Below, piece after piece: positions 1 to 64,000 of a DNA stretch of 64,000 bases. The notes beneath the pieces were generated by a model. It worked only from the letters and a program-made list of their open reading frames with translations. It ran no database searches and had not been told where the DNA came from. Location of the stretch: IMG/VR virus record IMGVR_UViG_3300050821_003315. One strand, written 5' to 3'. The translations under genes were made by a program, and so were the position numbers. The DNA comes from a virus. Each line of letters begins with the position of its first letter. The stretch's first letter is position 1.

Positions 1-76
1 CCTGGTACCACCAGTCGCACTGTGATGGCAGTTACGGGCTGAAGCCGTTGGATGCGTTCGTGCGAGACTGGGCGCG

Positions 77-102
77 GGAATAAGCAGAGCACGGCACTTG
101 TT
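77..102 (+). promoter_or_regulatory. SigR/SigH-type promoter GGAAT-N18-GTT
   Basis: GGAATA at 77 and GTT at 100; upstream of ORF starting at 131. Confidence 0.75.
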
Positions 103-130
103 GACAAGGGTTAAGGGACGAGGACTACAG

Positions 131-373
131 ATGGGGTCAGTGATGGGCAAGCTAAAGGAACTAGCGGCTTTGAGCGAACTAGGACGAGAGCACGGTTACA
201 CCCACTACGAGTGCACCTACAGCTCCCTGACGGATTCTCACGATGTCGTAGGCGTTACCCCCGAAGGTGACAAGCGACTTGTTATCCGCCTGGAGGATGA
301 GTCACGGGCCAAGGCTGTGGTGAACCTGCTTAACAGTGATATTGGCTGGGACGAGACCCGCGAGGAAATCTAG
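131..373 (+). CDS. hypothetical protein
   Basis: ORF 98..373; ATG at 131 preceded by GAGGA. Confidence 0.65.
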   Translation: MGSVMGKLKELAALSELGREHGYTHYECTYSSLTDSHDVVGVTPEGDKRLVIRLEDESRAKAVVNLLNSDIGWDETREEI

Positions 374-480
374 TGAGTGACGAAGAGCTGGATGCTGTGT
401 TGCAGCGGGTGAATGAGGATAGCGCTTTCTGTGGCACACAGGAAAGTTTCCTTATTCATCTTCTCCGCATGGAGGATTAA

Positions 481-699
481 ATGCCTGAGTACATTCACCA
501 GCGAGCGCAAACAGAACGCGATAAAGAGCAGGTAATGCGCAGGCTAGAGCTAGCGTGGAAAAGGCAGCCCACTATGCGCTTGGGTCAGCTACTGGTAAAT
601 GCACTAGGACCCGACCCTATGCCGGACCTCTTTAACACAGAGGACTTCGCGCTAGTTGATAAGGTCGAAAAATTCGTGAATAGGAATACGAGTGCCTAA
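481..699 (+). CDS. hypothetical phage protein (WxxxPxxRLGQLL type)
   Basis: GGAGG SD; motif WKRQPTMRLGQLLVN. Confidence 0.7.
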   Translation: MPEYIHQRAQTERDKEQVMRRLELAWKRQPTMRLGQLLVNALGPDPMPDLFNTEDFALVDKVEKFVNRNTSA

Positions 700-1144
700 T
701 CACAAGGTAGATAAGTGGGCGCACGATAAGTGGACATTCTCTAATAAGGAGTTCGTTAAGCGACTGGGAATGCCGCCCGGAACGCCTTTCTTTAACGTGG
801 AATTTCGCTCCTACGAACAAAAGATAATCGTTCACGTGAACGTGAAAACACAAAAGAACAAGGATGCCTGGGGCCGCGAGGTAGACCACGTATCTCACGA
901 GACGTGGGAATTCGATAAGCGTGAGGCACTGCAACTACTGGGTTTGCCTGTAAACGCGCCTGTGTTCTTCATAGGTAAGAACCACTATGACGGAAGTGTA
1001 GAAATTACCGCCAGTCATCGTGATTACCCAGAGCCACCTAAGCCAGAACCTGAACCGGAAGGGGAAGAGCCATCAGCAAGCGAGCAGCCAAATTCGTCAT
1101 GGTGGACCTCAATCACTTCCCGCTTTCGCAGTCGGCACCAGTAA
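692..1144 (+). CDS. hypothetical protein with internal duplication
   Basis: HDKWTFSNKEFVKRLGMPPGTPFF resembles HETWEFDKREALQLLGLPVNAPVF. Confidence 0.65.
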   Translation: MPNHKVDKWAHDKWTFSNKEFVKRLGMPPGTPFFNVEFRSYEQKIIVHVNVKTQKNKDAWGREVDHVSHETWEFDKREALQLLGLPVNAPVFFIGKNHYDGSVEITASHRDYPEPPKPEPEPEGEEPSASEQPNSSWWTSITSRFRSRHQ

Positions 1145-1303
1145 CTTGCGGTAATCGCAGCGACCTGCCCAAGAAAGAACGGCGTCATGCATGGGCGTCA
1201 ATGGGCAAGGATGTGCGTAATGCGGGCAGTGCGGGGTTCAAGGAATACCTGATTGGCGCATGCGTTACGTGTGGTCGTGACGAGAAGTTTGACCTGGAGG
1301 TGA

Positions 1304-3073
1304 ATGATGCCGAGACGACGCCCTGACGATAGCGAAGAACAACGGCGGGATACACAATCGCTAGAAGCACTAGCTGCGCTTACGGCTATTCGCGAACGTA
1401 TTCAAAACAGCGGAGGATATCCGCAAGACTACGGCTTCGCTGATGATAACGGCCACATCCACGCGCTAACTCCAGAGCAGTTGGAACTACGTGATTACCT
1501 AAACGGTGATAGTTCTCACCGTTCCCCTACAGGTCGTAATCAGTCTGAGCCTATAGGTGGTATCCAATGGGCAACTCCTACACCCTATCGCGGTTACGCT
1601 AGCGGTGGCCGAATCCGTACAAGCAGGAACAGCGGCAATGATGCGATACCCGCAACCATAGGCCGCACTGAGCCTTACACCGTCAACGCATACAACAGTA
1701 ACACTAGCGGTCTGAACCGCTTGTCGTGGAACATTAACTACTATCCGGAAGGAAATGAGATGCCCCGTCTTGCTATCCAGCAGCCTCTTGTCGAGCGGCT
1801 TAAGACTGAGCTTGAGGAGCGCAAGCGCGAAGTGCGTGCGCAGGTTGACAGCTCCATCACGCAGATGGAGCGCGCTCTTAGCTCTCTCCGGGAAGCCGTT
1901 GGTTACCTCAACGAAGAGGATATTAGCGTAACGTACATGGAAGAGTGTAAGTACATTGTCCGGAGTGCGCGAGAGAATCTGTCTCGCGCTTCCCGCGCAA
2001 TCAACCCTGCACCTGCTATCTTCACGAACATGGTTCGGCAATCTCGTAACTTGGTGGCTGAGACAGACCGTATCAGGAACGAGCGCGCGGAAGCCCAGGC
2101 TGAAGAGCGGGCACTTCAGTTCGCTGAAGCTCTTGCTGCCACAACGGATTACGTGCCGTCTGAGGGCGACTACGTGATGATTCCGCAATTCGCAGCGGGT
2201 CCGTGCCGCATTATGCAGGTTACGCCTAGCGTGGGCACTCCTAGCAGCCTAGACCATGCTAGCTTTGCGTTCACTGACTCCCAGGGTGGAATGGCCTATA
2301 CGCGTAGTCTTTCGTGGATGCGCTCTAACGGGCTTGTTCGTGCCACTGAGGAGCAACTGCAAATGCTACCGCAGTTCTACATCCCGAGTGCTGGTGATGT
2401 TATCGAGTTGCCTAACGGCCTTTCAGGTAACGACCCTACCGACATCACCGTTTTCACGGTGGACCACGTTACGCAGGACACTACGGTCTTCGATGACGAT
2501 GGTCGGCCGAACCCCAACGTCCGCCTTACGACGGCTGCTAACCCCGATGGTGCTTACACGCGTCGCGTGGCCCGCTTGCGAGCGCTAGGCATGCGACGGA
2601 CTGACAGGGAAGATGTTGCCCCGGCTAACGTTCCTGACACCGACCTACAGGTGGGAGACAATTTCAGGTGTAACCGCGCTACAACTCACATCGACAGCAG
2701 CATGAGTGCCAATACGGTTTTTGAGGTGGTCGGTACTTCTGACCAATTGGTAGGGCGCGGTGTCCGCTTTCGCGTTCTAGGCGGCAACTACGTATTCGAG
2801 CGCACTATGCCTGAACTACGGGAGGCAGGACTAGTTGGCGTCATTCCCGGAGCGAATTCCAGTTGGGTGCCCGTAGTCGGAGATGTCATCCGTTTCAACG
2901 GTTCTATGCGCTATCACGTGACGGGAGTGGAATTCGGTGACCGGGTTACCAACCCCATTGTTAGCTTCTACGCTGAGAACGACCGTCGAGTTGAGCGAAA
3001 CGATGGTGAACCCTACACCTACCGTTACCCCATGAGCGAGCTGCGCACGCTCGGGTTGCGTCCGGGTAACTAA
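1304..3073 (+). CDS. hypothetical protein: coiled coil plus four tandem small beta-barrel-like repeats
   Basis: 589-aa ORF; repeats begin (Y/W)xPxxGD and end YTR/FER..LRxxGL; possible internal start at 1759 with GGAAGG SD. Confidence 0.7.
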   Translation: MMPRRRPDDSEEQRRDTQSLEALAALTAIRERIQNSGGYPQDYGFADDNGHIHALTPEQLELRDYLNGDSSHRSPTGRNQSEPIGGIQWATPTPYRGYASGGRIRTSRNSGNDAIPATIGRTEPYTVNAYNSNTSGLNRLSWNINYYPEGNEMPRLAIQQPLVERLKTELEERKREVRAQVDSSITQMERALSSLREAVGYLNEEDISVTYMEECKYIVRSARENLSRASRAINPAPAIFTNMVRQSRNLVAETDRIRNERAEAQAEERALQFAEALAATTDYVPSEGDYVMIPQFAAGPCRIMQVTPSVGTPSSLDHASFAFTDSQGGMAYTRSLSWMRSNGLVRATEEQLQMLPQFYIPSAGDVIELPNGLSGNDPTDITVFTVDHVTQDTTVFDDDGRPNPNVRLTTAANPDGAYTRRVARLRALGMRRTDREDVAPANVPDTDLQVGDNFRCNRATTHIDSSMSANTVFEVVGTSDQLVGRGVRFRVLGGNYVFERTMPELREAGLVGVIPGANSSWVPVVGDVIRFNGSMRYHVTGVEFGDRVTNPIVSFYAENDRRVERNDGEPYTYRYPMSELRTLGLRPGN

Positions 3074-3100
3074 GTAATCCGGTTCGTCTTTAAAGAAGGA

Positions 3101-3943
3101 GTGGTTATCATCCATACCGCATTCCGAGGCGTCTTTTCTTTCGGTCCTTTCTCTCTTCCCGTCCGTCTTGGCTCAGTGGTCCCGAGCAACAAGAACGGCG
3201 GCTTGCACATGATGCGGAAGTCTGATGGCTCTCGTATCGAGTACGTGCGCGTTGCCAAGGCTGACCGGGAGAGGGGGGAGCTTAACGAGGTTCGCTGGGA
3301 GGACATCGGGCGTGGCTTTGAGATTCCTGGCGGCAATGTCCTGCTCACTGATGCTGAGCTAGCGGAAGTCAAGGGGGACGAGAGGCACTGCGGGGAAATC
3401 GTCACCTTCGCCAAGGCGTCTGACATCCCTGCTCAGGCTATCGACAAGTCCTACCACGTCAAGCCCGGTGACGGGGGCGACAGGGGCTACGCGCTGCTTC
3501 ACGCGGCGCTGAAGCGTGCTGGGAAGGTCGGAGTGCTTCGCTTCGCGATGCGCGACAGCGTTCACCTTGCCATCCTGTCGCCAGACGATGAGGGCTACCT
3601 GGTGTTGTCCCAGCTTCATTGGGGCAATGACATGACGCGGCCTGATTTTGAGGCTCCCAGCGCCACGTTCTCGGACAAGGACAACTCGCTGGCTGACCAG
3701 CTTATCGAGACTCTGTCTGATGACGAGTTCGATTTCTCGCAGCACAAGGACGAGAGCGCTGAGCGCCTTGAGAATATCGTCATGGCCAAGATTGCTAATG
3801 GCCCGACACATGTAACGGCTGATGAGGCTATCAGTGCGGATAAGGACGCTACCTCTTTCACGGACATGATGACTGCAATCCAGCAGACCATCGACGCAAG
3901 TAAGGCGGACAAGCCTAAGTCGCGTAGGAAGAGTGTCGCCTAA
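3101..3943 (+). CDS. ku: Ku DNA end-binding protein (NHEJ)
   Basis: FRGVFSFGPFSLPVRL N-terminus, RIEYVRV, DIGRGFE, KSYHVKP, YALLHAAL, KVGVLRFAMR, QLHW match the prokaryotic Ku pattern. Confidence 0.9.
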   Translation: MVIIHTAFRGVFSFGPFSLPVRLGSVVPSNKNGGLHMMRKSDGSRIEYVRVAKADRERGELNEVRWEDIGRGFEIPGGNVLLTDAELAEVKGDERHCGEIVTFAKASDIPAQAIDKSYHVKPGDGGDRGYALLHAALKRAGKVGVLRFAMRDSVHLAILSPDDEGYLVLSQLHWGNDMTRPDFEAPSATFSDKDNSLADQLIETLSDDEFDFSQHKDESAERLENIVMAKIANGPTHVTADEAISADKDATSFTDMMTAIQQTIDASKADKPKSRRKSVA

Positions 3944-5055
3944 ATGGTTCTGGAAGATTCCTTTCACGTGGAAGAGCGTCGTCCGGCTGAGCGTCATAGC
4001 TGGACGCCTGTAGGGTACTCCAAGCGCTCTGCCACTGATGTGGAACTAGCTGAGATGGTCGCCACCGTAAACCGGTGGCGGCTGTCCGCTGGCCCTAAGG
4101 GCTGGGAATTCCGGGTCGTGCGCACGACTAAGACAGTTACGGAGATTTAATGACTGAGTTCTGGATACGGGAATGGGGTGGCCCATGCAATGACTTGTCT
4201 GCCATCCCACTCGAAAAGCTGAAGGACTACGAAGGTAAGCGCGTACGCGTTGCCCTTGTTTACGCGGGTATCCTTGAACGCGCAGACTACGGTAACGAGT
4301 TCGTCATCCGAGATGGCTGCACTCGTTACCTCAGGCGTTCCCACATCGAATACATACAGGAGCAGTAATGACACCCCCGCACTCAGTAATCATTTCCGGT
4401 GGCGCGTTCAAGCCCGGTGACAGTCGCGAGGAAGACGGTTACATGTGGCTCGCAGGGCCTAACGGTGAATGGACTGTTTATGAGCGTCTTCAGGATAACG
4501 GCGTTCGTCAGGTCCTGGACAGTTACGGCAATGCCAAGCGCTACCGCGTTACGGGTCTCATGCTGGAGGAAGTTCCGCTGTGAACGAGCGATATCGAATG
4601 ATGCGCGAAACAGTCGAGACTGTAGACTATACAGACATCGTAACTACGTCGTTGCTTAACCTGGCACGAGGATTGGACGACGAAGCTACTCGCCTGCTAA
4701 TAGGCAAGCTCATTACGCACTATCTGACTCGTTCTGACGCTATAGACGACTACTACGACAAGTTGTACGCCTTGGAAGACTGTGAGGCGCTATTGTTCAC
4801 CTGGCGCAAGGAAGTGCTGGGGCAGCTGAAAGCGCACCGTAAGGCAGGTGGTGACTAGTGACCTATGCCGCAATGCACGAATACCTAAAGGCGCTTCTGG
4901 AAGTTCCGGAAGGTGTTGTGCACGAAATGCTAGAACTTCTGGAGACCTGGCAACCACTCGACGCTATCGATTTCACAGCTAAGAGCGGTGCTTACACACT
5001 ACGGTGTCCCGGTGGTCAATTCGAGCTTCGCAAGGACGGCGAAAGGGTTATCTGA
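3944..5055 (+). CDS. run of five small coupled hypothetical ORFs (3944-4150, 4150-4368, 4368-4583, 4580-4858, 4858-5055)
   Basis: stop/start overlaps typical of phage operons. Confidence 0.6.
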
Positions 5056-5813
5056 TGACTACGGGCATGAAGGGTTTCAGCGAAGACGGAGACTGGGATT
5101 TCGCAGCCGGAAGTGTCTACGGTTTTCGTTCATGGACGATGGAAGTCAGTAATCCCGGCCCGGAGCTGTCAGAGGTTAGTTTCAGGGTTACGGGACATTG
5201 GGGAGGACACTGGTCTTCTGCCGTGCAGGAAGCTTCATGCAGATACGCCATGACGCAGAACTGGATTGAAAATCCGGATGCCCGTCTTTGTAACAGTCCT
5301 CACGAATCGGTTCCTAGCGAAAACTGCGGGTGTGGATTCTGGGCGTACTGGGAAGCACACGAGCCACTCGGATGTATCTATCCGCATCGACAGTTGAGCG
5401 CGGAATATCACAAGATTGAAGCTGCACCGTACGATACCGCCCAATATACAGGGGTAGACGACGTAAATTGGATTCGAGACCTCAATGAGGCGTGGTACAA
5501 GTGTCCTATTGCAGGTTTGGATGTGCCCCTAAAGGGCATTATCGAGGGATTCGGACGCACCATTATTGGTGAAAGAGGATTCCGCTGCCAGAAAGCAGTA
5601 ATCAAGAATCTCGCAATTCCTGAACCTATTATAGGAGGCGGGTTCATAGCAAGTAAGCAAACCCAAGTTAGAGCGGAGATTGAAGAACTAATAGGCGTTA
5701 GCGTTATTGACCTAGTTAGTTACGGCCTAACGCAAGCAGGAATTGACGTACCGCTCGAAAGCTCAATCAATAACCTGGCAGCGGCTTATGCGAGCTATAG
5801 GAGTACTAAATGA
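5055..5813 (+). CDS. CGCGxWA family protein, paralog 1
   Basis: GSVYGFRSW, GHWGGHW, CGCGFWAYW, GRTIIGERGFR shared with 6893, 9942 and 61279. Confidence 0.8.
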   Translation: MTTGMKGFSEDGDWDFAAGSVYGFRSWTMEVSNPGPELSEVSFRVTGHWGGHWSSAVQEASCRYAMTQNWIENPDARLCNSPHESVPSENCGCGFWAYWEAHEPLGCIYPHRQLSAEYHKIEAAPYDTAQYTGVDDVNWIRDLNEAWYKCPIAGLDVPLKGIIEGFGRTIIGERGFRCQKAVIKNLAIPEPIIGGGFIASKQTQVRAEIEELIGVSVIDLVSYGLTQAGIDVPLESSINNLAAAYASYRSTK

Positions 5814-6073
5814 ACATCGACCTAATAGCCAAGGTGATTGTCCGTGATGCTCTGCGAGAAATGGGCGTTACCGGAAGTGCTCAGGTGGCTCCCGTAGCAG
5901 AGCAGATTGTTACTGCCTTGCGTGAGGCTGGCTTGCTGGTTCCTGAGCCTAAGCCTCCTACGGCCTTTGGGCACCCTCCCGGCGCTAGAGGGCTAGCGGA
6001 CGAGGAACCGTGGGTGGACGTGGATACCGGCGGAAAAAGGCTGTCACCAGGGCCGCCTGTACCAGGGCGGTAG
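5810..6073 (+). CDS. hypothetical protein
   Basis: coupled ORF with SD. Confidence 0.6.
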   Translation: MNIDLIAKVIVRDALREMGVTGSAQVAPVAEQIVTALREAGLLVPEPKPPTAFGHPPGARGLADEEPWVDVDTGGKRLSPGPPVPGR

Positions 6074-6098
6074 GAATACTCTTGGCAAGTTCGTTGTT
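6073..6098 (+). promoter_or_regulatory. SigR/SigH-type promoter
   Basis: GGAATA at 6073 and GTT at 6096, intergenic. Confidence 0.75.
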
Positions 6099-6298
6099 AG
6101 TGCACCGGGAGGTGACACCATGAACAGGATTAAGATAGACAAGGGTTCGTTCTACCTGAGCATCAACAGCGACTACTACGTGTTCCTACTGTCTTTCTTC
6201 AACAGGTTCGACATCTCTCTCATGCACAGTAAGAAGCGCAGGGAACAAATCAGTAAAGCGCGACGAGAAGCGCGTGACGCATTTAAGGGGACAAAGTC

Positions 6299-6727
6299 AT
6301 GAACCGTAAGATTGTCATCGGCGGCGTTGTGGCGGCGGGCATCGTGGGTATCTCGCTCACTGCATGTGGCCCTGCTCACAACAGCTCCGGTGCTACGCAC
6401 AAGGTCAAGCTAGAAAACGTGGGCGTTGCTGGCGGGGCAGTGCCCGCCGCTGACTGTGCTGTCAGCCTGACCGCCAAGGGCATTACCGCTTACCTGGACT
6501 TCCACGGTACCGTAGACGGCCTTACGGCTAGTTCCCAGTGCCACGAGCTTACCAAGGTCGCCACGCACCAGAAGCACGTCACGGTTACGCAGGTGACCGA
6601 TATCCCGGCGTCCTACAAGTCGGTGTGCTCGGCTACGTCCACCAAGGGCTACACCGTCACGGTGTACTCCAAGAACGCGCTGAGTGACGCTGCTGGCAAG
6701 CAGTTCTGCAAGGCATTCGCTAAGTAG
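6299..6727 (+). CDS. putative lipoprotein
   Basis: signal peptide with lipobox SLTAC. Confidence 0.7.
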   Translation: MNRKIVIGGVVAAGIVGISLTACGPAHNSSGATHKVKLENVGVAGGAVPAADCAVSLTAKGITAYLDFHGTVDGLTASSQCHELTKVATHQKHVTVTQVTDIPASYKSVCSATSTKGYTVTVYSKNALSDAAGKQFCKAFAK

Positions 6728-6892
6728 GAGCCATAAAGTGCCGGAGAAGCAATCTGAACTAGAAATTGAACTGCTAAAGTGCCTAAAGGAAGAAGCCGCT
6801 GACCTCAGGGCAACAGTGCGAATGCTTGCAAAGAAGCTGGCGATAACGGCTAAGAAAGTCGAAGAGCTAGAAGCGCTTCAAGAGGGGGAGTA

Positions 6893-7672
6893 ATGCCGCT
6901 AGAGGGCTTTACAGAAAAGCGGGAACCCGATGGCTGGGACCTGGGGCTAGGTAAGGTCATCGGCTACCGCTCTTGGAATTTCCGGCGGCATAACAACACG
7001 TGCCGGATTATGAACAATGCTATGGACGCATACGATAGGTTCGACGCATACAGTTACAGTTCTGAGGAGCTGCTTAAACGGCTCGGTTACCACTCGTCTT
7101 GGTATTCTGGTGGTGCGTGCCGTTGTTCTCATGGACTGTTCGGTAAGTGGGGGCAGCAATGGCCCACTAAGGTCATGGAAGCTAAGTGCTCACGCGATGA
7201 ATCAGTGGGGTGGCCTTTTATCGGTGGCTGGCCCTCTAGAGTTTCCGCAGTTATTAACTGCCCGCGAGTACTGGACAAGCCGGATGAGTGCGGGTGTGGC
7301 ATCTGGGCCTACTGGGACCTGCCAGCAGACGCTGATTTCGCCATGGATAGAAGCGGTAGTGCTGTTTACTGGCCAGTGGCGGGGCGTATTGAGGGTAGCA
7401 GTCGCGTCGTAATTGGGGAAAAGGGCTTCCGGTGCGAAAAGGCCACACTAACCCACCTGTTCGTAGTGCATAACACCCCCAAGGACGTTACTGACGACTT
7501 GGAGAAGACATTCGGGATTCCGGTCTTCAGGGGTGGCAAGAATACGCCTTTCACCAATCCGGTTCACGATTCAATCAAGCAAAACACCGAAGCTGACCCT
7601 GTTTACGGGCCTACTTGGCATCCCAATGACCCGATGTGGCGAAAGACGATACGAGTTATCACGGGGTTCTAA
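6893..7672 (+). CDS. CGCGxWA family protein, paralog 2
   Basis: GKVIGYRSW, GKWGQQW, CGCGIWAYW, RVVIGEKGFR. Confidence 0.8.
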   Translation: MPLEGFTEKREPDGWDLGLGKVIGYRSWNFRRHNNTCRIMNNAMDAYDRFDAYSYSSEELLKRLGYHSSWYSGGACRCSHGLFGKWGQQWPTKVMEAKCSRDESVGWPFIGGWPSRVSAVINCPRVLDKPDECGCGIWAYWDLPADADFAMDRSGSAVYWPVAGRIEGSSRVVIGEKGFRCEKATLTHLFVVHNTPKDVTDDLEKTFGIPVFRGGKNTPFTNPVHDSIKQNTEADPVYGPTWHPNDPMWRKTIRVITGF

Positions 7673-7929
7673 TGACAGCAGCAATAGAAGAAGTCGTAAT
7701 TGAGGGCATCGACCTAGATAACGTCCCTCCGTGTGCGTTGCCGTCGATTATCAGGCGAGATTGCGGACACCCCAGCGCATACCATATCCGCCCTAAGTGC
7801 GCAGACTGTGGCTGGCTTACCGCTAAATTCGTTTGCGAGGGCTGCCACCAGAAGCTGCTAGACGGCAAGGTTTGGTGTCCGCACCACGGTGCCGTTAAGG
7901 GCCTGCTAATAACCTGGGAGTACCTGTAA
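7672..7929 (+). CDS. small Cys-rich zinc-finger protein (paralog of 60194)
   Basis: DLDNVPPC..CGHPS..KCADCG..CEGC. Confidence 0.65.
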   Translation: MTAAIEEVVIEGIDLDNVPPCALPSIIRRDCGHPSAYHIRPKCADCGWLTAKFVCEGCHQKLLDGKVWCPHHGAVKGLLITWEYL

Positions 7930-9003
7930 TGACAGAGCGTGTTGCACTAGAGACCCTAGTCCGCTACCACGGTAGCATCGACTACGCGCACGGTGAGTAT
8001 CGCGTTGCAGGTTACTGTGACCCTCACCAGCGATACGACCTTACTGAGTGTACGGTACAAGAGCACTGGCCCGATGGCGTTGCTTACGAGCTATGGCCGG
8101 ATGGCATGGAGCGTAAATTCGGGTTGCGGGAAAACGCACTGTTTTACGTGCGCCGTAGCTCTTTCACAGTGCTGGAGACCTCATGAGTGACGAACGTCAG
8201 GATGTCGTAGACCGCGAAGCCGTGGGTATCGCCTTGATGGTGGCCAATGACGACGATAGTGCCGTCCGGGACAAGCTAGCCACCTTTATCCGGGAGCCTG
8301 ACCGCGTTACGGAGATGCTTCTGGGGTCTATGACTATCAGCGGCGTGCTTATGCAGATAGTGGCTCGGCTACTGGAAATCTCTAATGATGAAGTGGCCGG
8401 AATGTTGCTGGAAGTCATGTGATTACGAAACCGTGGGCCTGCGCAATTCTAATAGTAAGCCTGTACGCCATCATGGTCACTATGGTGGTTATCACACATA
8501 GCCCCTGGTTCATATTTCTCGCGATACCGATGGCGCGACTGATTGTAGAAGCCAGGCGTCCGTAATCTGTTCACTTGTTGACTAATAGGGTTTTAGGGGA
8601 GGATTGCTCGATGCTCGCAGCTAACGGCTGGCAACACACCCAATCAAGAGTCAGCGCCCCGCCATGGGCACCCTACAAGCGCATCCGTGTGGATAGCGGC
8701 ATGGTTAAGCTGCTTAAAGCACTGTGGAAGCAGGGAGTAGTTACCCGGTTCTCTTGTGAGTGCTGGAACGAGTGGAGCTGTGAGTACAACCCTTACGGGC
8801 ACTTCACTGAAGACGGTAAGGTTCAAGTGGTTTTCACAGGCGAAAACGATAAGGAAAACAGGGACTACGGCGTCCACGCTCTGCGTGAGCTTCTAGGCGT
8901 TGAAGAGCTTTATCCGGTAGGGTGGTGCTTTCATGAGAACTACCTAGAGGATTTGTTTGTCTACTTCCCGAGAGACTTGCTAGTCAAGTTTAATGACAAC
9001 TAG
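7929..9003 (+). CDS. small hypothetical ORFs (7929-8186, 8183-8422, ~8611-9003)
   Basis: ORF track; SD and coupled starts. Confidence 0.55.
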
Positions 9004-9361
9004 TTGCCTAATCGCTTTTTAGGAGGGGAATGCTGACATGAAGAATGTTACGGCTAAGTTCATCAGCGTGATGTGCTCGGGATTTACGACGGACCCGGAC
9101 AACAGTGAGATTGGGCTCGGCACGCTAGAAGCACTGATGAGCCAGCTTCCACCGTACGTATTCGGACAGGTTTATCCGGATGATATGACTGATGTTAAGG
9201 ACCTGTAATGGACGCGTACATCAAGCAGTTCCTAGAGCAAGCAAAGAATCGTTATGAAAGAAAGCTAGCCGATTCCCGATTCGATGAAGTGGCTGAGGCT
9301 TACAACTTCGGTGCTATAGACGCTATTGAAGAAATGCTCGAATACGTCCTTCATAACTACG

Positions 9362-9387
9362 GGAATACTTCCGACTGACAAGTTGTT
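9362..9387 (+). promoter_or_regulatory. SigR/SigH-type promoter
   Basis: GGAATA at 9362 and GTT at 9385; heads the run leading to GH5/GT2. Confidence 0.75.
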
Positions 9388-9417
9388 GGCATCGGTCGAG
9401 ACTACGAGAGGACCACT

Positions 9418-9933
9418 GTGGGACGCTCCCTAGACGTGACGGTAGTGTATGGCTACGACCTTGGCGGGTCGGAAGCCGGCTGGAAGTTCAACAAGGCTGG
9501 TAAGTACGAGACAGCGTGGCCGTCCTGGGTGAAGCTGAACGAAGACGGTTACCCCGACGATTCTGAGGACGAGGGTTTTGCTGAGCAAGCAGGTGACTAT
9601 CTTCTACGAGAGATGGCAGGATTCACAGAAGAGTATCGGGCGTCGTCCGCTAGTGACTACTTCGCACGCAAGAAAGCGGCCGAGCAGGCCGCTGGCATTG
9701 ACAAGCTGGTTTTCGATAGCCGGGGCGCATCATATGATTATGACCAGTGGGCCTTTGGCATAAAGCTAGGGTCAGGTTACGACATCCTGGAAATTAATCG
9801 TAACTGGTTCGACCCCGCTACCTTGAACTCTTACGACGCGATTCTTAATCGCGCTGTCACGCTCATGCAACTGGAATTCGACCCTGCTGAGCAGCCAGGG
9901 CCTAGAGTGCTGGCACTCGTTTCATTCTTCTAG
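9418..9933 (+). CDS. hypothetical protein
   Basis: 171-aa ORF with GAGG SD. Confidence 0.7.
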   Translation: MGRSLDVTVVYGYDLGGSEAGWKFNKAGKYETAWPSWVKLNEDGYPDDSEDEGFAEQAGDYLLREMAGFTEEYRASSASDYFARKKAAEQAAGIDKLVFDSRGASYDYDQWAFGIKLGSGYDILEINRNWFDPATLNSYDAILNRAVTLMQLEFDPAEQPGPRVLALVSFF

Positions 9934-9941
9934 GGGGAATT

Positions 9942-10643
9942 ATGCCCGGACGCATTTCTGGTATGGAGGGTTTCAGTGAGGCGGGGGAGTGGGAGTTCGG
10001 AGCCGGAACAGTGAAGGGCTACAGGGAATGGCAACTTAAGTACTCTCGCAAGTTCCCTCAGGAGCCTCTGGTTCCCGACAACTATCTTATGGGTCACTGG
10101 GGTGGGCAGTGGACGGGTAGTGATTGGCAGGAAGCACGTTGCGACCTCGCTGAGAGAATGGCTCACCTAGAGCAGGACGCTCATAGTAATACCCTTCAGA
10201 CGATGTTGCCTGAATTTCACAGCCCTTCCGATATCCCGGCAGAGATGTGTGGTTGTGGTTTCTGGGCGTTCTGGGAGCCTACACGCAATGTTCACAAGAA
10301 TGGACCGGTGGACTTCAGCTACCCAGCGTTTACCCTTGACGGTTACTGGGCAGAATTTTCACTGCGTGATAAGCCTGCCTGGGTTAAGGCCCACATTCAA
10401 GGGGTAGGCGAGGGGGCCGGCCGCACCATCATAGGTGAAAAGGGATTCCGGTCTCAGAAGATGAAGATGATTGCGCTAGCTGTGGTGACGCCGAATAGGC
10501 ATCCTATATTCGACGCCTCCATGGAAAAGTTCTTCGACAAGACAGCTGAAGAAATGGCTGATGAAATTAAGCAGCTAGTTGAGCAGATTGTTCCGGGGGT
10601 TCCAATCGTTAATGAAGTAGAGAAGCTTAAGGAGTTTATGTAA
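9942..10643 (+). CDS. CGCGxWA family protein, paralog 3
   Basis: GTVKGYREW, GHWGGQW, CGCGFWAFW, GRTIIGEKGFR. Confidence 0.8.
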   Translation: MPGRISGMEGFSEAGEWEFGAGTVKGYREWQLKYSRKFPQEPLVPDNYLMGHWGGQWTGSDWQEARCDLAERMAHLEQDAHSNTLQTMLPEFHSPSDIPAEMCGCGFWAFWEPTRNVHKNGPVDFSYPAFTLDGYWAEFSLRDKPAWVKAHIQGVGEGAGRTIIGEKGFRSQKMKMIALAVVTPNRHPIFDASMEKFFDKTAEEMADEIKQLVEQIVPGVPIVNEVEKLKEFM

Positions 10644-12256
10644 TGAAGATACGCTGGCTTGCGGCAGCTTTGCTGCCTACCGTACTACTATCGGTATTCG
10701 CTGCCGCACCAGCGTACTCAGCTCCGTCGCACAAGAGTCCTAAGCTCCATTTCAAGCCCGTTAATTCCATGTCATGGGGCACCATCACAAGTGGCGGGCA
10801 CTGCCTTACGGGTACGCCTAAGAACGGCGTTGCTGTGGCAGGAGAGACTTGCAATGGTACTAACGAGCAGCAGTGGAACTTGTCACTAGACGGAACTCTC
10901 ACCATGAGGGCTAGCGGTGGTGCTTACTGCCTGGACAATTCGTCTAACCACAACCCGCTAGAAGCTCAGATGTGGGAGTGCAATGTAGATAACGCACAGC
11001 ACTGGACCTACTCCCTACCAGGAATCATAACGGCTAAAGGTTCTGGTGCAAGCTTCCATGGAGACTGGGTGATGAACGGCGGGGCTTTCCCCGGCTTCAG
11101 TACTACACGCGGAGACGTGTCCCTTCATGGCCTGAACATGGTTGTGGGAGACAAGTACTACATTCCGCTAGGCATCAACCTTAATGGCACGCAGTATCCT
11201 TACGGCGTTGACCCCGGTCAGCTTGACAATGCCTGGTACCTTGACGGTCAAGGTCAGCCACAGTACACCTCGTGGGAAACACAAGCAGAAGACCAGGAAG
11301 ACGTTAGCGTTAACACCTGGCACGCCAATACAGTTCGCATCTTCATTAGCCAAGACACACTCGTGGACCCTGCTTCTGGAGATGTAGACGCTAATTACCT
11401 TGCCGGACTCAGGGAAGTAGTTAGTCATGCTCAAGCAGACGGACTGATGGTAGTACTAGTGGACCAGACTGAGCCAGACGCTATTGCCCACGACAACCAA
11501 CCACTACCCACGCACACTACCGTCAACGTGTGGAACGCACTTGCACCTTACTTCGCAGGTGACAACTCAGTAATCGTTGACCCGTTCAACGAGCCACGTT
11601 CGGACGACACAATGACTGACAACTCAATGTGGAACCTATGGCTTAACGGTGGCTTCTCGGGTGACACTACCTACGTTGGCATGAACTCACTAGTTGCGAC
11701 ACTACGGAGTGAGGGCTACACCAACATGCTGTGGGCAGAGACTCCTGACTTCACCGGAAACGTTGGAGAACAATCACTGGGACGAGTTGCTTCTGACTTC
11801 ACCGACTGGCACATCACAGACCCAGACAAGCTAACCGTGTACGAATTCCACCACCCTACTTCAGACGGTGTCGCTCGCACGTGGGCTAACTGGGATGTGC
11901 AGTTCGGCAACCTGGTAAAGCACCAGGAAGCCGCTGTAGTTAACGGTGAATGGAGCCAGCGCACTTTGCGTACCGGAACTCCCTTTTCTAATGGAGACGT
12001 AAATGAATGCTGGGGTGACGCTCCGGTGTCAGTTCCGCATTACTTGCGCTACCTGCAAGGCGAGGGAATAGGACTGCTGGGCTGGACGCTTGGTACGGGT
12101 GACGTTAACGGCAACGGCATCCTGAATCAAGATGATGGTAGTCCTGCTACGGCTAACAACTACAACACAACACCTTACTCCTGTTTGACTCCTGACACAC
12201 CCACCCAAGGCGCGGGCCAAGACCTCCAGTCCTGGTTCAGCACGCTAAACCCGTAA
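10643..12256 (+). CDS. secreted ricin-B lectin plus GH5 (cellulase family) glycoside hydrolase
   Basis: Sec signal (AYS-A); QxW ricin repeats (CNGTNEQQW, CNVDNAQHW); GH5 motifs NTVRI, FNEP acid/base, YEFHH, VNGEW nucleophile. Confidence 0.85.
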   Translation: MKIRWLAAALLPTVLLSVFAAAPAYSAPSHKSPKLHFKPVNSMSWGTITSGGHCLTGTPKNGVAVAGETCNGTNEQQWNLSLDGTLTMRASGGAYCLDNSSNHNPLEAQMWECNVDNAQHWTYSLPGIITAKGSGASFHGDWVMNGGAFPGFSTTRGDVSLHGLNMVVGDKYYIPLGINLNGTQYPYGVDPGQLDNAWYLDGQGQPQYTSWETQAEDQEDVSVNTWHANTVRIFISQDTLVDPASGDVDANYLAGLREVVSHAQADGLMVVLVDQTEPDAIAHDNQPLPTHTTVNVWNALAPYFAGDNSVIVDPFNEPRSDDTMTDNSMWNLWLNGGFSGDTTYVGMNSLVATLRSEGYTNMLWAETPDFTGNVGEQSLGRVASDFTDWHITDPDKLTVYEFHHPTSDGVARTWANWDVQFGNLVKHQEAAVVNGEWSQRTLRTGTPFSNGDVNECWGDAPVSVPHYLRYLQGEGIGLLGWTLGTGDVNGNGILNQDDGSPATANNYNTTPYSCLTPDTPTQGAGQDLQSWFSTLNP

Positions 12257-12278
12257 CAATAACCCGAAAGGTAATTCA

Positions 12279-13703
12279 ATGACTGGGACCGATGTCGTTC
12301 TGTGGACACCGCCAGCCGCTCGCGCACCACGACTCAGCCCGACTGCAAAGCTCAAGCAGTCCGCTAGGGTTCTTGTCAGTGAAGTTTCCCGTGCGGTGGA
12401 CAAGATTCGCTACCGTGACCCTGCTAAGGCTGTTAAGACTGGCAGAGTTCTCGTAATGATTCCCGCCCACGACGAGCAGGATTCCATCGGCGTTACCATC
12501 ACTGCTCTTAAGCGTCAGACTCGTACGCCAGACCGCATCGTTGTTATTGCTGACAACTGTGGTGACAACACTGCTGGTGTTGCGCGGCAGTACGGTGCCA
12601 CTGTGATGGAGACTGTCGGTAATCGCGACAAGAAGACCGGTGCCCTTAACCAGGGGTGGGAACACCACCACAAGGGCTTCGAATACATCGCGGGTGTCGA
12701 TGCTGACACTGTTCTTGAGCCAGATGCGTTGCAGCATCTGGAGAAGGAACTACGCGAGGACCGAAACGTTGGTGGCGTAATGGCACGTTACACGTTCCAC
12801 CAAGAGGGGGGAATGCTAGTTCGCATGCAGCGAGTGGAGTTCAGTGACTGGACTGACTCACTCCTGCACAACAAGCGCAACACCTACGTCCTTGGCGGTC
12901 AGCTCAGCCTGTTCCGTGCTAGCGCGCTGCTGAAGGTGGCTGAGAAGCGCATGGGCGTCCCGTGGGACACCTCCAGCCAGGTTGAGGACATGCAGCTCAC
13001 GGGTGACCTGCGTGGCCTTGGCTACAAGACTACAGTTAACCCTGAGGCTAGGGCCTACCCCGGTGCCATGCACAACCTGAAGTCCCTGTGGGCACAGCGC
13101 CAGAAGTGGGACCAGGGTATCGCACGGCTCATCATGACATCGGGACTGAACAAGTGGACGGCAACTCTGGCTACTCAGGTAGCAGGACTGCTATTCAATG
13201 GGTTCATGCGACTGATGTTTGTCGTGATGCTTACCGCTTCACTGTCGGTGCATAAGTTTGACTGGTCTTGGTACTGGCTTATCCCGCCAGCGCTAGCTAT
13301 CTTGCTGAACATCCGGCAGACAATGCGGATGCCTAACAGGACACCACTGGATGTGGTATCAGCGGCAACGCTGGTTCCGGTAGAGCTTTACCTCATCTTC
13401 CGGGCTACGTCCATGACAGTGGCAACGTTCAAGGTCCTTACGGGCACGGGCAGTGATGGCTGGGCGACACAGAAGAAAGCAGAGTCCGGTAAGTCGATGG
13501 GCTTTGGCCCTAAGATTGTCGGGTTCTCCTTGCTACTCATCGGATTCGTTTACGGAGTAGTTACTGCGTGGCAGCACCTTCCCGGTGACTGGCAGGACTA
13601 CACCCTGCTTACAGGGTGGCGTATCCTTGCCGTGCTTACTGCCTTGCAGTGCCTGATGATGGTCAAGCGAATCCTGCGACGACACCGTGGGATGAAGCCG
13701 TGA
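12279..13703 (+). CDS. processive membrane GT2 glycosyltransferase (polysaccharide synthase; PgaC/IcaA/HAS/CslA-like)
   Basis: IPAHDE, DNCGD, KTGALN, DADT, VED, QRQKW (QxxRW-like) and several C-terminal TM helices. Confidence 0.9.
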   Translation: MTGTDVVLWTPPAARAPRLSPTAKLKQSARVLVSEVSRAVDKIRYRDPAKAVKTGRVLVMIPAHDEQDSIGVTITALKRQTRTPDRIVVIADNCGDNTAGVARQYGATVMETVGNRDKKTGALNQGWEHHHKGFEYIAGVDADTVLEPDALQHLEKELREDRNVGGVMARYTFHQEGGMLVRMQRVEFSDWTDSLLHNKRNTYVLGGQLSLFRASALLKVAEKRMGVPWDTSSQVEDMQLTGDLRGLGYKTTVNPEARAYPGAMHNLKSLWAQRQKWDQGIARLIMTSGLNKWTATLATQVAGLLFNGFMRLMFVVMLTASLSVHKFDWSWYWLIPPALAILLNIRQTMRMPNRTPLDVVSAATLVPVELYLIFRATSMTVATFKVLTGTGSDGWATQKKAESGKSMGFGPKIVGFSLLLIGFVYGVVTAWQHLPGDWQDYTLLTGWRILAVLTALQCLMMVKRILRRHRGMKP

Positions 13704-13719
13704 GGCAGGGAATAGCCGC

Positions 13720-14445
13720 GTGAAGGTTCTAGAGCTGTTCGCTTGCGCGGGTGGGGCATCGCGCGGCCTAGTTGCAGCTGGTAATCAGGTGATAGCTACT
13801 GACATCGATGCTGGTTACCTGTACCACAACCCTATTGGTATCGATTCATATGATGGTTCACCACACGGTGGATTCAACGCACCTGTTCGTCAACCTTGGG
13901 AGTGGATAGCGGAAAACGCGCTATCTACTATCGAGGTATTGCCCTGGCAAGATGCGCTAGACAAGCATGCCGACTGGGCAGACTGGATATGGGCGAGTCC
14001 ACCGTGCCAGCTTTACAGCGTGACTAGTCCGCTAAGTGGGGAGGGATATGAAGACCTTGTAAGTCCTGTGCGTGAAAGACTACTTAGTATTGGCAAGCCT
14101 TACGTGATAGAGAATGTGCCTGAGGCTCCGCTGGTAACTCCGTTGATGCTTTGCGGTTGTATGTTCTACGGTCTTCGCGTGTATCGGCCGAGGCATTTCG
14201 AGAGCAATCTAAGCTTGGCGCAGCCTGACCACTACCCGCACAAGCAAACTGTAGTTAAGATGGGTCGTCCGGCAGAACTAGGCAAGAGGATTTCCTGCCA
14301 AGGGCACGTATCCAACCTGCACGTAACAAGAGCGGGGATGGGTTACGACCCTGATGACCTCATTCCTCAGCGAGCGCTTAGTGAAAGCATCCCACCACAC
14401 TTCGCGTTCTACATCGCACAAGAAATGAACAGGCTACTTTCATGA
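13720..14445 (+). CDS. DNA (cytosine-5) methyltransferase, short phage type
   Basis: ELFACAGG (motif I), SPPCQ (IV), IENV (VI), RPRHF (VIII). Confidence 0.85.
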   Translation: MKVLELFACAGGASRGLVAAGNQVIATDIDAGYLYHNPIGIDSYDGSPHGGFNAPVRQPWEWIAENALSTIEVLPWQDALDKHADWADWIWASPPCQLYSVTSPLSGEGYEDLVSPVRERLLSIGKPYVIENVPEAPLVTPLMLCGCMFYGLRVYRPRHFESNLSLAQPDHYPHKQTVVKMGRPAELGKRISCQGHVSNLHVTRAGMGYDPDDLIPQRALSESIPPHFAFYIAQEMNRLLS

Positions 14446-14867
14446 AGCTGCGAAACCTCATCTACCCTCTGATTACGATTGGAGCCATTGCATGCTTGGC
14501 CGGTTGTTCCGTTCCTGGTTGGCATCATTCGATTCCTTCTCCGACGACGACCCCTACGGCTACGAAGATTGCGAAGCCACACCCGAGAGTCCACCCTCAG
14601 CCTAAGCCAGTCAAGCCCGGTGCACTGGTGTCTGTGTTCCGCACCGATGGCTTGAATCCTGTCGTCAAGGTGGACGCACAAGGCACTCCGTACGTCGTGG
14701 CCGCCCTGGACGGGACTACATGGACCTGCTACCCCGGCAAGGGCTTCACCCTTAACGCTACGGGCGGCGTCAGGCTAGACGGCTGGACGTGCTCCACTGA
14801 CAGCATCAGCACCGCTGATGTACTAGGGTTTGCTGCTCTCACCGGCGGCAAGATTGTTCGAGGATAA
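14442..14867 (+). CDS. putative lipoprotein
   Basis: lipobox LAGC followed by a P/T-rich linker. Confidence 0.7.
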   Translation: MKLRNLIYPLITIGAIACLAGCSVPGWHHSIPSPTTTPTATKIAKPHPRVHPQPKPVKPGALVSVFRTDGLNPVVKVDAQGTPYVVAALDGTTWTCYPGKGFTLNATGGVRLDGWTCSTDSISTADVLGFAALTGGKIVRG

Positions 14868-14876
14868 GGAGTTAGC

Positions 14877-15764
14877 ATGTCTGATGCTCTGCTAAAGAAG
14901 CACAAGCTTAGGGTCACTGACCGTGGCTTGCTGCTGATGTGGGGTGCTGTACTATCGCAGGTCGCTGTGCCTATTGGCTCGGCTATCTACTTTCTGGTCA
15001 CTCAGGTCGCATACCAGACCAGGTACGGTAACACCACTACCACCTTCATCGGCCTGAAGGACACGTGGGACCGCCTGCCTGTTCACATTCAGAACGCACT
15101 GCACAACAAGTACCTAGGACATGTCTACCAGGCATTCGGACTGCACAGTCAGTCAGCACCTACCTGGTGGGTTACCGCTCGGCATGACGCACGACATGTG
15201 CTCATTGGTTTCCTGGGTACCTTGCTCGTGCTGGGTATCATGGTGGGCTTTAAGTATGTGAAGAAGCTTAAGTGGCCTGCAATGCTGGGACATCTTGTCC
15301 TTGCGTTCCTAGCTTCGGCTGCTGTTGCTGCCATCATGATTGTCCTGCTGTCTCACGGGCTTGCGTTTGCTGAGCACTGGGGTACCAAGAGTGGTAACCC
15401 GTGGGTTGCTGACTGGGTTAACAAGGGGTCGTGGCAGCTAACTATCATTGGTATCGCCGCTGGTATTCCTGCACATAAGATTCTGGCTCCGGTGTTCGGG
15501 ACGTTCCAGACCATGCAAGCGGAGAAGCGACTTGCCCGCAAGTCCCCGCCGCCTAAGTGGTTCCCGCCGAACTACCGACACCGTTACGCCTACCTTGATG
15601 ACAAATACGACGACCAGCAGGAAGCTGCGCTTCGCGTGGCAAACCAGAGCAAGGTCTTGAAGGTGGCCCTATTCATTGCGATTCCGGTGCTCATGTTCTT
15701 GCTAGGGTTCGGAATTTGGTTGAACTATCTGGGCGGGCCAGCCACTCACGCGCTAGGCCACTAG
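14877..15764 (+). CDS. multi-pass membrane protein
   Basis: about 5 hydrophobic segments; AAGGAG SD. Confidence 0.75.
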   Translation: MSDALLKKHKLRVTDRGLLLMWGAVLSQVAVPIGSAIYFLVTQVAYQTRYGNTTTTFIGLKDTWDRLPVHIQNALHNKYLGHVYQAFGLHSQSAPTWWVTARHDARHVLIGFLGTLLVLGIMVGFKYVKKLKWPAMLGHLVLAFLASAAVAAIMIVLLSHGLAFAEHWGTKSGNPWVADWVNKGSWQLTIIGIAAGIPAHKILAPVFGTFQTMQAEKRLARKSPPPKWFPPNYRHRYAYLDDKYDDQQEAALRVANQSKVLKVALFIAIPVLMFLLGFGIWLNYLGGPATHALGH

Positions 15765-15790
15765 GGAATACTCATGACCGGGACAGCGTT
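15765..15790 (+). promoter_or_regulatory. SigR/SigH-type promoter, leaderless, overlapped by hairpin 15772-15803
   Basis: GGAATA at 15765, GTT at 15788, ATG at 15800. Confidence 0.8.
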
Positions 15791-15799
15791 GTTCCGGTC

Positions 15800-16006
15800 A
15801 TGAAGTTCATCCCCGCACTTGACGGTAGTTTCATCGGCGTAGACCACGTTGCTCGCCTGTTTTTCAGGGAGAACGTCACCAGAGGTACGTGGGAAGTGTG
15901 CGCTTCTGTTGTGGGTCCGCAACAGCCTTTCGTCCTTCACCAGGCTGCGTCATCAGAGTCAGCGCGCACCCTCATCAGGCATCTCATAGAGCAAATCGGG
16001 GGATAG
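15800..16006 (+). CDS. hypothetical protein (leaderless)
   Basis: ATG 9 nt after the promoter GTT. Confidence 0.65.
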   Translation: MKFIPALDGSFIGVDHVARLFFRENVTRGTWEVCASVVGPQQPFVLHQAASSESARTLIRHLIEQIGG

Positions 16007-16182
16007 ATGGCTCAGTGGTCTGAACGAGATATGGCCGCTGTACTAGCGGCAGCGGTAGAACAGCTTACTGTTGTGAAGAACACGCACTTCATGGGACAAG
16101 TAGGTAACGTGTTCCAGTTTGAAGTGAAGCTTCGCAACGCACAGACCTTTATAGTTAACGTCGCAGAGAAGTAGGAGATGTC

Positions 16183-16983
16183 ATGACGGTGACCTTGACA
16201 GGTTCCCGTGCGATGAAGCGCTGGTATCCAGATGCGCGGGAGCCTAATGGTGACTGGGACTACATCAGCGCCGAGCCAACCAACCCACCTGCGGACCTCT
16301 TCCCCGAGCGCCGTTATGATGTGTTCACTGACGAGCGACTGGATGCTTGGCCGTGGTGTTCGCTGGCAAGTCCTAATGAGTTGTACACGCTTAAGATTTC
16401 TCATAGCTTCTGGGAAATTAACGGCCCGCGTGACTGGGATAAGCATGCTTATGACATCGTGTTCTTGTCACGTAAAGGCTGTCAGTTCCTACGTTCGCTG
16501 TACGATATCCTCTTCCCTATCTGGAAAGAACGCTACAAGAAGCACTCGACTAACCTGAACCAGAACGCTGACAAGTTCTTTGCTGACGCTGTAGTCCGTA
16601 AATACGTGCACGACTCGGTGCACGACTCGGTAGCCTACGGCGAGCGGCCTCTATACGAGGCCATCCTGCGGGACGGCTCGGACGTTCTCGTGGACAACGC
16701 CAAGTTCTGGTCGATGGACTTCGAAACTCAGGTTAAGCTGGTACGCGAGGAAATCTACACCACGGCACTGGAGCGCATCCTGATTCCTCAGCAGTACCGG
16801 GGGTCGCCACGAGCGGCCTACCACTGGGCGCTACGGCGTACGGCCACGAGCCTGTTTAAGGGAGAGTGGGCACTGTTTTTGATGCTTAACCTGGACCTAC
16901 TCATGACGCCTGACTGTGACTACGTGAGCAGGCACCTAGACAACAAGCACAAGCTGCAACTGACAGGAGAGGTCAATGACTGA
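16183..16983 (+). CDS. putative pol-beta-superfamily nucleotidyltransferase-like phage protein
   Basis: N-terminal LTGSRA..DWDYI (GS..DxD); ELYTLKISH and YVHDSVH motifs. Confidence 0.65.
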   Translation: MTVTLTGSRAMKRWYPDAREPNGDWDYISAEPTNPPADLFPERRYDVFTDERLDAWPWCSLASPNELYTLKISHSFWEINGPRDWDKHAYDIVFLSRKGCQFLRSLYDILFPIWKERYKKHSTNLNQNADKFFADAVVRKYVHDSVHDSVAYGERPLYEAILRDGSDVLVDNAKFWSMDFETQVKLVREEIYTTALERILIPQQYRGSPRAAYHWALRRTATSLFKGEWALFLMLNLDLLMTPDCDYVSRHLDNKHKLQLTGEVND

Positions 16984-17305
16984 GTACTCCCTCGCTGAGG
17001 TTAAGGAAGCCGCTGAAGCTCTCAACTGGGACGTGGTGGCCCGGCGTGGGGCCGGGCATCTCGGTGCCCTGTGGCTTCATGACGAGCCTGTTACGTTCAC
17101 CATCGTGGACGCCAAGGTCGGTAGTCATTTCGATGGTTACGAGCAAGACGCGCAAGAGAACTTCGTCATCTTCGAGATAGGCAACCAGCTCTTTAAGAAA
17201 GAGGGATGGTCTGATTCTTACGGAGACTCCGAGTGGGATGGAAATGTGACTGAGGTAAAGGCGTCCAAGAAGTACACCACCGTCTACGAGCCGAAGAACG
17301 ACTAG
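16976..17305 (+). CDS. conserved phage hypothetical protein (tandem paralog A)
   Basis: LFKKEGWSDSYG.EWDG..EVKA.KKYTTVYEPK. Confidence 0.75.
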   Translation: MTEYSLAEVKEAAEALNWDVVARRGAGHLGALWLHDEPVTFTIVDAKVGSHFDGYEQDAQENFVIFEIGNQLFKKEGWSDSYGDSEWDGNVTEVKASKKYTTVYEPKND

Positions 17306-17313
17306 GAGAAGCG

Positions 17314-17646
17314 ATAACTGACTACACTCGCGCGGAAGTTCTAGAAGCCCTTCAGGAAATCCTTGACGATGTTGGCTGGGGTGAGCTGAACTCCGACCTA
17401 TATAGCAGCTACGGCAGTCGCCATACTTACACCATCACCTTGCGAGGCGAAGAGGTTCGCCTTAAGGGTGAAGAGAATTACGGTGGCCTTGACCTGGGGT
17501 CGGAAGCGTGGATGGTTATCCGCATCGGTGACCAGCTATTCCGTAAGGAAGGTTACTACGCCTCCCACTATGGCTACGACTGGGACGGTACCTTTGAAGA
17601 GGTAGAGGCTAAGCCTAAGACCATCACTGTCTACGAGCCTAAGTAG
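17314..17646 (+). CDS. conserved phage hypothetical protein (tandem paralog B), apparent ATA start
   Basis: GGAG SD then ATA ACT GAC TAC gives (M)TDYTRAEVLEA, matching MTEYSLAEVKEA; LFRKEGYYASHYGYDWDG..EVEAKPKTITVYEPK. Confidence 0.7.
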   Translation: MTDYTRAEVLEALQEILDDVGWGELNSDLYSSYGSRHTYTITLRGEEVRLKGEENYGGLDLGSEAWMVIRIGDQLFRKEGYYASHYGYDWDGTFEEVEAKPKTITVYEPK

Positions 17647-18102
17647 ACGACATGGACGACTCAACGTTTGACGAAGAGTTCCCGTGTGATGGTCTTAGCA
17701 ACAGGACTCTGCAAGACTGGATACAGACGCAGGGTTTTTTGCTAGACATACAGGACGAGTACTCTCCTGGGGCATTCTTCGCACCACCCGTGCGACGGTT
17801 CCAGAGTGCCTAGCCTCACCACTACTAAGGAGGTGTTCCCCGTGGGTCCTGCAACTGGCTACGGGGAACCCATCCTTGAATGCTGGCTGTGCGGTGGTGG
17901 AGGACAGCGCTATGAAGCGCTTAACTACATGCTGCACTGCACTACGTGTGATGTTATCTGGATGGCGAGGTCGTGTGACAGGGACGGTTATCTCCCTAAA
18001 GTCAAGTACGACTACCAGATATGGCGGGGACAAGACGGTTGTGAGGAACGACTTCCTTACGCTGACTTCTCCCAGCCGGGACCGCCTCACGCGCCAGCCT
18101 AG

Positions 18103-18128
18103 GGAATACTCACCCTTGGCAACTTGTT
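18103..18128 (+). promoter_or_regulatory. SigR/SigH-type promoter
   Basis: GGAATA at 18103 and GTT at 18126. Confidence 0.75.
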
Positions 18129-18155
18129 ACAACATACGACATGACGGAGGTAAAG

Positions 18156-18293
18156 ATGATTCCGACACCACGCAACGGGGATATCGGCAAGCCCCTGCGG
18201 AAGATTGAGCTGGAGCCGCTGGAGGAGCCAGCGGAGTCCCCGGTCACTGAGCCTGCTGCTCCCGAGCCTGCCCGCGAGCCAGTTCCAGCCTAG
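18156..18293 (+). CDS. 45-aa Pro/Glu-rich peptide (below ORF track cut-off)
   Basis: GGAGG SD and own promoter; MIPTPRNGDIGKPLRKIELEPLEEPAESPVTEPAAPEPAREPVPA. Confidence 0.7.
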   Translation: MIPTPRNGDIGKPLRKIELEPLEEPAESPVTEPAAPEPAREPVPA

Positions 18294-19078
18294 CAGTACA
18301 CACGTGGAGGACCGGATGAGTAAGAACCAAGAGTCGGGGGACGCTAATCCGGTCCTCTACCGTACTGCCCTAAAGGCATTCGAACGTTATCTGGACATGG
18401 GACTGTTCCTTAAAGGTGACAAGCTGTTTCCTGCACTGTCCCTTAAGGTAATTGAGCGAGCACGACAGGAGTCACAAGGCAATGCCTAACGCATTCATCT
18501 ACCCACACGACGGCGAGTTCGTAGAAGTTACAATCAAGGGCTGGGTTAGGCTGTCGGACGCTAATGGCTTTAACGTAAAGGATGACTCCGGCATGGAGTC
18601 TTACGTTCACCCGGCTCACATCGTGACAGTTAAGTCTATTGAAAAACCGCTAATCCCCGGCGCTATATACCGAGATGATGCAGGCGTAGTCTGGCAGGTC
18701 ACTAACGCGGAGGTACCGCTACGCAGGTTCGGAGACGTTGGCCATTACTCGCGGAACAGCGCTAGGGGAAATCTCACTCTGCTGTGGCAGCCGGATGCGT
18801 CGCGTTAAGCTTGCCCCTGGTGAGAGCACGATGTTCTGGGAACATGAAGCTGACGGCTCCCGAATTCTCGTGCTCAGGAAAACAGGGGGGCGATACGAGA
18901 AGCTTGCTGCTGTCAGCCGTGGGCCTGTTCGAGGCTGGGTAATACAGTCTCAGTCCGGGATGCTAATAGGGTGCGAGAAGTTCCGCAAGAAAGCAATGCG
19001 CCAGGGTGAAGCATGGATTCTTGACAAATTGCATACAGCGCACCTGGCGGGCAGTAAAGAGAAAGGGGTGGACGTGTA

Positions 19079-19516
19079 ATGCCTGTACCTGATGGGGTCT
19101 CTATGGCTGCGTGGGAAGTCGCTAACTTCCATGCGATGTTCGACCTGCCCATGCGCAACACACCCGCGCAGCCTGCAAGCATTGACAATCAGGAGATAAG
19201 CCTGCGTTCATCTCTTCAGTGGGAGGAAACGCGTGAGCTTGTTGAGGCTCTTGAATCAGATGAACTCGTGGCTATCGCCAAGGAACTTGCTGATGTCGTT
19301 TACGTAGCCTATGGAACTGCGATTACTTACGGCATCAACCTGGACGAGGTTTTGCGGTTGGTTCACGCGTCTAACATGTCCAAGCTTGGTTCAGACGCGA
19401 TACCTATTCTGCGCGACGACGGCAAGATTCTAAAGGGACCGCACTACATGCCCGCAGAACCTGCCATCAAGCGGCTACTGGAGAATCAGGAAGAGCTGCC
19501 TTGGGATGAACAGTAG
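19079..19516 (+). CDS. MazG-like/PRA-PH NTP pyrophosphohydrolase
   Basis: EETRELVEA, KELADVVYV, VHASNMSKL, RDDGKILKGPHY. Confidence 0.9.
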   Translation: MPVPDGVSMAAWEVANFHAMFDLPMRNTPAQPASIDNQEISLRSSLQWEETRELVEALESDELVAIAKELADVVYVAYGTAITYGINLDEVLRLVHASNMSKLGSDAIPILRDDGKILKGPHYMPAEPAIKRLLENQEELPWDEQ

Positions 19517-19912
19517 TGCACTGGGACCACGAACATCACTGTCACGTGCACAAGCGGCCAACCGCTGCCTCTGGCAAACTGTGGGAGTGGTATTGCAGCA
19601 ACCCTGAGTGCCGTCAGTACGGGGCTTCTCCTTACTGGAAGCGCACTATGCGCTACGCTCTGGAGCACGTCTACACCATGAGGCTCGTGGAGATAGCAGT
19701 GCTTGGCACTACGGGGAGGAAAGCGTTGACGTGAAACCTGAAATTGTCCTCACTAAAGAGCACTGTTACTTTTACTGGTCGCCTCTAGCCAAGAGTCCTA
19801 TCCGTAGCAGAAGCTGGCGCGACTGGGTACACCTTTACATTAGCTTTAACAGTTCGGTGTACTGGCTTCACATTGAGCTAGGCCCCTTGTTCTGCGGAGT
19901 GGAGAAATTCGA

Positions 19913-20218
19913 ATGATAGAAGTGGAGCTAGAGAAGTACCAGTTCGGCTTCCACGTCGGTGGCATAGACGAGCATGGTGTCTCCCATGAGACACCGCTAC
20001 AGGGTGAGGTCCTTCTCAGCCCGGTGAGCGGAAGCGACGGCCTGCCGGATACAGAATTTCTTGTATTTGACTGGTTCAGGTATGACCCGGCGATTCGAAA
20101 GAAAGTCGGCAAGCTTCTGCATTACCTGGACCTGGTTATGGAAGACGCAGATGTTGCCATCCTTACCTTCGCATCACCTCCGCTTAAGCAAGTCACTATT
20201 AGGATTGTAGATGGATAA
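19913..20218 (+). CDS. hypothetical protein
   Basis: coupled ORF. Confidence 0.55.
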   Translation: MIEVELEKYQFGFHVGGIDEHGVSHETPLQGEVLLSPVSGSDGLPDTEFLVFDWFRYDPAIRKKVGKLLHYLDLVMEDADVAILTFASPPLKQVTIRIVDG

Positions 20219-20687
20219 GCTCCAGCAAGACCAAGAGCTAGCACGTCGTTCCCTGCGACGGCTGCGCACTGAAAACAAGATGTCACTAGCGGCTGTAGGG
20301 CTGCTGCTAGGCGTGCACAAGAGCCACGTCCTGCGCATGGAAAAGGGCACTCGCGGCACGCCACCGCTAGCAGCTATCGCTAACGCCTTTGAAGTCAGGG
20401 AGTGGGAGGTCAAGGCATCCTGTCACAAGTGCTTTTACCTCCCGCCTGAGGGATTCACGTGCCAGAACTGTGGGTGTGATGAGCCATTGTCACTGACGGA
20501 GAATGTCAAGACAATCAACGTAGTGTTCTCCGCGCCGGGCATTGTCAACAGCACCACTAGCCGTAACCTGCGCATCCCCGCCGACCTAGACGAATACTCA
20601 GAAGCGGGCACGGTGGATTATCTACTGGAGCGTGCTGTACAAGGCGGCTTCCTGGTGGAAGTGTCTGGCTACAAGTACTGTAACTAG
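20211..20687 (+). CDS. XRE-family HTH regulator with zinc ribbon
   Basis: LRRLRTENKMSLAAVGLLLGVHKSHVLRMEKG followed by CHKC..CQNCG. Confidence 0.8.
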   Translation: MDKLQQDQELARRSLRRLRTENKMSLAAVGLLLGVHKSHVLRMEKGTRGTPPLAAIANAFEVREWEVKASCHKCFYLPPEGFTCQNCGCDEPLSLTENVKTINVVFSAPGIVNSTTSRNLRIPADLDEYSEAGTVDYLLERAVQGGFLVEVSGYKYCN

Positions 20688-21087
20688 GAGTAACATGCCT
20701 GTTGAGCCTTACACCAGCTACGAAGCCTATTGTGACCTTAGCGAAGATGATGACGGCATACAGCTTTGTGACTGGGAGTGGCAGTGCGGACGCTATCAAA
20801 GTGATGCTGACTGTGAGGTAGAGCTGTGCGTGCACATGCTCAAAGAGCATGGTGTAGCGCGCCCACTGTCGCGAGGCTATCAGTACATGCAGGAAGAACT
20901 TACCAAGCGATTGAAGGTCGTAAATGAGTCGGGTTAGTGTAGACAAGAAAGCCCTGACGAGACTGCTAGCTCAGGCGAGGCAAGACTTTATTGACATCAG
21001 CGCTGAGTTCAGTAGTCGGTCTAACGCACCGTCGTGGTACAGGGAATTCGATGGCTGGGTAGCTGAACTGGACATTCAGGAGCTGCC

Positions 21088-22071
21088 GTGACTGAACGCA
21101 TGTTCCGTGCGCCTGTTATTTCCAGCCTGTGGGACTCGTGCACGAGGCACCTGCAAACTATTAACGTGCGAACAGCAGAAGTCTCCTACGATTACGCGGC
21201 TGACCTGTCCAACAATATCTGGGGCGGCCCAACGGTGTTCATTCATTCCAGTAGCAAGCGTTGGAACCGGGCTGGCGGCCTGGAACATGAGCTGTGGCAG
21301 GTATCGGTCATGGGATTCATCGTAGAAGAGGCTCTGGAAGTAATGCGAGCTGTTGAAGACATGCTAAGTAGTGAGGGTCCTGAAAAGTACGCAAACTATT
21401 ACGGGCATAACTGGCGTTTCCGTGACGGAGAACTAGTACCGGACGAGCTAGCTCGTGTCGGAACGTAAGGCTGACCGCTACCTGCGCCGTAGCGGCACGG
21501 AGAAGCCCTGTCCATGGCCTAGCGCCACGATATACCCCGGTACGCTCAAGGGCGTCACGCAAGCTCTCAAGGACGCACAGATGCTAGCGGTGAACGCCGG
21601 AATAAGCCAGAACGTCTTCGCGTTGTACGGTGACGAGAGGGTCCTGGTCAAGCGCTTTGGGCCTGAGGGGGAAGTAGTGCTAGAAGGGGATTCGCAATGA
21701 CGCTATTCAGTAAGGGCGATGAGGTCATCGTCCGGGAACTGCGCACCAAGATTGACATGCCGGGTTCTACCGGAGCGTGGGTCACCATTCCTGACCCGGA
21801 AGGTTCACCTCGCCAGGCTTTCCTGCCTTATAGCCTAATGGATAAAGTCCGGCCTGAGGTCAAGGTAGGCGATGTGTGGCGCAGCAATCAGGGAACTGAC
21901 TGGTACGTGCGAAAGCTGTGGGCGGCTGCTGACGGTATTGTCATTGAGTCCTTCACGTCTTGTTCAGTTAGCTACAGCTCCATACTACGGGCGGGTTCAG
22001 GACTAGCACGCCCTATAGATAAGTTCTTTGAAGAGCATAAGCCGAAGCTAATGTACCGTACTTCCAGCTAA
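21088..22071 (+). CDS. three hypothetical ORFs (21088-21468, 21455-21700, 21697-22071)
   Basis: coupled ORFs. Confidence 0.55.
21599..21624 (+). promoter_or_regulatory. SigR/SigH-type promoter (intragenic)
   Basis: GGAATA at 21599 and GTT at 21622; upstream of 21697 and the ncRNA candidate. Confidence 0.55.
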
Positions 22072-22086
22072 CAAGCTGGGCTAAGA

Positions 22087-22278
22087 TTCACAGGGACGCG
22101 GGCGGTCTTCCTCCTTTCGCCGCTTACAATAGCCACTTGCTTCGGGTAGGGAATAGGTGAAGGTTTTCCTCGTTAGTTCCGTGCACCTGTTGCGCTACAG
22201 CAGGGTGAACTGACTGAGTTGAGAATCATTGCCGGCATGTGTGAGGCTCTACGGAAAGTGGATACGCGTCCCTGTGAA
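22087..22278 (+). ncRNA. candidate structured ncRNA (~192 nt) with anti-SD loop
   Basis: 14-bp perfect closing stem 22087-22100/22265-22278; internal helices need G-U pairs available on the + strand; fills the gap between convergent genes. Confidence 0.65.
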
Positions 22279-22807
22279 CTATTCTTCTGGTTCATCAGGC
22301 TGCTCCAAAGAAAACAGAATCTCGTTAGCTGCAAGCAGCGCCTGGCCAATGTCGTGAGGCATCAGCTTAGCGCTGTAAAGTCCTTCACCTACCTTGACAA
22401 TCATCAGGAAGCACTGAGCATCAGGCCGTTTCTCCAAGTGCAGGAGTACTTGCTTACCGTCCTTGAGGTTGGCCAGAATCTGGTCCCGCTCAGACACCCC
22501 AATGAACGGAAACTTCTCCAAGACTTTTTCTACGTACGGCAGGGTGAACTTAGTTGCACCCCCAGGGTTATCGTCAAGAGTACCGCTCATGTCACTCCTA
22601 GCTGACCACGAACATAAGGCGGATGTCACCCTTGTCGGTAGTCACGATGTCAGGAAGGGCTTCAATGAAAGCATCTAGTGCCTCGGCTTCAGTAAGTCCT
22701 TCGGAGGCTGCGAGCCTAAGTCCGATATTCTGCGACACCTCAACGGGGTACTCTTCCATAGTGATAGGGTCCGTCGCAGGATTTTGAACCAAGTGCGTTT
22801 CATCCAT
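22279..22807 (-). CDS. two hypothetical ORFs (22598-22807 and 22279-~22590)
   Basis: ORF track; TAGTCT -10 element 6 nt before ATG 22807. Confidence 0.6.
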
Positions 22808-22862
22808 GGCGCAAGACTATCACAGGTAATGAACCATTGCGGATGCGGAAGGGTTTAGTGAC

Positions 22863-23174
22863 ATGACTCGTAAGCTAACGGCAGATGACGCCGAGATGAT
22901 TAAGGTGCTAGGCTCTATCGCAAAAGTTAGTGCGCTGGCTAAAGAGTACGATGTTAACCCGGCTACCATCTACAACGTGCTGAACGGCGTCAGCCACAGC
23001 AAGCCCATTAAGGCCCGCAGTGACCGCACTCTTGGTGACGACACCGTACGAGAAATCAAGCGGCTTAATGCACAGGGACTTAGTGACTGGAAGATTTCAA
23101 AGCAGCCTGGAATGCCGTCTCGCAGTACAGTGCGCCAGATTGTGAATGGCGTTACCTACAGGAATATAGTCTGA
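22863..23174 (+). CDS. tandem HTH DNA-binding protein
   Basis: LAKEYDVNPATIYNVLNG and MPSRSTVRQIVNG repeats. Confidence 0.75.
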   Translation: MTRKLTADDAEMIKVLGSIAKVSALAKEYDVNPATIYNVLNGVSHSKPIKARSDRTLGDDTVREIKRLNAQGLSDWKISKQPGMPSRSTVRQIVNGVTYRNIV

Positions 23175-23515
23175 TGGCTAGGATTACTGCGAAGCAGTTC
23201 AAGGCTGCGGACAAGAACTGTAAGTACCGGAAGTACGTCGGCGCTGACCCTTACACCAAGGACGAGATTGAATTCTACGTGGCGCTACGCGACCACCTAG
23301 AGTACGAAATTGAGAACTCTCGTGCAGGCTGGCTAGACAAGCGCTTCCGGTGGCGCATGAGCGAGGAATGGCTGAAGGATGTGCAGCGTGCTCATCCTGA
23401 GCAGGCCGGGATTATCATCGGCAACCTTCGCGGCTACTGGATTGACCTTAGCGATGAGTACGGAATCCCGGAGCTGGTAGAAATTACCACTCCCGAGCAG
23501 GAGCTTGAAGAGTAG
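23174..23515 (+). CDS. hypothetical protein
   Basis: coupled ORF. Confidence 0.6.
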   Translation: MARITAKQFKAADKNCKYRKYVGADPYTKDEIEFYVALRDHLEYEIENSRAGWLDKRFRWRMSEEWLKDVQRAHPEQAGIIIGNLRGYWIDLSDEYGIPELVEITTPEQELEE

Positions 23516-23843
23516 GCTTCCCGTAATCAGGAATCGGCAGTCCTGTCAGCTCACGTAGCCTGCGTATGGCCCGCTCAATGGTGTAGCCACCCCTAATTTG
23601 ATTACAGTAAATGTTCTTGCCCGCAGCACGAGAGCACTCACGGCAAGGATTACCAGGCGAACCATGAACGGGACGTAGGTTTGTAACGTCGTGCTTACGA
23701 GCTTCATTTTCAGTCTGTGGCTCAACGTGGTCCAGGTGCTTAGCATCATGATGGCTGCAAAGGTGGCAACGGTCGCCCCAGCGCTCGAATACGAACTTGG
23801 TCATGCGCCTATACACGGAACCAGAGGCGTACTTAGAAGTCAT
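23484..23843 (-). CDS. HNH endonuclease
   Basis: CHLC..LDHVEP..NLRPVH..CNQIRG. Confidence 0.8.
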   Translation of the reverse strand: MTSKYASGSVYRRMTKFVFERWGDRCHLCSHHDAKHLDHVEPQTENEARKHDVTNLRPVHGSPGNPCRECSRAAGKNIYCNQIRGGYTIERAIRRLRELTGLPIPDYGKPTLQAPAREW

Positions 23844-24277
23844 TAGTGTCGTCCCGGTGGCAAAATGTGTGGCGTTTCTCTTACCGTTTCAGACTCCTTG
23901 GCACCACCCGCACCGCCGTGTCCCTTACGAGACCTGCGATAATGGTCCAGCCAGCTTGACTTTTCATCTGGCACGGCTGGCTTATCGCTGTCATCCATCT
24001 CGGGTGACTCGTCTTCGCCCTCTTCATGCTCTTGATTGGTTCCACCTGACAACAGGTGACGTAGCGCCCTAAGCTCCTCCTTGACCTCAGTAAGACCACC
24101 AGGTGTGCTGGTGTCTAGCAGGTCTTCCTGACGCGCCTGAGCAGCCTTGACGCCCCGCAGAGGACGTGCGGCTATAGTCCGGGCAGCGCCCAAGCCAATA
24201 GCACTGGCCAGGATGTCCCTGTAGAAACCGTTAAGTTCTAGCCAATGATAAATAGCGAAGTACCATGCGAAGCTCAT
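23843..24277 (-). CDS. membrane-anchored hypothetical protein
   Basis: hydrophobic N-terminus; LDTSTPGGL. Confidence 0.6.
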   Translation of the reverse strand: MSFAWYFAIYHWLELNGFYRDILASAIGLGAARTIAARPLRGVKAAQARQEDLLDTSTPGGLTEVKEELRALRHLLSGGTNQEHEEGEDESPEMDDSDKPAVPDEKSSWLDHYRRSRKGHGGAGGAKESETVRETPHILPPGRH

Positions 24278-25676
24278 GTATTAAGTCTATGCTTTTTCTC
24301 ACTTCAATGGGAATTTGTGCAGTGATACATTCACCAGAAGTTGTCCATGTCCAGTTATGCCTAGGACATTCAATAACCCCGTCGCAGATAGTTGCGATGG
24401 ACAAACTCTCACCGGCATGGGGGCAGTACTTAGGCAGAATAAGACCGTCACGAGTAATGGTCTCGCTAGCTCGCTGTGCCCGATGCATAGCACGCGTCTG
24501 AGCCGGCCTGTCTCCAAACGAAAGTAGTCCCATGAGCTTGTAATCGTACTTGTCAGGCTTGCGCTTAAGCTTGATGCGGTTAGAAAGCAGCGCCGTCTCC
24601 CACGTTGCCCGGCCGTCCAGTACAGCACGTAGCACGCGCGGTGGGACGTTCATGAAGTAATGAGGGTCAAAGCTTTCCTCAAGCTCGTCCTCCACTACGC
24701 CTAGCTGGATTTGCCAGTCATCCCGCCCGGAGTAAACGGCTAGGTCGTTACGATAGTCACCCATGAACCTGCTATTTGCACGCTCAAGATTCTTGAAGTG
24801 CGCTGCTAGCTCGTGAGATTCAGCAGGAGCATCGTCTTCCTCAAACCAAGAACGCCACTCGTGGCGACGGTCGTTAAGGTAGTCCGTGAAGAAATAGATA
24901 CCGCCGTGCATAGCTCGATGCAGCTTAATATCAGGACACTGCCGTTCAATTTCCTCTTCTACATCAACAAACTGAGGAAAGATACCGCTGAAGTTATAGT
25001 GTCGCAACTCAGGGTCCAGGAATACAGCTGGCCCAGCCGATGGCAGGTACTGCTTAGCGCCTGTGAGCTTGATGCGACGGCAAAGCCTGTCGATATTGTT
25101 CTTGACGACTTCATCGGCTTTGGCAACTTGCTGGGACTGTGTGTAATCATAGCAGTGAGGGTACCAGAAAGCCCCAGAGTACTGTGCAGCTAGCAGGTCT
25201 ATGCCCTGCGGCCAATCACTTGCAGCTAGCTCACAATCATTGCTATTCAGAAAACGATAATTTGTTACTAGGTCTTCACACAGAAGAGCAGAGTCTTCCT
25301 TGTGGGACTGGTCAATTAGCATGGTGACATCAAGGCTATCGAATAGCCAGTAGCTGTCTCGGTGTGACATTTCCTTGACGTTGGTGAAGCCCAGCTCTTT
25401 GATTTCCTTAGCCAAATAGCGCGAACGAAACCTAGGAACGAGAACTTCGATGCCCTTGTCAGGCATCGTCTTCAAGAACTCACGGTCGAAATGGTCCTCA
25501 TGCGCATGCGAGATGTACAAGGCGTCAGCGGTGCGCGCCGCATTCATGTGGTGCCTGTTATCAGGCCATGGGAACCACGACTTAAGGAACGCAGGGTTAA
25601 ACCACGGGTCGCAGACTAGCTTCTTGTCACCTGACGTGATGATGAAACCGGCGTGGCCGATGTGCTCAACTTCCAC
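24231..25676 (-). CDS. metallo-beta-lactamase-fold plus C-terminal Rieske [2Fe-2S] protein (CMP-Neu5Ac hydroxylase/Rv3818-like)
   Basis: GHAGF..CDPWFNPAFLKSWFPWPDN, SHAHEDH, DSALL, YSGAFWYP, PSAGPAVFLD; Rieske CPH..CPRH. Confidence 0.85.
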   Translation of the reverse strand: MEVEHIGHAGFIITSGDKKLVCDPWFNPAFLKSWFPWPDNRHHMNAARTADALYISHAHEDHFDREFLKTMPDKGIEVLVPRFRSRYLAKEIKELGFTNVKEMSHRDSYWLFDSLDVTMLIDQSHKEDSALLCEDLVTNYRFLNSNDCELAASDWPQGIDLLAAQYSGAFWYPHCYDYTQSQQVAKADEVVKNNIDRLCRRIKLTGAKQYLPSAGPAVFLDPELRHYNFSGIFPQFVDVEEEIERQCPDIKLHRAMHGGIYFFTDYLNDRRHEWRSWFEEDDAPAESHELAAHFKNLERANSRFMGDYRNDLAVYSGRDDWQIQLGVVEDELEESFDPHYFMNVPPRVLRAVLDGRATWETALLSNRIKLKRKPDKYDYKLMGLLSFGDRPAQTRAMHRAQRASETITRDGLILPKYCPHAGESLSIATICDGVIECPRHNWTWTTSGECITAQIPIEVRKSIDLIHELRMVLRYLSLART

Positions 25677-26696
25677 GGTTCATATCCTCTAGGATAGGGC
25701 CTAGGTAGAATTCGATATCCTGCATGTGGCAGGGACCTTGCTGTGCGTTCACCCACGCATGCAGCTCATCGGCATCGTCAGTAACGAACTGCTCGTACTT
25801 CTCGTTAGTGGCTAGATAGCGGCCGACTAGCTTAAGCTTGCCATCGTGGTTATATATCATCTGCGCGCTCCGAGAAATGGTAGTCACAGAAGTACACGTA
25901 GTCTTCGCTATTCCAGATTTCACCGGTAAAAGGGTCGCGCTGAAGCGTTCCCGGCTGCCCGCACGGGTAGCTGGTGTTACTGCTGGGCCAGTAAACAGGA
26001 CGCTGGCACATGCCGGGAGTGCCTATTTCAACAGGAGTCCCTATCTCAAAGTGAGCCGTCATCAATTACTCCAGTGGTCACGGCAAACGTGTATCTTCGC
26101 GCTGCACCAGGCTAGTTCGTAATCAGCTTCCTGCTTGCAAGGGCCCCATGTGCCGTCCGGCCGTTGAAGATTGTAATCACAAATGTATACTCGCAACTCG
26201 GTCATTGCTCTTCAAACCCCCAGCACCCGCACTTGAAACAGCTACTCTCGGTATCTACGGTGGAAGACCCATGAGACGAACGCGGATGCCCGCAGGTGCA
26301 CACGTCGTAAGGCTCTGGCGTAAACATCAGGACAACGCGCCCCAAATTAGCAGCCAAATGATGAACAAGTTCAGCACAGTAGTAATAGCTCGTATAGCTG
26401 AGTTATCTTGCTTCACGATACTGATGAGTGTTGACAGCGCACAGATAAGTGCGGCAAAACTAAACAATGCATAACGCAGGTACATGATTACCACCCATCC
26501 GGAGCGTCTGCCCATCCCTCGTCATAACCGAACGCCTCACCTTGGCTGAAAGCTTTCTCGATAAGCGCCTCCAGGAGATAGTAGTCCGTAGCAGCCAGGT
26601 CACTAGCGCCGGTGATACCGTACATTTCCTCGTTTAGCGCTGTGAGCTTGTACAGTCGTTCCCCGTCTCGTACTTGCCGCTCACGTTCAGTCCACT

Positions 26697-26840
26697 TCAT
26701 GACAGGATTACCTTACCTGTAAGGTCTGTAGCTACCGCGGTCAACGGAGTGCCGTCCTTGAACACGACTTGAGAATCGCTCTCGTCAAGACCGCCCAAGC
26801 CGAGTCCGGTGAGCTGGGTGAGTAGCTGCTGCACAGTCAT
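26697..26840 (-). CDS. small hypothetical protein (leaderless)
   Basis: ATG 9 nt after the minus-strand GTT. Confidence 0.6.
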   Translation of the reverse strand: MTVQQLLTQLTGLGLGGLDESDSQVVFKDGTPLTAVATDLTGKVILS

Positions 26841-26849
26841 GACAACGAT

Positions 26850-26875
26850 AACACTCTCGCGGCTTACTGTATTCC
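26850..26875 (-). promoter_or_regulatory. SigR/SigH-type promoter, leaderless
   Basis: minus-strand GGAATA-N17-GTT; ATG at 26840. Confidence 0.8.
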
Positions 26876-27259
26876 CTGGCAATGGTCTGTGAAGTAGTAC
26901 GCCGCCCACGTCGTAGGCTCGAACTGAGCAATGACGTTATCGTCTGCGTCAAGAAAGAACAGAGTGCTGAATCCCTCATCGTTCTTGGAACCGAAGTCAA
27001 GGTCAGCTACCTTACGGAACGTAACCAGCTTGCCGTTACCTAGCAAAACAGTTACGTTCCGAAGCTTCTTCTCTTCTTCTGCCAGCACTACAGGCTTTTG
27101 AGAATGCAGCTTGTCCTTAAGCCTAGCGCGGTGCGCCTCTTCAATATCTGTCTTGGCCTTTTCACGGAATGACTCTAGTCTCTCTGGCGTATAGCCTTCG
27201 AGAGCCATCATCTCTTCCGGCGAGTAAGCACCGGGGACCTGCCCGAAGTTCTCGTTCAT
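26864..27259 (-). CDS. hypothetical protein (leaderless)
   Basis: GGTAGGCT 6 nt before ATG. Confidence 0.65.
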   Translation of the reverse strand: MNENFGQVPGAYSPEEMMALEGYTPERLESFREKAKTDIEEAHRARLKDKLHSQKPVVLAEEEKKLRNVTVLLGNGKLVTFRKVADLDFGSKNDEGFSTLFFLDADDNVIAQFEPTTWAAYYFTDHCQGIQ

Positions 27260-27290
27260 GTCCCTAGCCTACCTCATGCGCGGCAGTGAA

Positions 27291-27548
27291 CTAGATGGTG
27301 GTGAGGATGGTGGGGAGCTTGGCCAGCAGGGCGTCTACAACGTCCTTGACAGCCGTCTTAACCAGTGCCTCTACTTCGGGGGTGTCTGCCTTGACGGCAG
27401 CGATAGCAGCGTCCTCCGCTGCCTGAAGGGCAGTGAGAACGGCCACGCGGTCCTTGGCAACGATGTTGGCGACGATTTGCTCGTCGGCCTTGGCGGTCTT
27501 CTCGACTCCGAGGAACAGGGCCTTAAGGCGAAGAATTAGTTCGTTCAT
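27291..27548 (-). CDS. small Ala/Val-rich helical protein
   Basis: GGTACGAT 6 nt before ATG 27548. Confidence 0.6.
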   Translation of the reverse strand: MNELILRLKALFLGVEKTAKADEQIVANIVAKDRVAVLTALQAAEDAAIAAVKADTPEVEALVKTAVKDVVDALLAKLPTILTTI

Positions 27549-27549
27549 A

Positions 27550-27575
27550 GGAATATCGTACCATGGCTCAGCGTT
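27550..27575 (+). promoter_or_regulatory. SigR/SigH-type promoter, leaderless, overlapping a divergent TACGAT promoter
   Basis: GGAATA at 27550, GTT at 27573, ATG at 27585. Confidence 0.8.
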
Positions 27576-27584
27576 AGTATGGAC

Positions 27585-27746
27585 ATGAAGACTGAGTACG
27601 AGCGGCGGCGGGACACTATTGTCTGGGAGCTGTGCAAGAAGTGGCAGAAAACTCAGCACAAGGGAATACCTATTGCACTGATGGACGTGCTAGGTGACGC
27701 TTACGAAATAGGCTACAAAGACGGCGAAAGCGATAAGCATGCCTAA
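27585..27746 (+). CDS. 53-aa hypothetical protein (leaderless)
   Basis: MKTEYERRRD...; overlaps start of the RF-like gene. Confidence 0.6.
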   Translation: MKTEYERRRDTIVWELCKKWQKTQHKGIPIALMDVLGDAYEIGYKDGESDKHA

Positions 27747-28092
27747 GAAAGAACATGTGTTCTCTGTGACCCTTAAAGACTGTGAGGTCCAAGACTTCTC
27801 TGCCGGAGGTCCCGGTGGGCAACATCAGAACACTAGTAACACAGGCATCAGAATCATCCATCACCCGTCCGGAGCACGTGGCGAGTCGCGAGAAGAGCGC
27901 TCCCAGCTAATGAACAAGCGACGTGCATTCCGACGCATGACAGAGCATGCTTTGTTCAAGCTGTGGGTCAACAGGCAACTGTGGTATCGCGGTCAGTCTC
28001 CCGAGCAGCGCGTAGATAAAGACATGCAGGACAAGAACCTTCGCGTGGAGATAAAGGACGGCAAGCAGTGGAAGGTGGTGGACGATGCCTAA
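27739..28092 (+). CDS. stand-alone class I release-factor GGQ domain (peptidyl-tRNA hydrolase, ArfB/PrfH-like)
   Basis: AGGPGGQHQNTSNTGIRIIHHPSG..ERSQLMNK. Confidence 0.9.
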   Translation: MPKKEHVFSVTLKDCEVQDFSAGGPGGQHQNTSNTGIRIIHHPSGARGESREERSQLMNKRRAFRRMTEHALFKLWVNRQLWYRGQSPEQRVDKDMQDKNLRVEIKDGKQWKVVDDA

Positions 28093-28547
28093 GAAAAAGG
28101 ACAGCTTTGCGTACATGGAATCGTGGTGGTTCTGGCTACTACCTATGAGGCTTAAAGAAAAGGTCATGGCCCGTCACTATTTTAAGACCGCAGGAAGGAA
28201 GACACTATGAGTGCTAACGTAACCTGGAAAGACCTAACCGTACAATATCCCGAGTTCGTTCAGTGGGTAGTGGCTCGTTTCGGCCCGCTCCCAGACGGCA
28301 AAGTTACTCAAGCAGACTACGAGTGCTTCGCAGAAGCCTACAGGAATCAGTAGGAGACATCAGTGAGTGCTGACTGGGAATCTGAAGATGGACGCTACCG
28401 CGCGTTCGTTAACAAAGGAACTGTCAGGGTTCAGGAATATATTGTCGATGACGGATGGTTTAATGTAGATACGTGGGTACCTGTCGGTGAGTACACACGC
28501 GAGACGCTGGATTTTGCCGACAAGATTCTGAGAGAGCTGGGGCTGTA

Positions 28548-29090
28548 ATGTTCACGACCATACGCCTCCTTGAAATTAAGGATGAAGTCAGAAACTGGTG
28601 TGCCGAGCATGGCTGGGACGACATGGTTGTCCAGGTTCCTGAGGCTATGGCGCTGGTGCACACAGAGATTGTGGAAGCCTGGCAAGCGTACAAGAACGCT
28701 CGCTTCATCCCTTACCAGTCTCCGTCTGGCGGTCCTGACGGATTCGGTATTGAACTGGCTGATGTCTTCATTCGCACTATGGACAATATCGGACGCTACG
28801 AAGTTCCTGTTTCTCACGACCTTGTTCCTTACGTCACCTGGGACATGGGCACACTAGACGAGTACGACATGGTTAGCCGCTGCCTGAATGACATGCATGC
28901 TTGTGCTGCTGCTGTAACAGAGTCCTACAGGATTACTGGTGAACGAGAAGTAGGACGTGGCCTAGGCTTGCTGCTAGGTACGGTAGATGCCTGTGCGCAG
29001 TTGTTCGAGCTTAACCTTGAGCTGGACTACATGCGCAAGATGGAATACAACGCCACTAGGGCCTATCGCAATGGCGGGAAGAGGATATAG
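28548..29090 (+). CDS. MazG-like nucleotide pyrophosphohydrolase (duplicated domain)
   Basis: ALVHTEIVEA, ELADVFIRTMD, KMEYNATRAYRNGGK. Confidence 0.85.
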   Translation: MFTTIRLLEIKDEVRNWCAEHGWDDMVVQVPEAMALVHTEIVEAWQAYKNARFIPYQSPSGGPDGFGIELADVFIRTMDNIGRYEVPVSHDLVPYVTWDMGTLDEYDMVSRCLNDMHACAAAVTESYRITGEREVGRGLGLLLGTVDACAQLFELNLELDYMRKMEYNATRAYRNGGKRI

Positions 29091-29893
29091 TGGCTGGAAC
29101 AGGATTTCATCCAGAAGGTCACGTGCCCGTGAAGTACTTTGGTTCGCTACAAGGGGTCATGACCATCTGCACTAACTGCTCAGAAGTTGACCCGGAGAAA
29201 GGAAGCGAGTGCATCGATGACTACTGACGGATACCGCAACAGCTACGAGCTGGCCTCAAAGGCTGACTGGGAAGGAAACTTCACTGAACTTGTCATGAGC
29301 TACGGGCTTGCGCTAAGTGACCTACCTCCTGACCTGCCTGAAGACGTGTACCACGCTGCTTTGCGCTGTATAGATGCTAAAGACGACTTCCAGCTAGTGC
29401 AGGACTACCTAACTAACGCCCTTGACCACTGCCCTTACCCGGACAGCGAAGATTAATGCCTAGCGATATCGAGAACCCGCCTATCAAATCAGCGCGGGAC
29501 GTTAGGCTAGCGTGGCGACTAATTAATAGTCAGATGTATCACGGAGCGCTCCAAGACAAGCTTGGAGACGACTGCTGGGAAGCTCTAGAGCGCGTCCGCG
29601 ATATGGTTGAGTATGCAGCTATCGAATTTGGTATCGACTTGCATGGTGTCATGAATGGTTAAGCTAAATAGCAGCGATAAGCGCTGCATGGAACGGCTGT
29701 ACGCTATGGTTGCCGGGAATAGGGGGCGCATAGTATGGCGTGAGGAACACGAAACTGTAACGGCCGAAGTCTACCTAGATGACACTAAGCTAGCTATCTT
29801 TGAGCACACTAATAACGTTACTGCCTGTACCTTCCCTTCGCAGGAAAGCACAGGCAGTAAACGACGCATAATTCTTTGGGACGAAAGCTACAA

Positions 29894-30982
29894 CTAGACA
29901 ACGAGGCTGTAGGTGGCTGCCTTAGCGCCGACAACATCGGCGCGAACAGTTACCTTGTAAGTCCACTCACGATGAACGCTTACCTGAGCAGCGTTAGTGC
30001 TAACTACCTGAGAAGTAACCTTACCGTCCTGCTGTGACAGCAGTACTACGTACTTAGTCGCACCCGGAATTACGTCCCAGCTAATCGTCGCTGTTACGTA
30101 ATCAGATACCGTTAGTTGTGCCGGAGCAGGCGTCGGTGGTACCGGGGGAACCGGGGGAGCGGGAGTGGGGTTCGGAATAGGCTTGGACTTCTTGTTTACT
30201 AGAGCGCCCCACGTAGCAGGTCCTACGATACCATCGGCTGCTAGCTTGTTCACTGACTGGAACTCCTGTACAGCCTTCTTGACGGTAGGACCGAACGCAT
30301 CCGGACCACCATCAGCATTGCCTAGCTGAGCGTTGTGAGAATCCAGTAGAATTCGCAGCTTGTCAACAGCAGCCTTGTTCGTGCTACCTTCCTGTATGGT
30401 AGGCTCCTGCGGCGGGGGAAGAGGCCCGGTGCCAACCATGTACGTCGGCACGATAGACGTATCGTAAGCATTGTTAGTGGCGTACTGAGTAGCGTCTGCC
30501 TGCGGATAACCGCACGTACCGGGACCGCAGATATGCGCGCCGATGTAGTGCGCTGACCAGATGAAGTAAGACGAGCGAGGAATTCCCGCTGAGGTCAGAG
30601 CGTTCACAATGGACGAAGTCCAGCTAGCGCTGCCGTAGAACCACGGCTTAACAGCGCCACCGTGACTAGAGTTATGCCAGAAGCCGGGAGCGTTAGCCGG
30701 CACAGCGTCGCCAGGCTCGATGTCAATGCACATAGCGCCGTTAGCGCCGTTCGGAGAGACACTTACAATATAAGCACGCGGGAATCGTGCGCGCATCTCC
30801 GTCAAGTTGGCATAAGTACCGTTGTAGTAGCCTGCGTAGGCAGGAAAGCCTGGTTGTAGGTCAGATACAGTAACCGCATCTTCCATATAGATAACAGGCG
30901 TGCCCTTAAGCGCGCCTAGCTGCGGCGATACTGCCGATGCGACCCTCGTCTTGAGGGTCTTAAGAGAGCGAACGATAGGCAC
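29894..30982 (-). CDS. endolysin: GH25-like muramidase plus peptidoglycan-binding and FN3-like domains
   Basis: CIDIEPGD, PWFYGS, WSAHY, ATQY; PG-binding FGPTVKKAVQEFQ..LAADGIVGPATW; ORF track start 31012, SD-supported GTG at 30982. Confidence 0.8.
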   Translation of the reverse strand: MPIVRSLKTLKTRVASAVSPQLGALKGTPVIYMEDAVTVSDLQPGFPAYAGYYNGTYANLTEMRARFPRAYIVSVSPNGANGAMCIDIEPGDAVPANAPGFWHNSSHGGAVKPWFYGSASWTSSIVNALTSAGIPRSSYFIWSAHYIGAHICGPGTCGYPQADATQYATNNAYDTSIVPTYMVGTGPLPPPQEPTIQEGSTNKAAVDKLRILLDSHNAQLGNADGGPDAFGPTVKKAVQEFQSVNKLAADGIVGPATWGALVNKKSKPIPNPTPAPPVPPVPPTPAPAQLTVSDYVTATISWDVIPGATKYVVLLSQQDGKVTSQVVSTNAAQVSVHREWTYKVTVRADVVGAKAATYSLVV

Positions 30983-31028
30983 GGTATCCTCCAGGTGTGA
31001 CTGCTCACTCAAAGGATACCGTGCTTAG

Positions 31029-31415
31029 CTATTCTTGGGTAAGTGAAAACTTCCTATGATAATGCTCTCTAAGATGTTCCATAGTCGGATGTGAACCTGT
31101 CGCTTCAAGGTGGTGCCTCTTACACACCTTATAATCACCGACTGGATAACTACCGATACGCAAGCATTTATGCGTATGACAGTTAGCTTTCTTAGTGTGC
31201 ACCCAGATGAGCGTGCAAAGCGACGCAAGCATTCCCATAGACCACGGGAAGACACTACCGAAACCCGACCAGTAATTGTAGTCATGAGCTGTGCCGGGTG
31301 AGTTCTGGCTTCCGGTTTCGAAAGCTAGCCAATGCTGCCAGGCAGGGTAGAACTGAATCAGCGCGACTACGACTGCGCCTATGGCGAGTCCTAGTAGTAT
31401 CTGCTTACTCTTCAT
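31029..31415 (-). CDS. membrane protein (possible lysis accessory)
   Basis: two hydrophobic segments; adjacent to endolysin. Confidence 0.55.
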   Translation of the reverse strand: MKSKQILLGLAIGAVVVALIQFYPAWQHWLAFETGSQNSPGTAHDYNYWSGFGSVFPWSMGMLASLCTLIWVHTKKANCHTHKCLRIGSYPVGDYKVCKRHHLEATGSHPTMEHLREHYHRKFSLTQE

Positions 31416-31418
31416 TCA

Positions 31419-31799
31419 CTACCCCGCGAACTTATTCGCTTTTAGTTGGTTACACCGCCTGCAAAGAACCTGAAGGTTAGCGTAAGTGGTCTTGCCGCCC
31501 CAAGAATAAGGCGTGATGTGGTCTAGCTCCAGGCGCACGTCTGGGTGCGACTGTCGGTTGATGCCGCAGTGCTGGCAGGTGAAGTTGTCTCGTTGCAGGA
31601 TGGCGGCACGCAGCTCCTTGGAGACGTAACGTCCACCGCGAGTAGACTTACGCTGCCTGTAGGCAGCACGACGGGCACGGCGTATTGGGCCTCTGTAGAG
31701 ACGCCTCATGGCCTGCTGCTGTCTCAGTCTCTCACTGCGGGCCTGGTAATACCAGTACCCGCCTACCGCCAAAAGGATAAGAATCACGAGAATAGTCAT
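31419..31799 (-). CDS. HNH endonuclease with N-terminal TM anchor
   Basis: ILQRDNFTCQHCG..LELDHITPYSWGG..NLQVLCRRCN; TATACT 7 nt before ATG 31799. Confidence 0.85.
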   Translation of the reverse strand: MTILVILILLAVGGYWYYQARSERLRQQQAMRRLYRGPIRRARRAAYRQRKSTRGGRYVSKELRAAILQRDNFTCQHCGINRQSHPDVRLELDHITPYSWGGKTTYANLQVLCRRCNQLKANKFAG

Positions 31800-31827
31800 G
31801 GCCCTGAGTATAGCACTCAGGGCCATG
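31797..31827. terminator. 13-bp perfect hairpin; probable terminator of the 31839 gene overlapping the next promoter
   Basis: CATGGCCCTGAGT-atagc-ACTCAGGGCCATG. Confidence 0.6.
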
Positions 31828-31838
31828 AAATTATTCCG

Positions 31839-32333
31839 TTAGAACTTGGTCAGGTTGAGGGTCGGGTCATTGACGGCGAGGTGGACATGAGCCGTGCTGT
31901 GGTGAGCGCCGTGCCCGTAAGACGGGCAAGCACCTCCGGTCGTAGTCGTCCAATTCTGAGTCAGGGTCACACTGATGGTGGTATACGCATATCCGCTACC
32001 GTGAATAGCGATAGACACAGGACCGTTCTGACAGTTACCCATGAAACCGTAGTCCCACTGTCCCGTGCCGTTAGCTGTCGTACTGTTAACGCTAGTCCAT
32101 CTGACGTGCGAGACCATACCGTTACCTAGCGGTTGATAACCAAACCGCCCAGTGAACGGGTCTACGTCCTGTAGCTTGAACCACTGAGGGGTATCGTTGA
32201 TATTGCGTTCATGCATCACCGCATAGGACGGCGTATGGGGTGGGACGGTAGCGGCTGCTGCCACACCTGCCCCGAACCCTGCGAAAACGAACACTGCTCC
32301 TAGCGCGATTGTAATTCTGCGTAGTAGAGTCAT
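31839..32333 (-). CDS. secreted protein (paralog of 62316)
   Basis: signal peptide; ATVPPHTPS..QWFKLQ..PSYGHG. Confidence 0.75.
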   Translation of the reverse strand: MTLLRRITIALGAVFVFAGFGAGVAAAATVPPHTPSYAVMHERNINDTPQWFKLQDVDPFTGRFGYQPLGNGMVSHVRWTSVNSTTANGTGQWDYGFMGNCQNGPVSIAIHGSGYAYTTISVTLTQNWTTTTGGACPSYGHGAHHSTAHVHLAVNDPTLNLTKF

Positions 32334-32559
32334 GACTCTCAGTATACCTTCCTTTAGGACCGACAGCACAAATGCTGCCACTCGCCGGAACCCGGAGGGT
32401 AGAACAAATCGTGCGTATCTTCTCCGTCGTCATAGGTCAGGCTTATGCCGCGCCCTTGATGCTGTTGTTGAAGCGCCCATGACGTGGCATAAGCTACGCT
32501 AAGAAATTCGTGACAGTCAGGCGTGCCACCATCTTTCCAGAACGTTATCGCGAATTGCA

Positions 32560-34578
32560 TTAGCGCTTGATTTCACACACATCCGTGGTGCAGTAACGCT
32601 CACCCTCAGCGTCCGGCAGAGACTCATCGTTGTACAAACCTTCCCAGTCAATGGGCATGATGTTGTCTCGCAGGCTCTCCCAGTACTCCAGGCTGCACAT
32701 CTGATACGGCATCTGCGGGTACGTTGCAGTGTCTGCGGGCAGAAAGCTTAGGCTCTTTAGCTGACCATCGAATGCACGCAATACAGCAGGAATCTGGTTC
32801 GACTCGTCAGGCCGGAACGTAGCTGTTACTGACACGGCATTGTCGGACCACCAGCGCTGGCAGCTAGCCGCAAGACTCACCTTTTCCCACACGGAAACAT
32901 CGTTCTGACTACGCATAGGCGGCGTCTGCACAGGCAACGTGATAACAACCGTGCTGTCCGGGTCCATGATAGACGGCTCAACAAGGTAACCTGCGGCCTC
33001 AAAGGCACGCGCAACAGCGCTTCCCTTAGCTTCACGTACTGTGCGGATATAGTAGCCGCTAGCCACAGGCCAGTGAACCCCTGGTGTAACACCGTACAGA
33101 AGCGACACAGTGCCAGACGGCTTAATGGTAGTGACGCGAATAGACTCGCGGACACCTAGCCACTCCGAGTACTGGGCATCGCGCATGCGGATATGCTCAT
33201 AGGCATTGTCTTGCCACATCGTGAGTTCCTGCGTGCCCTGGTGCTCAGCAAATTGTGCCAGCCCGGTCATAGACAGGCCGATACGGCGGTTACGCTGCAT
33301 GACAGCGTTAGTCTCCGGCCAGCGAGTAGGCAGCAGCGTCACGGTCTTACCGTACAGGTACGCGAACTTAAGCGTGCGCTGGTAGTCCAGGTAGTCGCTG
33401 TGGTTAGTGGGGTAAGTCTCCACCAAGGTGCAGCATTCCATATTCTCAAGAGGCTGCTCTGCACACGGATTAATACCAGCTACACGCCAGTCCTTGCCGT
33501 CCTTGCCGTCAGATACACGGCCATAGTCGCGGCACATGTCCAGCCAGATTACTCCCGGCTCACCATTCATGCGGATAGCATCAGCAACGTGACTTAGGTC
33601 ATCTCCGCTGTGGGCGATAACGCTGTTGTTGGAAAGGTGGCCCCATCCATCTGCACCCATGCGCTCAGCGTTAAGCTCCCAGTCCTTTAGCTTCAGGAAA
33701 TCTCTGTCATCAATGTCGCCAAGAGCAATCTGTGCACTGCGCCGTACATTACCACTGACCACCAGCTTGCCGATAACGTTGGCAATGTCCACCACGTCTG
33801 TGCTGGTGAGAACTTGGCCCTGACGACCTGACAACAGCTTTACGATGGTCTCATGCCCTTTACGCAAAGGGTCTGGCCCTGCCGCGATACCACCGAAGCC
33901 CTTGATTGGTGCCCCTGCGGGTCGAATTTGTGAGTAGTCAAAGTTAGGCATCCGAGCACCTGTGAAGAAAGCACGCAGCAAAGCTGCTACAGACTTAACC
34001 CAGCCTTCTCGGCTGTCAGCAATCTGGTGAGGGAAAGGCTGCCCCGGCTCGTGTACTTCTACCTTGCCTGCACCCTTGGTGTCGAAGCCAACTCCTACAC
34101 CCATCATAGACATATCCATGATGCGAACGTAAGGCAGTATTGCGTCACCATTGAACGGTTCCGTACTTACCATGGCGCAGTTCTGGAGTGCGGAGGAATC
34201 ACCCTTGCCGTTGACCAGCTCGGTACCCATCATCCACAAGCCACGACCTGGAGGTGACCACTTGCCTGCGAATGCTCGCATGTAAGCTTCTTCTGCTGAC
34301 TCCTGTGCCTTACGTTCATCCCACGGCAGCCGATACTGAGAGCAGTGGTCCTTCTGAATTGAGTACATGCCGTTGATTACGCGCGCGAGTCCTTCCCAGA
34401 ATCGCTCACGTGTTCCGTCATCCTTGCGCCGCGCGTACTTTGAAATCCACGAGTACTCACCTAGTGAGTTACCTGCGCCTGCCTGAAAACCCCAGTTAGG
34501 CTTCTTGTCCTTGTATTCCTGGAGGAAGTCCCAGCCTAGCTGGAAGGATAGATATTCGGCATTGAACAAGTAAGACAC
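32560..34578 (-). CDS. nrdJ: class II (B12-dependent) ribonucleoside-triphosphate reductase
   Basis: PPGRGLWMMG, ALQNC, GVGVGFD, GNVRRSA, NPCAEQPLE, TTIKPSGTVS, C-terminal YCTTDVC. Confidence 0.95.
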   Translation of the reverse strand: MSYLFNAEYLSFQLGWDFLQEYKDKKPNWGFQAGAGNSLGEYSWISKYARRKDDGTRERFWEGLARVINGMYSIQKDHCSQYRLPWDERKAQESAEEAYMRAFAGKWSPPGRGLWMMGTELVNGKGDSSALQNCAMVSTEPFNGDAILPYVRIMDMSMMGVGVGFDTKGAGKVEVHEPGQPFPHQIADSREGWVKSVAALLRAFFTGARMPNFDYSQIRPAGAPIKGFGGIAAGPDPLRKGHETIVKLLSGRQGQVLTSTDVVDIANVIGKLVVSGNVRRSAQIALGDIDDRDFLKLKDWELNAERMGADGWGHLSNNSVIAHSGDDLSHVADAIRMNGEPGVIWLDMCRDYGRVSDGKDGKDWRVAGINPCAEQPLENMECCTLVETYPTNHSDYLDYQRTLKFAYLYGKTVTLLPTRWPETNAVMQRNRRIGLSMTGLAQFAEHQGTQELTMWQDNAYEHIRMRDAQYSEWLGVRESIRVTTIKPSGTVSLLYGVTPGVHWPVASGYYIRTVREAKGSAVARAFEAAGYLVEPSIMDPDSTVVITLPVQTPPMRSQNDVSVWEKVSLAASCQRWWSDNAVSVTATFRPDESNQIPAVLRAFDGQLKSLSFLPADTATYPQMPYQMCSLEYWESLRDNIMPIDWEGLYNDESLPDAEGERYCTTDVCEIKR

Positions 34579-34654
34579 GGGTCCTCCAGAGGTGGCGATA
34601 CAAGGGGTTGCCTTACTAGGGTAAGGCTTGAAAACCTGGTGAGCGACAGCTCAC

Positions 34655-34933
34655 TTAATGATGGTGAGGACCCCAAGAGCCGTGGTGCTGTCGGTCAGAG
34701 ATGTGGTGGTCCGCTGCCGAGTGATGGGCACACAGGATAGCCTCAAAACCAGCATCACGGGCATCCCTATCCGGCTGCTCAGCCTCCCACGCTGCTTCAA
34801 GGTCAGGCCCTTCCACGTTCTCAACTTCAGTTACAGCACCGGTGGGGTCCGGTGCATCAGCCTTGTCATCAACGTTCGGCGCGTCTTCAGCAGGCACGGT
34901 TACAGGCTTGTAGTCCCATTCATTTTCATTCAT
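34655..34933 (-). CDS. acidic protein with His-rich tail
   Basis: HHSAADHHISDRQHHGSWGPHHH. Confidence 0.55.
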   Translation of the reverse strand: MNENEWDYKPVTVPAEDAPNVDDKADAPDPTGAVTEVENVEGPDLEAAWEAEQPDRDARDAGFEAILCAHHSAADHHISDRQHHGSWGPHHH

Positions 34934-35155
34934 CTACTCAGGTTACCCCGATAAGCTTCCGCAGCCTAGACAGTCCTAGCTCATGCCAAGTCTTCGGCGG
35001 GTCGTAACCCGGTGCGTTTCCCCCACGCTCAAGCTCAGACAACGCATAGCCTATCTCCTTTTCGAGATAGCAAATCCTACACAGCCAAGTACTCCACGGC
35101 ATCATCGTCCTACCACAAGGACACATGACCTCAGGAATTATCTTAGGTGTGATGC

Positions 35156-35572
35156 TCACGGCAATGCTCCTTCCGGAGTGCTCCCCTGACTGATGTAGAT
35201 ATTAGCGTCCTTAGCCCAGTAGAAACCAAACTGTTCTATCGCCGCTACATCAGGTAGTACCCAGTCGAAGCCCCAGCGCAGCGAGAAGACACGTCCAGAC
35301 CATTGCTTGTCGGGGTACTCCGTCAGCTCCATGACCGCTCCTAGCCGCGCTAGCGCCTCGTACAGACGCCTCTGGCCCCGGTCACTTCCCTCGTGCGGGT
35401 GCTTCATCTCCACAAAGCAGACCTTACCGCGACTGTCCAGTACCCCATCGATGTCAGACAATCGACAGCCCCGGTCGTACCGGACTTCCGGATTGTAGCC
35501 GAGCATCAGGTTGCTCAGGTCATGCGTAGGACGCCCGTCCCCCCGCAGGTACTGCGTCATGAACCCCGACAA
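35156..35572 (-). CDS. small PD-(D/E)xK-like nuclease
   Basis: SDIDGVLD..CFVEMK..GQRRL. Confidence 0.65.
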   Translation of the reverse strand: MSGFMTQYLRGDGRPTHDLSNLMLGYNPEVRYDRGCRLSDIDGVLDSRGKVCFVEMKHPHEGSDRGQRRLYEALARLGAVMELTEYPDKQWSGRVFSLRWGFDWVLPDVAAIEQFGFYWAKDANIYISQGSTPEGALP

Positions 35573-35592
35573 ACCGGTCTCCTAAGTCAGAT

Positions 35593-35684
35593 GTAGGCGG
35601 GAGAAGAGCTAGTTCAACTCCCCGGATAACCCGCGTGGCGCGGGTGCGACCCTCGTGGCCGCTGGGAACTCTTCTCCCGCCTGC
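35593..35684 (-). ncRNA. candidate structured RNA (~92 nt) or structured 5' leader
   Basis: 14-bp closing stem 35595-35608/35669-35682 with two internal hairpins; begins at the predicted +1 of promoter 35694-35719. Confidence 0.65.
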
Positions 35685-35693
35685 CCTCGCTAC

Positions 35694-35719
35694 AACGTTG
35701 TCAGGCTACGGCGTATTCC
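35694..35719 (-). promoter_or_regulatory. SigR/SigH-type promoter
   Basis: minus-strand GGAATAcgccgtagcctgacaacGTT. Confidence 0.8.
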
Positions 35720-36269
35720 CCGCCTTTGGCTTGTTTTCGCTGTTCTTAACGATATCGGCAGCTTTTTGAAGGTCGCCTGCTAGGTTGTTGAGGTCCGTGT
35801 AGAACGGACGTAGCACAGCTCGTGCTACTGTAGCATTCTCAGTGACGTCAAACGCATCAGGCGTCACCTTAACCGTGGCCACGTGGTACAGCACTACTGC
35901 CCAAGCTGCCTGAACATACACACTTAGTACCTGATTGCCTTCTAGGTCGACTTCACTCACCCAGACAACTAGATTTCGGCACTCAAACTTAAGCGCCTTC
36001 ATACTAGCGGCTACCTTATCCGCAGCCTTAATAGTGGTGTCTCGGGCTTGTATACGCTTAAGCTTTTCAGTAGCAACACGGGCATCCGTTGGGACATCCT
36101 CGAACTTAATGCCCGTAACATGCGCGAAAGTAGCAACCCTCTTTTCAGGGTCCTTATAAATATCTGCTACTAGACCTGCGCCATTAGTGGCTGTGGTCTT
36201 CCAGTAGTCGCCCTCTGTAGTGAAACCGTTCGGCTCGCTAAACGAAGTATGGATAACTATATTCTTCAC
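35706..36269 (-). CDS. hypothetical protein
   Basis: 187-aa ORF. Confidence 0.65.
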   Translation of the reverse strand: MKNIVIHTSFSEPNGFTTEGDYWKTTATNGAGLVADIYKDPEKRVATFAHVTGIKFEDVPTDARVATEKLKRIQARDTTIKAADKVAASMKALKFECRNLVVWVSEVDLEGNQVLSVYVQAAWAVVLYHVATVKVTPDAFDVTENATVARAVLRPFYTDLNNLAGDLQKAADIVKNSENKPKAGNTP

Positions 36270-36270
36270 G

Positions 36271-36335
36271 TTGTTCTCTCTCCCTTGTGCTCCTCATGAG
36301 CTAGGACCGAGTCTAGCACAAGGGAGAGAGAACAA
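36271..36335 (-). promoter_or_regulatory. 21-bp perfect inverted repeat sequestering the RBS of 35706-36269
   Basis: TTGTTCTCTCTCCCTTGTGCT / AGCACAAGGGAGAGAGAACAA. Confidence 0.7.
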
Positions 36336-36445
36336 GATACCTAATTACTTTTGGCTACCGCCTTGGTCTTCACGAGTGAACTTGTCCGACACCTGCTCCG
36401 ACTCTTGGTTATCAAGCACACTGTCCTCCGTGTAATTCTTCCACT

Positions 36446-36808
36446 TTATAGGTGAACGTTCGCCCCCGGTAGTCCATCATAGCGCTCTTCTTGACTGTCA
36501 GTAACCATGACTATTATCTGTGCTACAGGAATACCGTTAGCAATAGGATACGTAAAGGTGGGGAACTCCACAGAAACGCCTGCTAGCCAGTTGTCACCTC
36601 TAAAATCGCTGGGCGCACCGGAATAAAATTCTGCGGCTTCAGTCATTCCAAGCCACCCATAACCGGCAACTACCGCTGTCACTCTCCAACCTTCAGGAGC
36701 TACTATCGCTCCTCCGACAGTAACGTAAGTGCCGCCCTCTTCACGAGCATACTGCGTGACACCTTCGTCACCAATACAGTAGGTGTAGGTTACAGACTTA
36801 ACAGCCAT
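36446..36808 (-). CDS. hypothetical protein (possible fibre accessory)
   Basis: coupled to the tail fibre gene. Confidence 0.6.
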   Translation of the reverse strand: MAVKSVTYTYCIGDEGVTQYAREEGGTYVTVGGAIVAPEGWRVTAVVAGYGWLGMTEAAEFYSGAPSDFRGDNWLAGVSVEFPTFTYPIANGIPVAQIIVMVTDSQEERYDGLPGANVHL

Positions 36809-39726
36809 TACTGGAAGAACGCAATTATAAGCGCGAAACCGGAACCGCCTACACCACCTGCGCCGGAAGATGTCCCGCCAGAACAGCCGCCACCGCCGCC
36901 GCCACCGCCACCTGTACTCGTAGCCCCGTTAGCGCCGTTCTGAGCTGTAGTAGACGCTCCTGCAACCGCAGCACCACCACCACCACCACCTGTAGTACAG
37001 CCCTGCGCGGATACCGGCCCCGCAGAGGGAAGAGCACCGCTCACTACACCGCCGACACCTACGTTATTAGTGGCGTTAAGTACTACTGAACCTGTACCGC
37101 CGCCACCAAACGGCGTACCAGCCGCGATAACGCCACCGCCCGCGCCGCCACCGCTGGTCACGTTAGATACGCCCGCTCCACCTATCGCAGAACCTGTTAC
37201 AGTAGGGCCACCCGCACTTCCGACAAACATGCCCGCCGTGGGGGCCGCAGCGCCCGCTACAACTGACGTATTCGCTACTGTGCCAGCACCGCCGGCGCTA
37301 CCGCCGTGTGCCCACAAGTAAGAACCGAATGCGCTAGTGCCACCATTACCACCCGCGTTTCCCGGACTTCCTGGCGTAGTTTGTGCGGCTCCGGCAGTCC
37401 CTCCTGCGCCTACAGATACAGTAATGGAACTTGTAAGTTGAGAAGCTTGGAATGTAGCTGTGCTGTACGCACCGCCTGAGCCACCTGAACCACCACCTGC
37501 CGCAGCCGACGCACTTAGCGCACCGCTACCGCCGCCGCCGCCGCCGGCACAAAGTGCTACGTAAACTGTCTGTGCACCTGTAGGTACGGTGTACTGCGTG
37601 TTGCCCGTCGCGGAGATGAAGTTAACCTGAGGTACAGTAACGCCGCCACCGTTAATCCACAGGTTACCTGTGTTAAAGGATGACACATCACCTGAAGCGT
37701 AAGTGTAAAGACCCGTGTTAGGCGCGTAGTTATTATAATTTTGAACCGTTAGGTTAACGTGGCTAAGTGAACCAAAGCAACTAACCCGGTCATTGTTCAT
37801 GGTAAGGCCGTTGAAGTTAACCACACAAGGACGTGTAGCTGTACTGCCCGCTAGGAAAATGGTGCCAGGTTCGTAAGTGGAGCTAACAACAGTGTAGGCT
37901 CCGTTGAAGTTATTGAAATTCCAGGTGCCACCGTTGAGCTGGATAATCTGGTAACTGCCATTCTGCACGTAATTAGAAATGTACTGTACGTCGCTGAACG
38001 TTACCGGAATAGCGGAGAAATTAGACGGAGCGATAAGGAAGTAACCGCTGTTCTGAGACTGAATATTGGAGATGGTGGTTTGAGCACCGGGCTTAATCCA
38101 GAAGTCACAGAAGTTGTTAGCCGGCTGTGCACCGTATAGTGCAATTCCCGACGCGTTAACCTGGTAACCGTAGTAGCAGTTCGCAGCATCGCAACGAGTC
38201 ATTACCTCGTCGTAGATGTTACCGAAGGAACCGTTTCCGACAGCGAATCCGGTTTGCCAGTTACCCGTGTTAGACCATGAACCTGTGGTCTGCTGGCCTG
38301 CGATTACGATATTCTCAAGGTGCGTACCGTCGACCTGACGCGTGCCGATGCCCATCATGCTGAAGCCGTTAGTAAAGTTCAGATTCCGGATTCGGATGTT
38401 CTGGAAACGGTTGCCCGTCGTAGACCGGTGAGAGCCTGTGGTGAATGTGAGGTTAATACCGTTAGTAACCGTCTCTGTGGTGTCACCCTTGACCGTAAAT
38501 CCCTTGTAGAGTCCCGCGTAAGAGCCGTCAATATTCAATACCGCAGTAGTGAAGCCTGTTCCTGACGCTACGATGATTGACTGCTCAGCTCCCGCACCTT
38601 CCATCACGAAGCCCTGCACGGACTGGATAAGAATGTCACTGGAGATTAGGTAGCTTCCGGCAGGCAGGTACATCTTGCCCAGCGCCACCCGAGTGGTCGT
38701 AGACGGAGTGTTATTGCCGCCTAGGATTGCACTAATGCAGTTAGTGAATGCTGTCGTAGAGTCGGTAAGTCCTGTCGGGTCAGCACCATAAGCTACTACG
38801 CTGTAAACCTGCGGGTAACGCTTATCCAGCGCTGATAGCGGCTTGTGAGAAGCCATGGGCCACCACGTGCCACCGAAGCACGTGAACATAACGGACTCGT
38901 TCTGATACAAAAGGCTCAGAGTAGCACTCGAAATACCTCGAATGCTGCCAGACAGAGTAACTGCGTTACCTGTACTGTCGTACTTCTCAGCCGTAATTAT
39001 AGAGCCGCTAGGAGCAGACGTAGGCAGCGTCATGGTAAGGCCACCGCTAGTGGTGTCCACGCTAGTCAACGTGTTCAGCTTAAGTGCGCCCGCTGTGCTT
39101 ACGACAACACCTGTAGTTACAACAGGAAGTGCGGTTGCAGCCGCAACAACAGTCGTCTTATAGTTGGCCTGTAGCGCACTCAGGTTGATGCTGACGATAG
39201 TCGCCGTGCCCGAGCCAGAGCTTGAAGCATTTATTGATGCCGCCCCAGGCGTAGCCGCTAGCTCGAAAGAAGTTCCACTGGACTGCACTACATAATACGT
39301 GGTAGCCGCGCTGAAACCGCCAGGCAAAGAACCGCCCGTAAGCTGAACACCCGTGCCGTTAGGCAGTACAGTTAGCTCAGTGGTAGGTGTCCAAGTGAAC
39401 GCGGCTGGGCTTCCAGAAGCTGTGAAACTTACAGGCCCAGCGGGCACGAAAGCGGCAAAAGGCGACGGTGCGCCTTGTACGCCACTGAAAGACACAGCCC
39501 ATGCCCAGTTAGTAGGCGTTAGTCCTGAGTTATCAGTAGCCAACAAAGAGACGCTGGGCAGAGAACCGCCCGTAAACATAGTAGTAATCGGCGTGCTGCT
39601 CTGAATCTGGTTGCTGGCGTTAGCAACAACAGAAGCAGGCGTGAACGCAATAGTACCGCCGCTTGAGTTAATGCTTCCGTCGCCGTTGTAAAGGTCACAG
39701 ATGACGGTCACGTTATTCGTAGTCAC
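36808..39726 (-). CDS. tail fibre/spike with pectate-lyase-like beta-helix and Gly-rich C-terminal domain
   Basis: SVVAYGADPTGLTDSTTAF..YLPAGSYLIS; GGGGGG-rich tail; S/T/G-rich composition. Confidence 0.8.
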   Translation of the reverse strand: MTTNNVTVICDLYNGDGSINSSGGTIAFTPASVVANASNQIQSSTPITTMFTGGSLPSVSLLATDNSGLTPTNWAWAVSFSGVQGAPSPFAAFVPAGPVSFTASGSPAAFTWTPTTELTVLPNGTGVQLTGGSLPGGFSAATTYYVVQSSGTSFELAATPGAASINASSSGSGTATIVSINLSALQANYKTTVVAAATALPVVTTGVVVSTAGALKLNTLTSVDTTSGGLTMTLPTSAPSGSIITAEKYDSTGNAVTLSGSIRGISSATLSLLYQNESVMFTCFGGTWWPMASHKPLSALDKRYPQVYSVVAYGADPTGLTDSTTAFTNCISAILGGNNTPSTTTRVALGKMYLPAGSYLISSDILIQSVQGFVMEGAGAEQSIIVASGTGFTTAVLNIDGSYAGLYKGFTVKGDTTETVTNGINLTFTTGSHRSTTGNRFQNIRIRNLNFTNGFSMMGIGTRQVDGTHLENIVIAGQQTTGSWSNTGNWQTGFAVGNGSFGNIYDEVMTRCDAANCYYGYQVNASGIALYGAQPANNFCDFWIKPGAQTTISNIQSQNSGYFLIAPSNFSAIPVTFSDVQYISNYVQNGSYQIIQLNGGTWNFNNFNGAYTVVSSTYEPGTIFLAGSTATRPCVVNFNGLTMNNDRVSCFGSLSHVNLTVQNYNNYAPNTGLYTYASGDVSSFNTGNLWINGGGVTVPQVNFISATGNTQYTVPTGAQTVYVALCAGGGGGGSGALSASAAAGGGSGGSGGAYSTATFQASQLTSSITVSVGAGGTAGAAQTTPGSPGNAGGNGGTSAFGSYLWAHGGSAGGAGTVANTSVVAGAAAPTAGMFVGSAGGPTVTGSAIGGAGVSNVTSGGGAGGGVIAAGTPFGGGGTGSVVLNATNNVGVGGVVSGALPSAGPVSAQGCTTGGGGGGAAVAGASTTAQNGANGATSTGGGGGGGGGCSGGTSSGAGGVGGSGFALIIAFFQ

Positions 39727-39744
39727 TTAAGGACCTCCACGTCA

Positions 39745-39785
39745 ATATATACCCCGGAATTCAGCTCCTGAATCCCAGGGTATAT
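39745..39785. terminator. imperfect hairpin between fibre genes
   Basis: ATATACC..ATTCAG-ctc-CTGAAT..GGTATAT. Confidence 0.4.
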
Positions 39786-39797
39786 GATAGAGGTTAT

Positions 39798-41999
39798 TTA
39801 TGCTGAGAGCAGCACGAAGTTAGGTGATATAGACGCCGAAATAGCAGGGGCTGTAGAGGGCAACGGCATCTGGCTAGCAGCCGCGAAGCAGTACGAGTCT
39901 CCATCCGGAGCTGTTGTCGCACTAGAAGCAAAGCCCTTGAAGGTCACTGAGTTATTGTCTGCCGCAATAGCAATCCACCAGCCAAGCCCCGGCGTGACCG
40001 TAGTGGTGAAATTGATTGTCTGCAAGCCCGTGCCTGGAGAGGCAACAGAACCCGTAGTAGCCATTTGAGTACCAGGCCCACCCGTAGAACTAGGTGCGTA
40101 CAGGGCAATGCAGATATTGCCTGAAGAGTTGGCGATGTTCACTGTAACATTAGGGGCTGGATTACCCCAGGTAATAAGCCTCGTGTAAACACCATCACCT
40201 GCACCTGGCAGCGCTACATTTGTTAGAGCGGCGTTCAGCACTGCCGGAGAGTAATTAAGGTTGTTAGAGTTACCCGACGTGCTGTCCAAAACAAGCGTGG
40301 TGCCTAGCGTGCCGTCTCCGACTGAGTTGTTAGAGTAAATATCTCCGTACAATCCATTCCAGTGGACAGTATTAGCGTTGGTGGCCGTCCCATTCATGTT
40401 AACGAATACATTACCTACGACAATATTGCGACTCCTATTTGCCGCATTAGTACCCGCATCATAGAACACGCCGGAACCTACATCGGTATTATTTTGCATG
40501 CTATTACCGACAATTATCGACCCTTGGCCTAGCGCCCAGATGCCGCCGCCCGTGTGATTAGTGCTAGTGCAGCCAATCATAATCATCCGGATGAAGTCAC
40601 CGGGAGTTCCAGAAACGAAGTCAGCAAAGTTACCACTAGAATCATGCCAGTTACAGCCGATTACGATAGCGTCTCCCGGCCCCGAACCTAGATTGTCATA
40701 GCCACCAAGCCCTGTGCTGTACTGGCCCATATTGACGAGTTCACAGCCTAGCAACCTGATACCTGTAGTCGCCTGGAAGCCGTAACCTGTAGGTCGGTAA
40801 AACTTACAGCGCATGAACGTATGATAGCGCCCTGAACGAACATTGTTTATAAGACCTGCACCTGTGTAAGCGCTAGTGCCAGGCCAAGGAAGTGAGACAA
40901 GTGCCCCTCCGGCCGCCACGTCAATATTAAGCGCCCCGCCTAGACCACTAGCGCAGTTACCGTCAAACGTTACATCTGAGAAATTAAACTGGCACACATT
41001 TACGTGAGTGGCTCCACGGCTATAGGACAGCATTCCATTAAAGATAAACTGAGAGCCTGCCACCAAGGATGTGCTGGACATGTCAGCGCCTTGGAACGTC
41101 ACCGTAGAACTCGGATAGCCTGTTGCTACTCCGCTCGTGAAGTTATAGTAAGCAGGGAATATACCTGCGGCAGCTATCAAGTAGCGCCCTGGCGGCAAGT
41201 AGACCGTCGCTCCATTACCGGGAGTGCCAGCACTAGCCAGCAGAGCATCATTAACAGCAGCCTGAATAGCGTTAACATCATCAGTACCATAACATACGCC
41301 CGCACCACTGACTGTATTCGTAGCAGCCGCTGTAAGCGTCACAGACGTAGAAGATACAAATGCCGCAATAGTAGTAGTTAGCGTAGTAAAGGTGCCTGAG
41401 GCCCCGGCTCCCGCCACGATAACAGTCTTACCGACATCCGCTGCGGTGAAACTGGCACTAGCACTAGTAAGGGTCTTACTACTTGCGGTGATAGCACCAT
41501 CGTTAACATTCTTAGCGTCACCCTTAGCTCCGTACGCAGTCTTCACGTTAAGGAATCCGGTGTTATTTCCCCAAGTCGTGTTAGACGTGCTGCCGGTGGC
41601 GATAGGCACCTGACCGACTGTAGCCGTGCCTCCAGGCAGAGGCAACGCAGTCAGCAAAGAGGGATTAGTAACTGAAGGGGCCAGTGACAGGAATTGCTGT
41701 GTAGCCCCGTTCGTGTAACCAATCTGGACGTGCTGGCTGTACAGCACAGTGGACCCGTTAGCGTCCTTGACGGTAAGTGTCCACTGAATGCCCGAGCCAT
41801 CTGGTGTAGGGTCGATAATCCCAGCAATAGACCAAAAACCAGACGAATTAGCCGTGGCTGAAAGCGTCTGCGGGTTTACAATCGTGTCATTAGGGATGTC
41901 GTAGTACCACGTAGTAGGCACCAGCGTGACCGTAACAACGTCACCACTGTTATTGGTGTAGATTACGTTACCTTGCAACGTAACGGTGTTATAAGTCAC
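39798..41999 (-). CDS. tail spike/depolymerase with beta-helix
   Basis: NVKTAYGAKGD, TDDVNAIQAAVN, VYLPPGRYLI; N-terminal anchor similar in style to 36808. Confidence 0.8.
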   Translation of the reverse strand: MTYNTVTLQGNVIYTNNSGDVVTVTLVPTTWYYDIPNDTIVNPQTLSATANSSGFWSIAGIIDPTPDGSGIQWTLTVKDANGSTVLYSQHVQIGYTNGATQQFLSLAPSVTNPSLLTALPLPGGTATVGQVPIATGSTSNTTWGNNTGFLNVKTAYGAKGDAKNVNDGAITASSKTLTSASASFTAADVGKTVIVAGAGASGTFTTLTTTIAAFVSSTSVTLTAAATNTVSGAGVCYGTDDVNAIQAAVNDALLASAGTPGNGATVYLPPGRYLIAAAGIFPAYYNFTSGVATGYPSSTVTFQGADMSSTSLVAGSQFIFNGMLSYSRGATHVNVCQFNFSDVTFDGNCASGLGGALNIDVAAGGALVSLPWPGTSAYTGAGLINNVRSGRYHTFMRCKFYRPTGYGFQATTGIRLLGCELVNMGQYSTGLGGYDNLGSGPGDAIVIGCNWHDSSGNFADFVSGTPGDFIRMIMIGCTSTNHTGGGIWALGQGSIIVGNSMQNNTDVGSGVFYDAGTNAANRSRNIVVGNVFVNMNGTATNANTVHWNGLYGDIYSNNSVGDGTLGTTLVLDSTSGNSNNLNYSPAVLNAALTNVALPGAGDGVYTRLITWGNPAPNVTVNIANSSGNICIALYAPSSTGGPGTQMATTGSVASPGTGLQTINFTTTVTPGLGWWIAIAADNNSVTFKGFASSATTAPDGDSYCFAAASQMPLPSTAPAISASISPNFVLLSA

Positions 42000-42032
42000 G
42001 ACAGCTCCTAAAAGGGTGTACTTTAGTACAGT

Positions 42033-42269
42033 CTAGCAGCCGTCCCTAGTTTCAACTGGAGCTACGCTAAACGGAACAAGGCCGCCCCTGGCAAAATAGG
42101 GAGACTCCTCGATTAGCACGATGAGTTCGATATCTGTAGCGCCCGCTAGTGGTGCCGTAGCTCCTACGACGCTAACAATTCGCTGGCTTTCATGCAATTC
42201 AACGCCGTCAACAGGAGATGCGCCTGGCTTAAGGTGCGGTAGCTTCACTGTCTTAACGAAGTACTTCAT
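42033..42269 (-). CDS. hypothetical protein
   Basis: GGAG SD. Confidence 0.55.
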   Translation of the reverse strand: MKYFVKTVKLPHLKPGASPVDGVELHESQRIVSVVGATAPLAGATDIELIVLIEESPYFARGGLVPFSVAPVETRDGC

Positions 42270-42271
42270 GA

Positions 42272-43246
42272 TTAAGATGCTCCCGTCGCGATGTTAAGAC
42301 CCTCGAACAGGTCGTGGTACTGGGCGGAAAGGCCGCCGTTTTCAAGGTTCAGGTTAACGAAGCAATTACCCGACACTACGTTGTAGGCCCGGTTAGCTGC
42401 GGCTGTGCCGCCATCATAGCCCACGTGGTCACCCATATAGGTGTTAGTCAGAGAATTACCAGTGATTACTGAGTGCTGTCCGCAGGCATAGATGCCGCCC
42501 GTAAGGTGATTGGAGCTATTGCAGCCTGTCATGACGAGCCGAATGAAATCACCCGGAGTGCCACTTACGAAGTCAGCGTAATTACCCTGTGAGTCCTTCC
42601 AGCTACACCCGATGACAAAAGCCTCACCCGCGCCTGAACCTAGACTGTCATAGGTAATCACTGTCTGACCAGGCTGGCCCATAGCCTCCAAATCACAGCC
42701 CAGCAGACGCACGCCTTGCGTAGGCTGGAAGCCGTAGCCGGTAGGTCGGTAGAAGCGACAGCGTGTGAAGGTGTGATAACGGCCATTACGAGTGTTCCCC
42801 GCCGCCATAGGATTACCCGGCCACGGCAAGGAGATAAGCGCCCCAGCACCTCCTGATGTAAGCATAGGCAGCGTACCGCCAGCGCCTTGGAAGTTACCAT
42901 CGAATGTAATGTCCTCAGCATTGAACTGAGACACAGGAACAGTCGTCGCATAACTGACCATGCCGCTGTACTGGAAATAGGCCCCTGCTACTAGTGAAGT
43001 ATTGCCAATACCCGCGCCCTTGAAGGTGACCGTCCCGCCTGCATTACCTGTCCAGACTCCGGTGGTGAAGTTGTAGATGGCAGGAACAACCGACCTGCTC
43101 TTGATTAGGTACTTACCTGTTGGAAAGTAAATCTCGGCGTCTGCACCCGGTACTGCCGTGAGGGCAGCGTTGATAGCCTTTTGAATAGGCACTGAGTTGT
43201 CTGTAACGCCGTCGCCAACGCCACCGTAAGTCAAGATATTGAGCAT
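42272..43246 (-). CDS. stand-alone beta-helix (pectate lyase 3-like) protein, paralog of the 39798 core
   Basis: NILTYGGVGDGVTDNS..IYFPTGKYLI; GRYHTF.RC.FYRPTGYGFQ shared with 39798. Confidence 0.8.
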   Translation of the reverse strand: MLNILTYGGVGDGVTDNSVPIQKAINAALTAVPGADAEIYFPTGKYLIKSRSVVPAIYNFTTGVWTGNAGGTVTFKGAGIGNTSLVAGAYFQYSGMVSYATTVPVSQFNAEDITFDGNFQGAGGTLPMLTSGGAGALISLPWPGNPMAAGNTRNGRYHTFTRCRFYRPTGYGFQPTQGVRLLGCDLEAMGQPGQTVITYDSLGSGAGEAFVIGCSWKDSQGNYADFVSGTPGDFIRLVMTGCNSSNHLTGGIYACGQHSVITGNSLTNTYMGDHVGYDGGTAAANRAYNVVSGNCFVNLNLENGGLSAQYHDLFEGLNIATGAS

Positions 43247-43267
43247 GGCACAAGCCTACCGTAACGC

Positions 43268-43295
43268 AAAAGGTCCCCGGAACACCGGGGACCTT
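43268..43295 (-). terminator. intrinsic terminator
   Basis: minus strand AAGGTCCCCGG-tgtt-CCGGGGACCTTTT. Confidence 0.8.
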
Positions 43296-43299
43296 CGCA

Positions 43300-43377
43300 C
43301 TATAGACGCCGGATGAAAAAGATGATTAGCAGGATGAGAGCGACAGCAACGAGCACTGCCAACCAGCCAGTAACCAT
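43300..43377 (-). CDS. 25-aa single-TM micropeptide
   Basis: AGGAGG SD; MVTGWLAVLVAVALILLIIFFIRRL. Confidence 0.65.
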   Translation of the reverse strand: MVTGWLAVLVAVALILLIIFFIRRL

Positions 43378-43388
43378 GTTCAACCTCC

Positions 43389-44165
43389 TTACGTGTAGGA
43401 CTTGCCTCCAAGAGCCTTGAAGTCAGCCACGAGCTGGGCAACAGAAACACCCGAAGCCTCAAGACCATTGGACTTTGCGAAGTCGGGGGTCACTACGACC
43501 CAAGCCTCTTCGCCATACTTCTCAAACCAACCCCAGGTCATGCGCTGAAGAGCGCCCCAGGTAACTACGCGAGCAAACTGGGGGTCCCACTCCTGCATGA
43601 CCACACAGTGACCGCCGATGATGGAGTTGTTAGCATTCGGGTCCACTGCCCACGGCTGGCCAGCAGAGAACTGGTCCTCAGCAGACTGCGGAACGTTAAT
43701 GCCTAGGTAAACAGAGCCGAACCAGCGAAGCGCCAGGCGCATGTCGGTAAGGCTACTGATGTTCACGGAAGCGAAAGCGGAAATCTTGTGTCCCGCCATG
43801 CCTGTGTCGTGCCAGTACTGGAGAACGTCTTGTTCTACCGCGCCGTTGTCGTTAGCGCCAGTGGACGGGTTGTAACCAGAGACGGCCTCGTAAACCTTGA
43901 GAACGTCATTGTCGGCAACAGTCTTCTCAGTGCTCGCAAATGCCGTGAACGCCTGAATAGCGTGACCAACGCCTGCACAAGTACAGTCGCCAATCTGGTC
44001 ATTGAGGTACATCGGCCAAGTGGGCACCTTGGATGCCCAGTCGATGGTGCCGGGCAGTGTTGCTACTGCCGCCGCACGAGCCTCGGCAGGAACGTAATCA
44101 GCCAGGTGGACTCGCGGGTGAGTTGTTTCGGGATGGGCCGGAAGCCGACCGTACTTTAGGCTCAC
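43389..44165 (-). CDS. papain-fold cysteine peptidase-like protein
   Basis: IDW, NDQIGDCTCAG (Cys), GGHCVV (His), VVTWG. Confidence 0.7.
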   Translation of the reverse strand: MSLKYGRLPAHPETTHPRVHLADYVPAEARAAAVATLPGTIDWASKVPTWPMYLNDQIGDCTCAGVGHAIQAFTAFASTEKTVADNDVLKVYEAVSGYNPSTGANDNGAVEQDVLQYWHDTGMAGHKISAFASVNISSLTDMRLALRWFGSVYLGINVPQSAEDQFSAGQPWAVDPNANNSIIGGHCVVMQEWDPQFARVVTWGALQRMTWGWFEKYGEEAWVVVTPDFAKSNGLEASGVSVAQLVADFKALGGKSYT

Positions 44166-44968
44166 TGCTTTTCCTTCCAGGAGTTTGTTGTCTCTTCTAC
44201 AGCATAGACGATATCCATGGATAGGTCATCTAGCCATTCCTCGGCGTCACCGATTGTTTCCGCTACGTAATCAAGTCCGTAACCGCCCCACCGGAATTCA
44301 CGTACTGCTTCACGAATTTTAACGAAAACTGCTTCCTTGAAATCAGTATCAGTACTCACGCCAAGCGAGGTTACCTCAGCCGCCGCAGTCCTGCGCACGC
44401 AGTCGTTGTTAAACCACACTAGGCGTCCCCATGCTCTTGGGCCTGCGGAACAACTGCCCCTTCTCTATTACGTCTACCTCACGGCAACCGTCTAGCTCGT
44501 CAGGGTAATTACCCGTAAGGAACAGGCGTGTCAACTGGTCAGAAGTAATCCGGGTCTTGAATATACGCTTGCCTTTTACGGTCTTCAGCAGGCTAACAGT
44601 AACGAACTCACTACCCAGTGCACCTAGCACGTGGGTCAGCAACTCGTCGTCCAGCCAGAAATAGTAAGAACTGTCGCTCATTATAGTCTCCCTGTAAATT
44701 TGAGGACTTATGAGCGACAGCTTACCACTTAAACCCATTCGTCAGGGTCCTCATCATTACACACAGGTACGGATGTGCGTGCAGTAACTGTCGCGCCGTG
44801 ATGGTCAAGCCTAACGTGGTTCATAATACCGTCTGCGGAAGTTATGAGAGTCTTGCCCCCATTAATCGCACAGTTAAGACACCAGCCCTCGCCCGCATCA
44901 GGCCCAACGTCCAATTTGCGCGCCAGCCACAGGCGAAACCTGATGTACAAACCATTAGGGTTATTCAT
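44162..44968 (-). CDS. three small hypothetical ORFs (44162-44419, 44409-~44681, 44729-44968)
   Basis: ORF track. Confidence 0.5.
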
Positions 44969-45108
44969 CGTCCCATCCCATCGCCTCTACGAACACTGCA
45001 TATACCTTAGCATGACACGCATCGCACGAGCCAGTGTAAGGATTCCACACGTCGTCACCGCAACTCTTACACGGCTCTGGCTTCCGGCTCCGCTCCGGCT
45101 TCTGGATT

Positions 45109-45648
45109 TTAGCCATCAGGAATTCCTTTCAGGACCAAAACACCGGGATTCTTATACTGGTCTCTAGTAGCCGTCCTTATTCTGTGACAATTAGCACAAA
45201 CTACCTCGCACTTAGCTATCTCAGTAAACAAAACTTTAAGCGATTGCATGTAAAGTTTACCTATGTCTCGATACTTAACTGTTCCCGGCAAATGGTCGAA
45301 TTCTAGAGCCGCTGGGTGCTTATCGTATCCGCAGTCAACACAACCAGACATAAGTTTTATGATATTTACCATATGTATTCGGCGTTGATATTTAGCGGTA
45401 GCGTATTCCTTCTCTCGATTACGCAAATCCGGATTAGCCATTCGCGCTTCGTACGTACTGCCATTCTTAATACTGTTGTAGGCTCTCTCAGCCTCCATAC
45501 TCTGTGGACTACTGTGAGCTTTTTTCTTGTGACCCGGTTTCCGGGCACACCAAGTGCGGGCTTTAGGCATCCATTCACCGCACTTATCTGCGAAAAAATC
45601 AGGAGCTGTCGGGCCAATAGGCGAAAGGCTTGTCAGGGTCGGCCCCAA
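45109..45648 (-). CDS. HNH-type homing endonuclease-like protein
   Basis: CVDCGY..ALEFDH..KCEVVCANCHRIRT; visibly AT-richer; abuts the polymerase 3' end. Confidence 0.8.
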   Translation of the reverse strand: MGPTLTSLSPIGPTAPDFFADKCGEWMPKARTWCARKPGHKKKAHSSPQSMEAERAYNSIKNGSTYEARMANPDLRNREKEYATAKYQRRIHMVNIIKLMSGCVDCGYDKHPAALEFDHLPGTVKYRDIGKLYMQSLKVLFTEIAKCEVVCANCHRIRTATRDQYKNPGVLVLKGIPDG

Positions 45649-47767
45649 TCTTTACGTAAAAGTCAGGTGTGCTAAGAACATCAGTCTCCATGCACTCTTT
45701 TAGGGTCTGAACTGCCTCGTCTGCCTCCTCCTGTTTTACGAAGCAAATTACCTCATCATGCACAGGTAGGATAGGATACTGCGCCCAGCGCGTCTTGTTC
45801 CACCGCAGGACACCATCTACCAGGAGTTCGCGAGCAGTGCCCTGGATAGCGTAATTACCGAAAGCATGCCCGCTGTTGATGTAGATATTGCGGCCTGAGT
45901 ATGTGCGATAGATACCGCGACGGCTGCCAGGTAGGTCGTTGCAGTAGTTCTGCCCGTTCTCGTAGTCCCGCCACACCATCTTGCCCTCGTAGAAGCACTT
46001 GCGCAACCACTTGTCCCACGCCGTGTACACAGGAGCAATCTTGGAGAACGCATCGTGTACTGCCTGAGACTCTTCAAGCGTAACGCCTGTCTGACGTGCG
46101 CCAGCAGCAGGCGAGCCACCGAACAGCTTGGAGAAGATGATGCGCTTGGCAACGTAACGGTTCTCCTTGGTAGCTCCTTCGCCCCACGCGATGTGAGCCG
46201 CCAGCCAGTGGAGTCCGGTGTGGTGCTTACCGCAAGTGCAAGGATTACCTTCGCACAGGTAGCACTTAGGCGAAATCTCAGCCTCTAGAACTTCCTTGTC
46301 TCCTGACAGGGCTGCCGCAACGCGGATTTCACACCCTTGGAAGTCAGCTGAGATGCCTAGGAACTCCTCGTCAGCACGCACGCACTGCCTGATGCCGCCC
46401 TGGCGAGAGAACTGCTGACCGTTGGGACGCACGCAGGATGTACGACCAGTGTCTGCGTTGATGGTGTACACCGTAGGTCGCATGCGACCATCACCGTAGT
46501 CACACAGGTTCTCCAATGGCCGCAGAAGAAGACCCAAGGTGGTCACAGCGTGCCTGTAGGCAAGGATTGCCTTGCACAGCACGTTACCTTCCTTGGCAGG
46601 GCGCTCTAGAGATGCTTTAGCTGCGGATGGCTTACCAGTCTTCTCACTTAGCTCCAGCTTGCCGTCAAGCTCAGGGAAAAGTTGCAACAACTTCTCGCCT
46701 GTATCCGGTGAAGACGGGTTCTCTATGAGTCCGCTTGACAAGTACTGAACGATAGCGAGAAGTTCTTCGCGCTCCTTTTCGTACTTAGCAATCATTGACT
46801 TAACGTGCTCAGTGTCTAGCTTGAACCCGGTCCAGGCAACGCGTGAGCAGATAGCCTCAAACTCTCGTTCACGGTCGAGCACACTGTTGTCCACCGGCAG
46901 CGATGGCAGCATGCGTAGCACTGCACCTAGGTCCAGTACGTCAGAACCTGCATAGACAATCATGGTCTCGCAGTTCTTGTTCACCATGTACCAGCCATTA
47001 CGCTCAACTGGAGTGGTGATTTCAGTACTGACCAGGCAACCCATTACCTTGAACAACGCGTTCTTGGCTTTCTCGGCCAGAGGCGCGGTGGCGTAGTGCG
47101 ACAGCAGGGCTGCGGCTAGCTCCTTAAGGCCCTCGGCATCGGACCCAGATTGCTTAGGGTCCGTCAGCTTGGCGTAGAGCACGGAATCGTGCATCTTGAC
47201 CCAAGCCTCGTCCCAGCCAATAAGGCCCGCGATAACGCAAGGCACCAGGTCAGCCACAGCACTGTGCGCATGAAGCTTGACAGACATCTTGAGCGCCAGG
47301 GACGCCAGGACCATCTGCTCTTCGTCATCAGCATCCAGTACTACGGCGTAATGCTCGCCGCCTAGCTGGACCGTACGAAGCGCGTAGTGCTCGTGCCCTG
47401 GCGGGTAACCAGAAGTCTCCACGTCCAGGCACAAAGCGCTCAGGTAGTCCTGAAGGACTTTCCAGGCAGTCGCGGTATCGACGGAGACCACTACGCCATC
47501 GCGGCCCACTACAGCAGGTAGCTGGTGCTTAGGCCCCTCGGCCTCTTCCAGCTTGGCCACTGCTAGCGCTAGCTTCTCACGAATCTTTACCTCGGCCTTT
47601 TCGGCCTTAAGCCTGGCGCTCTCGGCAGCACGCTCTTGCTTGCGGAATTCCATCTCTGCCTTGCGGGCAGCCGCAGCGGCCTCCCGCTCGGCTAGCTTCG
47701 CAGCAGCCTTGTCGGCCTTGATGCGAGCACGCTCCAGCTTTTCATCTTCACTCAGTCGGCTTGCCAC
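45599..47767 (-). CDS. polA: family A DNA polymerase (3'-5' exonuclease plus polymerase)
   Basis: ExoI LDVET, ExoIII YAGSD, TGRTS..PNGQQ, motif A DFQGCEIR, motif B RYVAKRIIF, NYAIQGTA, motif C VHDEV. Confidence 0.92.
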   Translation of the reverse strand: MASRLSEDEKLERARIKADKAAAKLAEREAAAAARKAEMEFRKQERAAESARLKAEKAEVKIREKLALAVAKLEEAEGPKHQLPAVVGRDGVVVSVDTATAWKVLQDYLSALCLDVETSGYPPGHEHYALRTVQLGGEHYAVVLDADDEEQMVLASLALKMSVKLHAHSAVADLVPCVIAGLIGWDEAWVKMHDSVLYAKLTDPKQSGSDAEGLKELAAALLSHYATAPLAEKAKNALFKVMGCLVSTEITTPVERNGWYMVNKNCETMIVYAGSDVLDLGAVLRMLPSLPVDNSVLDREREFEAICSRVAWTGFKLDTEHVKSMIAKYEKEREELLAIVQYLSSGLIENPSSPDTGEKLLQLFPELDGKLELSEKTGKPSAAKASLERPAKEGNVLCKAILAYRHAVTTLGLLLRPLENLCDYGDGRMRPTVYTINADTGRTSCVRPNGQQFSRQGGIRQCVRADEEFLGISADFQGCEIRVAAALSGDKEVLEAEISPKCYLCEGNPCTCGKHHTGLHWLAAHIAWGEGATKENRYVAKRIIFSKLFGGSPAAGARQTGVTLEESQAVHDAFSKIAPVYTAWDKWLRKCFYEGKMVWRDYENGQNYCNDLPGSRRGIYRTYSGRNIYINSGHAFGNYAIQGTARELLVDGVLRWNKTRWAQYPILPVHDEVICFVKQEEADEAVQTLKECMETDVLSTPDFYVKIGADPDKPFAYWPDSS

Positions 47768-47830
47768 TGGCTCAGCCTACCTCCAGTCTCCACTGCTTCG
47801 ACTCTCACCATCAGGTGTGTCTTTTCTTTT

Positions 47831-47975
47831 GGGTTGGGTCACCGTGTGTCGGGTCACTGGGTTGGGTCAGGGCTTCTATTTCATAGAAGGGCACCCATGA
47901 CCCACCCCACTGACCCAGTGACACTGAGGGTGATTATTGGGTCATGACCCAGTGACCCAACCCAGTGACCCAGTG
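47831..47975. repeat. iteron-like TGACCC cluster; candidate replication origin
   Basis: 9 TGACCC/GGGTCA copies; 19-bp perfect inverted repeat 47851-47869/47953-47971; palindrome 47938-47951. Confidence 0.7.
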
Positions 47976-47977
47976 CC

Positions 47978-50308
47978 TTAGTCATCTTCATCAGAGTCCT
48001 CCGGGAGGCTCAGGTCGATGTCCTTAGTAGTAGGTGTAGGGATGGGAGACTGACGTACTTCAAACTTGCCACTGCTGTCCGCAATTAGATGACCGGTACG
48101 CTTTAGCCTTTTTATAGGAGAACGCACTGCTTCATCTGACGCAAAGATTTCTGGGTACTGTGCCCACACTTCGCGACTTAGCTCACGCTGGCCGTATTTC
48201 AGAGGTTCTTCGCCCACGATGGCCAGGATGGCTCTGTCACGGCGTGCTACGTCTTCGTCGCTAGTGCGCTCTCTCGGCTGCTTGACAGTCTTAGCGGGCG
48301 TCTCGTCGCCGTTCAGCACCTCTCCAGGTGTCGGTACTTCATCAGCCACAGGCGACCAGTTACGTAGCTCAGGCATCCGGGGGTAGTCCTTGATGGACGG
48401 TCCGCCGCTATCACCAGCCGGCACCCACAGGTAAGCAACCGCAGTGTCCACTGTGTGGTGCCCGTAACGGTCCTTGGTGACCGTCATGGCAGAGTAACCC
48501 TCGGACTTACGGGAGAATGCTTGTAGTTGCTCCACCTTGAACACGTAGTCAGCAGCGGATTCCTTCCGCTCAGAACCGAACGTGCCCCCTATGCCCGTCT
48601 TGGCAAGGTGGTCAAGGATTACGATGGTAGCGCCTACGCCTACAGCAGGATTAAGCACGTCTGCGTACACCTGCTCTACGGCGTCGCCGTCGTTAGCTGA
48701 GGTAGCAGGGGCCACGTCCTGTTGCAGACCGCGCCAGGCGTCGATGACGATAAGGCAGTCAGGATACTGAGCAGCTTCGAACGCAAGGTCCGGAGGAAGT
48801 TCATCAGTGTAGTGAAGCTGATTACGTACAACCTCATCTGAGACTATGCCGCAAATCTTCAGCTTTTCCCGCAGCAGTGCAGGCTGGCGCTCGAAGTCCA
48901 CCCAGATTACGTGTCGGTCTGCCCGCATTTCCTGAGCTGCGAAAGCAGCTGCGACCCAGGTCTTACCTGACGCCCGGTGTCCTGACAGCACGCTTACAGT
49001 CTTGCGCGGAATTACCGCTGAAGACTTCTGGTCCTTGCCTACTACTTGCAGTCGTTCCGGCTCCGGAATTTCCTGCTGTTGAGTGATGTCCTGAAACCCC
49101 TTGAACTCTTTCTTCAAAAGGTCGCGGACATCCTTTTCCGCAATCTTGCGCGCTAGCATCCGGCCTACTTCCTGCTTGTACACAGGAAGACCACGAATCA
49201 TGTCGTGGAAGTTAGCGGTGGTTACCTGCGGCTCAGGCTCGAAGTCGGGGTCATCAGGGTCAAAGCAGATAGGAATACCCGGCTTCTGCTCTACCACGAA
49301 GTTAGTAACAGCCTGAAGACGCTGCTTAGCAGCCTCATCAAACGCCTTCTTGCGCTGGTATTCCTCTTGCGTACGCTCTGCTTCTTTAGTTAGCTGCTCG
49401 TCAGTGGCGTGGGACTGGTCCTTGACGAACTCGTACTCGAAGTCCTGGCGGGCCAGGTTCTCCGCTACCTTGCGCTGAGTATTGGTGTCCAGCAGCGGCC
49501 AAAGGTCGGACTCGCGCCAAGGACGTGCAGGGTCCAGGGCAAGTGAGCACCGGAGCATCTGCTCCATAGCTACTTCCACAGGCTGGCGGCTGTTCATTAT
49601 CTTCATGCCGAAGCCGGCCAGCTCCTGGCGCGTTCCCAAGGAGTCATCAGCCTGCGCTAGCCACCATTCCGGGCCGTCGCAAGGAGCGTTGTAAGCCATG
49701 GCAGTTTGCGGAACAGGAGGGTTACGCAGATAAGCTACCCAAGCTTCCGGCAGCTCGGGCAGGTCATTAACGTTCGGCAGCTTTCCAGGCTCCCCGTCAG
49801 GGTCGAAGCACATTACCACCTGGCCATTCTTGTGGTTGATGTCACCTGGTGCCCAGGAGAAGCGGTGCGCAGTGCGCACGATTTCCACGTTGGTGACACC
49901 ATCAGTGCCGAATGCGGAAAGCGCACTGTCGGTAAAGTCAAGGTCTACGGGCTTGCGGAATAGATACCGCCCTGACGGGTTTTCATCTCCACGAGATGAC
50001 ACCTTCCAGGTGAGAGGCAGCGGTCCAAGACGGGCTTCGGCCGCGTCAATGGTGTCGGCTCCGCGCTTGCCGTCGTAATGGTCTACGTCGAAGACGACGA
50101 CGTTAGTTGGCGGCCGGAACGCCAGTCGATGTGCACCATCAGGCTGCCTGCCGTCCCACCCGTAGGGGGCTGAGCCACCAGTGGAACCGTGCTGCGGGGT
50201 GAAGGAACCGCTCTGCCTGGCTAGGCAGAACACCGGCTGCCAGCCCTTGTCTACCATCTCCCAAGCTAGGTCCTGCACTGTCTCACGAGGCGTGAGGGCA
50301 AACTGCAT
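47978..50308 (-). CDS. bifunctional primase-polymerase (AEP) fused to a RepA/AAA_25-type helicase
   Basis: VVVFDVD, SGRYLFR, Walker A GHRASGKT, WVDFE, Walker B IVIDA, ILDH. Confidence 0.85.
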   Translation of the reverse strand: MQFALTPRETVQDLAWEMVDKGWQPVFCLARQSGSFTPQHGSTGGSAPYGWDGRQPDGAHRLAFRPPTNVVVFDVDHYDGKRGADTIDAAEARLGPLPLTWKVSSRGDENPSGRYLFRKPVDLDFTDSALSAFGTDGVTNVEIVRTAHRFSWAPGDINHKNGQVVMCFDPDGEPGKLPNVNDLPELPEAWVAYLRNPPVPQTAMAYNAPCDGPEWWLAQADDSLGTRQELAGFGMKIMNSRQPVEVAMEQMLRCSLALDPARPWRESDLWPLLDTNTQRKVAENLARQDFEYEFVKDQSHATDEQLTKEAERTQEEYQRKKAFDEAAKQRLQAVTNFVVEQKPGIPICFDPDDPDFEPEPQVTTANFHDMIRGLPVYKQEVGRMLARKIAEKDVRDLLKKEFKGFQDITQQQEIPEPERLQVVGKDQKSSAVIPRKTVSVLSGHRASGKTWVAAAFAAQEMRADRHVIWVDFERQPALLREKLKICGIVSDEVVRNQLHYTDELPPDLAFEAAQYPDCLIVIDAWRGLQQDVAPATSANDGDAVEQVYADVLNPAVGVGATIVILDHLAKTGIGGTFGSERKESAADYVFKVEQLQAFSRKSEGYSAMTVTKDRYGHHTVDTAVAYLWVPAGDSGGPSIKDYPRMPELRNWSPVADEVPTPGEVLNGDETPAKTVKQPRERTSDEDVARRDRAILAIVGEEPLKYGQRELSREVWAQYPEIFASDEAVRSPIKRLKRTGHLIADSSGKFEVRQSPIPTPTTKDIDLSLPEDSDEDD

Positions 50309-50400
50309 CGTTGCTCCGTCCTGTCGGGGAAGACTCCAGGGTACTCCTCAAGGTGAGCACTCCGCTGGCTGTAACGACGTTTTGGCCAGGTCTAGTTCCG

Positions 50401-50426
50401 GGAATACTTACGTTGCCGACAACGTT
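50401..50426 (+). promoter_or_regulatory. SigR/SigH-type promoter, leaderless
   Basis: GGAATA at 50401, GTT at 50424, GTG at 50436. Confidence 0.8.
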
Positions 50427-50435
50427 GACAAGCGC

Positions 50436-51369
50436 GTGATGACGACTGAGTGGCGAGACGCCAAGGACGGGACTACGCCTCCAGTGCGCAGGCTGTGCTG
50501 GGTGTGGGACTACACCTACGACCGTGTTGTACTTGCGGTGAACGACGGTGAGCACTGGTTGCACTGGAACACCGAGAGGGTACTGCCAAGCGTCACTCAC
50601 TGGGCACTCTTGCACATCCCGTCTAAGCCAAGGAACGCGTGAACATGGAACCTACAGCCGAGCAGCTAGCTAAGCTACCTAAGTGGGCACAACGTTACAT
50701 CCGTACGCAGCAGATGTACATCGAAAATCTTAACGCTCACGTAGATGAGCTATCGCAAGGACCTGACGACTCTGACACCTTCGTTGAACATTACAGCACG
50801 TACCCTACGCGTCCGCTTGGTAAGAGTCCAATTATCAAGTTCAAGCTAGGTGAAGATGAGCACGAAAGAGCAGTTCACCTTCGCGTACATGAGCGTAATG
50901 ACGGCAGTAAGTACTTGAACGTGATGGCTCTTAGCTCCTGGGTCAGCATTCGTCCTAGGTCAGGAAACACCTTTGACATTTACATGGAGGAAAGGTGACT
51001 ATACCGCAGCCGCCTGAGCGCCCTGAGCGCGTAGCAGTAGAGCCGGATAGTAACAGTCGACTGGCGACCTTGCTCACTATCTATCACGCACAAAAAGCTG
51101 AGGCCGCAGCAGCAGAAATTGCCGCTGACGAAACCAAGGCCGCCATCATGGCAGAACTGGCTCGCTGGCCACAGCAGCCAGGCAAGGCGTTCGACATTCC
51201 GGCACACCCGAACGGTGCGTGGGGAGCTTACGCTCTTACCTTCAGCAACCCTAGGCGCTTCCAGCAGAAGTCTTTCGCAGAAGACCATCCTGACTTGTAC
51301 GAAGAGTATAAGCGACCGGGTAACGGTCAGTGGTCATTGTCTCCTGTTAGCAAGCACCCGAAGTCGTAA
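50436..51369 (+). CDS. three hypothetical ORFs (50436-50642, 50639-50998, 50995-51369)
   Basis: coupled ORFs upstream of the exonuclease. Confidence 0.6.
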
Positions 51370-51384
51370 GTTACACTTACGTTC

Positions 51385-52230
51385 ATGCCGACCACCAATC
51401 CGTCGTCTTTTTTCTCGGACGCTACGCCTGCCGTTCTTAACGGCAACTCCATGTGGGCGCAATCATACTGGCGTGAGCTGAAAAGCGTTGCGATTAACTA
51501 CGCCAACAGGCTTCCGCGCAACGTGCAGCGTCATCTCGGTCCTAGCGAGCTAGGACACGAGTGTGACAGGCTCCTCATCGCGAAGATGTCAGGCCACAAG
51601 CTGCATTCAGACAATCACGTATCTGACCCATGGGCGTCCATGGTCGGCACCGCTATCCATGCGTTCCTTGAGCAAGCTTTTGACTGGGACAACAAGGAAC
51701 ACCTAGTTGAGCGTGCTTACAAGGAGCGGTGGAAGACGGAGACGAAGGTCTGTCCGGACCCTAATGCACTACAGTCTCATCCGGGCACGGCCGACCTTTA
51801 CGATAGCGATACATTCTCGCTGGTAGACCACAAGTGCCAAGGTGAAGGACCGCGAGATAAACTTCGCAGGCAAGGTCCTCCACAGCACTACTACATTCAG
51901 ATGTTGCTTTATGCAATTGGCTACATGTATCTCGGTTACCGCGTTGACCGTGTAGTACTAGCTAGCTGGCCGCGCACCAAGTCTTCGCTAGACGAGGGTT
52001 ATGTGTGGGAGCATATCATTACCGCTGAGGACTTCGAGCTAGTAAAGAACGTCCTGGCAAAGACTGAAGTTCGTGAAGCTGTAGCCGTGGAGGTCAACGA
52101 GGGCAGGATGTCAATCTGGGACGTGCCTATGACTCCTTCGTATGAGGATTGCTTCTACTGTCCCTTGTTCCGTCCGCAGGCTGCTACTGACCCAACAGTA
52201 ACGGGGTGTCCCGGAACGGCAGGTAAGTAA
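51385..52230 (+). CDS. Cas4/RecB-like PD-(D/E)xK exonuclease
   Basis: LGPSELGHECDR, GTAIH, GTADLYD, VDHK, QMLLYA, CFYCP..C. Confidence 0.85.
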   Translation: MPTTNPSSFFSDATPAVLNGNSMWAQSYWRELKSVAINYANRLPRNVQRHLGPSELGHECDRLLIAKMSGHKLHSDNHVSDPWASMVGTAIHAFLEQAFDWDNKEHLVERAYKERWKTETKVCPDPNALQSHPGTADLYDSDTFSLVDHKCQGEGPRDKLRRQGPPQHYYIQMLLYAIGYMYLGYRVDRVVLASWPRTKSSLDEGYVWEHIITAEDFELVKNVLAKTEVREAVAVEVNEGRMSIWDVPMTPSYEDCFYCPLFRPQAATDPTVTGCPGTAGK

Positions 52231-52937
52231 TGAAGGTAAAGCTAGTAGGCGGTATCGCTGTAGCAGCAGGTGTAGTAGCACTTAGCGCTTGTGGTTACAC
52301 TCCACATCACTATTCTCCTAAGCCCTATCCTTATCCTCCTGCGCCGTCAGTAACTACCCCAGCTCCAACTGCCACGCCATCGCCTACTACGGAGCCTCCA
52401 ACCACTTCAACTCCGGTTCCTTCACGTCTGGTGACGGTTCCTGGTAACGGGGATTCGCTTGTCCTGACACCCATGACGCCTGGCAGTTGCCATTTTGGCA
52501 TGTTCCAAGGTGAGCCGTTGCCGGACAGTCAGTGCACTCCTGGAGCAGTGGCCAGTGATGTAACGCAGGCGAATATCCAGCAGACCATCTGCGTACCTGG
52601 TTACAGTTCGTCGGTGCGTCCGCCAGCATCGCTTACAGACAAGTTCAAGTACGACATTGCTTTTCCGGCGTACGGCTACACAGGCAGCGGCAGCACTACT
52701 GAGCTGGACCACCTGGTTTCCCTTGAGCTAGGCGGCGCGTCTGTAGAGCAGAACCTGTGGCCAGAGCCTAAGGCCGCTACGGACCACCACGGTGGTGTCA
52801 ACAACGACAAGGACGCGGTAGAGAACAGGGCACATACGGCTGTTTGTGACGGTGCGGTCCCGCTTGCCACGGCCCAGCAGATGATTGCTTCGAACTGGGT
52901 GGAGTTCTCGCAGTACCTAGCGTCCAAGGGCTACTAG
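52230..52937 (+). CDS. lipoprotein with HNH-like nuclease domain
   Basis: lipobox LSAC; P/T linker; TPGA, ELDHLVSLELGG..NLWPEP, KDAVEN. Confidence 0.75.
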   Translation: MKVKLVGGIAVAAGVVALSACGYTPHHYSPKPYPYPPAPSVTTPAPTATPSPTTEPPTTSTPVPSRLVTVPGNGDSLVLTPMTPGSCHFGMFQGEPLPDSQCTPGAVASDVTQANIQQTICVPGYSSSVRPPASLTDKFKYDIAFPAYGYTGSGSTTELDHLVSLELGGASVEQNLWPEPKAATDHHGGVNNDKDAVENRAHTAVCDGAVPLATAQQMIASNWVEFSQYLASKGY

Positions 52938-53104
52938 TGGCGACGCACCTAGCGCGTACTCGCAAGAATAATTTCAGCGCCTGCGGGCGTGAAGTCACGA
53001 TGGAAGACGCGGTTCAGGTCACTGACGGCGTGGACTGCCAGGAGTGCATCAACTCGTGGGAGTACGGTTTTCTGCTACGCCAGCGGCGTCCTGACAACGA
53101 CTGA

Positions 53105-53318
53105 CATACTTTACCTCGACAACGTGAGACAAGCACTCCGGACCTCGTGGTAGAGTTATGGAGTACCCAAGAGGGAGACCCCTTGAGGACAACTTAAGAG
53201 GCGCGTACGAAAGCCAGTCAGCCAGGTCGCAGTAAGGCAGTTAAGCCGACGCAGTAAGGCATGAGGCAGTAAGACCGCCATACGCAGTTCACTCTAAAGA
53301 CAAGGATTAGTTCATCTA
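53105..53318 (+). promoter_or_regulatory. long structured, repeat-containing leader of the SSB gene
   Basis: hairpins ACTCC..GGAGT and CAAGAGGG..CCCCTTG, then GCAGT(A/T) five times. Confidence 0.55.
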
Positions 53319-54173
53319 ATGAACCAGCCCCAGTACCAGCCGCAGCAGCCCCAGTACTACGCTCCCCAGGCACCTGCCCCCGCACCCCAGGCTCAATTCC
53401 AGCAGCCGCAGTTCCAGCCTCAGTACGCGCCTCAGCCCCAGTTCGCACAGCCTGCACAGCAGGCAGCTCCCGAGCCTGTTCTCGCTCGCGGTACCCTAGA
53501 GGACTTCTGGGACCAGCCGAGCGTAACAGGTGGTGGAGCGGGCGTTACCAAGTACTTCAACGGTAAGGTCCAGGGTTCATGGCTTGACATGACTGTCACC
53601 CGTGACCTGCTTCACAGCGACACGCGTCAGCAGACGGACATCAACGGTGTCCCGCAGGCGTACAAGGATGGTCGCCCGAAGTTCGTCCTCATCATTCCCG
53701 TTACAGTGACGGGTTCCTCTGATGGTACGCACGGTGCTCTCTTCACTGAAGGTGCTGGCACCATCTGGGTGAAGGGCGCGCTTAAGGACGAGTTCGCTCG
53801 TGCCATGGCGGCTGCCGGAATTCGGGAGCTGACTGGTGGTACGCGCATCATCATGGCCAGCGCTGGTGAAAAGGCCAGCAACCGTCCCGGATTCAGTGCC
53901 ACTAAGCTTTACCAGGTGACGCTGTACCCTTCGCAGGGCGGTGCTCCTGCTCAGGTTCAGGTAGAGGTTCCGGTTGCAGCCCCGCAGGCTGCTCCGCTCC
54001 CTACCCCTGTCGCGGCTGCGCCGCTGCCGAGTCCTGTTCCTGGTGCTCCGGTGGCCCCGCAGACTTTTGCACCTGCCCCGCCTGCACCTGCGATTAGCCC
54101 GGTGGACCTGTCCGGCGTCAATCTGACTGAGGCGCAGCAGGCAATGCTGGCCAAGCTCAACGGCGGTCAGTAA
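53319..54173 (+). CDS. probable single-stranded DNA-binding protein with Q/P-rich termini
   Basis: QQTDINGVPQAYKDGRPKFVL..IWVKG core; sits between exonuclease and helicase. Confidence 0.7.
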   Translation: MNQPQYQPQQPQYYAPQAPAPAPQAQFQQPQFQPQYAPQPQFAQPAQQAAPEPVLARGTLEDFWDQPSVTGGGAGVTKYFNGKVQGSWLDMTVTRDLLHSDTRQQTDINGVPQAYKDGRPKFVLIIPVTVTGSSDGTHGALFTEGAGTIWVKGALKDEFARAMAAAGIRELTGGTRIIMASAGEKASNRPGFSATKLYQVTLYPSQGGAPAQVQVEVPVAAPQAAPLPTPVAAAPLPSPVPGAPVAPQTFAPAPPAPAISPVDLSGVNLTEAQQAMLAKLNGGQ

Positions 54174-54400
54174 TTGAACCGGAACTACGAACCTGCGTGT
54201 GCCGCAGGTGTAGTAAACGCGCTGCTAGATGTGAACGCCCCGGAGGGTGATGTTCTTCACGGTCTTATCTGTGATGACCTTCCGCGTACTGAGCATCTTG
54301 CAATGCAGAATCCGGATGAATGCGCCATGCTCCTGTCCTTTCCTAACGGGTCGGCGTGGGCCGTGACTGTTCAGCGGAACAGTCTGTAGTAACAAGTAAA

Positions 54401-54467
54401 GGTGAGGGATTCCGGGCGTGCCAGGACCGGATGTAAAAGACAGTGGCTCAATACCGTGTCCCTCACC
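54401..54467 (+). ncRNA. tRNA-like structured element lacking a canonical anticodon arm
   Basis: 9-bp GGTGAGGGA/TCCCTCACC stem; TCCGG/CCGGA arm; T-arm-like GG-CTCAATA-CC. Confidence 0.4.
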
Positions 54468-54476
54468 CCCTTAGGG

Positions 54477-54502
54477 GGAATATGAAGGTCTCTGACGGCG
54501 TT
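54477..54502 (+). promoter_or_regulatory. SigR/SigH-type promoter match overlapping a small TM ORF start
   Basis: GGAATA at 54477 and GTT at 54500. Confidence 0.45.
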
Positions 54503-54830
54503 ATAGCTCACATCATAGTCTGGTCCACGGTGGCTCTCCTGATTCTAGGGGCGGGTCTAGCAGGCTGGACGGAGGATTGGTGGTGGCTCGTGCTAGGAAC
54601 TCCTTACGCCATCATCTGCTTCTGGGCGTACACATGGGGGCGTAATATTCAATGAGAACTGACATGCCTGAAGGTTCAACTGGTATCTACGTGCTTACGG
54701 TAGATGTAACTTCATACGGCGCTTCTGCTCTAGAAATAGAGGAGGATATTTCGCACAAGCTAAGGGACTTGTCTGTGAACGCTTGTGTAGAAGATGTATC
54801 TATCACCTTCGCGGACGATTAAGGAACGCA

Positions 54831-56792
54831 GTGGACCCGCGTTATGCTCCCGGAGTTGTTCACGGACGACTTGACGGGGACACTATAAGGCTTAGCGTTG
54901 AGGGCCTTGACTGGCAGATGGGCGAGATAGTAACTGCGTTCAAGCAGCTTACGGCCCTTCCCCAGAAGACTCACGACGACAGCGGAGAGCTGACTCTTCC
55001 CTGCACGTGGGCGATGGTAAGCCAGCTAGCGAATGCACTGCCTGCACGCGGCCATGTATGGCAGCCTGATGAAGCACTTAGCCAGTGGATATTCAACGAA
55101 GTACTACGGCGTGGCACTACTGAGGGCGAACTTAAGGCTTCGTTTGAAGGTGACCGTGTGCCCATGCCGCATCAGGAAGCAGGTGCTTTTGTAGGTGCGA
55201 TGAACCGCAGGTTCTTTTTTGCTGACGATATGGGCACCGGAAAGAGCTGCACTGCACTTTTGGCGCTAGCGGAGATGCGTGAGCGCGGCATGGAACCGTT
55301 TCCTGCTTTCGTAGTGTGCCCAGCTTCTGTTGTGGACCCGTGGCTGGAAGAGATAAAAGAGTGTTTTCCTAGCTGGTCGTATACAGCATACCGTACTCAG
55401 CCTTATATCAAAGGAGTACAGCTCGCTATACCTGACAGGCGTAAGCTGAGTACTCGCTATAATATTTACGTCATGTCTTATGACGTATTCCGGGCTGATA
55501 TGACTATTCCGCACTTGGCGTGGTGCGAGTGCGACCCTCCTAAGTCCGTGCGCTGGACTAGGAATCGCGACCTTAAGTTCGTTGCGGGTTTTCCTGACAG
55601 GTGCAAGCATTGCGGTAGTGCGTACCTGCCTGAAGAAGAAGCAGACAAGAGCAGCAAGCAACTTCCGCCTCTTTTGATGCACCTGACTCCTAAGAGCATC
55701 ATCATTGATGAGGCGCATTCGCTGTGCAACACCACGACCAAGCAGTCTGTAGCGGCTGGGCGCATAGCAAAGGTGGTGGACAACGCCATCCTGATGTCAG
55801 GAACTCCCATTACACGGGATATCCGTGGCTTCTGGCGGGGACTGACAATCATCGATACTCGCTCGTTCCCCAACCAGGACAGATACAAGGAACGCTATGC
55901 GGACTTCGTGGCAACTGATTACCAGGACATCGTAAACGGCATCAGTCCTCACACCAAAGAAGAGTTCTATACGTTGATGCAGGGCACGATGCGGCGCGTG
56001 TCCAAGGCTGACGTTCTCACAGACCTTCCGCCTAAGGCATACTCAACGCGAGTAGTAGATATTCCGCCTGCATGGCGTGCTGCCTACGATGAGATGGCCA
56101 AGGACATGATTGCGCACTTGCCGGATTCTGACGAGCCACTGCCTGTCATGTCCACGCTCGCGCAAATGCAGCGGTTGTCTCAGCTAGCCAGTGCTGCGTG
56201 TGATGTCACTATTACCGAAGAGCTGGATGACCGTCCTAAGAGCGAAACTTTCGGCCAGATGATTCCTAAAGTCCACGTGGAGATGAAGGAACCGTCCTGG
56301 AAAGTGGACGTGCTCATGGAAATTCTTGATGATAGCCAAGGGTCTCCTATAGTTACGTTCAGTCCTCACCGCCAGCTCATGGAACTGGCAGGGAAGCGTG
56401 CTGAGCGCGAGGGTTATCGCGTTGCCTACATCGTAGGCGGACAGACCCAGAAGCAGCGCACGGCTTCTCGCCAGGGCTTCCAAGACGGTCAGTTTGACCT
56501 GATGTGCGTCACTACGCAGGCCGGGGGCGTGGGTATTACCCTGACCAAGAGCCACACTGCGGTGTTCCTTGAGCGGCCATGGGCTTACTGGCAAGCGGCG
56601 CAGTCAGAAGACCGGCTGCACCGTAGAGGTCAGTCCGAACCCGTCAATATAATTGATGTCGTAGCCCGTAATACCATCGAATCCAAGGTCCGTATGGCCT
56701 TGAAGGACAAGGCTCAGAATCTGTCTGAGCTTATCCAAGACCCGCGCATTGTGAGAGAACTTTTGGGAGGGGAACCACTACATGTCAACTAA
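54831..56792 (+). CDS. SNF2-family (DEAH-box) helicase
   Basis: DDMGTGKS, VVCPAS, IIDEAH, MSGTP, AGGVGITLT, QSEDRLHRRGQ; Zn-ribbon insertion. Confidence 0.92.
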   Translation: MDPRYAPGVVHGRLDGDTIRLSVEGLDWQMGEIVTAFKQLTALPQKTHDDSGELTLPCTWAMVSQLANALPARGHVWQPDEALSQWIFNEVLRRGTTEGELKASFEGDRVPMPHQEAGAFVGAMNRRFFFADDMGTGKSCTALLALAEMRERGMEPFPAFVVCPASVVDPWLEEIKECFPSWSYTAYRTQPYIKGVQLAIPDRRKLSTRYNIYVMSYDVFRADMTIPHLAWCECDPPKSVRWTRNRDLKFVAGFPDRCKHCGSAYLPEEEADKSSKQLPPLLMHLTPKSIIIDEAHSLCNTTTKQSVAAGRIAKVVDNAILMSGTPITRDIRGFWRGLTIIDTRSFPNQDRYKERYADFVATDYQDIVNGISPHTKEEFYTLMQGTMRRVSKADVLTDLPPKAYSTRVVDIPPAWRAAYDEMAKDMIAHLPDSDEPLPVMSTLAQMQRLSQLASAACDVTITEELDDRPKSETFGQMIPKVHVEMKEPSWKVDVLMEILDDSQGSPIVTFSPHRQLMELAGKRAEREGYRVAYIVGGQTQKQRTASRQGFQDGQFDLMCVTTQAGGVGITLTKSHTAVFLERPWAYWQAAQSEDRLHRRGQSEPVNIIDVVARNTIESKVRMALKDKAQNLSELIQDPRIVRELLGGEPLHVN

Positions 56793-57576
56793 TGGGTGTG
56801 GGGTTGAAGGTTGTGAACGCACCCCGGATGGTGGGCACAAATTGTGCTCTATGCATAGGTCCCGGTTGAAGCGTTCTGGCTCAGTAGGTGAAGTTGAAGC
56901 TCGTGTAGAGCCTAAAGAGCCTGTGCCTTCTTGTGCTTCTAAAGAAGAGCTTAAAGGTACACCTAAACCTGAGGCTCGCCCATGCAAAACTGACGGGTGC
57001 ACTAACAAAGAGTACATAGATATAACTAAAATACAGGCTACAAATAGGTGGGTGTGGGGACGCCGTGGATTCTGTATTAAGTGTCGTAACGCTAAAAATC
57101 CGGTGAGTGGTAGGCATAAGAAGGAGGGACGCGTGTATCGTAACTACGGGATATGGGTACCTGAACTTTTTATACTCAAAAGCGGATGTGCCCAAACTCC
57201 TGACGGTGACCCTATCGGGTATGTTAAGGACACAGTTCGTACTAAGGTAGGGATAGGCTGTAAGCCTGAATACCTCTGGCAGGCCAAAGGCGGTTTCAGT
57301 GACGAAAGGTTCATGCAAGCCGTGCTCAGTAAGTGGGCCAAAACACCACGGCCGTTTATAAGTTCTCGTCCTACTGTCCTTTCGGAGTGGTTTGATTTTA
57401 GTTGGCTTAAGAATGTCACTGAAGACCCTAAAGGACAGGTCACACAACTGCTTATTACAATTGCCGATTTTTCCCGCGCAATAGAACGTGAACCGTGGGT
57501 TTATTTCCCCACTCTCTTTACAGAAAACGGCTTTAAACACCAGCTTCCTTACTATAGAGGGTCTGATGGCAGCTAG
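56782..57576 (+). CDS. putative homing endonuclease (Cys-rich N-terminus; GIY-YIG/T5orf172-like C-terminus)
   Basis: CGVEGC..LCSMH, CKTDGC..CIKC; KVGIG..SEWF; AT-richer. Confidence 0.5.
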   Translation: MSTNGCGVEGCERTPDGGHKLCSMHRSRLKRSGSVGEVEARVEPKEPVPSCASKEELKGTPKPEARPCKTDGCTNKEYIDITKIQATNRWVWGRRGFCIKCRNAKNPVSGRHKKEGRVYRNYGIWVPELFILKSGCAQTPDGDPIGYVKDTVRTKVGIGCKPEYLWQAKGGFSDERFMQAVLSKWAKTPRPFISSRPTVLSEWFDFSWLKNVTEDPKGQVTQLLITIADFSRAIEREPWVYFPTLFTENGFKHQLPYYRGSDGS

Positions 57577-58021
57577 ATATCTCGGCATCGATGTAGGACC
57601 GTCTACCGGTCTGGTCTGGGGCCACAAGGGTGACAACGATAAGCCTGCGATAGACGGCATCGTACAATGTCACGCTCACACTGTCGAGTTCCAGGTACGC
57701 AGCCTGATGCGCCTGTTTCCCAAGGATGAATGGTTCATTCAGGGTGAGAAGTTCGTAGCAGGTCGTGGTGCGGGCGGTAAAGGCAAGGACGCAGAAGTAG
57801 CCAGGTTCGTGCTGAACATGGTTGAGGCTTACTTCGCGCACACGCCAGGGTGTACGTGGCACGCGCGGCCAGCCGCTATGATGAAGCCCTGGCTCACTAC
57901 CAACCGCCTTAAGGCTGTGCAATTCCCACTCGGCCCCAAGTTCAAGGACGCCAGGGACGCCCTCGGGCACATGCTGTTCACTGCCGTTCGCGACGGCGGT
58001 TGCAAGGACCCACTCTACTAG
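57566..58021 (+). CDS. RuvC-like Holliday junction resolvase
   Basis: YLGIDVGPSTG, GEKF, KDARDA. Confidence 0.75.
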   Translation: MAARYLGIDVGPSTGLVWGHKGDNDKPAIDGIVQCHAHTVEFQVRSLMRLFPKDEWFIQGEKFVAGRGAGGKGKDAEVARFVLNMVEAYFAHTPGCTWHARPAAMMKPWLTTNRLKAVQFPLGPKFKDARDALGHMLFTAVRDGGCKDPLY

Positions 58022-58029
58022 GAGTAAGA

Positions 58030-58818
58030 ATGCCGCGTTTCGTAGAACCTGAAGTTTTCCTCATTGCTCAGCCTGAGGTGGACTACGATGAGGTTGCTCG
58101 CTACCTGGAGCTTGTGGGTGGTGGAGACTGGATGGACACTCTTGATGAGTTTGGGCCCCACGCTGAAGACCTAGTAGAGTTCGGTGGTCGTCTTTGCTAC
58201 CGGTCCTTCGAGCCGGGGCTTAACCCTAACGTCACCAAGGTACGCACTGACAAGGTTGATTACTTCAAGAACATCCTCAAGAGCGGCCATGGCAGTGTGG
58301 TCGAGCACGCTAACTTCTCATTCGCCTTGCATAACGTAAGCCGCGTTTTCACTCACGAGCTTGTCCGGCATCGCGCGGGCTGTGCTATCAGCCAGGAGTC
58401 AATGCGGTTCGTACGGCTTACGGACATACCTTTCTGGCTGCCACAATGGGCTAAGGATGACCCTGCGCTGTATGAGGAATCTCTTCAGGTTCTGCACATG
58501 CTGGAAAAGCACCAGAAATGGATGGCTGAGCACTTCAAGCTGGACGACGATGGTGTGCCCTTCCACGAGAAAAAGGCTAAGACCTCGTTCATGCGGCGTT
58601 TCGCGCCAGATGGGGTAGCCACTTCTCTTCTCTGGACGGCGAATATCCGCACGCTACGCCACGTTATTGAAGTTCGCACAGCGGCAGGAGCTGAAGAGGA
58701 AATTCGCCTGGTATTCGACACTATTGCGGAGGCCATGAAGACAGAAGTTCCTAAGCTAATGCAAGACTTTACCCGTGAGGAAAACGGAGAATGGATTCCG
58801 GCTCACAGGAAGGTGTAG
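58030..58818 (+). CDS. thyX: flavin-dependent thymidylate synthase
   Basis: GRLCYRS, GHGSVVEH, SRVFTHELVRHR..SQESMRF, NIRTLRH, AEEEIR. Confidence 0.97.
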   Translation: MPRFVEPEVFLIAQPEVDYDEVARYLELVGGGDWMDTLDEFGPHAEDLVEFGGRLCYRSFEPGLNPNVTKVRTDKVDYFKNILKSGHGSVVEHANFSFALHNVSRVFTHELVRHRAGCAISQESMRFVRLTDIPFWLPQWAKDDPALYEESLQVLHMLEKHQKWMAEHFKLDDDGVPFHEKKAKTSFMRRFAPDGVATSLLWTANIRTLRHVIEVRTAAGAEEEIRLVFDTIAEAMKTEVPKLMQDFTREENGEWIPAHRKV

Positions 58819-58830
58819 AATAATGACACT

Positions 58831-59181
58831 ATGGCAAGAGCAACCCCCAGCGCATTTACCTTCAGGCTATCCTGCGGGTGCCTCGCAATCCTTCCCGGAG
58901 TGCAGGCAAATAAGGAAGGTTTCGTAACTTCCAAGAAAAAGGCCCAGATACTGTGCTTGAAGTGCAGGACCGGCGTCACTATAATCAAGCGGTATCCACC
59001 ACCTTATGCCTCATGTGCAGTTGAATCGTGGAAGGATGACCTTAAAGGCGTGATGCGCCGAGTAAGGTGCTGCCTTGCGGACGGCCACGATGATGACCAT
59101 GAAGATTCGATAATCGGCCTTACGTTTCCGTCTCCCGGCAAGCTCATTGCCCGTGGCGACGGGAATACAAATCGAGCATAA
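58831..59181 (+). CDS. Cys-rich hypothetical protein
   Basis: LSCGC..CLKC..RCC..GHDDDH. Confidence 0.55.
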   Translation: MARATPSAFTFRLSCGCLAILPGVQANKEGFVTSKKKAQILCLKCRTGVTIIKRYPPPYASCAVESWKDDLKGVMRRVRCCLADGHDDDHEDSIIGLTFPSPGKLIARGDGNTNRA

Positions 59182-59187
59182 GGAGTT
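59162..59187 (+). promoter_or_regulatory. SigR/SigH-type promoter, leaderless
   Basis: GGAATA at 59162, GTT at 59185, GTG at 59197. Confidence 0.8.
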
Positions 59188-59196
59188 GAACAAGAC

Positions 59197-60846
59197 GTGT
59201 GGATAGCAGCGTGCACCTGCGGCACGGGAATAACGGCAGAGTCGGAAGCTGAGGCCGCTAGCCTCGCTGAGACTCACTTGCTGCGTGCTGCCGTGCCAGG
59301 GCCGGGTGAAACGTGGCAGCATGCCGTGAGCCTAGGTGAAGCCACTAATGCTTGTAAGCTAACACCTAACTGGGGCACTCACGCTCCCGCTATTGCCGCA
59401 CCAGGCGAGGCAGTAAGTCGTCCTACGAGTAACGGCAAGCGCACCTTGTCTCCTGCCGACATCATGCGCCAGCTCAAGCGCCAGGAATTGCAGTACGCCG
59501 CAGAGGATGAGGAATTCGAGGAGCCTCAGGTTCCGGCTCGAAGCAATCCTTACACTGTAGACCCTGAGCCTGGTGTCGATGCTGGCTTCCACCACGAGGG
59601 TGCGTACAGGGAGAAGCCAGAGGACTTCAGTGGCTGGGGAGGGCCAGGAGGGCCGCCTGAAGACGATGACGACGAGGACTACTCCTATCTCAATATCGAC
59701 CCTGTAGACGCCCCTACACGTCTCGATGAGCTTCCTGAGGGTATCATCGTTAATGGTCAGGTGGGTACAGGACCTAAGCTACCCTTGGTGGAAGACGGTC
59801 CTGACTATCAGATAGACGAGGATGCACCGTTGAAGCCGCATTGGCCGGGAGACAAGCGACCTGAGGAGGACTAGTGGAGGCGTATGAAGGTTACCTGTCG
59901 TGCGCGAATTGCGCGAAGTCTCTGGAGGAGGGCTACCATCCGATAAAGATGGCAGGAGAGCGCATACAGTTTGTATGCACGCCTGAGTGCGGCAGTAAAT
60001 GGATGCGGGCTGTAGGCGAAGTATTCAAGTGCCAGCAGTGTGACGCTGAATGCCCTATCACTGAGCATCCTTGCATTGAGTGGGAAGAGCAAGGCACACA
60101 TCACTTCTGCAAAGACGATTGTGTCTATGACTACATGATAGAGAATAACGTTACCTTCGCTCACCCTGAGGCGCAGCCAGACGTGGATGACTTATGGCTA
60201 CCACCATAGAGATTGAGGAGCTTACAGGCTTTGACCTTGATAACGCTCCTCCTTGTGAGTTTTACGATGTAGCCCACGGTAAGCCGTGCGGTGAGCCGTC
60301 TGTAGTGAGGATGAGAGTTAAGTGCTCTTGTGGCGAAGCAGGCGTCATATTCTTGTGCCAGAAATGCCGTGAGATGCTGGAGCAAGGAGGCGCACAGTGC
60401 CTCATGTGCTTTGGAAGCGACCTTACGTGGGGGGAATCTTGAGTCCTTGGCCGTATTTCATGAAGGGCCGTACGCCTTTTCGGGCACTAAAGCCATTGCT
60501 TGGAGACTCGCAGAAGCTTGACCCGGACAATGCTCTGGGCGACCGTCAGGTGTGCCCTGAAGATGAAGCTACCTTGGTATCTAGTAAGATGTTCGGCGTA
60601 GACGATAACTACCACATGCCTGTACTGGACATTGACTACAAAGCTACCCTAGTCGAGTCTTCAACACCGGGGCACTACCACTTGTACCTCAACCACTGGG
60701 TTAAGTGGGAAGACTATAAGAAGCTGCTTAAGGCAATGGAACGTTGCGGGTTGCTGCAACCCGGATTTGTCAATAACAGCATTAAGCGGGGAGCTTCTTT
60801 CGCCAGGCTGCCAGGAGTCAAGAAAGGCGAGGAACATGCCTGCTAA
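59197..60846 (+). CDS. four hypothetical ORFs (59197-59874 acidic; 59874-60209 Cys-rich; 60194-60442 Zn finger, paralog of 7672; ~60439-60846)
   Basis: coupled ORFs. Confidence 0.6.
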
Positions 60847-61147
60847 GCCGTTCACGGGTGGCGTCAGGATTGACCCGGAGAAGCTTAAGGTATGCCGCGA
60901 GATAGCTGGAATGACCCAGACTGAGCTTGCTAGCCGAACGGGCATCTCTGTTGAGAGTATCAGCTCATACGAAAGAGGCATCCGAAAGCCATCCGGTGCA
61001 TACTTCAGGCGGCTTTTCATAGCACTAGGAGTAGGTCCGGAGGACTTGCTGACGAACAAGGCAGCTAAGTTGGCTATTAAGATGCTGGCGGAACGCCGTA
61101 AGCTTAATGCGCCAGACCTTGAGGAGCTGTGGGAAGACGATGAATAG
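60836..61147 (+). CDS. XRE-family HTH regulator
   Basis: LKVCREIAGMTQTELASRTGISVESISSYERGIRKP. Confidence 0.9.
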   Translation: MPAKPFTGGVRIDPEKLKVCREIAGMTQTELASRTGISVESISSYERGIRKPSGAYFRRLFIALGVGPEDLLTNKAAKLAIKMLAERRKLNAPDLEELWEDDE

Positions 61148-61278
61148 GCCGGAAGCCCTGGAAAGTCTTTACCGATTCGTGTGGGAAGAGATGGATACAC
61201 TAGAATCATCTGTTCCTGGCTACGCTTATATCGCAGACAAGGACATGGATACGCTGGAGCGCCTGTGCTTGGCGATAG

Positions 61279-62274
61279 ATGAGGCGCACTATGAGTAACG
61301 AGCTTGATGAGCTTACTTTTCTGCTAAATGCCAGCGTCGATGAAGTGCGCAACACCTCCTTTAGCCGATGGCAAGGACTAACGGATAATAGCTCGGCCAT
61401 GAAGGGCTTCACAGGCGAGGCAGAGCTGGCCGTAGGGAGTGTTCAAGGGTACCGGTGGTGGAAGATGTACCCGATGAAACAAGACGCGCTCATAGGCGCT
61501 TACGGAGGCCGCTGGGACCCTGGTGACGCCTTTTACGAGGGTGAATGCCGCAGGGCACGGTTGTACGGTAAGGTACCCGAGCATGCGGCTCCTGAGCCTA
61601 GCTGCGGGTGTGGTTTCTGGGCGTTCTGGAAGCCGGCTGATGCCAGCGTAATACTGGACAAGACGGCTATCACAATCCAGGGCGTAGTAGAGGGCTTCGG
61701 TACTGTACTTATTGGCGATAAGGGTTTTCGCTGCGGTAAGGTGCGCCTTAAGGGCCTAGCAATAGATAAAGACCACCTGCGCCGGACTATGGAAGAAGAG
61801 CGTAAGCGAAACTTCGATGGCTATTTTACGCAGACGTATAAGAATCAGCTAACCGCAGGCCCTTGGCGCTCTCCCACCTTTAAGACTGAAGGGGCAGTTA
61901 ACACACACGCTCAGATTACGGGGCGAAAGATAGAAAGTGCTGTTGACGCCAGTATCCCTGAAGAAATACTTGACTGTGCGGTCGCTGAAATTGAGGGAAC
62001 TCTAGAAGAGCTTTACCCTTCGGTTAAAGTGTTTTGCTCTATGAGTACGATGCGCACTTATTTTGGTCACGACAAGAATTATGGCTATGCGTCAAGTAGG
62101 TGCCCAGACGTACTAGCTATGGGCCAGGACTGGCTCCAGCGAGTTCTGTTGAAGCTCACCACGCTTAGCTGGGACCTAGGTGAAGCTCTCTGGGAGACTA
62201 ACCAAGGCTGGGCAGCAGCGCGAGAGGTCAGGCGCATGGGGGACCTCGTACGCGAGATTATAGATGAGCTGTAA
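61279..62274 (+). CDS. CGCGxWA family protein, paralog 4
   Basis: GSVQGYRWW, GAYGGRW, CGCGFWAFW, GTVLIGDKGFR. Confidence 0.8.
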   Translation: MRRTMSNELDELTFLLNASVDEVRNTSFSRWQGLTDNSSAMKGFTGEAELAVGSVQGYRWWKMYPMKQDALIGAYGGRWDPGDAFYEGECRRARLYGKVPEHAAPEPSCGCGFWAFWKPADASVILDKTAITIQGVVEGFGTVLIGDKGFRCGKVRLKGLAIDKDHLRRTMEEERKRNFDGYFTQTYKNQLTAGPWRSPTFKTEGAVNTHAQITGRKIESAVDASIPEEILDCAVAEIEGTLEELYPSVKVFCSMSTMRTYFGHDKNYGYASSRCPDVLAMGQDWLQRVLLKLTTLSWDLGEALWETNQGWAAAREVRRMGDLVREIIDEL

Positions 62275-62280
62275 CCCGCA

Positions 62281-62306
62281 GGAATATTGAGACTTGTAGA
62301 AAGGTT
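62281..62306 (+). promoter_or_regulatory. SigR/SigH-type promoter, leaderless
   Basis: GGAATA at 62281, GTT at 62304, ATG at 62316. Confidence 0.8.
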
Positions 62307-62315
62307 GACTTAGAC

Positions 62316-62822
62316 ATGAAGACACTCAAGCGTCTAGCCGCGCTACTCACAGGAACTGCTGCTCTTACAGCCACCACGATGGGTGTAGCCTCGGCTGCTA
62401 CCATTCCTCCGCACACACCGTCCACTGCTGTTGTTGAAGAAATTAATAATTCTTTTAAGCCTCAGTGGTACAAGCTACAGAATGCCGACCCTATGGGCGG
62501 GGACCTACTAAACGCCCCTTCTAGTGCAGCAGTAGGAATACTGTATCAAATTCGTTGGACGGGTGTCAGCTCTACTGAAGTTCACGGAACCGGAAAGTAC
62601 GAATTTTATTTCGCTGGGCGCTACGCTAGCGGCCCTGTCGTAATTGCGCTGTACGGGAAGGGTTATCGTTACACATGTATCAGCGCTACTGCCACTCAAG
62701 AATGGTACGGTAATAATGGACTAGGTGGAGTTGACCCGCCATATGGACACGGGACATATCACACAACTAAGCCTACCTACCTCGCAAGTAATATCCCTAC
62801 TACAGATTTCGACCGACTCTAA
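62316..62822 (+). CDS. secreted protein (paralog of 31839)
   Basis: signal peptide; ATIPPHTPS..QWYKLQ..PPYGHG. Confidence 0.75.
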   Translation: MKTLKRLAALLTGTAALTATTMGVASAATIPPHTPSTAVVEEINNSFKPQWYKLQNADPMGGDLLNAPSSAAVGILYQIRWTGVSSTEVHGTGKYEFYFAGRYASGPVVIALYGKGYRYTCISATATQEWYGNNGLGGVDPPYGHGTYHTTKPTYLASNIPTTDFDRL

Positions 62823-63287
62823 TTATTCGCCACTTGCCTTGACGTTGTAAGCCTGAGCACAATTCTTAGGAGCATCAATCTTAGCGGCTTTAGCAAGTAG
62901 AGCCTTACCAAATGCTACAGCTTTAGGTGTAGGGGCATCTTTACCTTTACCGTTAAGGGCGGTCTTAACAAAGTATATCCATACGTCTTGCTGTCCTGCC
63001 TTGAATTCATTTCCGGCCCGACAGTTAGCAACAGCGTCGTGTCGTAGTTCCTGGGTTGTGCTGTACTGCTCGGATATTAGGTAGCCTAGCACTCCTGATA
63101 TAACTAGCAGTGCAGCACACACTACGGTGAGTATGCGAATCTGAAGCTTCGGAACTCTAGTGGCAGCCTTGATAAGGATGTCAACTTGCTTTTCGGCAGC
63201 CTTAACAAAGTCGCTGGTCAGATGCTCGGCAAAGCTATCCTCAGCCGCAGTTGACGGAACCTCGGAGGGAGTCGGGTCTTCAGGCAT
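62823..63287 (-). CDS. single-pass membrane protein
   Basis: ILTVVCAALLVISGVLGYLI. Confidence 0.65.
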   Translation of the reverse strand: MPEDPTPSEVPSTAAEDSFAEHLTSDFVKAAEKQVDILIKAATRVPKLQIRILTVVCAALLVISGVLGYLISEQYSTTQELRHDAVANCRAGNEFKAGQQDVWIYFVKTALNGKGKDAPTPKAVAFGKALLAKAAKIDAPKNCAQAYNVKASGE

Positions 63288-63332
63288 GGTTAGCTCAATT
63301 CAGCAAGGAAGTCTACATAACTAACTTTACTG

Positions 63333-63998
63333 TTATTCCATTACTTCCGGAATAGTTCGGGCTTTACGAGTCGCAGCTATTACATAATCCATAGTCCGGA
63401 GCAGTATAGCAGCCGCTACTTGTTCACCGGGATGCACAGGAAAGCCAACTTCCTGTCCAGGCTCCCAGTTACGAATAATGTACAGGAACTTCTTAAGTTC
63501 CTGACGCTCAGCATCAGAGATGGTGCCGTCCATGTAGGCTTCTAGCAAAACGTCGATGTGGTGCCTCGCAGGGTCTGGTTGGTGAAGAATCTTTGCAGCG
63601 TCCATAGAAAAGTTAGTCCAGTACACATCGATTTTAACTTCGAGCTTGGCGAGCTTTTCTCCTATAGGAGCTAGCTTATCTGAGATTATATTCTTTATCG
63701 CTTCCCGCTCGTTGTCACGGGACTCGGGGGAAGTTCGTGCTTCTAGCGTAGTTATGCGGTCTATGATAGGCTGCGTGTGCTCTGTGAACACATGCTCAAT
63801 GTGTGCCGTAGTGTTCTTGTCTGACCGTTCACTTCTGCCGTGCAACCACAGCAACCCTGTAAACATCATGCTTAGGGCGCTTATGAGCACGGGAAGTATT
63901 TCTGACAACGCCATCTCGAATACCGCCCTTTGCCTTATGTCTCCCCTAATGATATCGGATAGCCTTGAAATAGCGGAGTGCTCAATAACCTTAAGCAA
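63333..63998 (-). CDS. membrane-anchored coiled-coil protein (start probably ~63914)
   Basis: TM segment followed by helical region. Confidence 0.6.
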   Translation of the reverse strand: MLKVIEHSAISRLSDIIRGDIRQRAVFEMALSEILPVLISALSMMFTGLLWLHGRSERSDKNTTAHIEHVFTEHTQPIIDRITTLEARTSPESRDNEREAIKNIISDKLAPIGEKLAKLEVKIDVYWTNFSMDAAKILHQPDPARHHIDVLLEAYMDGTISDAERQELKKFLYIIRNWEPGQEVGFPVHPGEQVAAAILLRTMDYVIAATRKARTIPEVME

Positions 63999-64000
63999 GG

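Follow-up and report, generated by a model that had tools for sequence, protein, structure and literature searches.

An uncultured soil phage carries 25 copies of a two-box motif, GGAATA-N17-GTT, in its 163.5-kb genome, and these sites are best explained as real promoters of the ECF-sigma type, transcription from them being inferred. We consider it probable, though unproven, that host RNA polymerase carrying a host sigma of the SigH family reads them; the sigma dependence is inferred without any mapping of RNA 5' ends. SigH (Mycobacterium, Corynebacterium) and SigR (Streptomyces) are the actinobacterial sigma factors of the thiol-oxidative and heat-stress responses. SigH is normally kept inactive by RshA/RsrA, and promoters of this class become more active on oxidation or deletion of that anti-sigma.

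Enrichment, conservation and placement of the motif

The original prediction listed 13 exact sites in a 64,000-nt stretch of this genome (the window), and every one is present at the coordinate and on the strand given. It had put the chance expectation at about 0.5; in dinucleotide-preserving shuffles of the window the mean is 0.32 and the maximum 3, with none of 100 shuffles reaching 13. The full-genome motif scan against controls that had been proposed as a check gave the 25 copies at N17, compared with 5, 2 and 3 at spacers N14-16 and 2, 0 and 4 at N18-20. When dyads were sought across the genome without bias (5-mer/N14-20/4-mer), this motif ranked first, with 16 observed versus 1.0 expected. 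The hexamer is GGAATA at all 25 sites, and relaxing it to GGAATN-N17-GTT adds only two more in the genome. One-mismatch variants of the motif are not enriched (32 versus 30-36), and GGAAC-N17-GTT stays at background (3 occurrences versus 2-7 at other spacers). The GTT trimer was fixed by the search pattern and the bases flanking it were not; a pyrimidine precedes it at 22 of the 25 sites and a G follows it at 16. Spacer positions are not conserved among the phage's sites, the -10 region has no sigmaA-type TANNNT, and no contiguous repressor-type word is conserved.

A 181-kb relative (G001) has 26 motif sites, versus 1+1 in controls. In 20 orthologous site pairs, conservation is 100% for GGAAT and GTT and 70-75% for the 5' half of the spacer. 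The motif is absent from more distant relatives identified by DNA polymerase (36-58% identity, 315 kb of contigs), which indicates that the trait is lineage-specific. Matches to the phage DNA polymerase are nearly all from actinophages, and the nearest Atlas clusters of a NamH-like gene are mostly Actinomycetota; these similarities suggest an actinobacterial host.

The sites had been described as oriented with their downstream genes, and this holds genome-wide: a called gene lies no more than 300 nt downstream of 21 sites, and all 21 are on the strand of that gene. Of the remaining four, two point at tRNA genes, one at an uncalled 181-codon ORF and one at the contig end. The further claim was that most lie at gene junctions. 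At 11 of the 25 sites genome-wide, a same-strand open frame of at least 60 codons has its stop no earlier than 10 nt ahead of the first G of the -35 and no later than the last base of the 26-nt site; often a TAG is fused to GGAATA. Behind the sites lie tRNA genes, RtcB, genes of nucleotide metabolism (a dCMP deaminase and a nucleotide kinase), a helicase, an exonuclease block and numerous small genes without known function. One block of 126 genes is without the motif in its upstream portion (145-161 kb), which holds many small genes with Shine-Dalgarno sequences.

The predicted promoters in the window (all of SigH/SigR type) and the genes that would be leaderless are as follows, with "the relative" denoting G001.

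77-102, + strand: promoter, exact match; predicted +1 at 112, ATG at 131 (leader of about 19 nt); upstream ORF stops inside the site; exact ortholog in the relative despite a changed spacer.
6073-6098, + strand: promoter; predicted +1 at 6108, ATG at 6120 after GGAGG (leader of about 12 nt); upstream TAG shares its G with the start of the hexamer; ortholog in the relative with a diverged spacer.
9362-9387, + strand: promoter; predicted +1 at 9397, GTG at 9418 opening a 171-aa ORF; five spacer changes in the relative, hexamer and GTT unchanged.
15765-15790, + strand: promoter of a leaderless gene, exact match, identical in the relative; an open frame of 298 codons, called as a 295-aa gene, ends directly before the hexamer; TCATGACCGG / CCGGTCATGA form a 10-bp inverted repeat reaching from the spacer to the start codon.
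15800-16006, + strand: leaderless gene, 68 aa, ATG exactly 9 nt after GTT; differences from the relative at codon positions 1, 2 and 3 number 5, 2 and 13, indicating purifying selection in frame; no Pfam match.
18103-18128, + strand: promoter; predicted +1 at 18138, ATG at 18141 (3-nt leader); upstream TAG adjoins the hexamer; kept in the relative with three spacer changes.
21599-21624, + strand: promoter inside the upstream ORF, at its 3' end; next gene with ATG at 21697 (leader of about 63 nt); conserved in the relative.
26850-26875, - strand: promoter of a leaderless gene, exact match; kept in the relative with a changed spacer.
26697-26840, - strand: leaderless gene, 47 aa, ATG at 26840, 9 nt after GTT; first in a leftward block containing the NamH-like gene (24231-25676); codon-position differences 3, 0 and 11.
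27550-27575, + strand: promoter of a leaderless gene; all 26 nt identical in the relative.
27585-27746, + strand: leaderless gene, 53 aa; codon-position differences 7, 6 and 19.
35694-35719, - strand: promoter; predicted +1 at 35684, with a 112-124-nt leader before gene 35156-35572 and a class II ribonucleotide reductase (32560-34578) further downstream; exact site in the relative with the same 3' half of the spacer.
50401-50426, + strand: promoter of a leaderless gene, heading a rightward block with an exonuclease gene (51385-52230); kept in the relative with two spacer changes.
50436-50642, + strand: leaderless gene, 68 aa, GTG start; codon-position differences 3, 2 and 14.
54477-54502, + strand: promoter; predicted +1 at 54512, upstream of a SNF2-family helicase gene (54783-56792); conserved in the relative.
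59162-59187, + strand: promoter of a leaderless gene, exact match; conserved in the relative.
59197-59874, + strand: leaderless gene, 225 aa, GTG start; the 226-aa ortholog in the relative also starts 9 nt after GTT; opens a block with small Cys-rich proteins and an XRE-type HTH protein (60836-61147).
62281-62306, + strand: promoter of a leaderless gene, exact match; upstream 331-aa ORF stops 6 nt before the hexamer; cassette missing from the relative.
62316-62822, + strand: leaderless gene, 168 aa; N-terminus resembles a signal peptide; no Pfam or PHROG match.

No Rfam family matches anywhere in the window.

The six start codons previously placed exactly 9 nt after GTT (15800, 26840, 27585, 50436, 59197 and 62316) were all found, opening ORFs of 68, 47, 53, 68, 225 and 168 codons. 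Genome-wide, 12 of the 25 sites have an ATG or GTG at this distance (binomial P = 5.6e-12), and at 11 of them it opens an ORF of at least 40 codons. The position one base upstream of the predicted start is a pyrimidine at 19 of the 25 sites, and the predicted +1 is a purine at 20. Given this spacing and the pyrimidine/purine step, the mRNAs from these 11 sites are probably leaderless, their 5' ends being inferred in the absence of RNA 5'-end data. Summed over these putatively leaderless ORFs, differences from the relative at the three codon positions number 50, 28 and 165, and such frame-specific purifying selection, like the spacing, supports leaderless starts. In the mechanism that we propose, GGAATA would serve as the -35 element and (C/T)GTT(G) as the -10 element across a rigid 17-bp spacer, and the purine 10 nt past GTT would be the most likely transcription start. 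At nearly half of the sites this purine would be the first base of the ATG or GTG, so that the mRNA would have neither leader nor Shine-Dalgarno sequence and would presumably be translated straight from its 5' end. Such transcripts without a leader are frequent in actinobacteria. A point against placing +1 on the start codon is the sigmaH open-complex scaffold, where GTT occupies -11 to -9; by that numbering +1 would fall one base earlier (PMC6411747).

The factor that may read the sites

The reading of the motif as a SigR/SigH consensus is supported, since motif, spacing and discriminating bases all match the promoter as established by experiment (PMC4803200, PMC10012870, PMC3489674, PMC6411747). 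In M. tuberculosis the SigH promoter is GGAAYR-N17-GTT, with N17 in 19 of 25 mapped promoters (PMC4803200), and the SigH-only promoters of C. glutamicum trxB1 and mshC are GGAATA-N17-GTT (PMC10012870). An extended consensus reads (G/T)GGAATA-N16-19-(C/T)GTTGAA, and the -10 is also given as (C/G)GTTG (PMC3489674); the bases flanking GTT in the phage agree with both. SigH/SigR promoters start transcription about 8-9 nt past GTT, on which the start-codon distance and the pyrimidine/purine pattern of the phage sites bear only indirectly. Base -31 is T in SigH-only promoters and C in promoters read by SigH plus SigE (PMC10012870). The M. tuberculosis sigmaH holoenzyme works best with a 17-bp spacer and loses activity when almost any -35 or -10 position is substituted (PMC6411747), a stringency that fits the lack of a one-mismatch excess in the phage. 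The phage sites fit the GGAAYR -35, the usual (C/T)GTT(G) -10, the rigid 17-bp spacer and the T at -31, this last at all 25.

The original prediction left a choice between the host stress sigma and an ECF sigma encoded by the phage outside the window. The second option found no support: the genome record is rated 100% complete by CheckV, and no ECF sigma was found either in it or in the 181-kb relative, which makes use of a host sigma the better reading. A six-frame HMM search of the whole genome gave no match to Sigma70_r2, and the only matches to Sigma70 r4, r4_2 and the general ECF model TIGR02937 fall on an XRE HTH_3 protein; the general ECF model gave the same result in the relative. A T7-type polymerase was not found in the phage genome, and there is no PHROG sigma family among the approximately 60 non-structural proteins examined. 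With sites that have the sequence of an optimal SigH/SigR promoter in a phage without a recognisable sigma, we favor the host SigH-family factor, and its use would entail release of SigH from its anti-sigma during infection. No phage mechanism for freeing SigH from RshA/RsrA was identified.

A phage-encoded factor with SigH-like specificity, arisen by chance or copied, either a very divergent sigma or an early activator that appropriates a sigma, is unlikely but has points in its favor. All 25 sites are perfect, with no excess of one-mismatch variants, a pattern also usual where a phage supplies the factor itself, and this counts against the host reading. The motif-free 145-161 kb stretch could be an early class that supplies such a factor, and a very divergent sigma or sigma-redirecting factor could be hidden among the many functionally unassigned phage proteins of 130-260 aa. 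Against this, the HMM searches yielded only the XRE HTH protein, the ECF model likewise gave no sigma in the relative and no match in the cultured phage Bxz1 (below), and one would not expect a sigma too divergent for detection to have retained exactly the host SigH specificity, with T at -31, a purine at -30 and N17. A MotA/AsiA-like mechanism would need the sigmaA-type TANNNT that is absent at -10.

Less credible again is another host ECF sigma of overlapping specificity, such as a SigH paralogue or a SigE- or SigM-like factor. The identity of the host is not established, the GGAA/GTT core is common to actinobacterial ECF sigmas with cross-recognition between SigH and SigE (PMC10012870), and SigM overlaps with SigH at trxB1 (PMC5483222). 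However, SigE needs a C at -31, where all sites have T and where GGAAC-N17-GTT is at background, and trxB1 (GGAATA ... GTTGGT) is read in vitro by SigH only (PMC5483222). That the sites are instead oriented protein-binding sites, stoperator-like or with a role in replication, packaging or the nucleoid, is highly improbable: some 25 oriented copies in short intergenic gaps do recall stoperators, but the conserved bases are bipartite around a non-conserved 17-bp spacer that drifts between orthologues, the start-codon distance is fixed, tRNA genes are also preceded by sites, and a known sigma consensus has this very sequence, with no contiguous repressor-type word kept.

Implications of a probable host stress-sigma use

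Phages are known to use the host housekeeping sigma or to bring their own. If the host SigH reading is correct, a lytic-type genome with a host stress ECF sigma as its dominant promoter class would represent a different wiring, in which phage expression is tied to host redox or heat stress and phage factors acting on the SigH/RshA switch are to be predicted. We found no published description of such a phage stress-sigma promoter array in the literature searched.

A second, uncharacterised array is present in Bxz1 (NC_004687), a cultured Mycobacterium phage (cluster C myovirus), where GGAAT-N18-GTT occurs 18 times forward and twice in reverse, versus 0 in the control, in the form GGAATGA-N16-YGTT. 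Twelve of these sites fall in the region examined, 11-24.5 kb, most of them in intergenic gaps among the small genes gp32-gp69. In five small actinophages together there is a single such site. We offer only tentatively, at somewhat less than even confidence, the wider inference that unrelated large actinobacteriophages (the soil phage with its relative, and the Bxz1 type) independently wired a large part of their genes to host SigH/SigR, that their development requires or actively provokes the thiol-oxidative and heat-stress response of the host, and that an undiscovered early function frees SigH from RshA/RsrA. Because cultured Bxz1 has a comparable array, the hypothesis is directly testable in Mycobacterium smegmatis. 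The SigH/RshA pathway matters for mycobacterial stress tolerance and drug responses, and a compact, very uniform set of strong ECF promoters with predicted leaderless starts could serve as actinobacterial expression parts.

Comparison with known systems

The promoters of SigH/SigR regulons share with the phage sites GGAATA within GGAAYR, (C/T)GTT(G), the 17-bp spacer and the T at -31. They differ in what they precede, which is thioredoxin, mycothiol and chaperone genes in the host and tRNAs, nucleotide-metabolism and unknown genes in the phage. Host SigH regulons also tolerate variation, whereas the phage copies are all perfect, and M. tuberculosis SigH transcripts mostly have leaders (18 of 25 newly mapped), whereas nearly half of the phage sites are positioned for leaderless starts.

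Bxz1 resembles the soil phage in its large genome, its motif array and its lack of an ECF sigma by the general ECF model. The two are unrelated, the soil phage capsid protein having no cultured relative above 32% identity, and their arrays differ in detail: Bxz1 sites have G as the sixth base, a partly conserved spacer and leaders of about 42 nt, whereas those of the soil phage have A and are often positioned for leaderless starts.

Promoter classes read by phage sigmas are exemplified by T4 gp55 (late), SPO1 gp28 and gp33/34, and phiEco32 gp36. What these share with the soil phage is a transcriptional class defined by many copies of a single uniform, information-rich promoter; in the soil phage, however, no phage sigma is detectable and the motif is that of a host stress sigma. 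The stoperators of cluster A mycobacteriophages, which are contiguous 13-bp repressor sites for L5 gp71, likewise occur in an actinophage as two to three dozen oriented copies in short intergenic spaces. In contrast, the soil-phage sites consist of two short boxes, separated by a 17-bp spacer of variable sequence and set at a fixed distance from the start codon.

Enrichment and anatomy of the sites

The thirteen GGAATA-N17-GTT sites that the original prediction placed in the window are all found at exactly the claimed coordinates and on the claimed strands; here GGAATA is read as a -35 hexamer and GTT as a -10 element. Dinucleotide-preserving shuffles contain a mean of 0.32 such sites, with 13 not reached in any of the 100. 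The window corresponds to 67509-131508 of a single 163,509-bp virus record (G000; CheckV completeness 100%), read on the reverse strand. On the same strand the two sequences differ at one of 64,000 bases only, window position 37744, which is A in the window sequence and G in the whole-genome sequence.

The whole genome holds 25 sites at N17, with 5, 2, 3, 2, 0 and 4 at N14, N15, N16, N18, N19 and N20, respectively. The sixth base of the hexamer matters: leaving it free recovers just two extra sites genome-wide, and the GGAAC form is at background. When all 5-mer/N14-20/4-mer dyads were ranked without bias, GAATA-N17-GTTG came first (16 observed versus 1.0 expected); the strongest dyads after it were largely this motif or its complement, with tRNA T-arm words also among them. 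One-mismatch variants show no excess at N17 (32, versus 30-36 at other spacers), and none has a start codon at the 9-nt distance. This all-or-none pattern can be understood from the behavior of the sigmaH holoenzyme, for which a 17-bp spacer is best and substitution at almost every position of both elements costs activity (PMC6411747).

Alignment of the 25 sites gives the consensus gGGAATA-N16-(C/T)GTT(G), with an unconserved spacer. The ninth base past GTT is a pyrimidine in 19 and the tenth a purine in 20. ATG or GTG occupies bases ten to twelve in 12 of the 25 (binomial P = 5.6e-12), including all six window sites for which this arrangement had been claimed; 11 of these 12 start codons open an ORF of 40 codons or more, with no enrichment at other offsets. 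The pyrimidine/purine pattern favors a predicted +1 on the first base of the start codon. The sigmaH structure numbers GTT as -11 to -9 (PMC6411747), and this numbering, applied here, would put +1 one base ahead of the codon. Under either numbering the leader at leaderless-type sites is 0-1 nt from the inferred start. When site-linked ORFs are compared with equal-length orthologues in a close relative, codon positions 1, 2 and 3 carry 50, 28 and 165 differences, which argues that the frames starting at these codons, including ORFs of 47-68 codons, are under purifying selection.

Where a called gene lies no more than 300 nt downstream (21 sites), it is always on the same strand as the site. The remaining four face, one each, tRNA-Trp, tRNA-Ala, an uncalled 181-codon ORF and the contig end. 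On the upstream side, a same-strand open frame of at least 60 codons ends near or in the site in 11 of 25 cases (stop between 10 nt before the hexamer's first G and the last base of the 26-nt site); TAG is often fused to GGAATA. A conserved operator inside the promoters was rejected because inverted repeats of at least 7 bp occur within only 3 of the 25, which is not above the 6.5% background. One individual repeat could be an operator and is nearly unchanged in the close relative:

Window 15772-15803: 10-bp perfect inverted repeat, TCATGACCGG ... CCGGTCATGA, with a 12-nt loop, that begins in the promoter spacer, spans the -10 element and reaches the leaderless start codon

Conservation and the inferred transcription program

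The close relative, G001 (IMG/VR, 181 kb), has a DNA polymerase 93% identical to that of G000 and contains 26 exact sites, versus 1+1 for a reversed-pattern control. A motif-independent alignment of the G000 sites and flanking sequence to G001 yielded 20 orthologous pairs, in which GGAAT and GTT are 100% conserved and the sixth base 95%, with 70-75% conservation in the 5' half of the spacer and 75-95% in the flanks. Of the 13 window sites, 12 are matched by an exact orthologue; the cassette at 62281 is missing from G001, and cassettes specific to G001 bear the same promoter with a start codon 9 nt past GTT. A 39-kb IMG/VR fragment, G002 (58% identical, 64% GC), has two N17 sites with ATG at 9 and 8 nt past GTT. 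Among 25 more distant metagenome relatives by DNA polymerase (36-58% identity, 57-71% GC; 315 kb in total, contigs only rather than whole records) the motif is not enriched, and thus the trait is one of this lineage rather than of the wider group. Single-protein scans for further relatives returned G001 only; cultured phages gave no DNA matches, and their capsid and DNA polymerase proteins reach at most 32% and 28% identity.

The genes fronted by the sites are inferred to form a regulon. They include RtcB, dCMP deaminase, a tRNA cluster, a nucleotide kinase block and the first gene of a rightward block leading to terminase. Within the window the sites front numerous small-gene cassettes and a SNF2 helicase, as well as several blocks: one that ends in a NamH-like gene, one that leads to ribonucleotide reductase, one containing an exonuclease and one that includes an XRE regulator. 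Outside the window, three of the sites face tRNA genes or an uncalled ORF:

G000:C1:8743-8768: site facing tRNA-Trp (44 nt downstream), in the 35-tRNA cluster
G000:C1:8983-9008: site facing tRNA-Ala (11 nt downstream), in the 35-tRNA cluster
G000:C1:61634-62211 (-): uncalled 181-codon ORF on the opposite strand in the tail-gene block, with its own SigH-type promoter and GTG 9 nt past GTT

Since two SigH-type promoters face tRNAs, the tRNAs appear to be part of the same transcriptional class. Sites are absent from 145.4-161.1 kb of the genome, where small genes have Shine-Dalgarno sequences, from the region upstream of the primase-polymerase block, and from the 50-kb structural block past its own first promoter, except for the opposite-strand site at genome 62186-62211 that faces the uncalled ORF. 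With three regions site-free, other promoters must exist. A second promoter class was sought through genome-wide dyads, upstream k-mers and a sigma-70 consensus scan, none of which gave a signal above shuffles, nor did a k-mer search of the site-free intergenic regions, for which region extraction looked imperfect. It is plausible that early transcription would rely on the housekeeping sigma, with the SigH-type class coming next; no mechanism that would free SigH from its anti-sigma was identified.

No Rfam family matched within the window. A pair of genes unusual for a phage non-structural region was also noted:

Window 10643-13703 (+): GH5 cellulase with a ricin-type lectin domain (537 aa), then a family 2 glycosyltransferase (474 aa)

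Phage or host sigma factor

We consider it very likely that the sites are ECF-type promoters. The original prediction allowed that they might be read by an ECF sigma encoded by the phage outside the window, and this suggestion found no support anywhere in the genome. A six-frame search of the whole genome with Sigma70_r2 returned nothing, and the single weak match to Sigma70_r4, r4_2 and TIGR02937 (window 60890-60988) belongs to an XRE-family protein:

Window 60836-61147 (+): XRE-family HTH_3 regulator (103 aa, 6.6e-14), in the block driven from the promoter at 59162

A general ECF model recovered only the orthologue of this protein in G001 and nothing in Bxz1, an unrelated cultured Mycobacterium phage. 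Scanned against PHROG, about 60 non-structural proteins yielded no sigma; the names assigned were dCMP deaminase, nucleotide kinase, thymidylate synthase, exonuclease, Ku, MazG, RtcB, a methyltransferase and others. No WhiB gene was found. A T7-type RNA polymerase was not found in G000 either, but the search controls were equally silent, making that result uninformative alone. A candidate anti-sigma was judged unconvincing because it has no cysteines:

Window 63333-63998 (-): protein with a weak zf-HC2 match (E = 0.0012 six-frame, 0.02 on protein), atypical topology and an apparent N-terminal hydrophobic (membrane-like) segment; its short stretch HHIDVLLEAYMDGTISDAERQELKKFL is weakly similar to helix 1 of zinc anti-sigma domains

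Many phage proteins of unknown function remain, and a phage factor could be hidden among them; we think this unlikely, since a sigma diverged past recognition would hardly retain exact host specificity. For the same reason, use of a host SigH-family sigma is the better reading and the best-supported mechanism, probable rather than secure.

As to the host, the DNA polymerase matches nearly all come from actinophages (27-28% identity), the nearest capsid matches include Pontimonas and Streptomyces phages, and the NamH-like gene, for which no match was found in bacterial genomes, groups with Actinomycetota clusters. That the sixth base is always A suits the mycobacterial and corynebacterial consensus better than that of Streptomyces; this is only a hint.

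Relation to known promoters and other phages

Identification of the motif with the SigH/SigR consensus holds well, its sequence being that of the published optimal promoter. The Mycobacterium tuberculosis SigH consensus is GGAAYR-N17-GTT, and 19 of its 25 mapped promoters have a 17-nt spacer (PMC4803200); SigH-only promoters of Corynebacterium glutamicum include GGAATA-N17-GTT at trxB1 and mshC, where T at -31 is the SigH-only mark and SigE requires C (PMC10012870). The extended consensus sequences are (G/T)GGAATA-N16-19-(C/T)GTTGAA in C. glutamicum, (G/T)GGAA(C/T)A-N16-(C/G)GTT in M. tuberculosis and, for SigR of Streptomyces coelicolor, GGGAAT(G/C)-N16-(C/G)GTTG (PMC3489674).

Bxz1, a cluster C myovirus, carries 20 GGAAT-N18-GTT sites (18 forward, 2 reverse), versus 0 for the control, mostly GGAATGA...YGTT, in three regions:

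NC_004687, 11737-23673: site region
NC_004687, 53205-59602: site region
NC_004687, 91509-103237: site region

Most read GGAATGAATCCCCATACCGCTGCGTT-like, and thus the spacer is partly conserved too. The region examined (11-24.5 kb) contains twelve sites; most of them occupy gaps between small genes in the gp32-gp69 range, and their leaders measure about 42 nt. Five ordinary actinophages (31-49 kb) contain one site in total. A full-text literature search found no published description of SigH/SigR-type promoters in phages; the sites described here represent a known kind of promoter in a new setting, a phage genome.

Follow-up and report, generated by a model that had tools for sequence, protein, structure and literature searches.

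A membrane GT2 linked to a secreted GH5 glycanase in an actinomycete phage: a possible phage-borne envelope-glycan system

Introduction

Why would a bacterial virus carry, side by side, the genes for a synthase-like membrane glycosyltransferase and an exported glycanase? That viruses can produce surface polymers is established from the giant viruses of algae. Among bacteriophages, the known surface changes are single-sugar decorations or prophage O-antigen polymerase swaps. The window analyzed here, a stretch of 64,000 nucleotides of virus record IMGVR_UViG_3300050821_003315, harbors such a pair of genes in the region 10643-15764. The replicon carrying the region is a complete phage genome of 163.5 kb, that of a large actinomycete phage from soil, probably with a virulent lifestyle. 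The genome, although complete, yielded no integrase, and lysogenic conversion was therefore rejected as an explanation of the locus. When the 5.1-kb region was compared by megablast and its GH5 by tblastn, neither had a match in 50,697 phage records.

Results

Gene content of the locus

The following features were recognized:

9376..9417, + strand, conserved intergenic element preceding the genes below, candidate promoter/RBS region
10643..12256, + strand, P0001, secreted CBM13(Ricin-B)-GH5 glycanase of 537 residues
12279..13703, + strand, P0002, membrane GT2 of 474 residues with a cellulose/hyaluronan-synthase-like predicted fold
13720..14445, + strand, P0003, DNA-methyltransferase-like protein (phrog_363, 61 bits)
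14442..14867, + strand, P0004, small lipoprotein (lipobox LAGC), candidate accessory protein
14877..15764, + strand, P0005, membrane protein with four strong TM segments, candidate accessory protein

The original prediction had named a secreted Ricin-B/GH5 enzyme, a GT2, a methyltransferase-like gene, a lipoprotein and a multi-TM protein in this order, and all five open reading frames were indeed found at these positions on the + strand. Their length, together with family scores well above threshold, argues against chance reading frames. The lipobox of P0004 and the four TM segments of P0005 bore out what had been said of these two proteins. Inclusion of the methylase in the cassette, on the other hand, had to be given up. 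P0003 has no counterpart in a related phage genome of 181 kb, where the GT2 gene is followed by the lipoprotein gene, and it is an insertion inside the module rather than a member of it. A promoter postulated at 9362 was likewise not recovered, as a simple sigma-70 consensus scan of 8400-17500 yielded none on the + strand. What is present is the conserved intergenic element, about 40 nucleotides of which are nearly base-for-base the same in the 181-kb relative against a DNA background of 76%. The 14-mer at its start (9376) is not repeated as a motif elsewhere in the window.

P0001 is a secreted CBM13-GH5 glycanase

P0001 begins with a hydrophobic signal peptide (residues 1-27, ending AYSA|P). 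Its Ricin_B_lectin domain (PF00652, residues 45-134) scored 46.7 bits against a Pfam cut-off of 29, and the corresponding beta-trefoil carries the QQW, QMW and QHW repeats of a CBM13. The Cellulase/GH5 domain (PF00150, residues 209-484) scored 64 bits against a cut-off of 23.5 and lies within a (beta/alpha)8 barrel extending from about residue 155 to 537. Among 45 homologues there is no variation at the acid/base E317, situated in the N-E-P motif of DPFNEPR, or at the nucleophile E436 (EW). The earlier description of P0001 as a secreted Ricin-B/GH5 enzyme is thus sustained by its signal peptide, by both domain scores and by an intact catalytic site. The phage enzyme belongs to a very rare GH5 lineage, to which we draw attention here.

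P0002 resembles membrane-embedded synthases

P0002 matched PF00535, PF13632 and PF13641, the first two above threshold with 65.4 and 64.4 bits, respectively. Over 120 homologues, D141-x-D143, E236-D237 and Q273-R274-x-K276-W277 are invariant and D92 is nearly so. The residues claimed for this protein (D, DxD, ED, QRQKW) are present, but the last motif departs from the canonical QxxRW in having an invariant lysine in place of arginine. A cytosolic GT-A domain (residues 55-265, approximately) is followed by an interface helix bearing QRQKW (267-288). Beyond residue 290 come hydrophobic TM helices, which were placed at about 292-323, 331-349, 409-432 and 436-466. The protein starts without a TM helix and has only about four in all, so that a complete channel is no more than putative.

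The AlphaFold2 model (pLDDT 87.6) matched HAS, BcsA and Chs with Foldseek and VIA. In it, the GT-A domain is packed on interface helices and a TM bundle of the processive-synthase type. The model supports the architecture of a membrane-embedded synthase such as HAS, BcsA or chitin synthase rather than that of a soluble or GtrB-type enzyme. When the PDB was searched with a GT2 profile, only the nucleotide-binding half aligned (to chondroitin synthase, TarS/TarP and similar proteins), so that the relationship to solved synthases rests on the predicted fold. The archaeal mannosyltransferase PcManGT (PDB 6YV7), which has a minimal cellulose-synthase-like fold, ties as top fold match and aligns to P0002 up to residue 392 only. 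PcManGT is not known to be a polymer synthase. Fold alone is therefore no proof of processivity, which for P0002 is only predicted.

Assignment to curated families was also attempted. The best one in NCBIfam was PgaC_IcaA (TIGR03937, an equivalog), whose cut-off of 422.3 bits is far above the 86.3 bits attained by P0002; membership was rejected. BcsA membership was rejected as well, since P0002 ends after its last TM helix, has no PilZ match and lacks a BcsB-like neighbor. A GtrB-like family, phrog_841, matched only weakly and N-terminally (29.9 bits, P0002 residues 57-201).

In two relatives, one of them the 181-kb phage, the GT2 gene is interrupted by an intein at the nucleotide-binding motif (ADN|C), a position consistent with a conserved site in a gene whose function is maintained.

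Linkage in related phages

The genes for P0001 and P0002 are separated by 22 nucleotides in both genomes that were read, the present one and the 181-kb relative. In the latter, GH5, GT2, lipoprotein and TM protein genes are contiguous and in the same order. Judging by protein records, a third phage has all four proteins on one contig of 52,285 bp, its GH5 being 51% identical. Adjacency of synthase-like and glycanase genes, as in a synthase-glycanase operon, is thus conserved in two genomes and extends to a shared contig in the third.

The closest GT2s are carried by contigs of 52,285, 76,811, 169,002 and 38,200 bp, which encode P0138, P0009, P0010 and P0011. By the indirect evidence of protein records, those of 76.8 and 169 kb, although bearing the GT2, had no GH5 match. 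The same kind of record places GT2 and lipoprotein together on the 76.8-kb contig and lipoprotein and TM protein together on a contig of 14 kb. Homologues of P0004, which consists of the lipobox, a Pro/Thr-rich linker and a beta-rich C-terminal domain, occurred solely on related phage contigs (181, 76.8, 52.3 and 14 kb), always accompanied by the GT2, the TM protein or both. The P0005 homologue of the 181-kb relative shows 94% identity, that of the 52-kb contig 81%. Neither P0004 nor P0005 belongs to a family in Pfam, NCBIfam or PHROG. An Atlas search with P0005 gave nothing above noise level, and an exhaustive HMMER search returned 35 unnamed metagenomic representatives, making this a metagenome-only family. 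Scans of viral contigs with P0009 and P0010 as queries uncovered no further close relatives.

Seen from the GH5, linkage is narrower. Outside the same phage lineage, none of 80 metagenomic loci with a GH5 homologue had this GT2 nearby, and the same applied to every cellular GH5 homologue found. On a 4.4-kb contig, a GH5 that is 68-72% identical has a different gene context. The expectation of linkage held for the two closest relatives and was not borne out in more distant phages.

Cellular GT2 relatives and a second GH5 pairing

The GT2 family to which P0002 belongs is uncharacterized and widespread in actinobacteria (about 1,000 matches among the best 8,000 candidates scored); the likely host lineage has a homologue of about 50% identity. 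At 11 cellular loci, all from one clade (Solirubrobacterales/Conexibacter), the GT2 adjoins a GH5+CBM2 gene on the same strand. The product of this gene is of the endo-beta-1,4-glucanase type and matches Acidothermus endocellulase E1 at 1e-88. The phage GH5 comes from a different lineage (at most 28% identity). The two GH5s being unrelated, the pairing arose independently, and the GT2 family has joined a GH5 at least twice. That a cellular clade combines its GT2 with an endoglucanase-type GH5 renders a synthase/glycanase partnership plausible for the phage, too. Of the partnership as originally predicted, linkage in the closest relatives and the independent cellular pair speak for it, and the unlinked genes of distant phages speak against it.

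The closest cellular homologues of P0002 are encoded singly, their neighbors being regulators or genes without relation to them. No flippase or polymerase was seen near them, as expected of a self-sufficient synthase. The actinobacterial family is probably a stand-alone glycan synthase.

Discussion

Proposed function

We give about an even chance to the interpretation that the module is a phage-borne envelope-glycan system at work while the phage goes through its lytic cycle in a filamentous actinomycete. P0002 would be a protein of the cytoplasmic membrane whose GT-A domain faces the cytosol; it would take a UDP-sugar and elongate a beta-linked glycan in the manner of hyaluronan, cellulose and chitin synthases. 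The growing chain would be threaded outward between its own C-terminal helices. P0001, exported via Sec, may bind and cut that polymer, or wall matrix on the path of the polymer, and would then take the role that BcsZ, CslZ and PgaB have for cellular synthases. P0004 and P0005 accompany the GT2 in relatives and are candidate accessory factors. The net outcome would be a remodeled or coated host cell surface. Our best guess for the product is a beta-1,4-glucan-like polymer; its identity as a beta-glycan, as well as receptor masking and cell aggregation as its effects, are pure conjecture.

A bolder version, which we consider less likely than not, is that a virulent phage with its own synthase-dependent exopolysaccharide set (HAS/cellulose-synthase-like GT2, dedicated CBM13-GH5, lipoprotein and 4-TM protein) covers actinomycete hyphae with a new glycan in the course of lytic growth. 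The families of the last two proteins are known only from phage-like metagenomic contigs. Such a set would be the bacterial-virus counterpart of the hyaluronan or chitin coating by chloroviruses, and its assembly would have been independent of the GT2-GH5(E1) pair of the Solirubrobacterales.

Alternative explanations

GT2 and GH5 might instead be unrelated accessory neighbors. A non-processive GT2 would decorate a wall glycopolymer or a polyprenyl-phosphate carrier and thereby alter receptors, and the GH5, acting as a free depolymerase, would loosen host exopolysaccharide or wall glycan for escape or spread of progeny. The tie with PcManGT and the weak GtrB-like PHROG match are in line with this explanation, and so is the fact that many phages of Gram-positive bacteria carry a membrane GT2 of this family as a lone 'moron'. 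The same is true of GH5 homologues that never adjoin this GT2 elsewhere, and the product of the host lineage's own GT2 homologue could serve as GH5 substrate. Nevertheless, enzymes of the GtrB/DPMS type are not marked by QRxKW, ED or a synthase fold over the full length. No GT-C-like partner was found among the neighbors, P0005 having only about four TM helices. Moreover, the GH5 has stayed with the GT2 despite divergence to 51% identity, and the separate origin of such a pair among bacteria favors a functional link. On balance, we regard unrelated neighbors as rather unlikely.

Improbable, in our judgment, is a main role for the GH5 as a lysis or entry helper that acts like mycobacteriophage LysB and cleaves a wall-linked host beta-glycan, with GT2, lipoprotein and TM protein forming a separate membrane module, for example for superinfection exclusion without polymer export. 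An export signal, a lectin-type binding module and intact catalytic residues would suit such an enzyme, and the three membrane-associated proteins are found together over a wider range of contigs than the GH5. The endolysin gene, however, is distant (29894-31012) and lies on the opposite strand in another transcription-direction block, whereas the GH5 gene abuts the GT2 gene in both genomes read. Glycosylation of virion proteins by P0002 was rejected as hardly credible, given an integral membrane protein of synthase-like fold whose gene is not in the structural operon but among + strand genes of non-structural function.

Comparison with known systems

The system is a variant, not seen before, of virus-encoded glycan synthases, and our literature search yielded no paper describing a phage that encodes a processive GT2 together with a glycanase. 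The hyaluronan and chitin synthases of chloroviruses PBCV-1 and CZ-2 and class I HAS have 13-16% sequence identity to P0002, and the two TM helices at the N-terminus of HAS are missing from P0002. Chloroviruses infect an alga, the present phage a bacterium. Their synthase is paired with sugar-precursor enzymes, whereas P0002 is paired with a secreted glycanase. Bacteria have synthase/glycanase pairs in BcsA-BcsZ (cellulose), Streptomyces CslA-GlxA-CslZ and PgaC-PgaB (PNAG). The set described here differs in being phage-borne, in lacking a PilZ domain and a BcsB, PgaD or GlxA partner, and in its hydrolase, a GH5+CBM13 enzyme where the bacterial pairs employ GH8, GH6 or GH153/CE4.

If the envelope-glycan interpretation is true, a lytic phage with a complete synthase-plus-glycanase set would represent a new way of reshaping the host envelope. 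It might serve to shut out competing phages, to stop progeny from adhering to debris or to hold hyphae together. It would also supply a functional hypothesis for many unexplained membrane GT2 'morons', several of them in cultured phages of Microbacterium, Arthrobacter, Brevibacterium and Lactobacillus. These uncharacterized proteins (phrog_22973, 1.9e-59) are of the same family as P0002 and share 27-39% identity with it. Members are gp65 of Microbacterium phage Sparcetus, gp95 of Brevibacterium phage Cantare and gp79 of Arthrobacter phage SilentRX, and others occur in Lactobacillus phages LpeD, Lb338-1 and T25 and in Oenococcus phage OE33PA. Unlike P0002, the GT2s of isolated phages have neither a GH5 nor a lipoprotein nor a P0005-like protein encoded next to them. 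Those of isolated actinophages (about 357 residues) lack the last two TM helices and are directly followed by a gene of about 50 codons, annotated as a membrane protein in SilentRX only. The GT of OE33PA, labeled in the literature only as a 'moron', is encoded downstream of the lysis genes, and that of T25 lies in the lysogeny region.

Gene Organization of the Module

The window corresponds to positions 67509-131508, read on the minus strand, of a 163,509-bp IMG/VR virus record, which was rated 100% complete by CheckV. It has a GC content of ~54% and carries, among others, genes for ribonucleotide reductase, DNA polymerase, primase, helicase, tail-fibre proteins, and an endolysin. Across the whole 163.5-kb genome, neither a tyrosine nor a serine integrase was detected, and the phage is therefore probably a large, virulent one. 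From ~7.9 to 17 kb, the + strand is densely filled with long ORFs. The five genes that the original prediction had combined into a polysaccharide synthase and secreted hydrolase cassette are all present there with the domain features described:

10643-12256, + strand: P0001 (537 aa), hydrophobic signal peptide, Ricin-B/CBM13 trefoil, and GH5 domain
12279-13703, + strand: P0002 (474 aa), GT2
13720-14445, + strand: P0003, DNA-methylase-like
14442-14867, + strand: P0004, lipoprotein with lipobox LAGC
14877-15764, + strand: P0005, protein with four strong TM segments

A promoter had been proposed at 9362, but a consensus scan of 8400-17500 on the + strand found no sigma-70-type promoter. The 40 nt upstream of the ORF at 9418 (9376-9417) were almost base-for-base identical in a 181-kb viral relative (IMGVR_UViG_3300050821_003907) against a background of ~76%. 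This stretch contains GAGAGGA ahead of a GTG start, does not match the sigma-70 consensus, and is a plausible regulatory element.

P0002 Resembles Membrane-embedded Glycan Synthases

Among 120 homologues of P0002, residues D141-x-D143, E236-D237, and Q273-R274-x-K276-W277 were invariant, and D92 was nearly so. The predicted GT2 motifs were thus present as listed, but lysine replaces the arginine of QxxRW throughout the family. P0002 lacks an N-terminal TM helix; all of its hydrophobic helices follow the catalytic domain. An AlphaFold2 model built from the 120-homologue alignment was confident (pLDDT 87.6, pTM 0.81). The top Foldseek match of the model was Chlorella-virus hyaluronan synthase (E 2e-16, TM 0.60), followed by Xenopus HAS1, BcsA, and yeast or oomycete chitin synthases, and in a viral structure library giant-virus hyaluronan and chitin synthases led the ranking. 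SpsA and TarP, which are soluble or peripheral GT2s, ranked lower and matched by the GT-A domain alone. Sequence searches reached solved structures via the nucleotide-binding half only. The best curated family was PgaC_IcaA, with 86 bits against a cut-off of 422 bits, and assignment of P0002 as a PgaC orthologue was rejected.

Linkage of GH5 and GT2 among Relatives

Among 45 GH5 homologues of P0001, both the DPFNEPR motif with the acid/base residue E317 and the nucleophile E436 were invariant. The lineage is rare: a collection of 5.8 billion proteins yielded 8 members, one of them from a Trebonia MAG. A metagenome scan confirmed 148 GH5 loci, of which the best 80 were kept; beyond the two closest contigs these were ~30-42% identical, and most originated from soil and peat.

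In the 181-kb relative, the order P0007, P0006 (the genes upstream of GH5), GH5, GT2, lipoprotein, and TM protein is the same, with identities of 77% for GH5, 85% for the lipoprotein, and 94% for the TM protein. A GH5 (P0130, 51% identical), a GT2 (P0138), a lipoprotein (P0144), and a TM protein (P0146, 81%) co-occur on a 52,285-bp contig. As judged indirectly, GH5 was not detected on a 76.8-kb contig with the GT2 (77%) and the lipoprotein, nor on a 169-kb contig whose GT2 is 63% identical. A 4.4-kb contig carries a 68-72% identical GH5 in a different gene context, and none of the other 78 loci among the best 80 of 148 contains a P0002-type GT2. The GT2s of the more distant phages Sparcetus, Cantare, SilentRX, LpeD, T25, and OE33PA stand alone. 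Linkage in relatives had been set beforehand as a refutation test: the GH5-GT2 pair is linked within the closest lineage, but linkage was not seen in more distant phages or at the other GH5 loci. More widely, it seems to be the GT2, lipoprotein, and TM protein that are conserved together.

The GT2s of Sparcetus, Cantare, and SilentRX have ~357 aa and match P0002 only up to residue 402. Directly 3' of each lies a gene of ~50 aa (L066:5170-5322, L067:5074-5238, and L068:5062-5217, respectively), annotated as "membrane protein" in SilentRX. In these phages, the last TM hairpin of P0002 seems to be encoded by a gene of its own.

A Second GT2-GH5 Pairing in Cellular Genomes

The GT2 family is large (at least ~1,000 matches), and Actinomycetota predominate among the matches listed. 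In a maximum likelihood tree, the phage group (P0002 and the similar GT2s P0008-P0011, whose viral origin was assumed) was sister to proteins from Streptosporangiaceae, Cryptosporangium, and Klenkia (SH-aLRT 98). The genes for these cellular proteins stand alone beside two-component regulators or unrelated genes, as expected for a self-sufficient synthase. Eleven loci from Solirubrobacterales and Conexibacter form another clade, with full support, and have a GH5+CBM2 neighbour:

L014-L016, L018-L024, and L026, ~5800-9300 of each locus, same strand: GT2 with GH5+CBM2 directly before or after it

The paired GT2s lack the last two TM helices. Their GH5+CBM2 partners matched Acidothermus endocellulase E1 at 1e-88 and shared no more than 28% identity with the phage GH5; the uncharacterised pair is a candidate stand-alone cellulose-like synthase system. 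The GT2 family has thus become associated with GH5 endoglycanases on at least two occasions, and the partners differ in both GH5 lineage and binding module. No other indirect evidence speaks as strongly for synthesis of a GH5-cleavable beta-glycan by the family as this repeated joining, and a cellulose-like beta-1,4-glucan is therefore our best guess for the product.

Proposed Function

P0002 would polymerise a cytosolic UDP-sugar at the membrane and extrude the polymer. P0001 would be Sec-exported, anchored to glycan via CBM13, and would trim or release the polymer or open the wall for it, whereas P0004 and P0005 would assist in a manner left unspecified. We give this synthase and glycanase mechanism about even credence. 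The main rival, possible but rather doubtful in view of the synthase-like fold and the repeated GT2-GH5 joining, regards P0002 as a transferase that acts non-processively on the wall or a lipid carrier, and the GH5, which also occurs apart from GT2, as an independent depolymerase. An unlikely variant keeps GH5 as a release or entry helper and assigns the other three genes, the more widely conserved set, to a separate membrane module. Virion glycosylation by P0002 is very unlikely.

For the synthase and glycanase mechanism, receptor masking, exclusion, or keeping progeny off debris are candidate benefits to the phage. The lack of an integrase speaks against lysogenic conversion in the classical sense; it favours activity in the lytic phase, the situation known from chloroviruses. 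In filamentous, sporulating actinomycetes, beta-glucan made at the tip by the CslA system is important in growth and attachment. The observation behind the original prediction was confirmed and its interpretation partly supported. Glycan synthases encoded by viruses and synthase-glycanase pairs of bacteria are both known, and the phage module is a variation on both that can be tested in culturable relatives.

Insertions and Repeated Genes

Between the GT2 and lipoprotein genes, the stretch 13706-14438 with P0003 is replaced in the 181-kb relative by 278 bp that bear no relation to it. Since P0003 is missing from the relative, it is a recent insertion inside the module, in this phage only.

P0006 (233 aa, no family) and three window paralogues with 27-34% identity are located at 5004-5813, 6893-7672, 9942-10643, and 61279-62274; one of the copies borders immediately on the start codon of GH5. 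The 181-kb relative also has several copies.

The GT2s of the 181-kb phage and the 52-kb contig have 786 aa owing to a 312-aa insert that P0002 lacks. In both, it separates N93 from C94 of the invariant nucleotide-binding motif ADNC; in the 181-kb relative it occupies L003:9920-10849, equivalent to window point 12557/12558. Cys is the first residue of the insert and Asn its last, the next residue being Cys, and it contains LAGLIDADG-like motifs; these features are typical of an intein that carries a homing endonuclease. Glycosyltransferases go unmentioned in the main text of a 2025 survey covering ~800 actinophage inteins. As read off a pairwise alignment, the two inserted GT2s are ~55% identical in their intein parts and ~93% in their C-exteins. 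At the insertion site, the nucleotide identity of the window with the 181-kb relative changes abruptly, with 76% on the upstream side and 89% on the downstream side.

Follow-up and report, generated by a model that had tools for sequence, protein, structure and literature searches.

Unpaired C-rich motifs target the Shine-Dalgarno (SD) regions of many mRNAs in RsaE/RoxS of the Firmicutes and in Cuckoo/CcsR of the Alphaproteobacteria, which are host-encoded and end in terminators of their own, with the C-rich motif repeated several times in each. In Actinobacteria, which to our knowledge have neither Hfq nor ProQ, the 6C sRNA is a short chromosomal RNA of about 60-90 nt. It has two C-rich loops, L2 and L3, which pair with G-rich ribosome-binding regions and repress translation without a chaperone, needing neither Hfq nor ProQ (PMC6486639). 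The 3'UTR of icaR in S. aureus pairs with the SD sequence of its own mRNA, blocks initiation and recruits RNase III (PMC3868564).

Phage non-coding RNAs with a known role are very few, and hardly any come from actinobacterial phages. The RNA described here lies at 22087-22278, on the plus strand of a window of 64,000 nucleotides, which is part of the complete 163.5-kb genome of an uncultured virus (an IMG/VR virus record). The carrier is probably a soil phage of actinomycetes: its DNA polymerase is about 28% identical to the polymerases of cultured actinobacteriophages, which make up most of the matches. The original prediction, made from the letters of this DNA, was of a structured RNA that displays a copy of the anti-SD tail of 16S rRNA and thereby represses SD-led mRNAs. 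Judged by sequence comparison, the RNA represents a new family among the non-coding RNAs of phages.

With the 103-aa neighbour of the RNA as a guide, homologues were found in two other lineages. One of these is L002, a 181-kb IMG/VR phage, in which the element is about 92% identical; the same sequence is present on two JGI soil contigs (L012 and L013). The other is L011, a Logan contig of about 12.4 kb, in which the element has diverged far more and the long arm is about half the length. A covariance model (R1), built from the two close sequences and a hand-derived structure, recovers L011 with 107.6 bits and an E value of 1.6e-30. Between the window and L002 the RNA is 87-95% identical, whereas the adjoining end of the upstream ORF is just 62-78% identical.

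Viral, metagenome and genome collections were scanned with exact and gapped patterns, which gave no further homologues. Searches guided by the two neighbouring proteins, of 124 and 103 aa, led back to the same lineages and no others, and BLAST of the RNA region against 50,697 phage records gave no match. There was also no RNA match in G002, a 33%-complete fragment with a DNA polymerase 58% identical to that of the phage. A match in a low-complexity phage region (L010) and six matches in bacterial genomes are due to chance, and R1 gives none of them a score. Each complete genome has a single copy of the RNA, and a search for another within the same genome found none. The family is rare, consisting of the three lineages compared here and a fourth, P0003 (an ENA contig of 723 bp), which was left out of the comparison.

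The plus strand of the element has a predicted folding energy of -85.6 kcal/mol, with a z score of -5.33, which none of 200 shuffled sequences reaches. The reverse complement folds worse (-60.2 kcal/mol, z -2.09). The long arm of the original prediction is present, with G-U pairs that work on the plus strand only. In alignment A5, which holds three distinct sequences, two of them close, 99% of paired cells contain standard pairs, and there are compensatory double changes at 14 pairs. This number is matched by 0 of 500 shuffles, and none of the changes are found when the structure is slid by 1 to 3 columns. RNAalifold applied to A5 gives the same structure, with 15 compensatory pairs. A5 was fitted to the model, but the compensations in P1, P2 and P3 are already visible in the raw sequences. 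There are at least seven G-U pairs, and one position in P1 is occupied by the series A-U, G-U and G-C, which establishes the plus strand as the RNA strand. It is concluded that this is a real, strand-specific and conserved structured RNA.

The core of the RNA (P1 to P9, 22087-22278, 192 nt) is delimited by the fold z score, the model R1 and the covariation. It consists of a 14-bp closing stem, a three-way junction, a side hairpin (P2) and a rod formed by P3-P9. The closing stem P1 pairs 22087-22100 with 22265-22278, is perfect as originally described, and has three compensatory pairs. In the rod, P3 (22133-22138 with 22256-22261) has three compensatory pairs, while P3b (22142-22143 with 22254-22255) and P4 (22146-22151 with 22247-22252) are invariant and thus uninformative on pairing. 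The long arm, P5-P9, occupies 22156-22233, about 78 nt compared with about 45 nt in L011. P5-P8 contain five compensatory pairs, and the distal part of the arm is missing from L011. Between P4 and the long arm there is an asymmetric internal loop, in which the 3' strand (22234-22246, 11-13 nt in A5, with a conserved GCAUG) faces 22152-22155. The further small hairpins of the original prediction (22136-22150 and approximately 22247-22261) did not hold up: they occur only in the minimum free energy fold of the single sequence and are not conserved, and the covariation-based structure has P3 and P4 instead. No small conserved ORF was found within the RNA; an ATG at 22238 is directly followed by a stop codon in L002.

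Just upstream of the core is a further small hairpin, P0 (22063-22080, plus strand), with a stem of 6-7 bp and a 4-nt loop. Its sequence differs in L011, where the structure is retained with two compensatory pairs.

The P2 hairpin (22101-22124) has a stem formed by 22102-22105 and 22120-22123, to which the G-U pair 22101/22124 may also belong. In L011 a G-C pair of this stem is replaced by C-G and the stem is 2 bp longer. The stem closes a 14-nt loop, UCUUCCUCCUUUCG (22106-22119). Within the loop, the stretch UUCCUCCUUUCG is identical in the three lineages, so that 12 nt (22108-22119) are invariant while the P2 stem changes. Conservation of the loop had been set beforehand as a point on which the prediction would stand or fall, and the loop is indeed kept while its stem covaries. 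In each homologue the CCUCC of the loop is predicted to be unpaired with a probability above 0.9.

The predicted sequence CCTCCTTTC is present at 22110-22118. It had been placed mostly in the loop, and in the register of P2 supported by covariation all of it is within the loop. It corresponds to nine consecutive bases, CCUCCUUUC, that are identical in the loop and in the 3' tail of actinomycete 16S rRNA, which confirms the copy of the 16S tail. The 16S ends read GGAUCACCUCCUUUCU in two actinomycete genomes. With one occurrence in the 163.5-kb genome against about 1.2 expected, the 9-mer is not significant by itself. The notable point is that it is placed in the invariant open loop of a covarying RNA.

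Duplexes between the loop and SD sequences of 5 to 11 nt are predicted to have energies of -8 to -18 kcal/mol. As modelled, P2 therefore shares with 6C an unpaired C-rich loop that is capable of binding to G-rich ribosome-binding sites. Alignment A5 shows no conserved stretch within the RNA that is complementary to the loop, and no complement of 12 nt or more was found elsewhere in the phage genome, where the best predicted partners of the loop are ordinary purine runs. Pairing between the loop and a target is beyond the reach of covariation, because the loop never varies. The idea that the minus strand of the loop is a real SD sequence was rejected, there being no start codon at a usable distance in either lineage.

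Since the loop has the same nine bases as the 16S tail, we consider the most likely mechanism to be that it pairs with SD-like tracts on mRNAs, and we put this forward tentatively. The RNA would then be a plausible anti-SD sRNA. The scaffold would present one hairpin with a single-stranded, invariant 14-nt loop, and the loop would base-pair with SD-like purine tracts (GGAGG, AAGGAG). The targets might be other mRNAs in trans, or the leader of the RNA's own mRNA. Such a duplex would mask the ribosome-binding site, and RNase III could find a substrate in it.

A single loop on an elaborate scaffold of about 200 nt with conserved internal loops suggests more than simple antisense. It is possible, if unlikely, that the RNA instead binds protein or acts as a scaffold, for example on RNA polymerase in the manner of 6S/Ms1, or in some other ribonucleoprotein. 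The rod, the junction and the internal loops would then be the functional surface, and the pyrimidine loop would make a protein or tertiary contact, its likeness to 16S rRNA being incidental. The architecture is elaborate and conserved enough for such a role: P4 does not vary, nor do the internal loops (GCU/UC/GG facing G/GA, and GCAUG). The length of about 190 nt and the rod shape resemble 6S RNA in size, and the genome-wide frequency of the 9-mer, about that of chance, is in keeping with this reading. Against this, no match to 6S or to any other Rfam family was found, even at E<=10. The largest internal loop is asymmetric, with 4-8 nt opposite 11-13 nt, and is smaller than the central bubble of 6S RNA, to which a three-way junction with a side hairpin is also foreign. 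In the neighbourhood of the RNA no RNA-binding protein was recognised, either by Pfam and PHROG searches or by a fold search for the 103-aa neighbour.

The RNA occupies the entire space between two convergent ORFs, starting 15 nt past the stop codon of one and ending 0-8 nt before the other, and the order ORF, RNA, convergent ORF is common to all three genomes. The upstream ORF (ORF124, 21697-22071, plus strand, from the ORF list) encodes 124 aa, and its stop codon lies inside the P0 hairpin. It has no Pfam or PHROG match, and its orthologue in L011 is 61% identical. The convergent ORF (22279-22590, minus strand) encodes 103 aa, with a start ATG at 22590 set by comparison with its homologues, which are 103-105 aa long. 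Its stop codon abuts the 3' arm of P1.

The 103-aa ORF adjoins the RNA in every genome found. Its family is a tiny orphan one, with only three proteins at E<=0.001 in each of two libraries (5.8 billion sequences and 1.84 billion representatives), and just one of the three matches in the 1.84-billion library is a full-length relative. The protein has no Pfam or PHROG match. It was modelled as a candidate RNA-binding partner (pLDDT 71.5), and no fold match was found in the PDB at E<=0.001. It has an acidic C-terminal tail. A profile of the family also has a weak and unexplained match to a 1592-aa protein (P0004), comprising eight matched stretches with an E value of 2e-8.

The region around the RNA seems to be rich in mobile endonuclease genes. 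Small ORFs at 22863-23174 (plus strand) and 23484-23843 (minus strand), at most 1.5 kb from the RNA, have PHROG matches of HTH and HNH-endonuclease type. In L011 an Endonuclease VII-type gene (177 aa) is inserted between the ORF124 orthologue and the RNA (6489-7108, minus strand of the locus). The two sequences flanking this insertion, GGCACCTAGCCG and GGCTAGCTAGCCG, are alike, which would fit a mobile endonuclease cassette that entered at the P0 hairpin region. Further downstream, the window encodes a stand-alone GGQ (RF-1) domain protein of 117 aa (27739-28092, plus strand; Pfam E value 7.5e-15), which has a counterpart of 120 aa in L011 (PF00472, at 598-960).

No sigma-70-type promoter was found near the RNA in a pattern scan, and no intrinsic terminator (a G+C-rich hairpin followed by a U-tract) was found in a pattern scan of 22060-22300. 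There is no room seen for a separate promoter or terminator of the RNA. The motif GGAATA-N17-GTT occurs at 13 exact sites in the window, compared with 0.32 expected (77, 6073, 9362, 15765, 18103, 21599, 26850 on the minus strand, 27550, 35694 on the minus strand, 50401, 54477, 59162 and 62281), and three more sites are present in the relative L011 (7.7 kb). The geometry of the motif is that of actinobacterial promoters of the SigH/SigR (ECF) type, and we take it to be a phage-wide class of putative promoters. An ECF-type motif (GGAAT-N18-GTT) is present upstream of the RNA in all three genomes, at distances of 60-600 nt.

The putative promoter nearest to ORF124 in the window is at 21599-21624 (plus strand), about 70 nt ahead of the ATG, and it is conserved in L002 at 4011-4036 (minus strand). 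This site is likely to be the start of a unit that runs into the RNA. In L011 there is an exact GGAATG-N17-GTT at 7083-7108 (minus strand), in the 3' end of the ORF124 orthologue. Its positional homologue in the window is a near-match with one mismatch, GGACTA-N17-GTT, at 22000-22025 (plus strand), inside the 3' end of ORF124. The near-match is absent from L002 and may be due to chance, since one-mismatch sites number 16 against about 7.4 expected; it is only a candidate for a dedicated promoter of the RNA.

We infer that transcription of the plus strand from the ECF-type promoter probably gives a unit composed of the promoter, one small ORF, P0 and the RNA, so that the RNA appears to be the 3' part of an mRNA unit and not a stand-alone sRNA gene. 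It may be trimmed from the longer transcript, possibly at P0 or P1.

An element that fills the whole gap between convergent genes, in an arrangement identical in three genomes and with no separate terminator, might be passive: a block of structure at the 3' ends that acts as a bidirectional terminator or as a barrier to exonucleases, with a loop sequence that has no role. We consider this quite unlikely. The G-U pairs, of which there are at least seven, make the structure strand-specific, and there is no U-tract. Termination needs neither an invariant 12-nt loop nor invariant internal loops, and conservation is higher in the RNA than at the coding ends next to it.

The sequence of the loop itself could serve in another way, as a decoy of the 16S tail. 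The rigid scaffold would show UUCCUCCUUUC as bait to host factors: anti-phage ribonuclease toxins of the MazF-mt3, MazF-mt6 or RelE1 type, which disable ribosomes by a cut in the anti-SD region or at the related UUCCU in 23S rRNA, or assembly factors that bind the tail. In this way it would protect ribosomes during infection. Several mycobacterial toxins that remove the anti-SD sequence do exist (PMC12274833, PMC12620021), and the loop has single-stranded UUCCU and UCCUU, which are the pentads of MazF-mt6 (UU^CCU) and MazF-mt3 (U^CCUU) (PMC5408214). Any sequence resembling the anti-SD will contain these pentads as a matter of course. CACCU, the site of MazF-mt11 (PMC12274833), is missing from the loop, as is the GAUCA context of the real 16S tail, and RelE1 works on the 16S rRNA of 30S subunits and 70S ribosomes (PMC12620021). 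Stoichiometric bait against an enzyme would also need to be very abundant, and on balance we regard the decoy as improbable. The stand-alone GGQ release-factor domain mentioned above would be in keeping with a phage that defends translation against RNases; that the decoy and this rescue factor both belong to a phage kit for keeping translation alive is equally improbable.

The most far-reaching proposal in the original prediction was a takeover of translation, in which the RNA blocks SD sequences globally, so that SD-led (host) translation is shut down and leaderless phage mRNAs are still translated. The loop is anti-SD-like, conserved and predicted to be accessible, the phage promoter class with its fixed geometry is real, and leaderless mRNAs make up about a quarter of those in mycobacteria (PMC12274833). 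The proposal was weakened by the phage's own genes. SD-like sites, defined as -6 kcal/mol or better, precede about 65% of 208 crudely called phage ORFs, compared with 30% of control positions, and both neighbours of the RNA have such sites. The caveat that had been attached to the proposal was that many phage genes carry SD sequences, and about two thirds are SD-led. Because most phage genes are SD-led, an unselective blocker would also strike the phage. In addition, the phage genome has no extended specific target, the RNA appears to be part of an mRNA unit and not a separate sRNA gene, the one loop of each RNA would have to titrate all the SD sites in the cell, and the analogous idea of a 'leaderless ribosome' in E. 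coli was not upheld (PMC12274833). A global blocker is therefore very improbable.

Finally, the 14-bp pairing of the ends (the covarying P1), the 5' side hairpin and the arm of variable length recall the terminal inverted repeats, side hairpin and msd of a retron-type msr-msd RNA, a reading that can practically be dismissed, since paired terminal repeats (a1/a2) are not specific to retrons, the downstream gene is convergent and of only 103 aa, and a PF00078 reverse transcriptase is absent from the complete 163.5-kb genome, with control genomes giving positive results.

For the preferred mechanism, pairing of the loop with SD-like tracts, two possible partners are close by. The leader of ORF124 has a purine run, GAGGGGGAAG (21658-21675, plus strand), which is only partly kept in L002 and is predicted to form 10 bp with the loop at -15.6 kcal/mol. 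The SD sequence of ORF124 is predicted to pair with the loop at -8.9 kcal/mol; purine runs of this kind are common. Should the loop indeed pair with ribosome-binding sites, the RNA would be a translational regulator that is phage-borne and independent of chaperones. A loop that instead baits toxins that cut the anti-SD sequence would make it an RNA counter-defence of a new kind. In either case the functional handle is simple and testable, being one invariant loop identical to the mRNA-docking sequence of the ribosome, and the comparative support is unusually clean for so rare an element.

The RNA was compared with known families. A search of the whole window against Rfam 15 at gathering thresholds gave no matches, and at E<=10 the region 21900-22500 had a single 13-bit chance match, on the opposite strand. 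ARAGORN found no tRNA or tmRNA in the window. In the literature searched, no phage RNA of this kind is described.

The RNA is of similar length to 6S (RF00013) and Ms1 and shares with them a rod closed by a long terminal stem. It differs in having a side hairpin at a junction and a small asymmetric internal loop, with no promoter-like bubble; the large central bubble resembling an open promoter, which is characteristic of 6S and Ms1, was not found, and nor was a match to RF00013. RsaE/RoxS and Cuckoo/CcsR have several C-rich motifs, whereas the phage RNA has one, and no Rfam match.

With the icaR 3'UTR of S. aureus the phage RNA shares a pyrimidine-rich, anti-SD-like motif in a structured region past a stop codon (PMC3868564). 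The arrangement is also alike, in that the RNA follows an ORF in a putative promoter-defined unit and the leader of this ORF has complementary purine runs. The two come from different host phyla and have no sequence relation, and the phage RNA is far more elaborate. Moreover, in L011 an endonuclease gene parts the ORF from the RNA, and pairing between 5' and 3' ends is only a candidate here.

The likeness to 6C (B11, RF01066) lies in the actinobacterial setting and in the C-rich single-stranded hairpin loop. Two hairpins with C-rich loops on a short RNA, as in 6C, were not found: the phage RNA is about 200 nt long, phage-borne and built on a three-way junction, with one CCUCCUUUC loop and no Rfam match. 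It is concluded that neither Rfam nor the literature searched describes this RNA family, while the kind of mechanism proposed for it is one that is already known.
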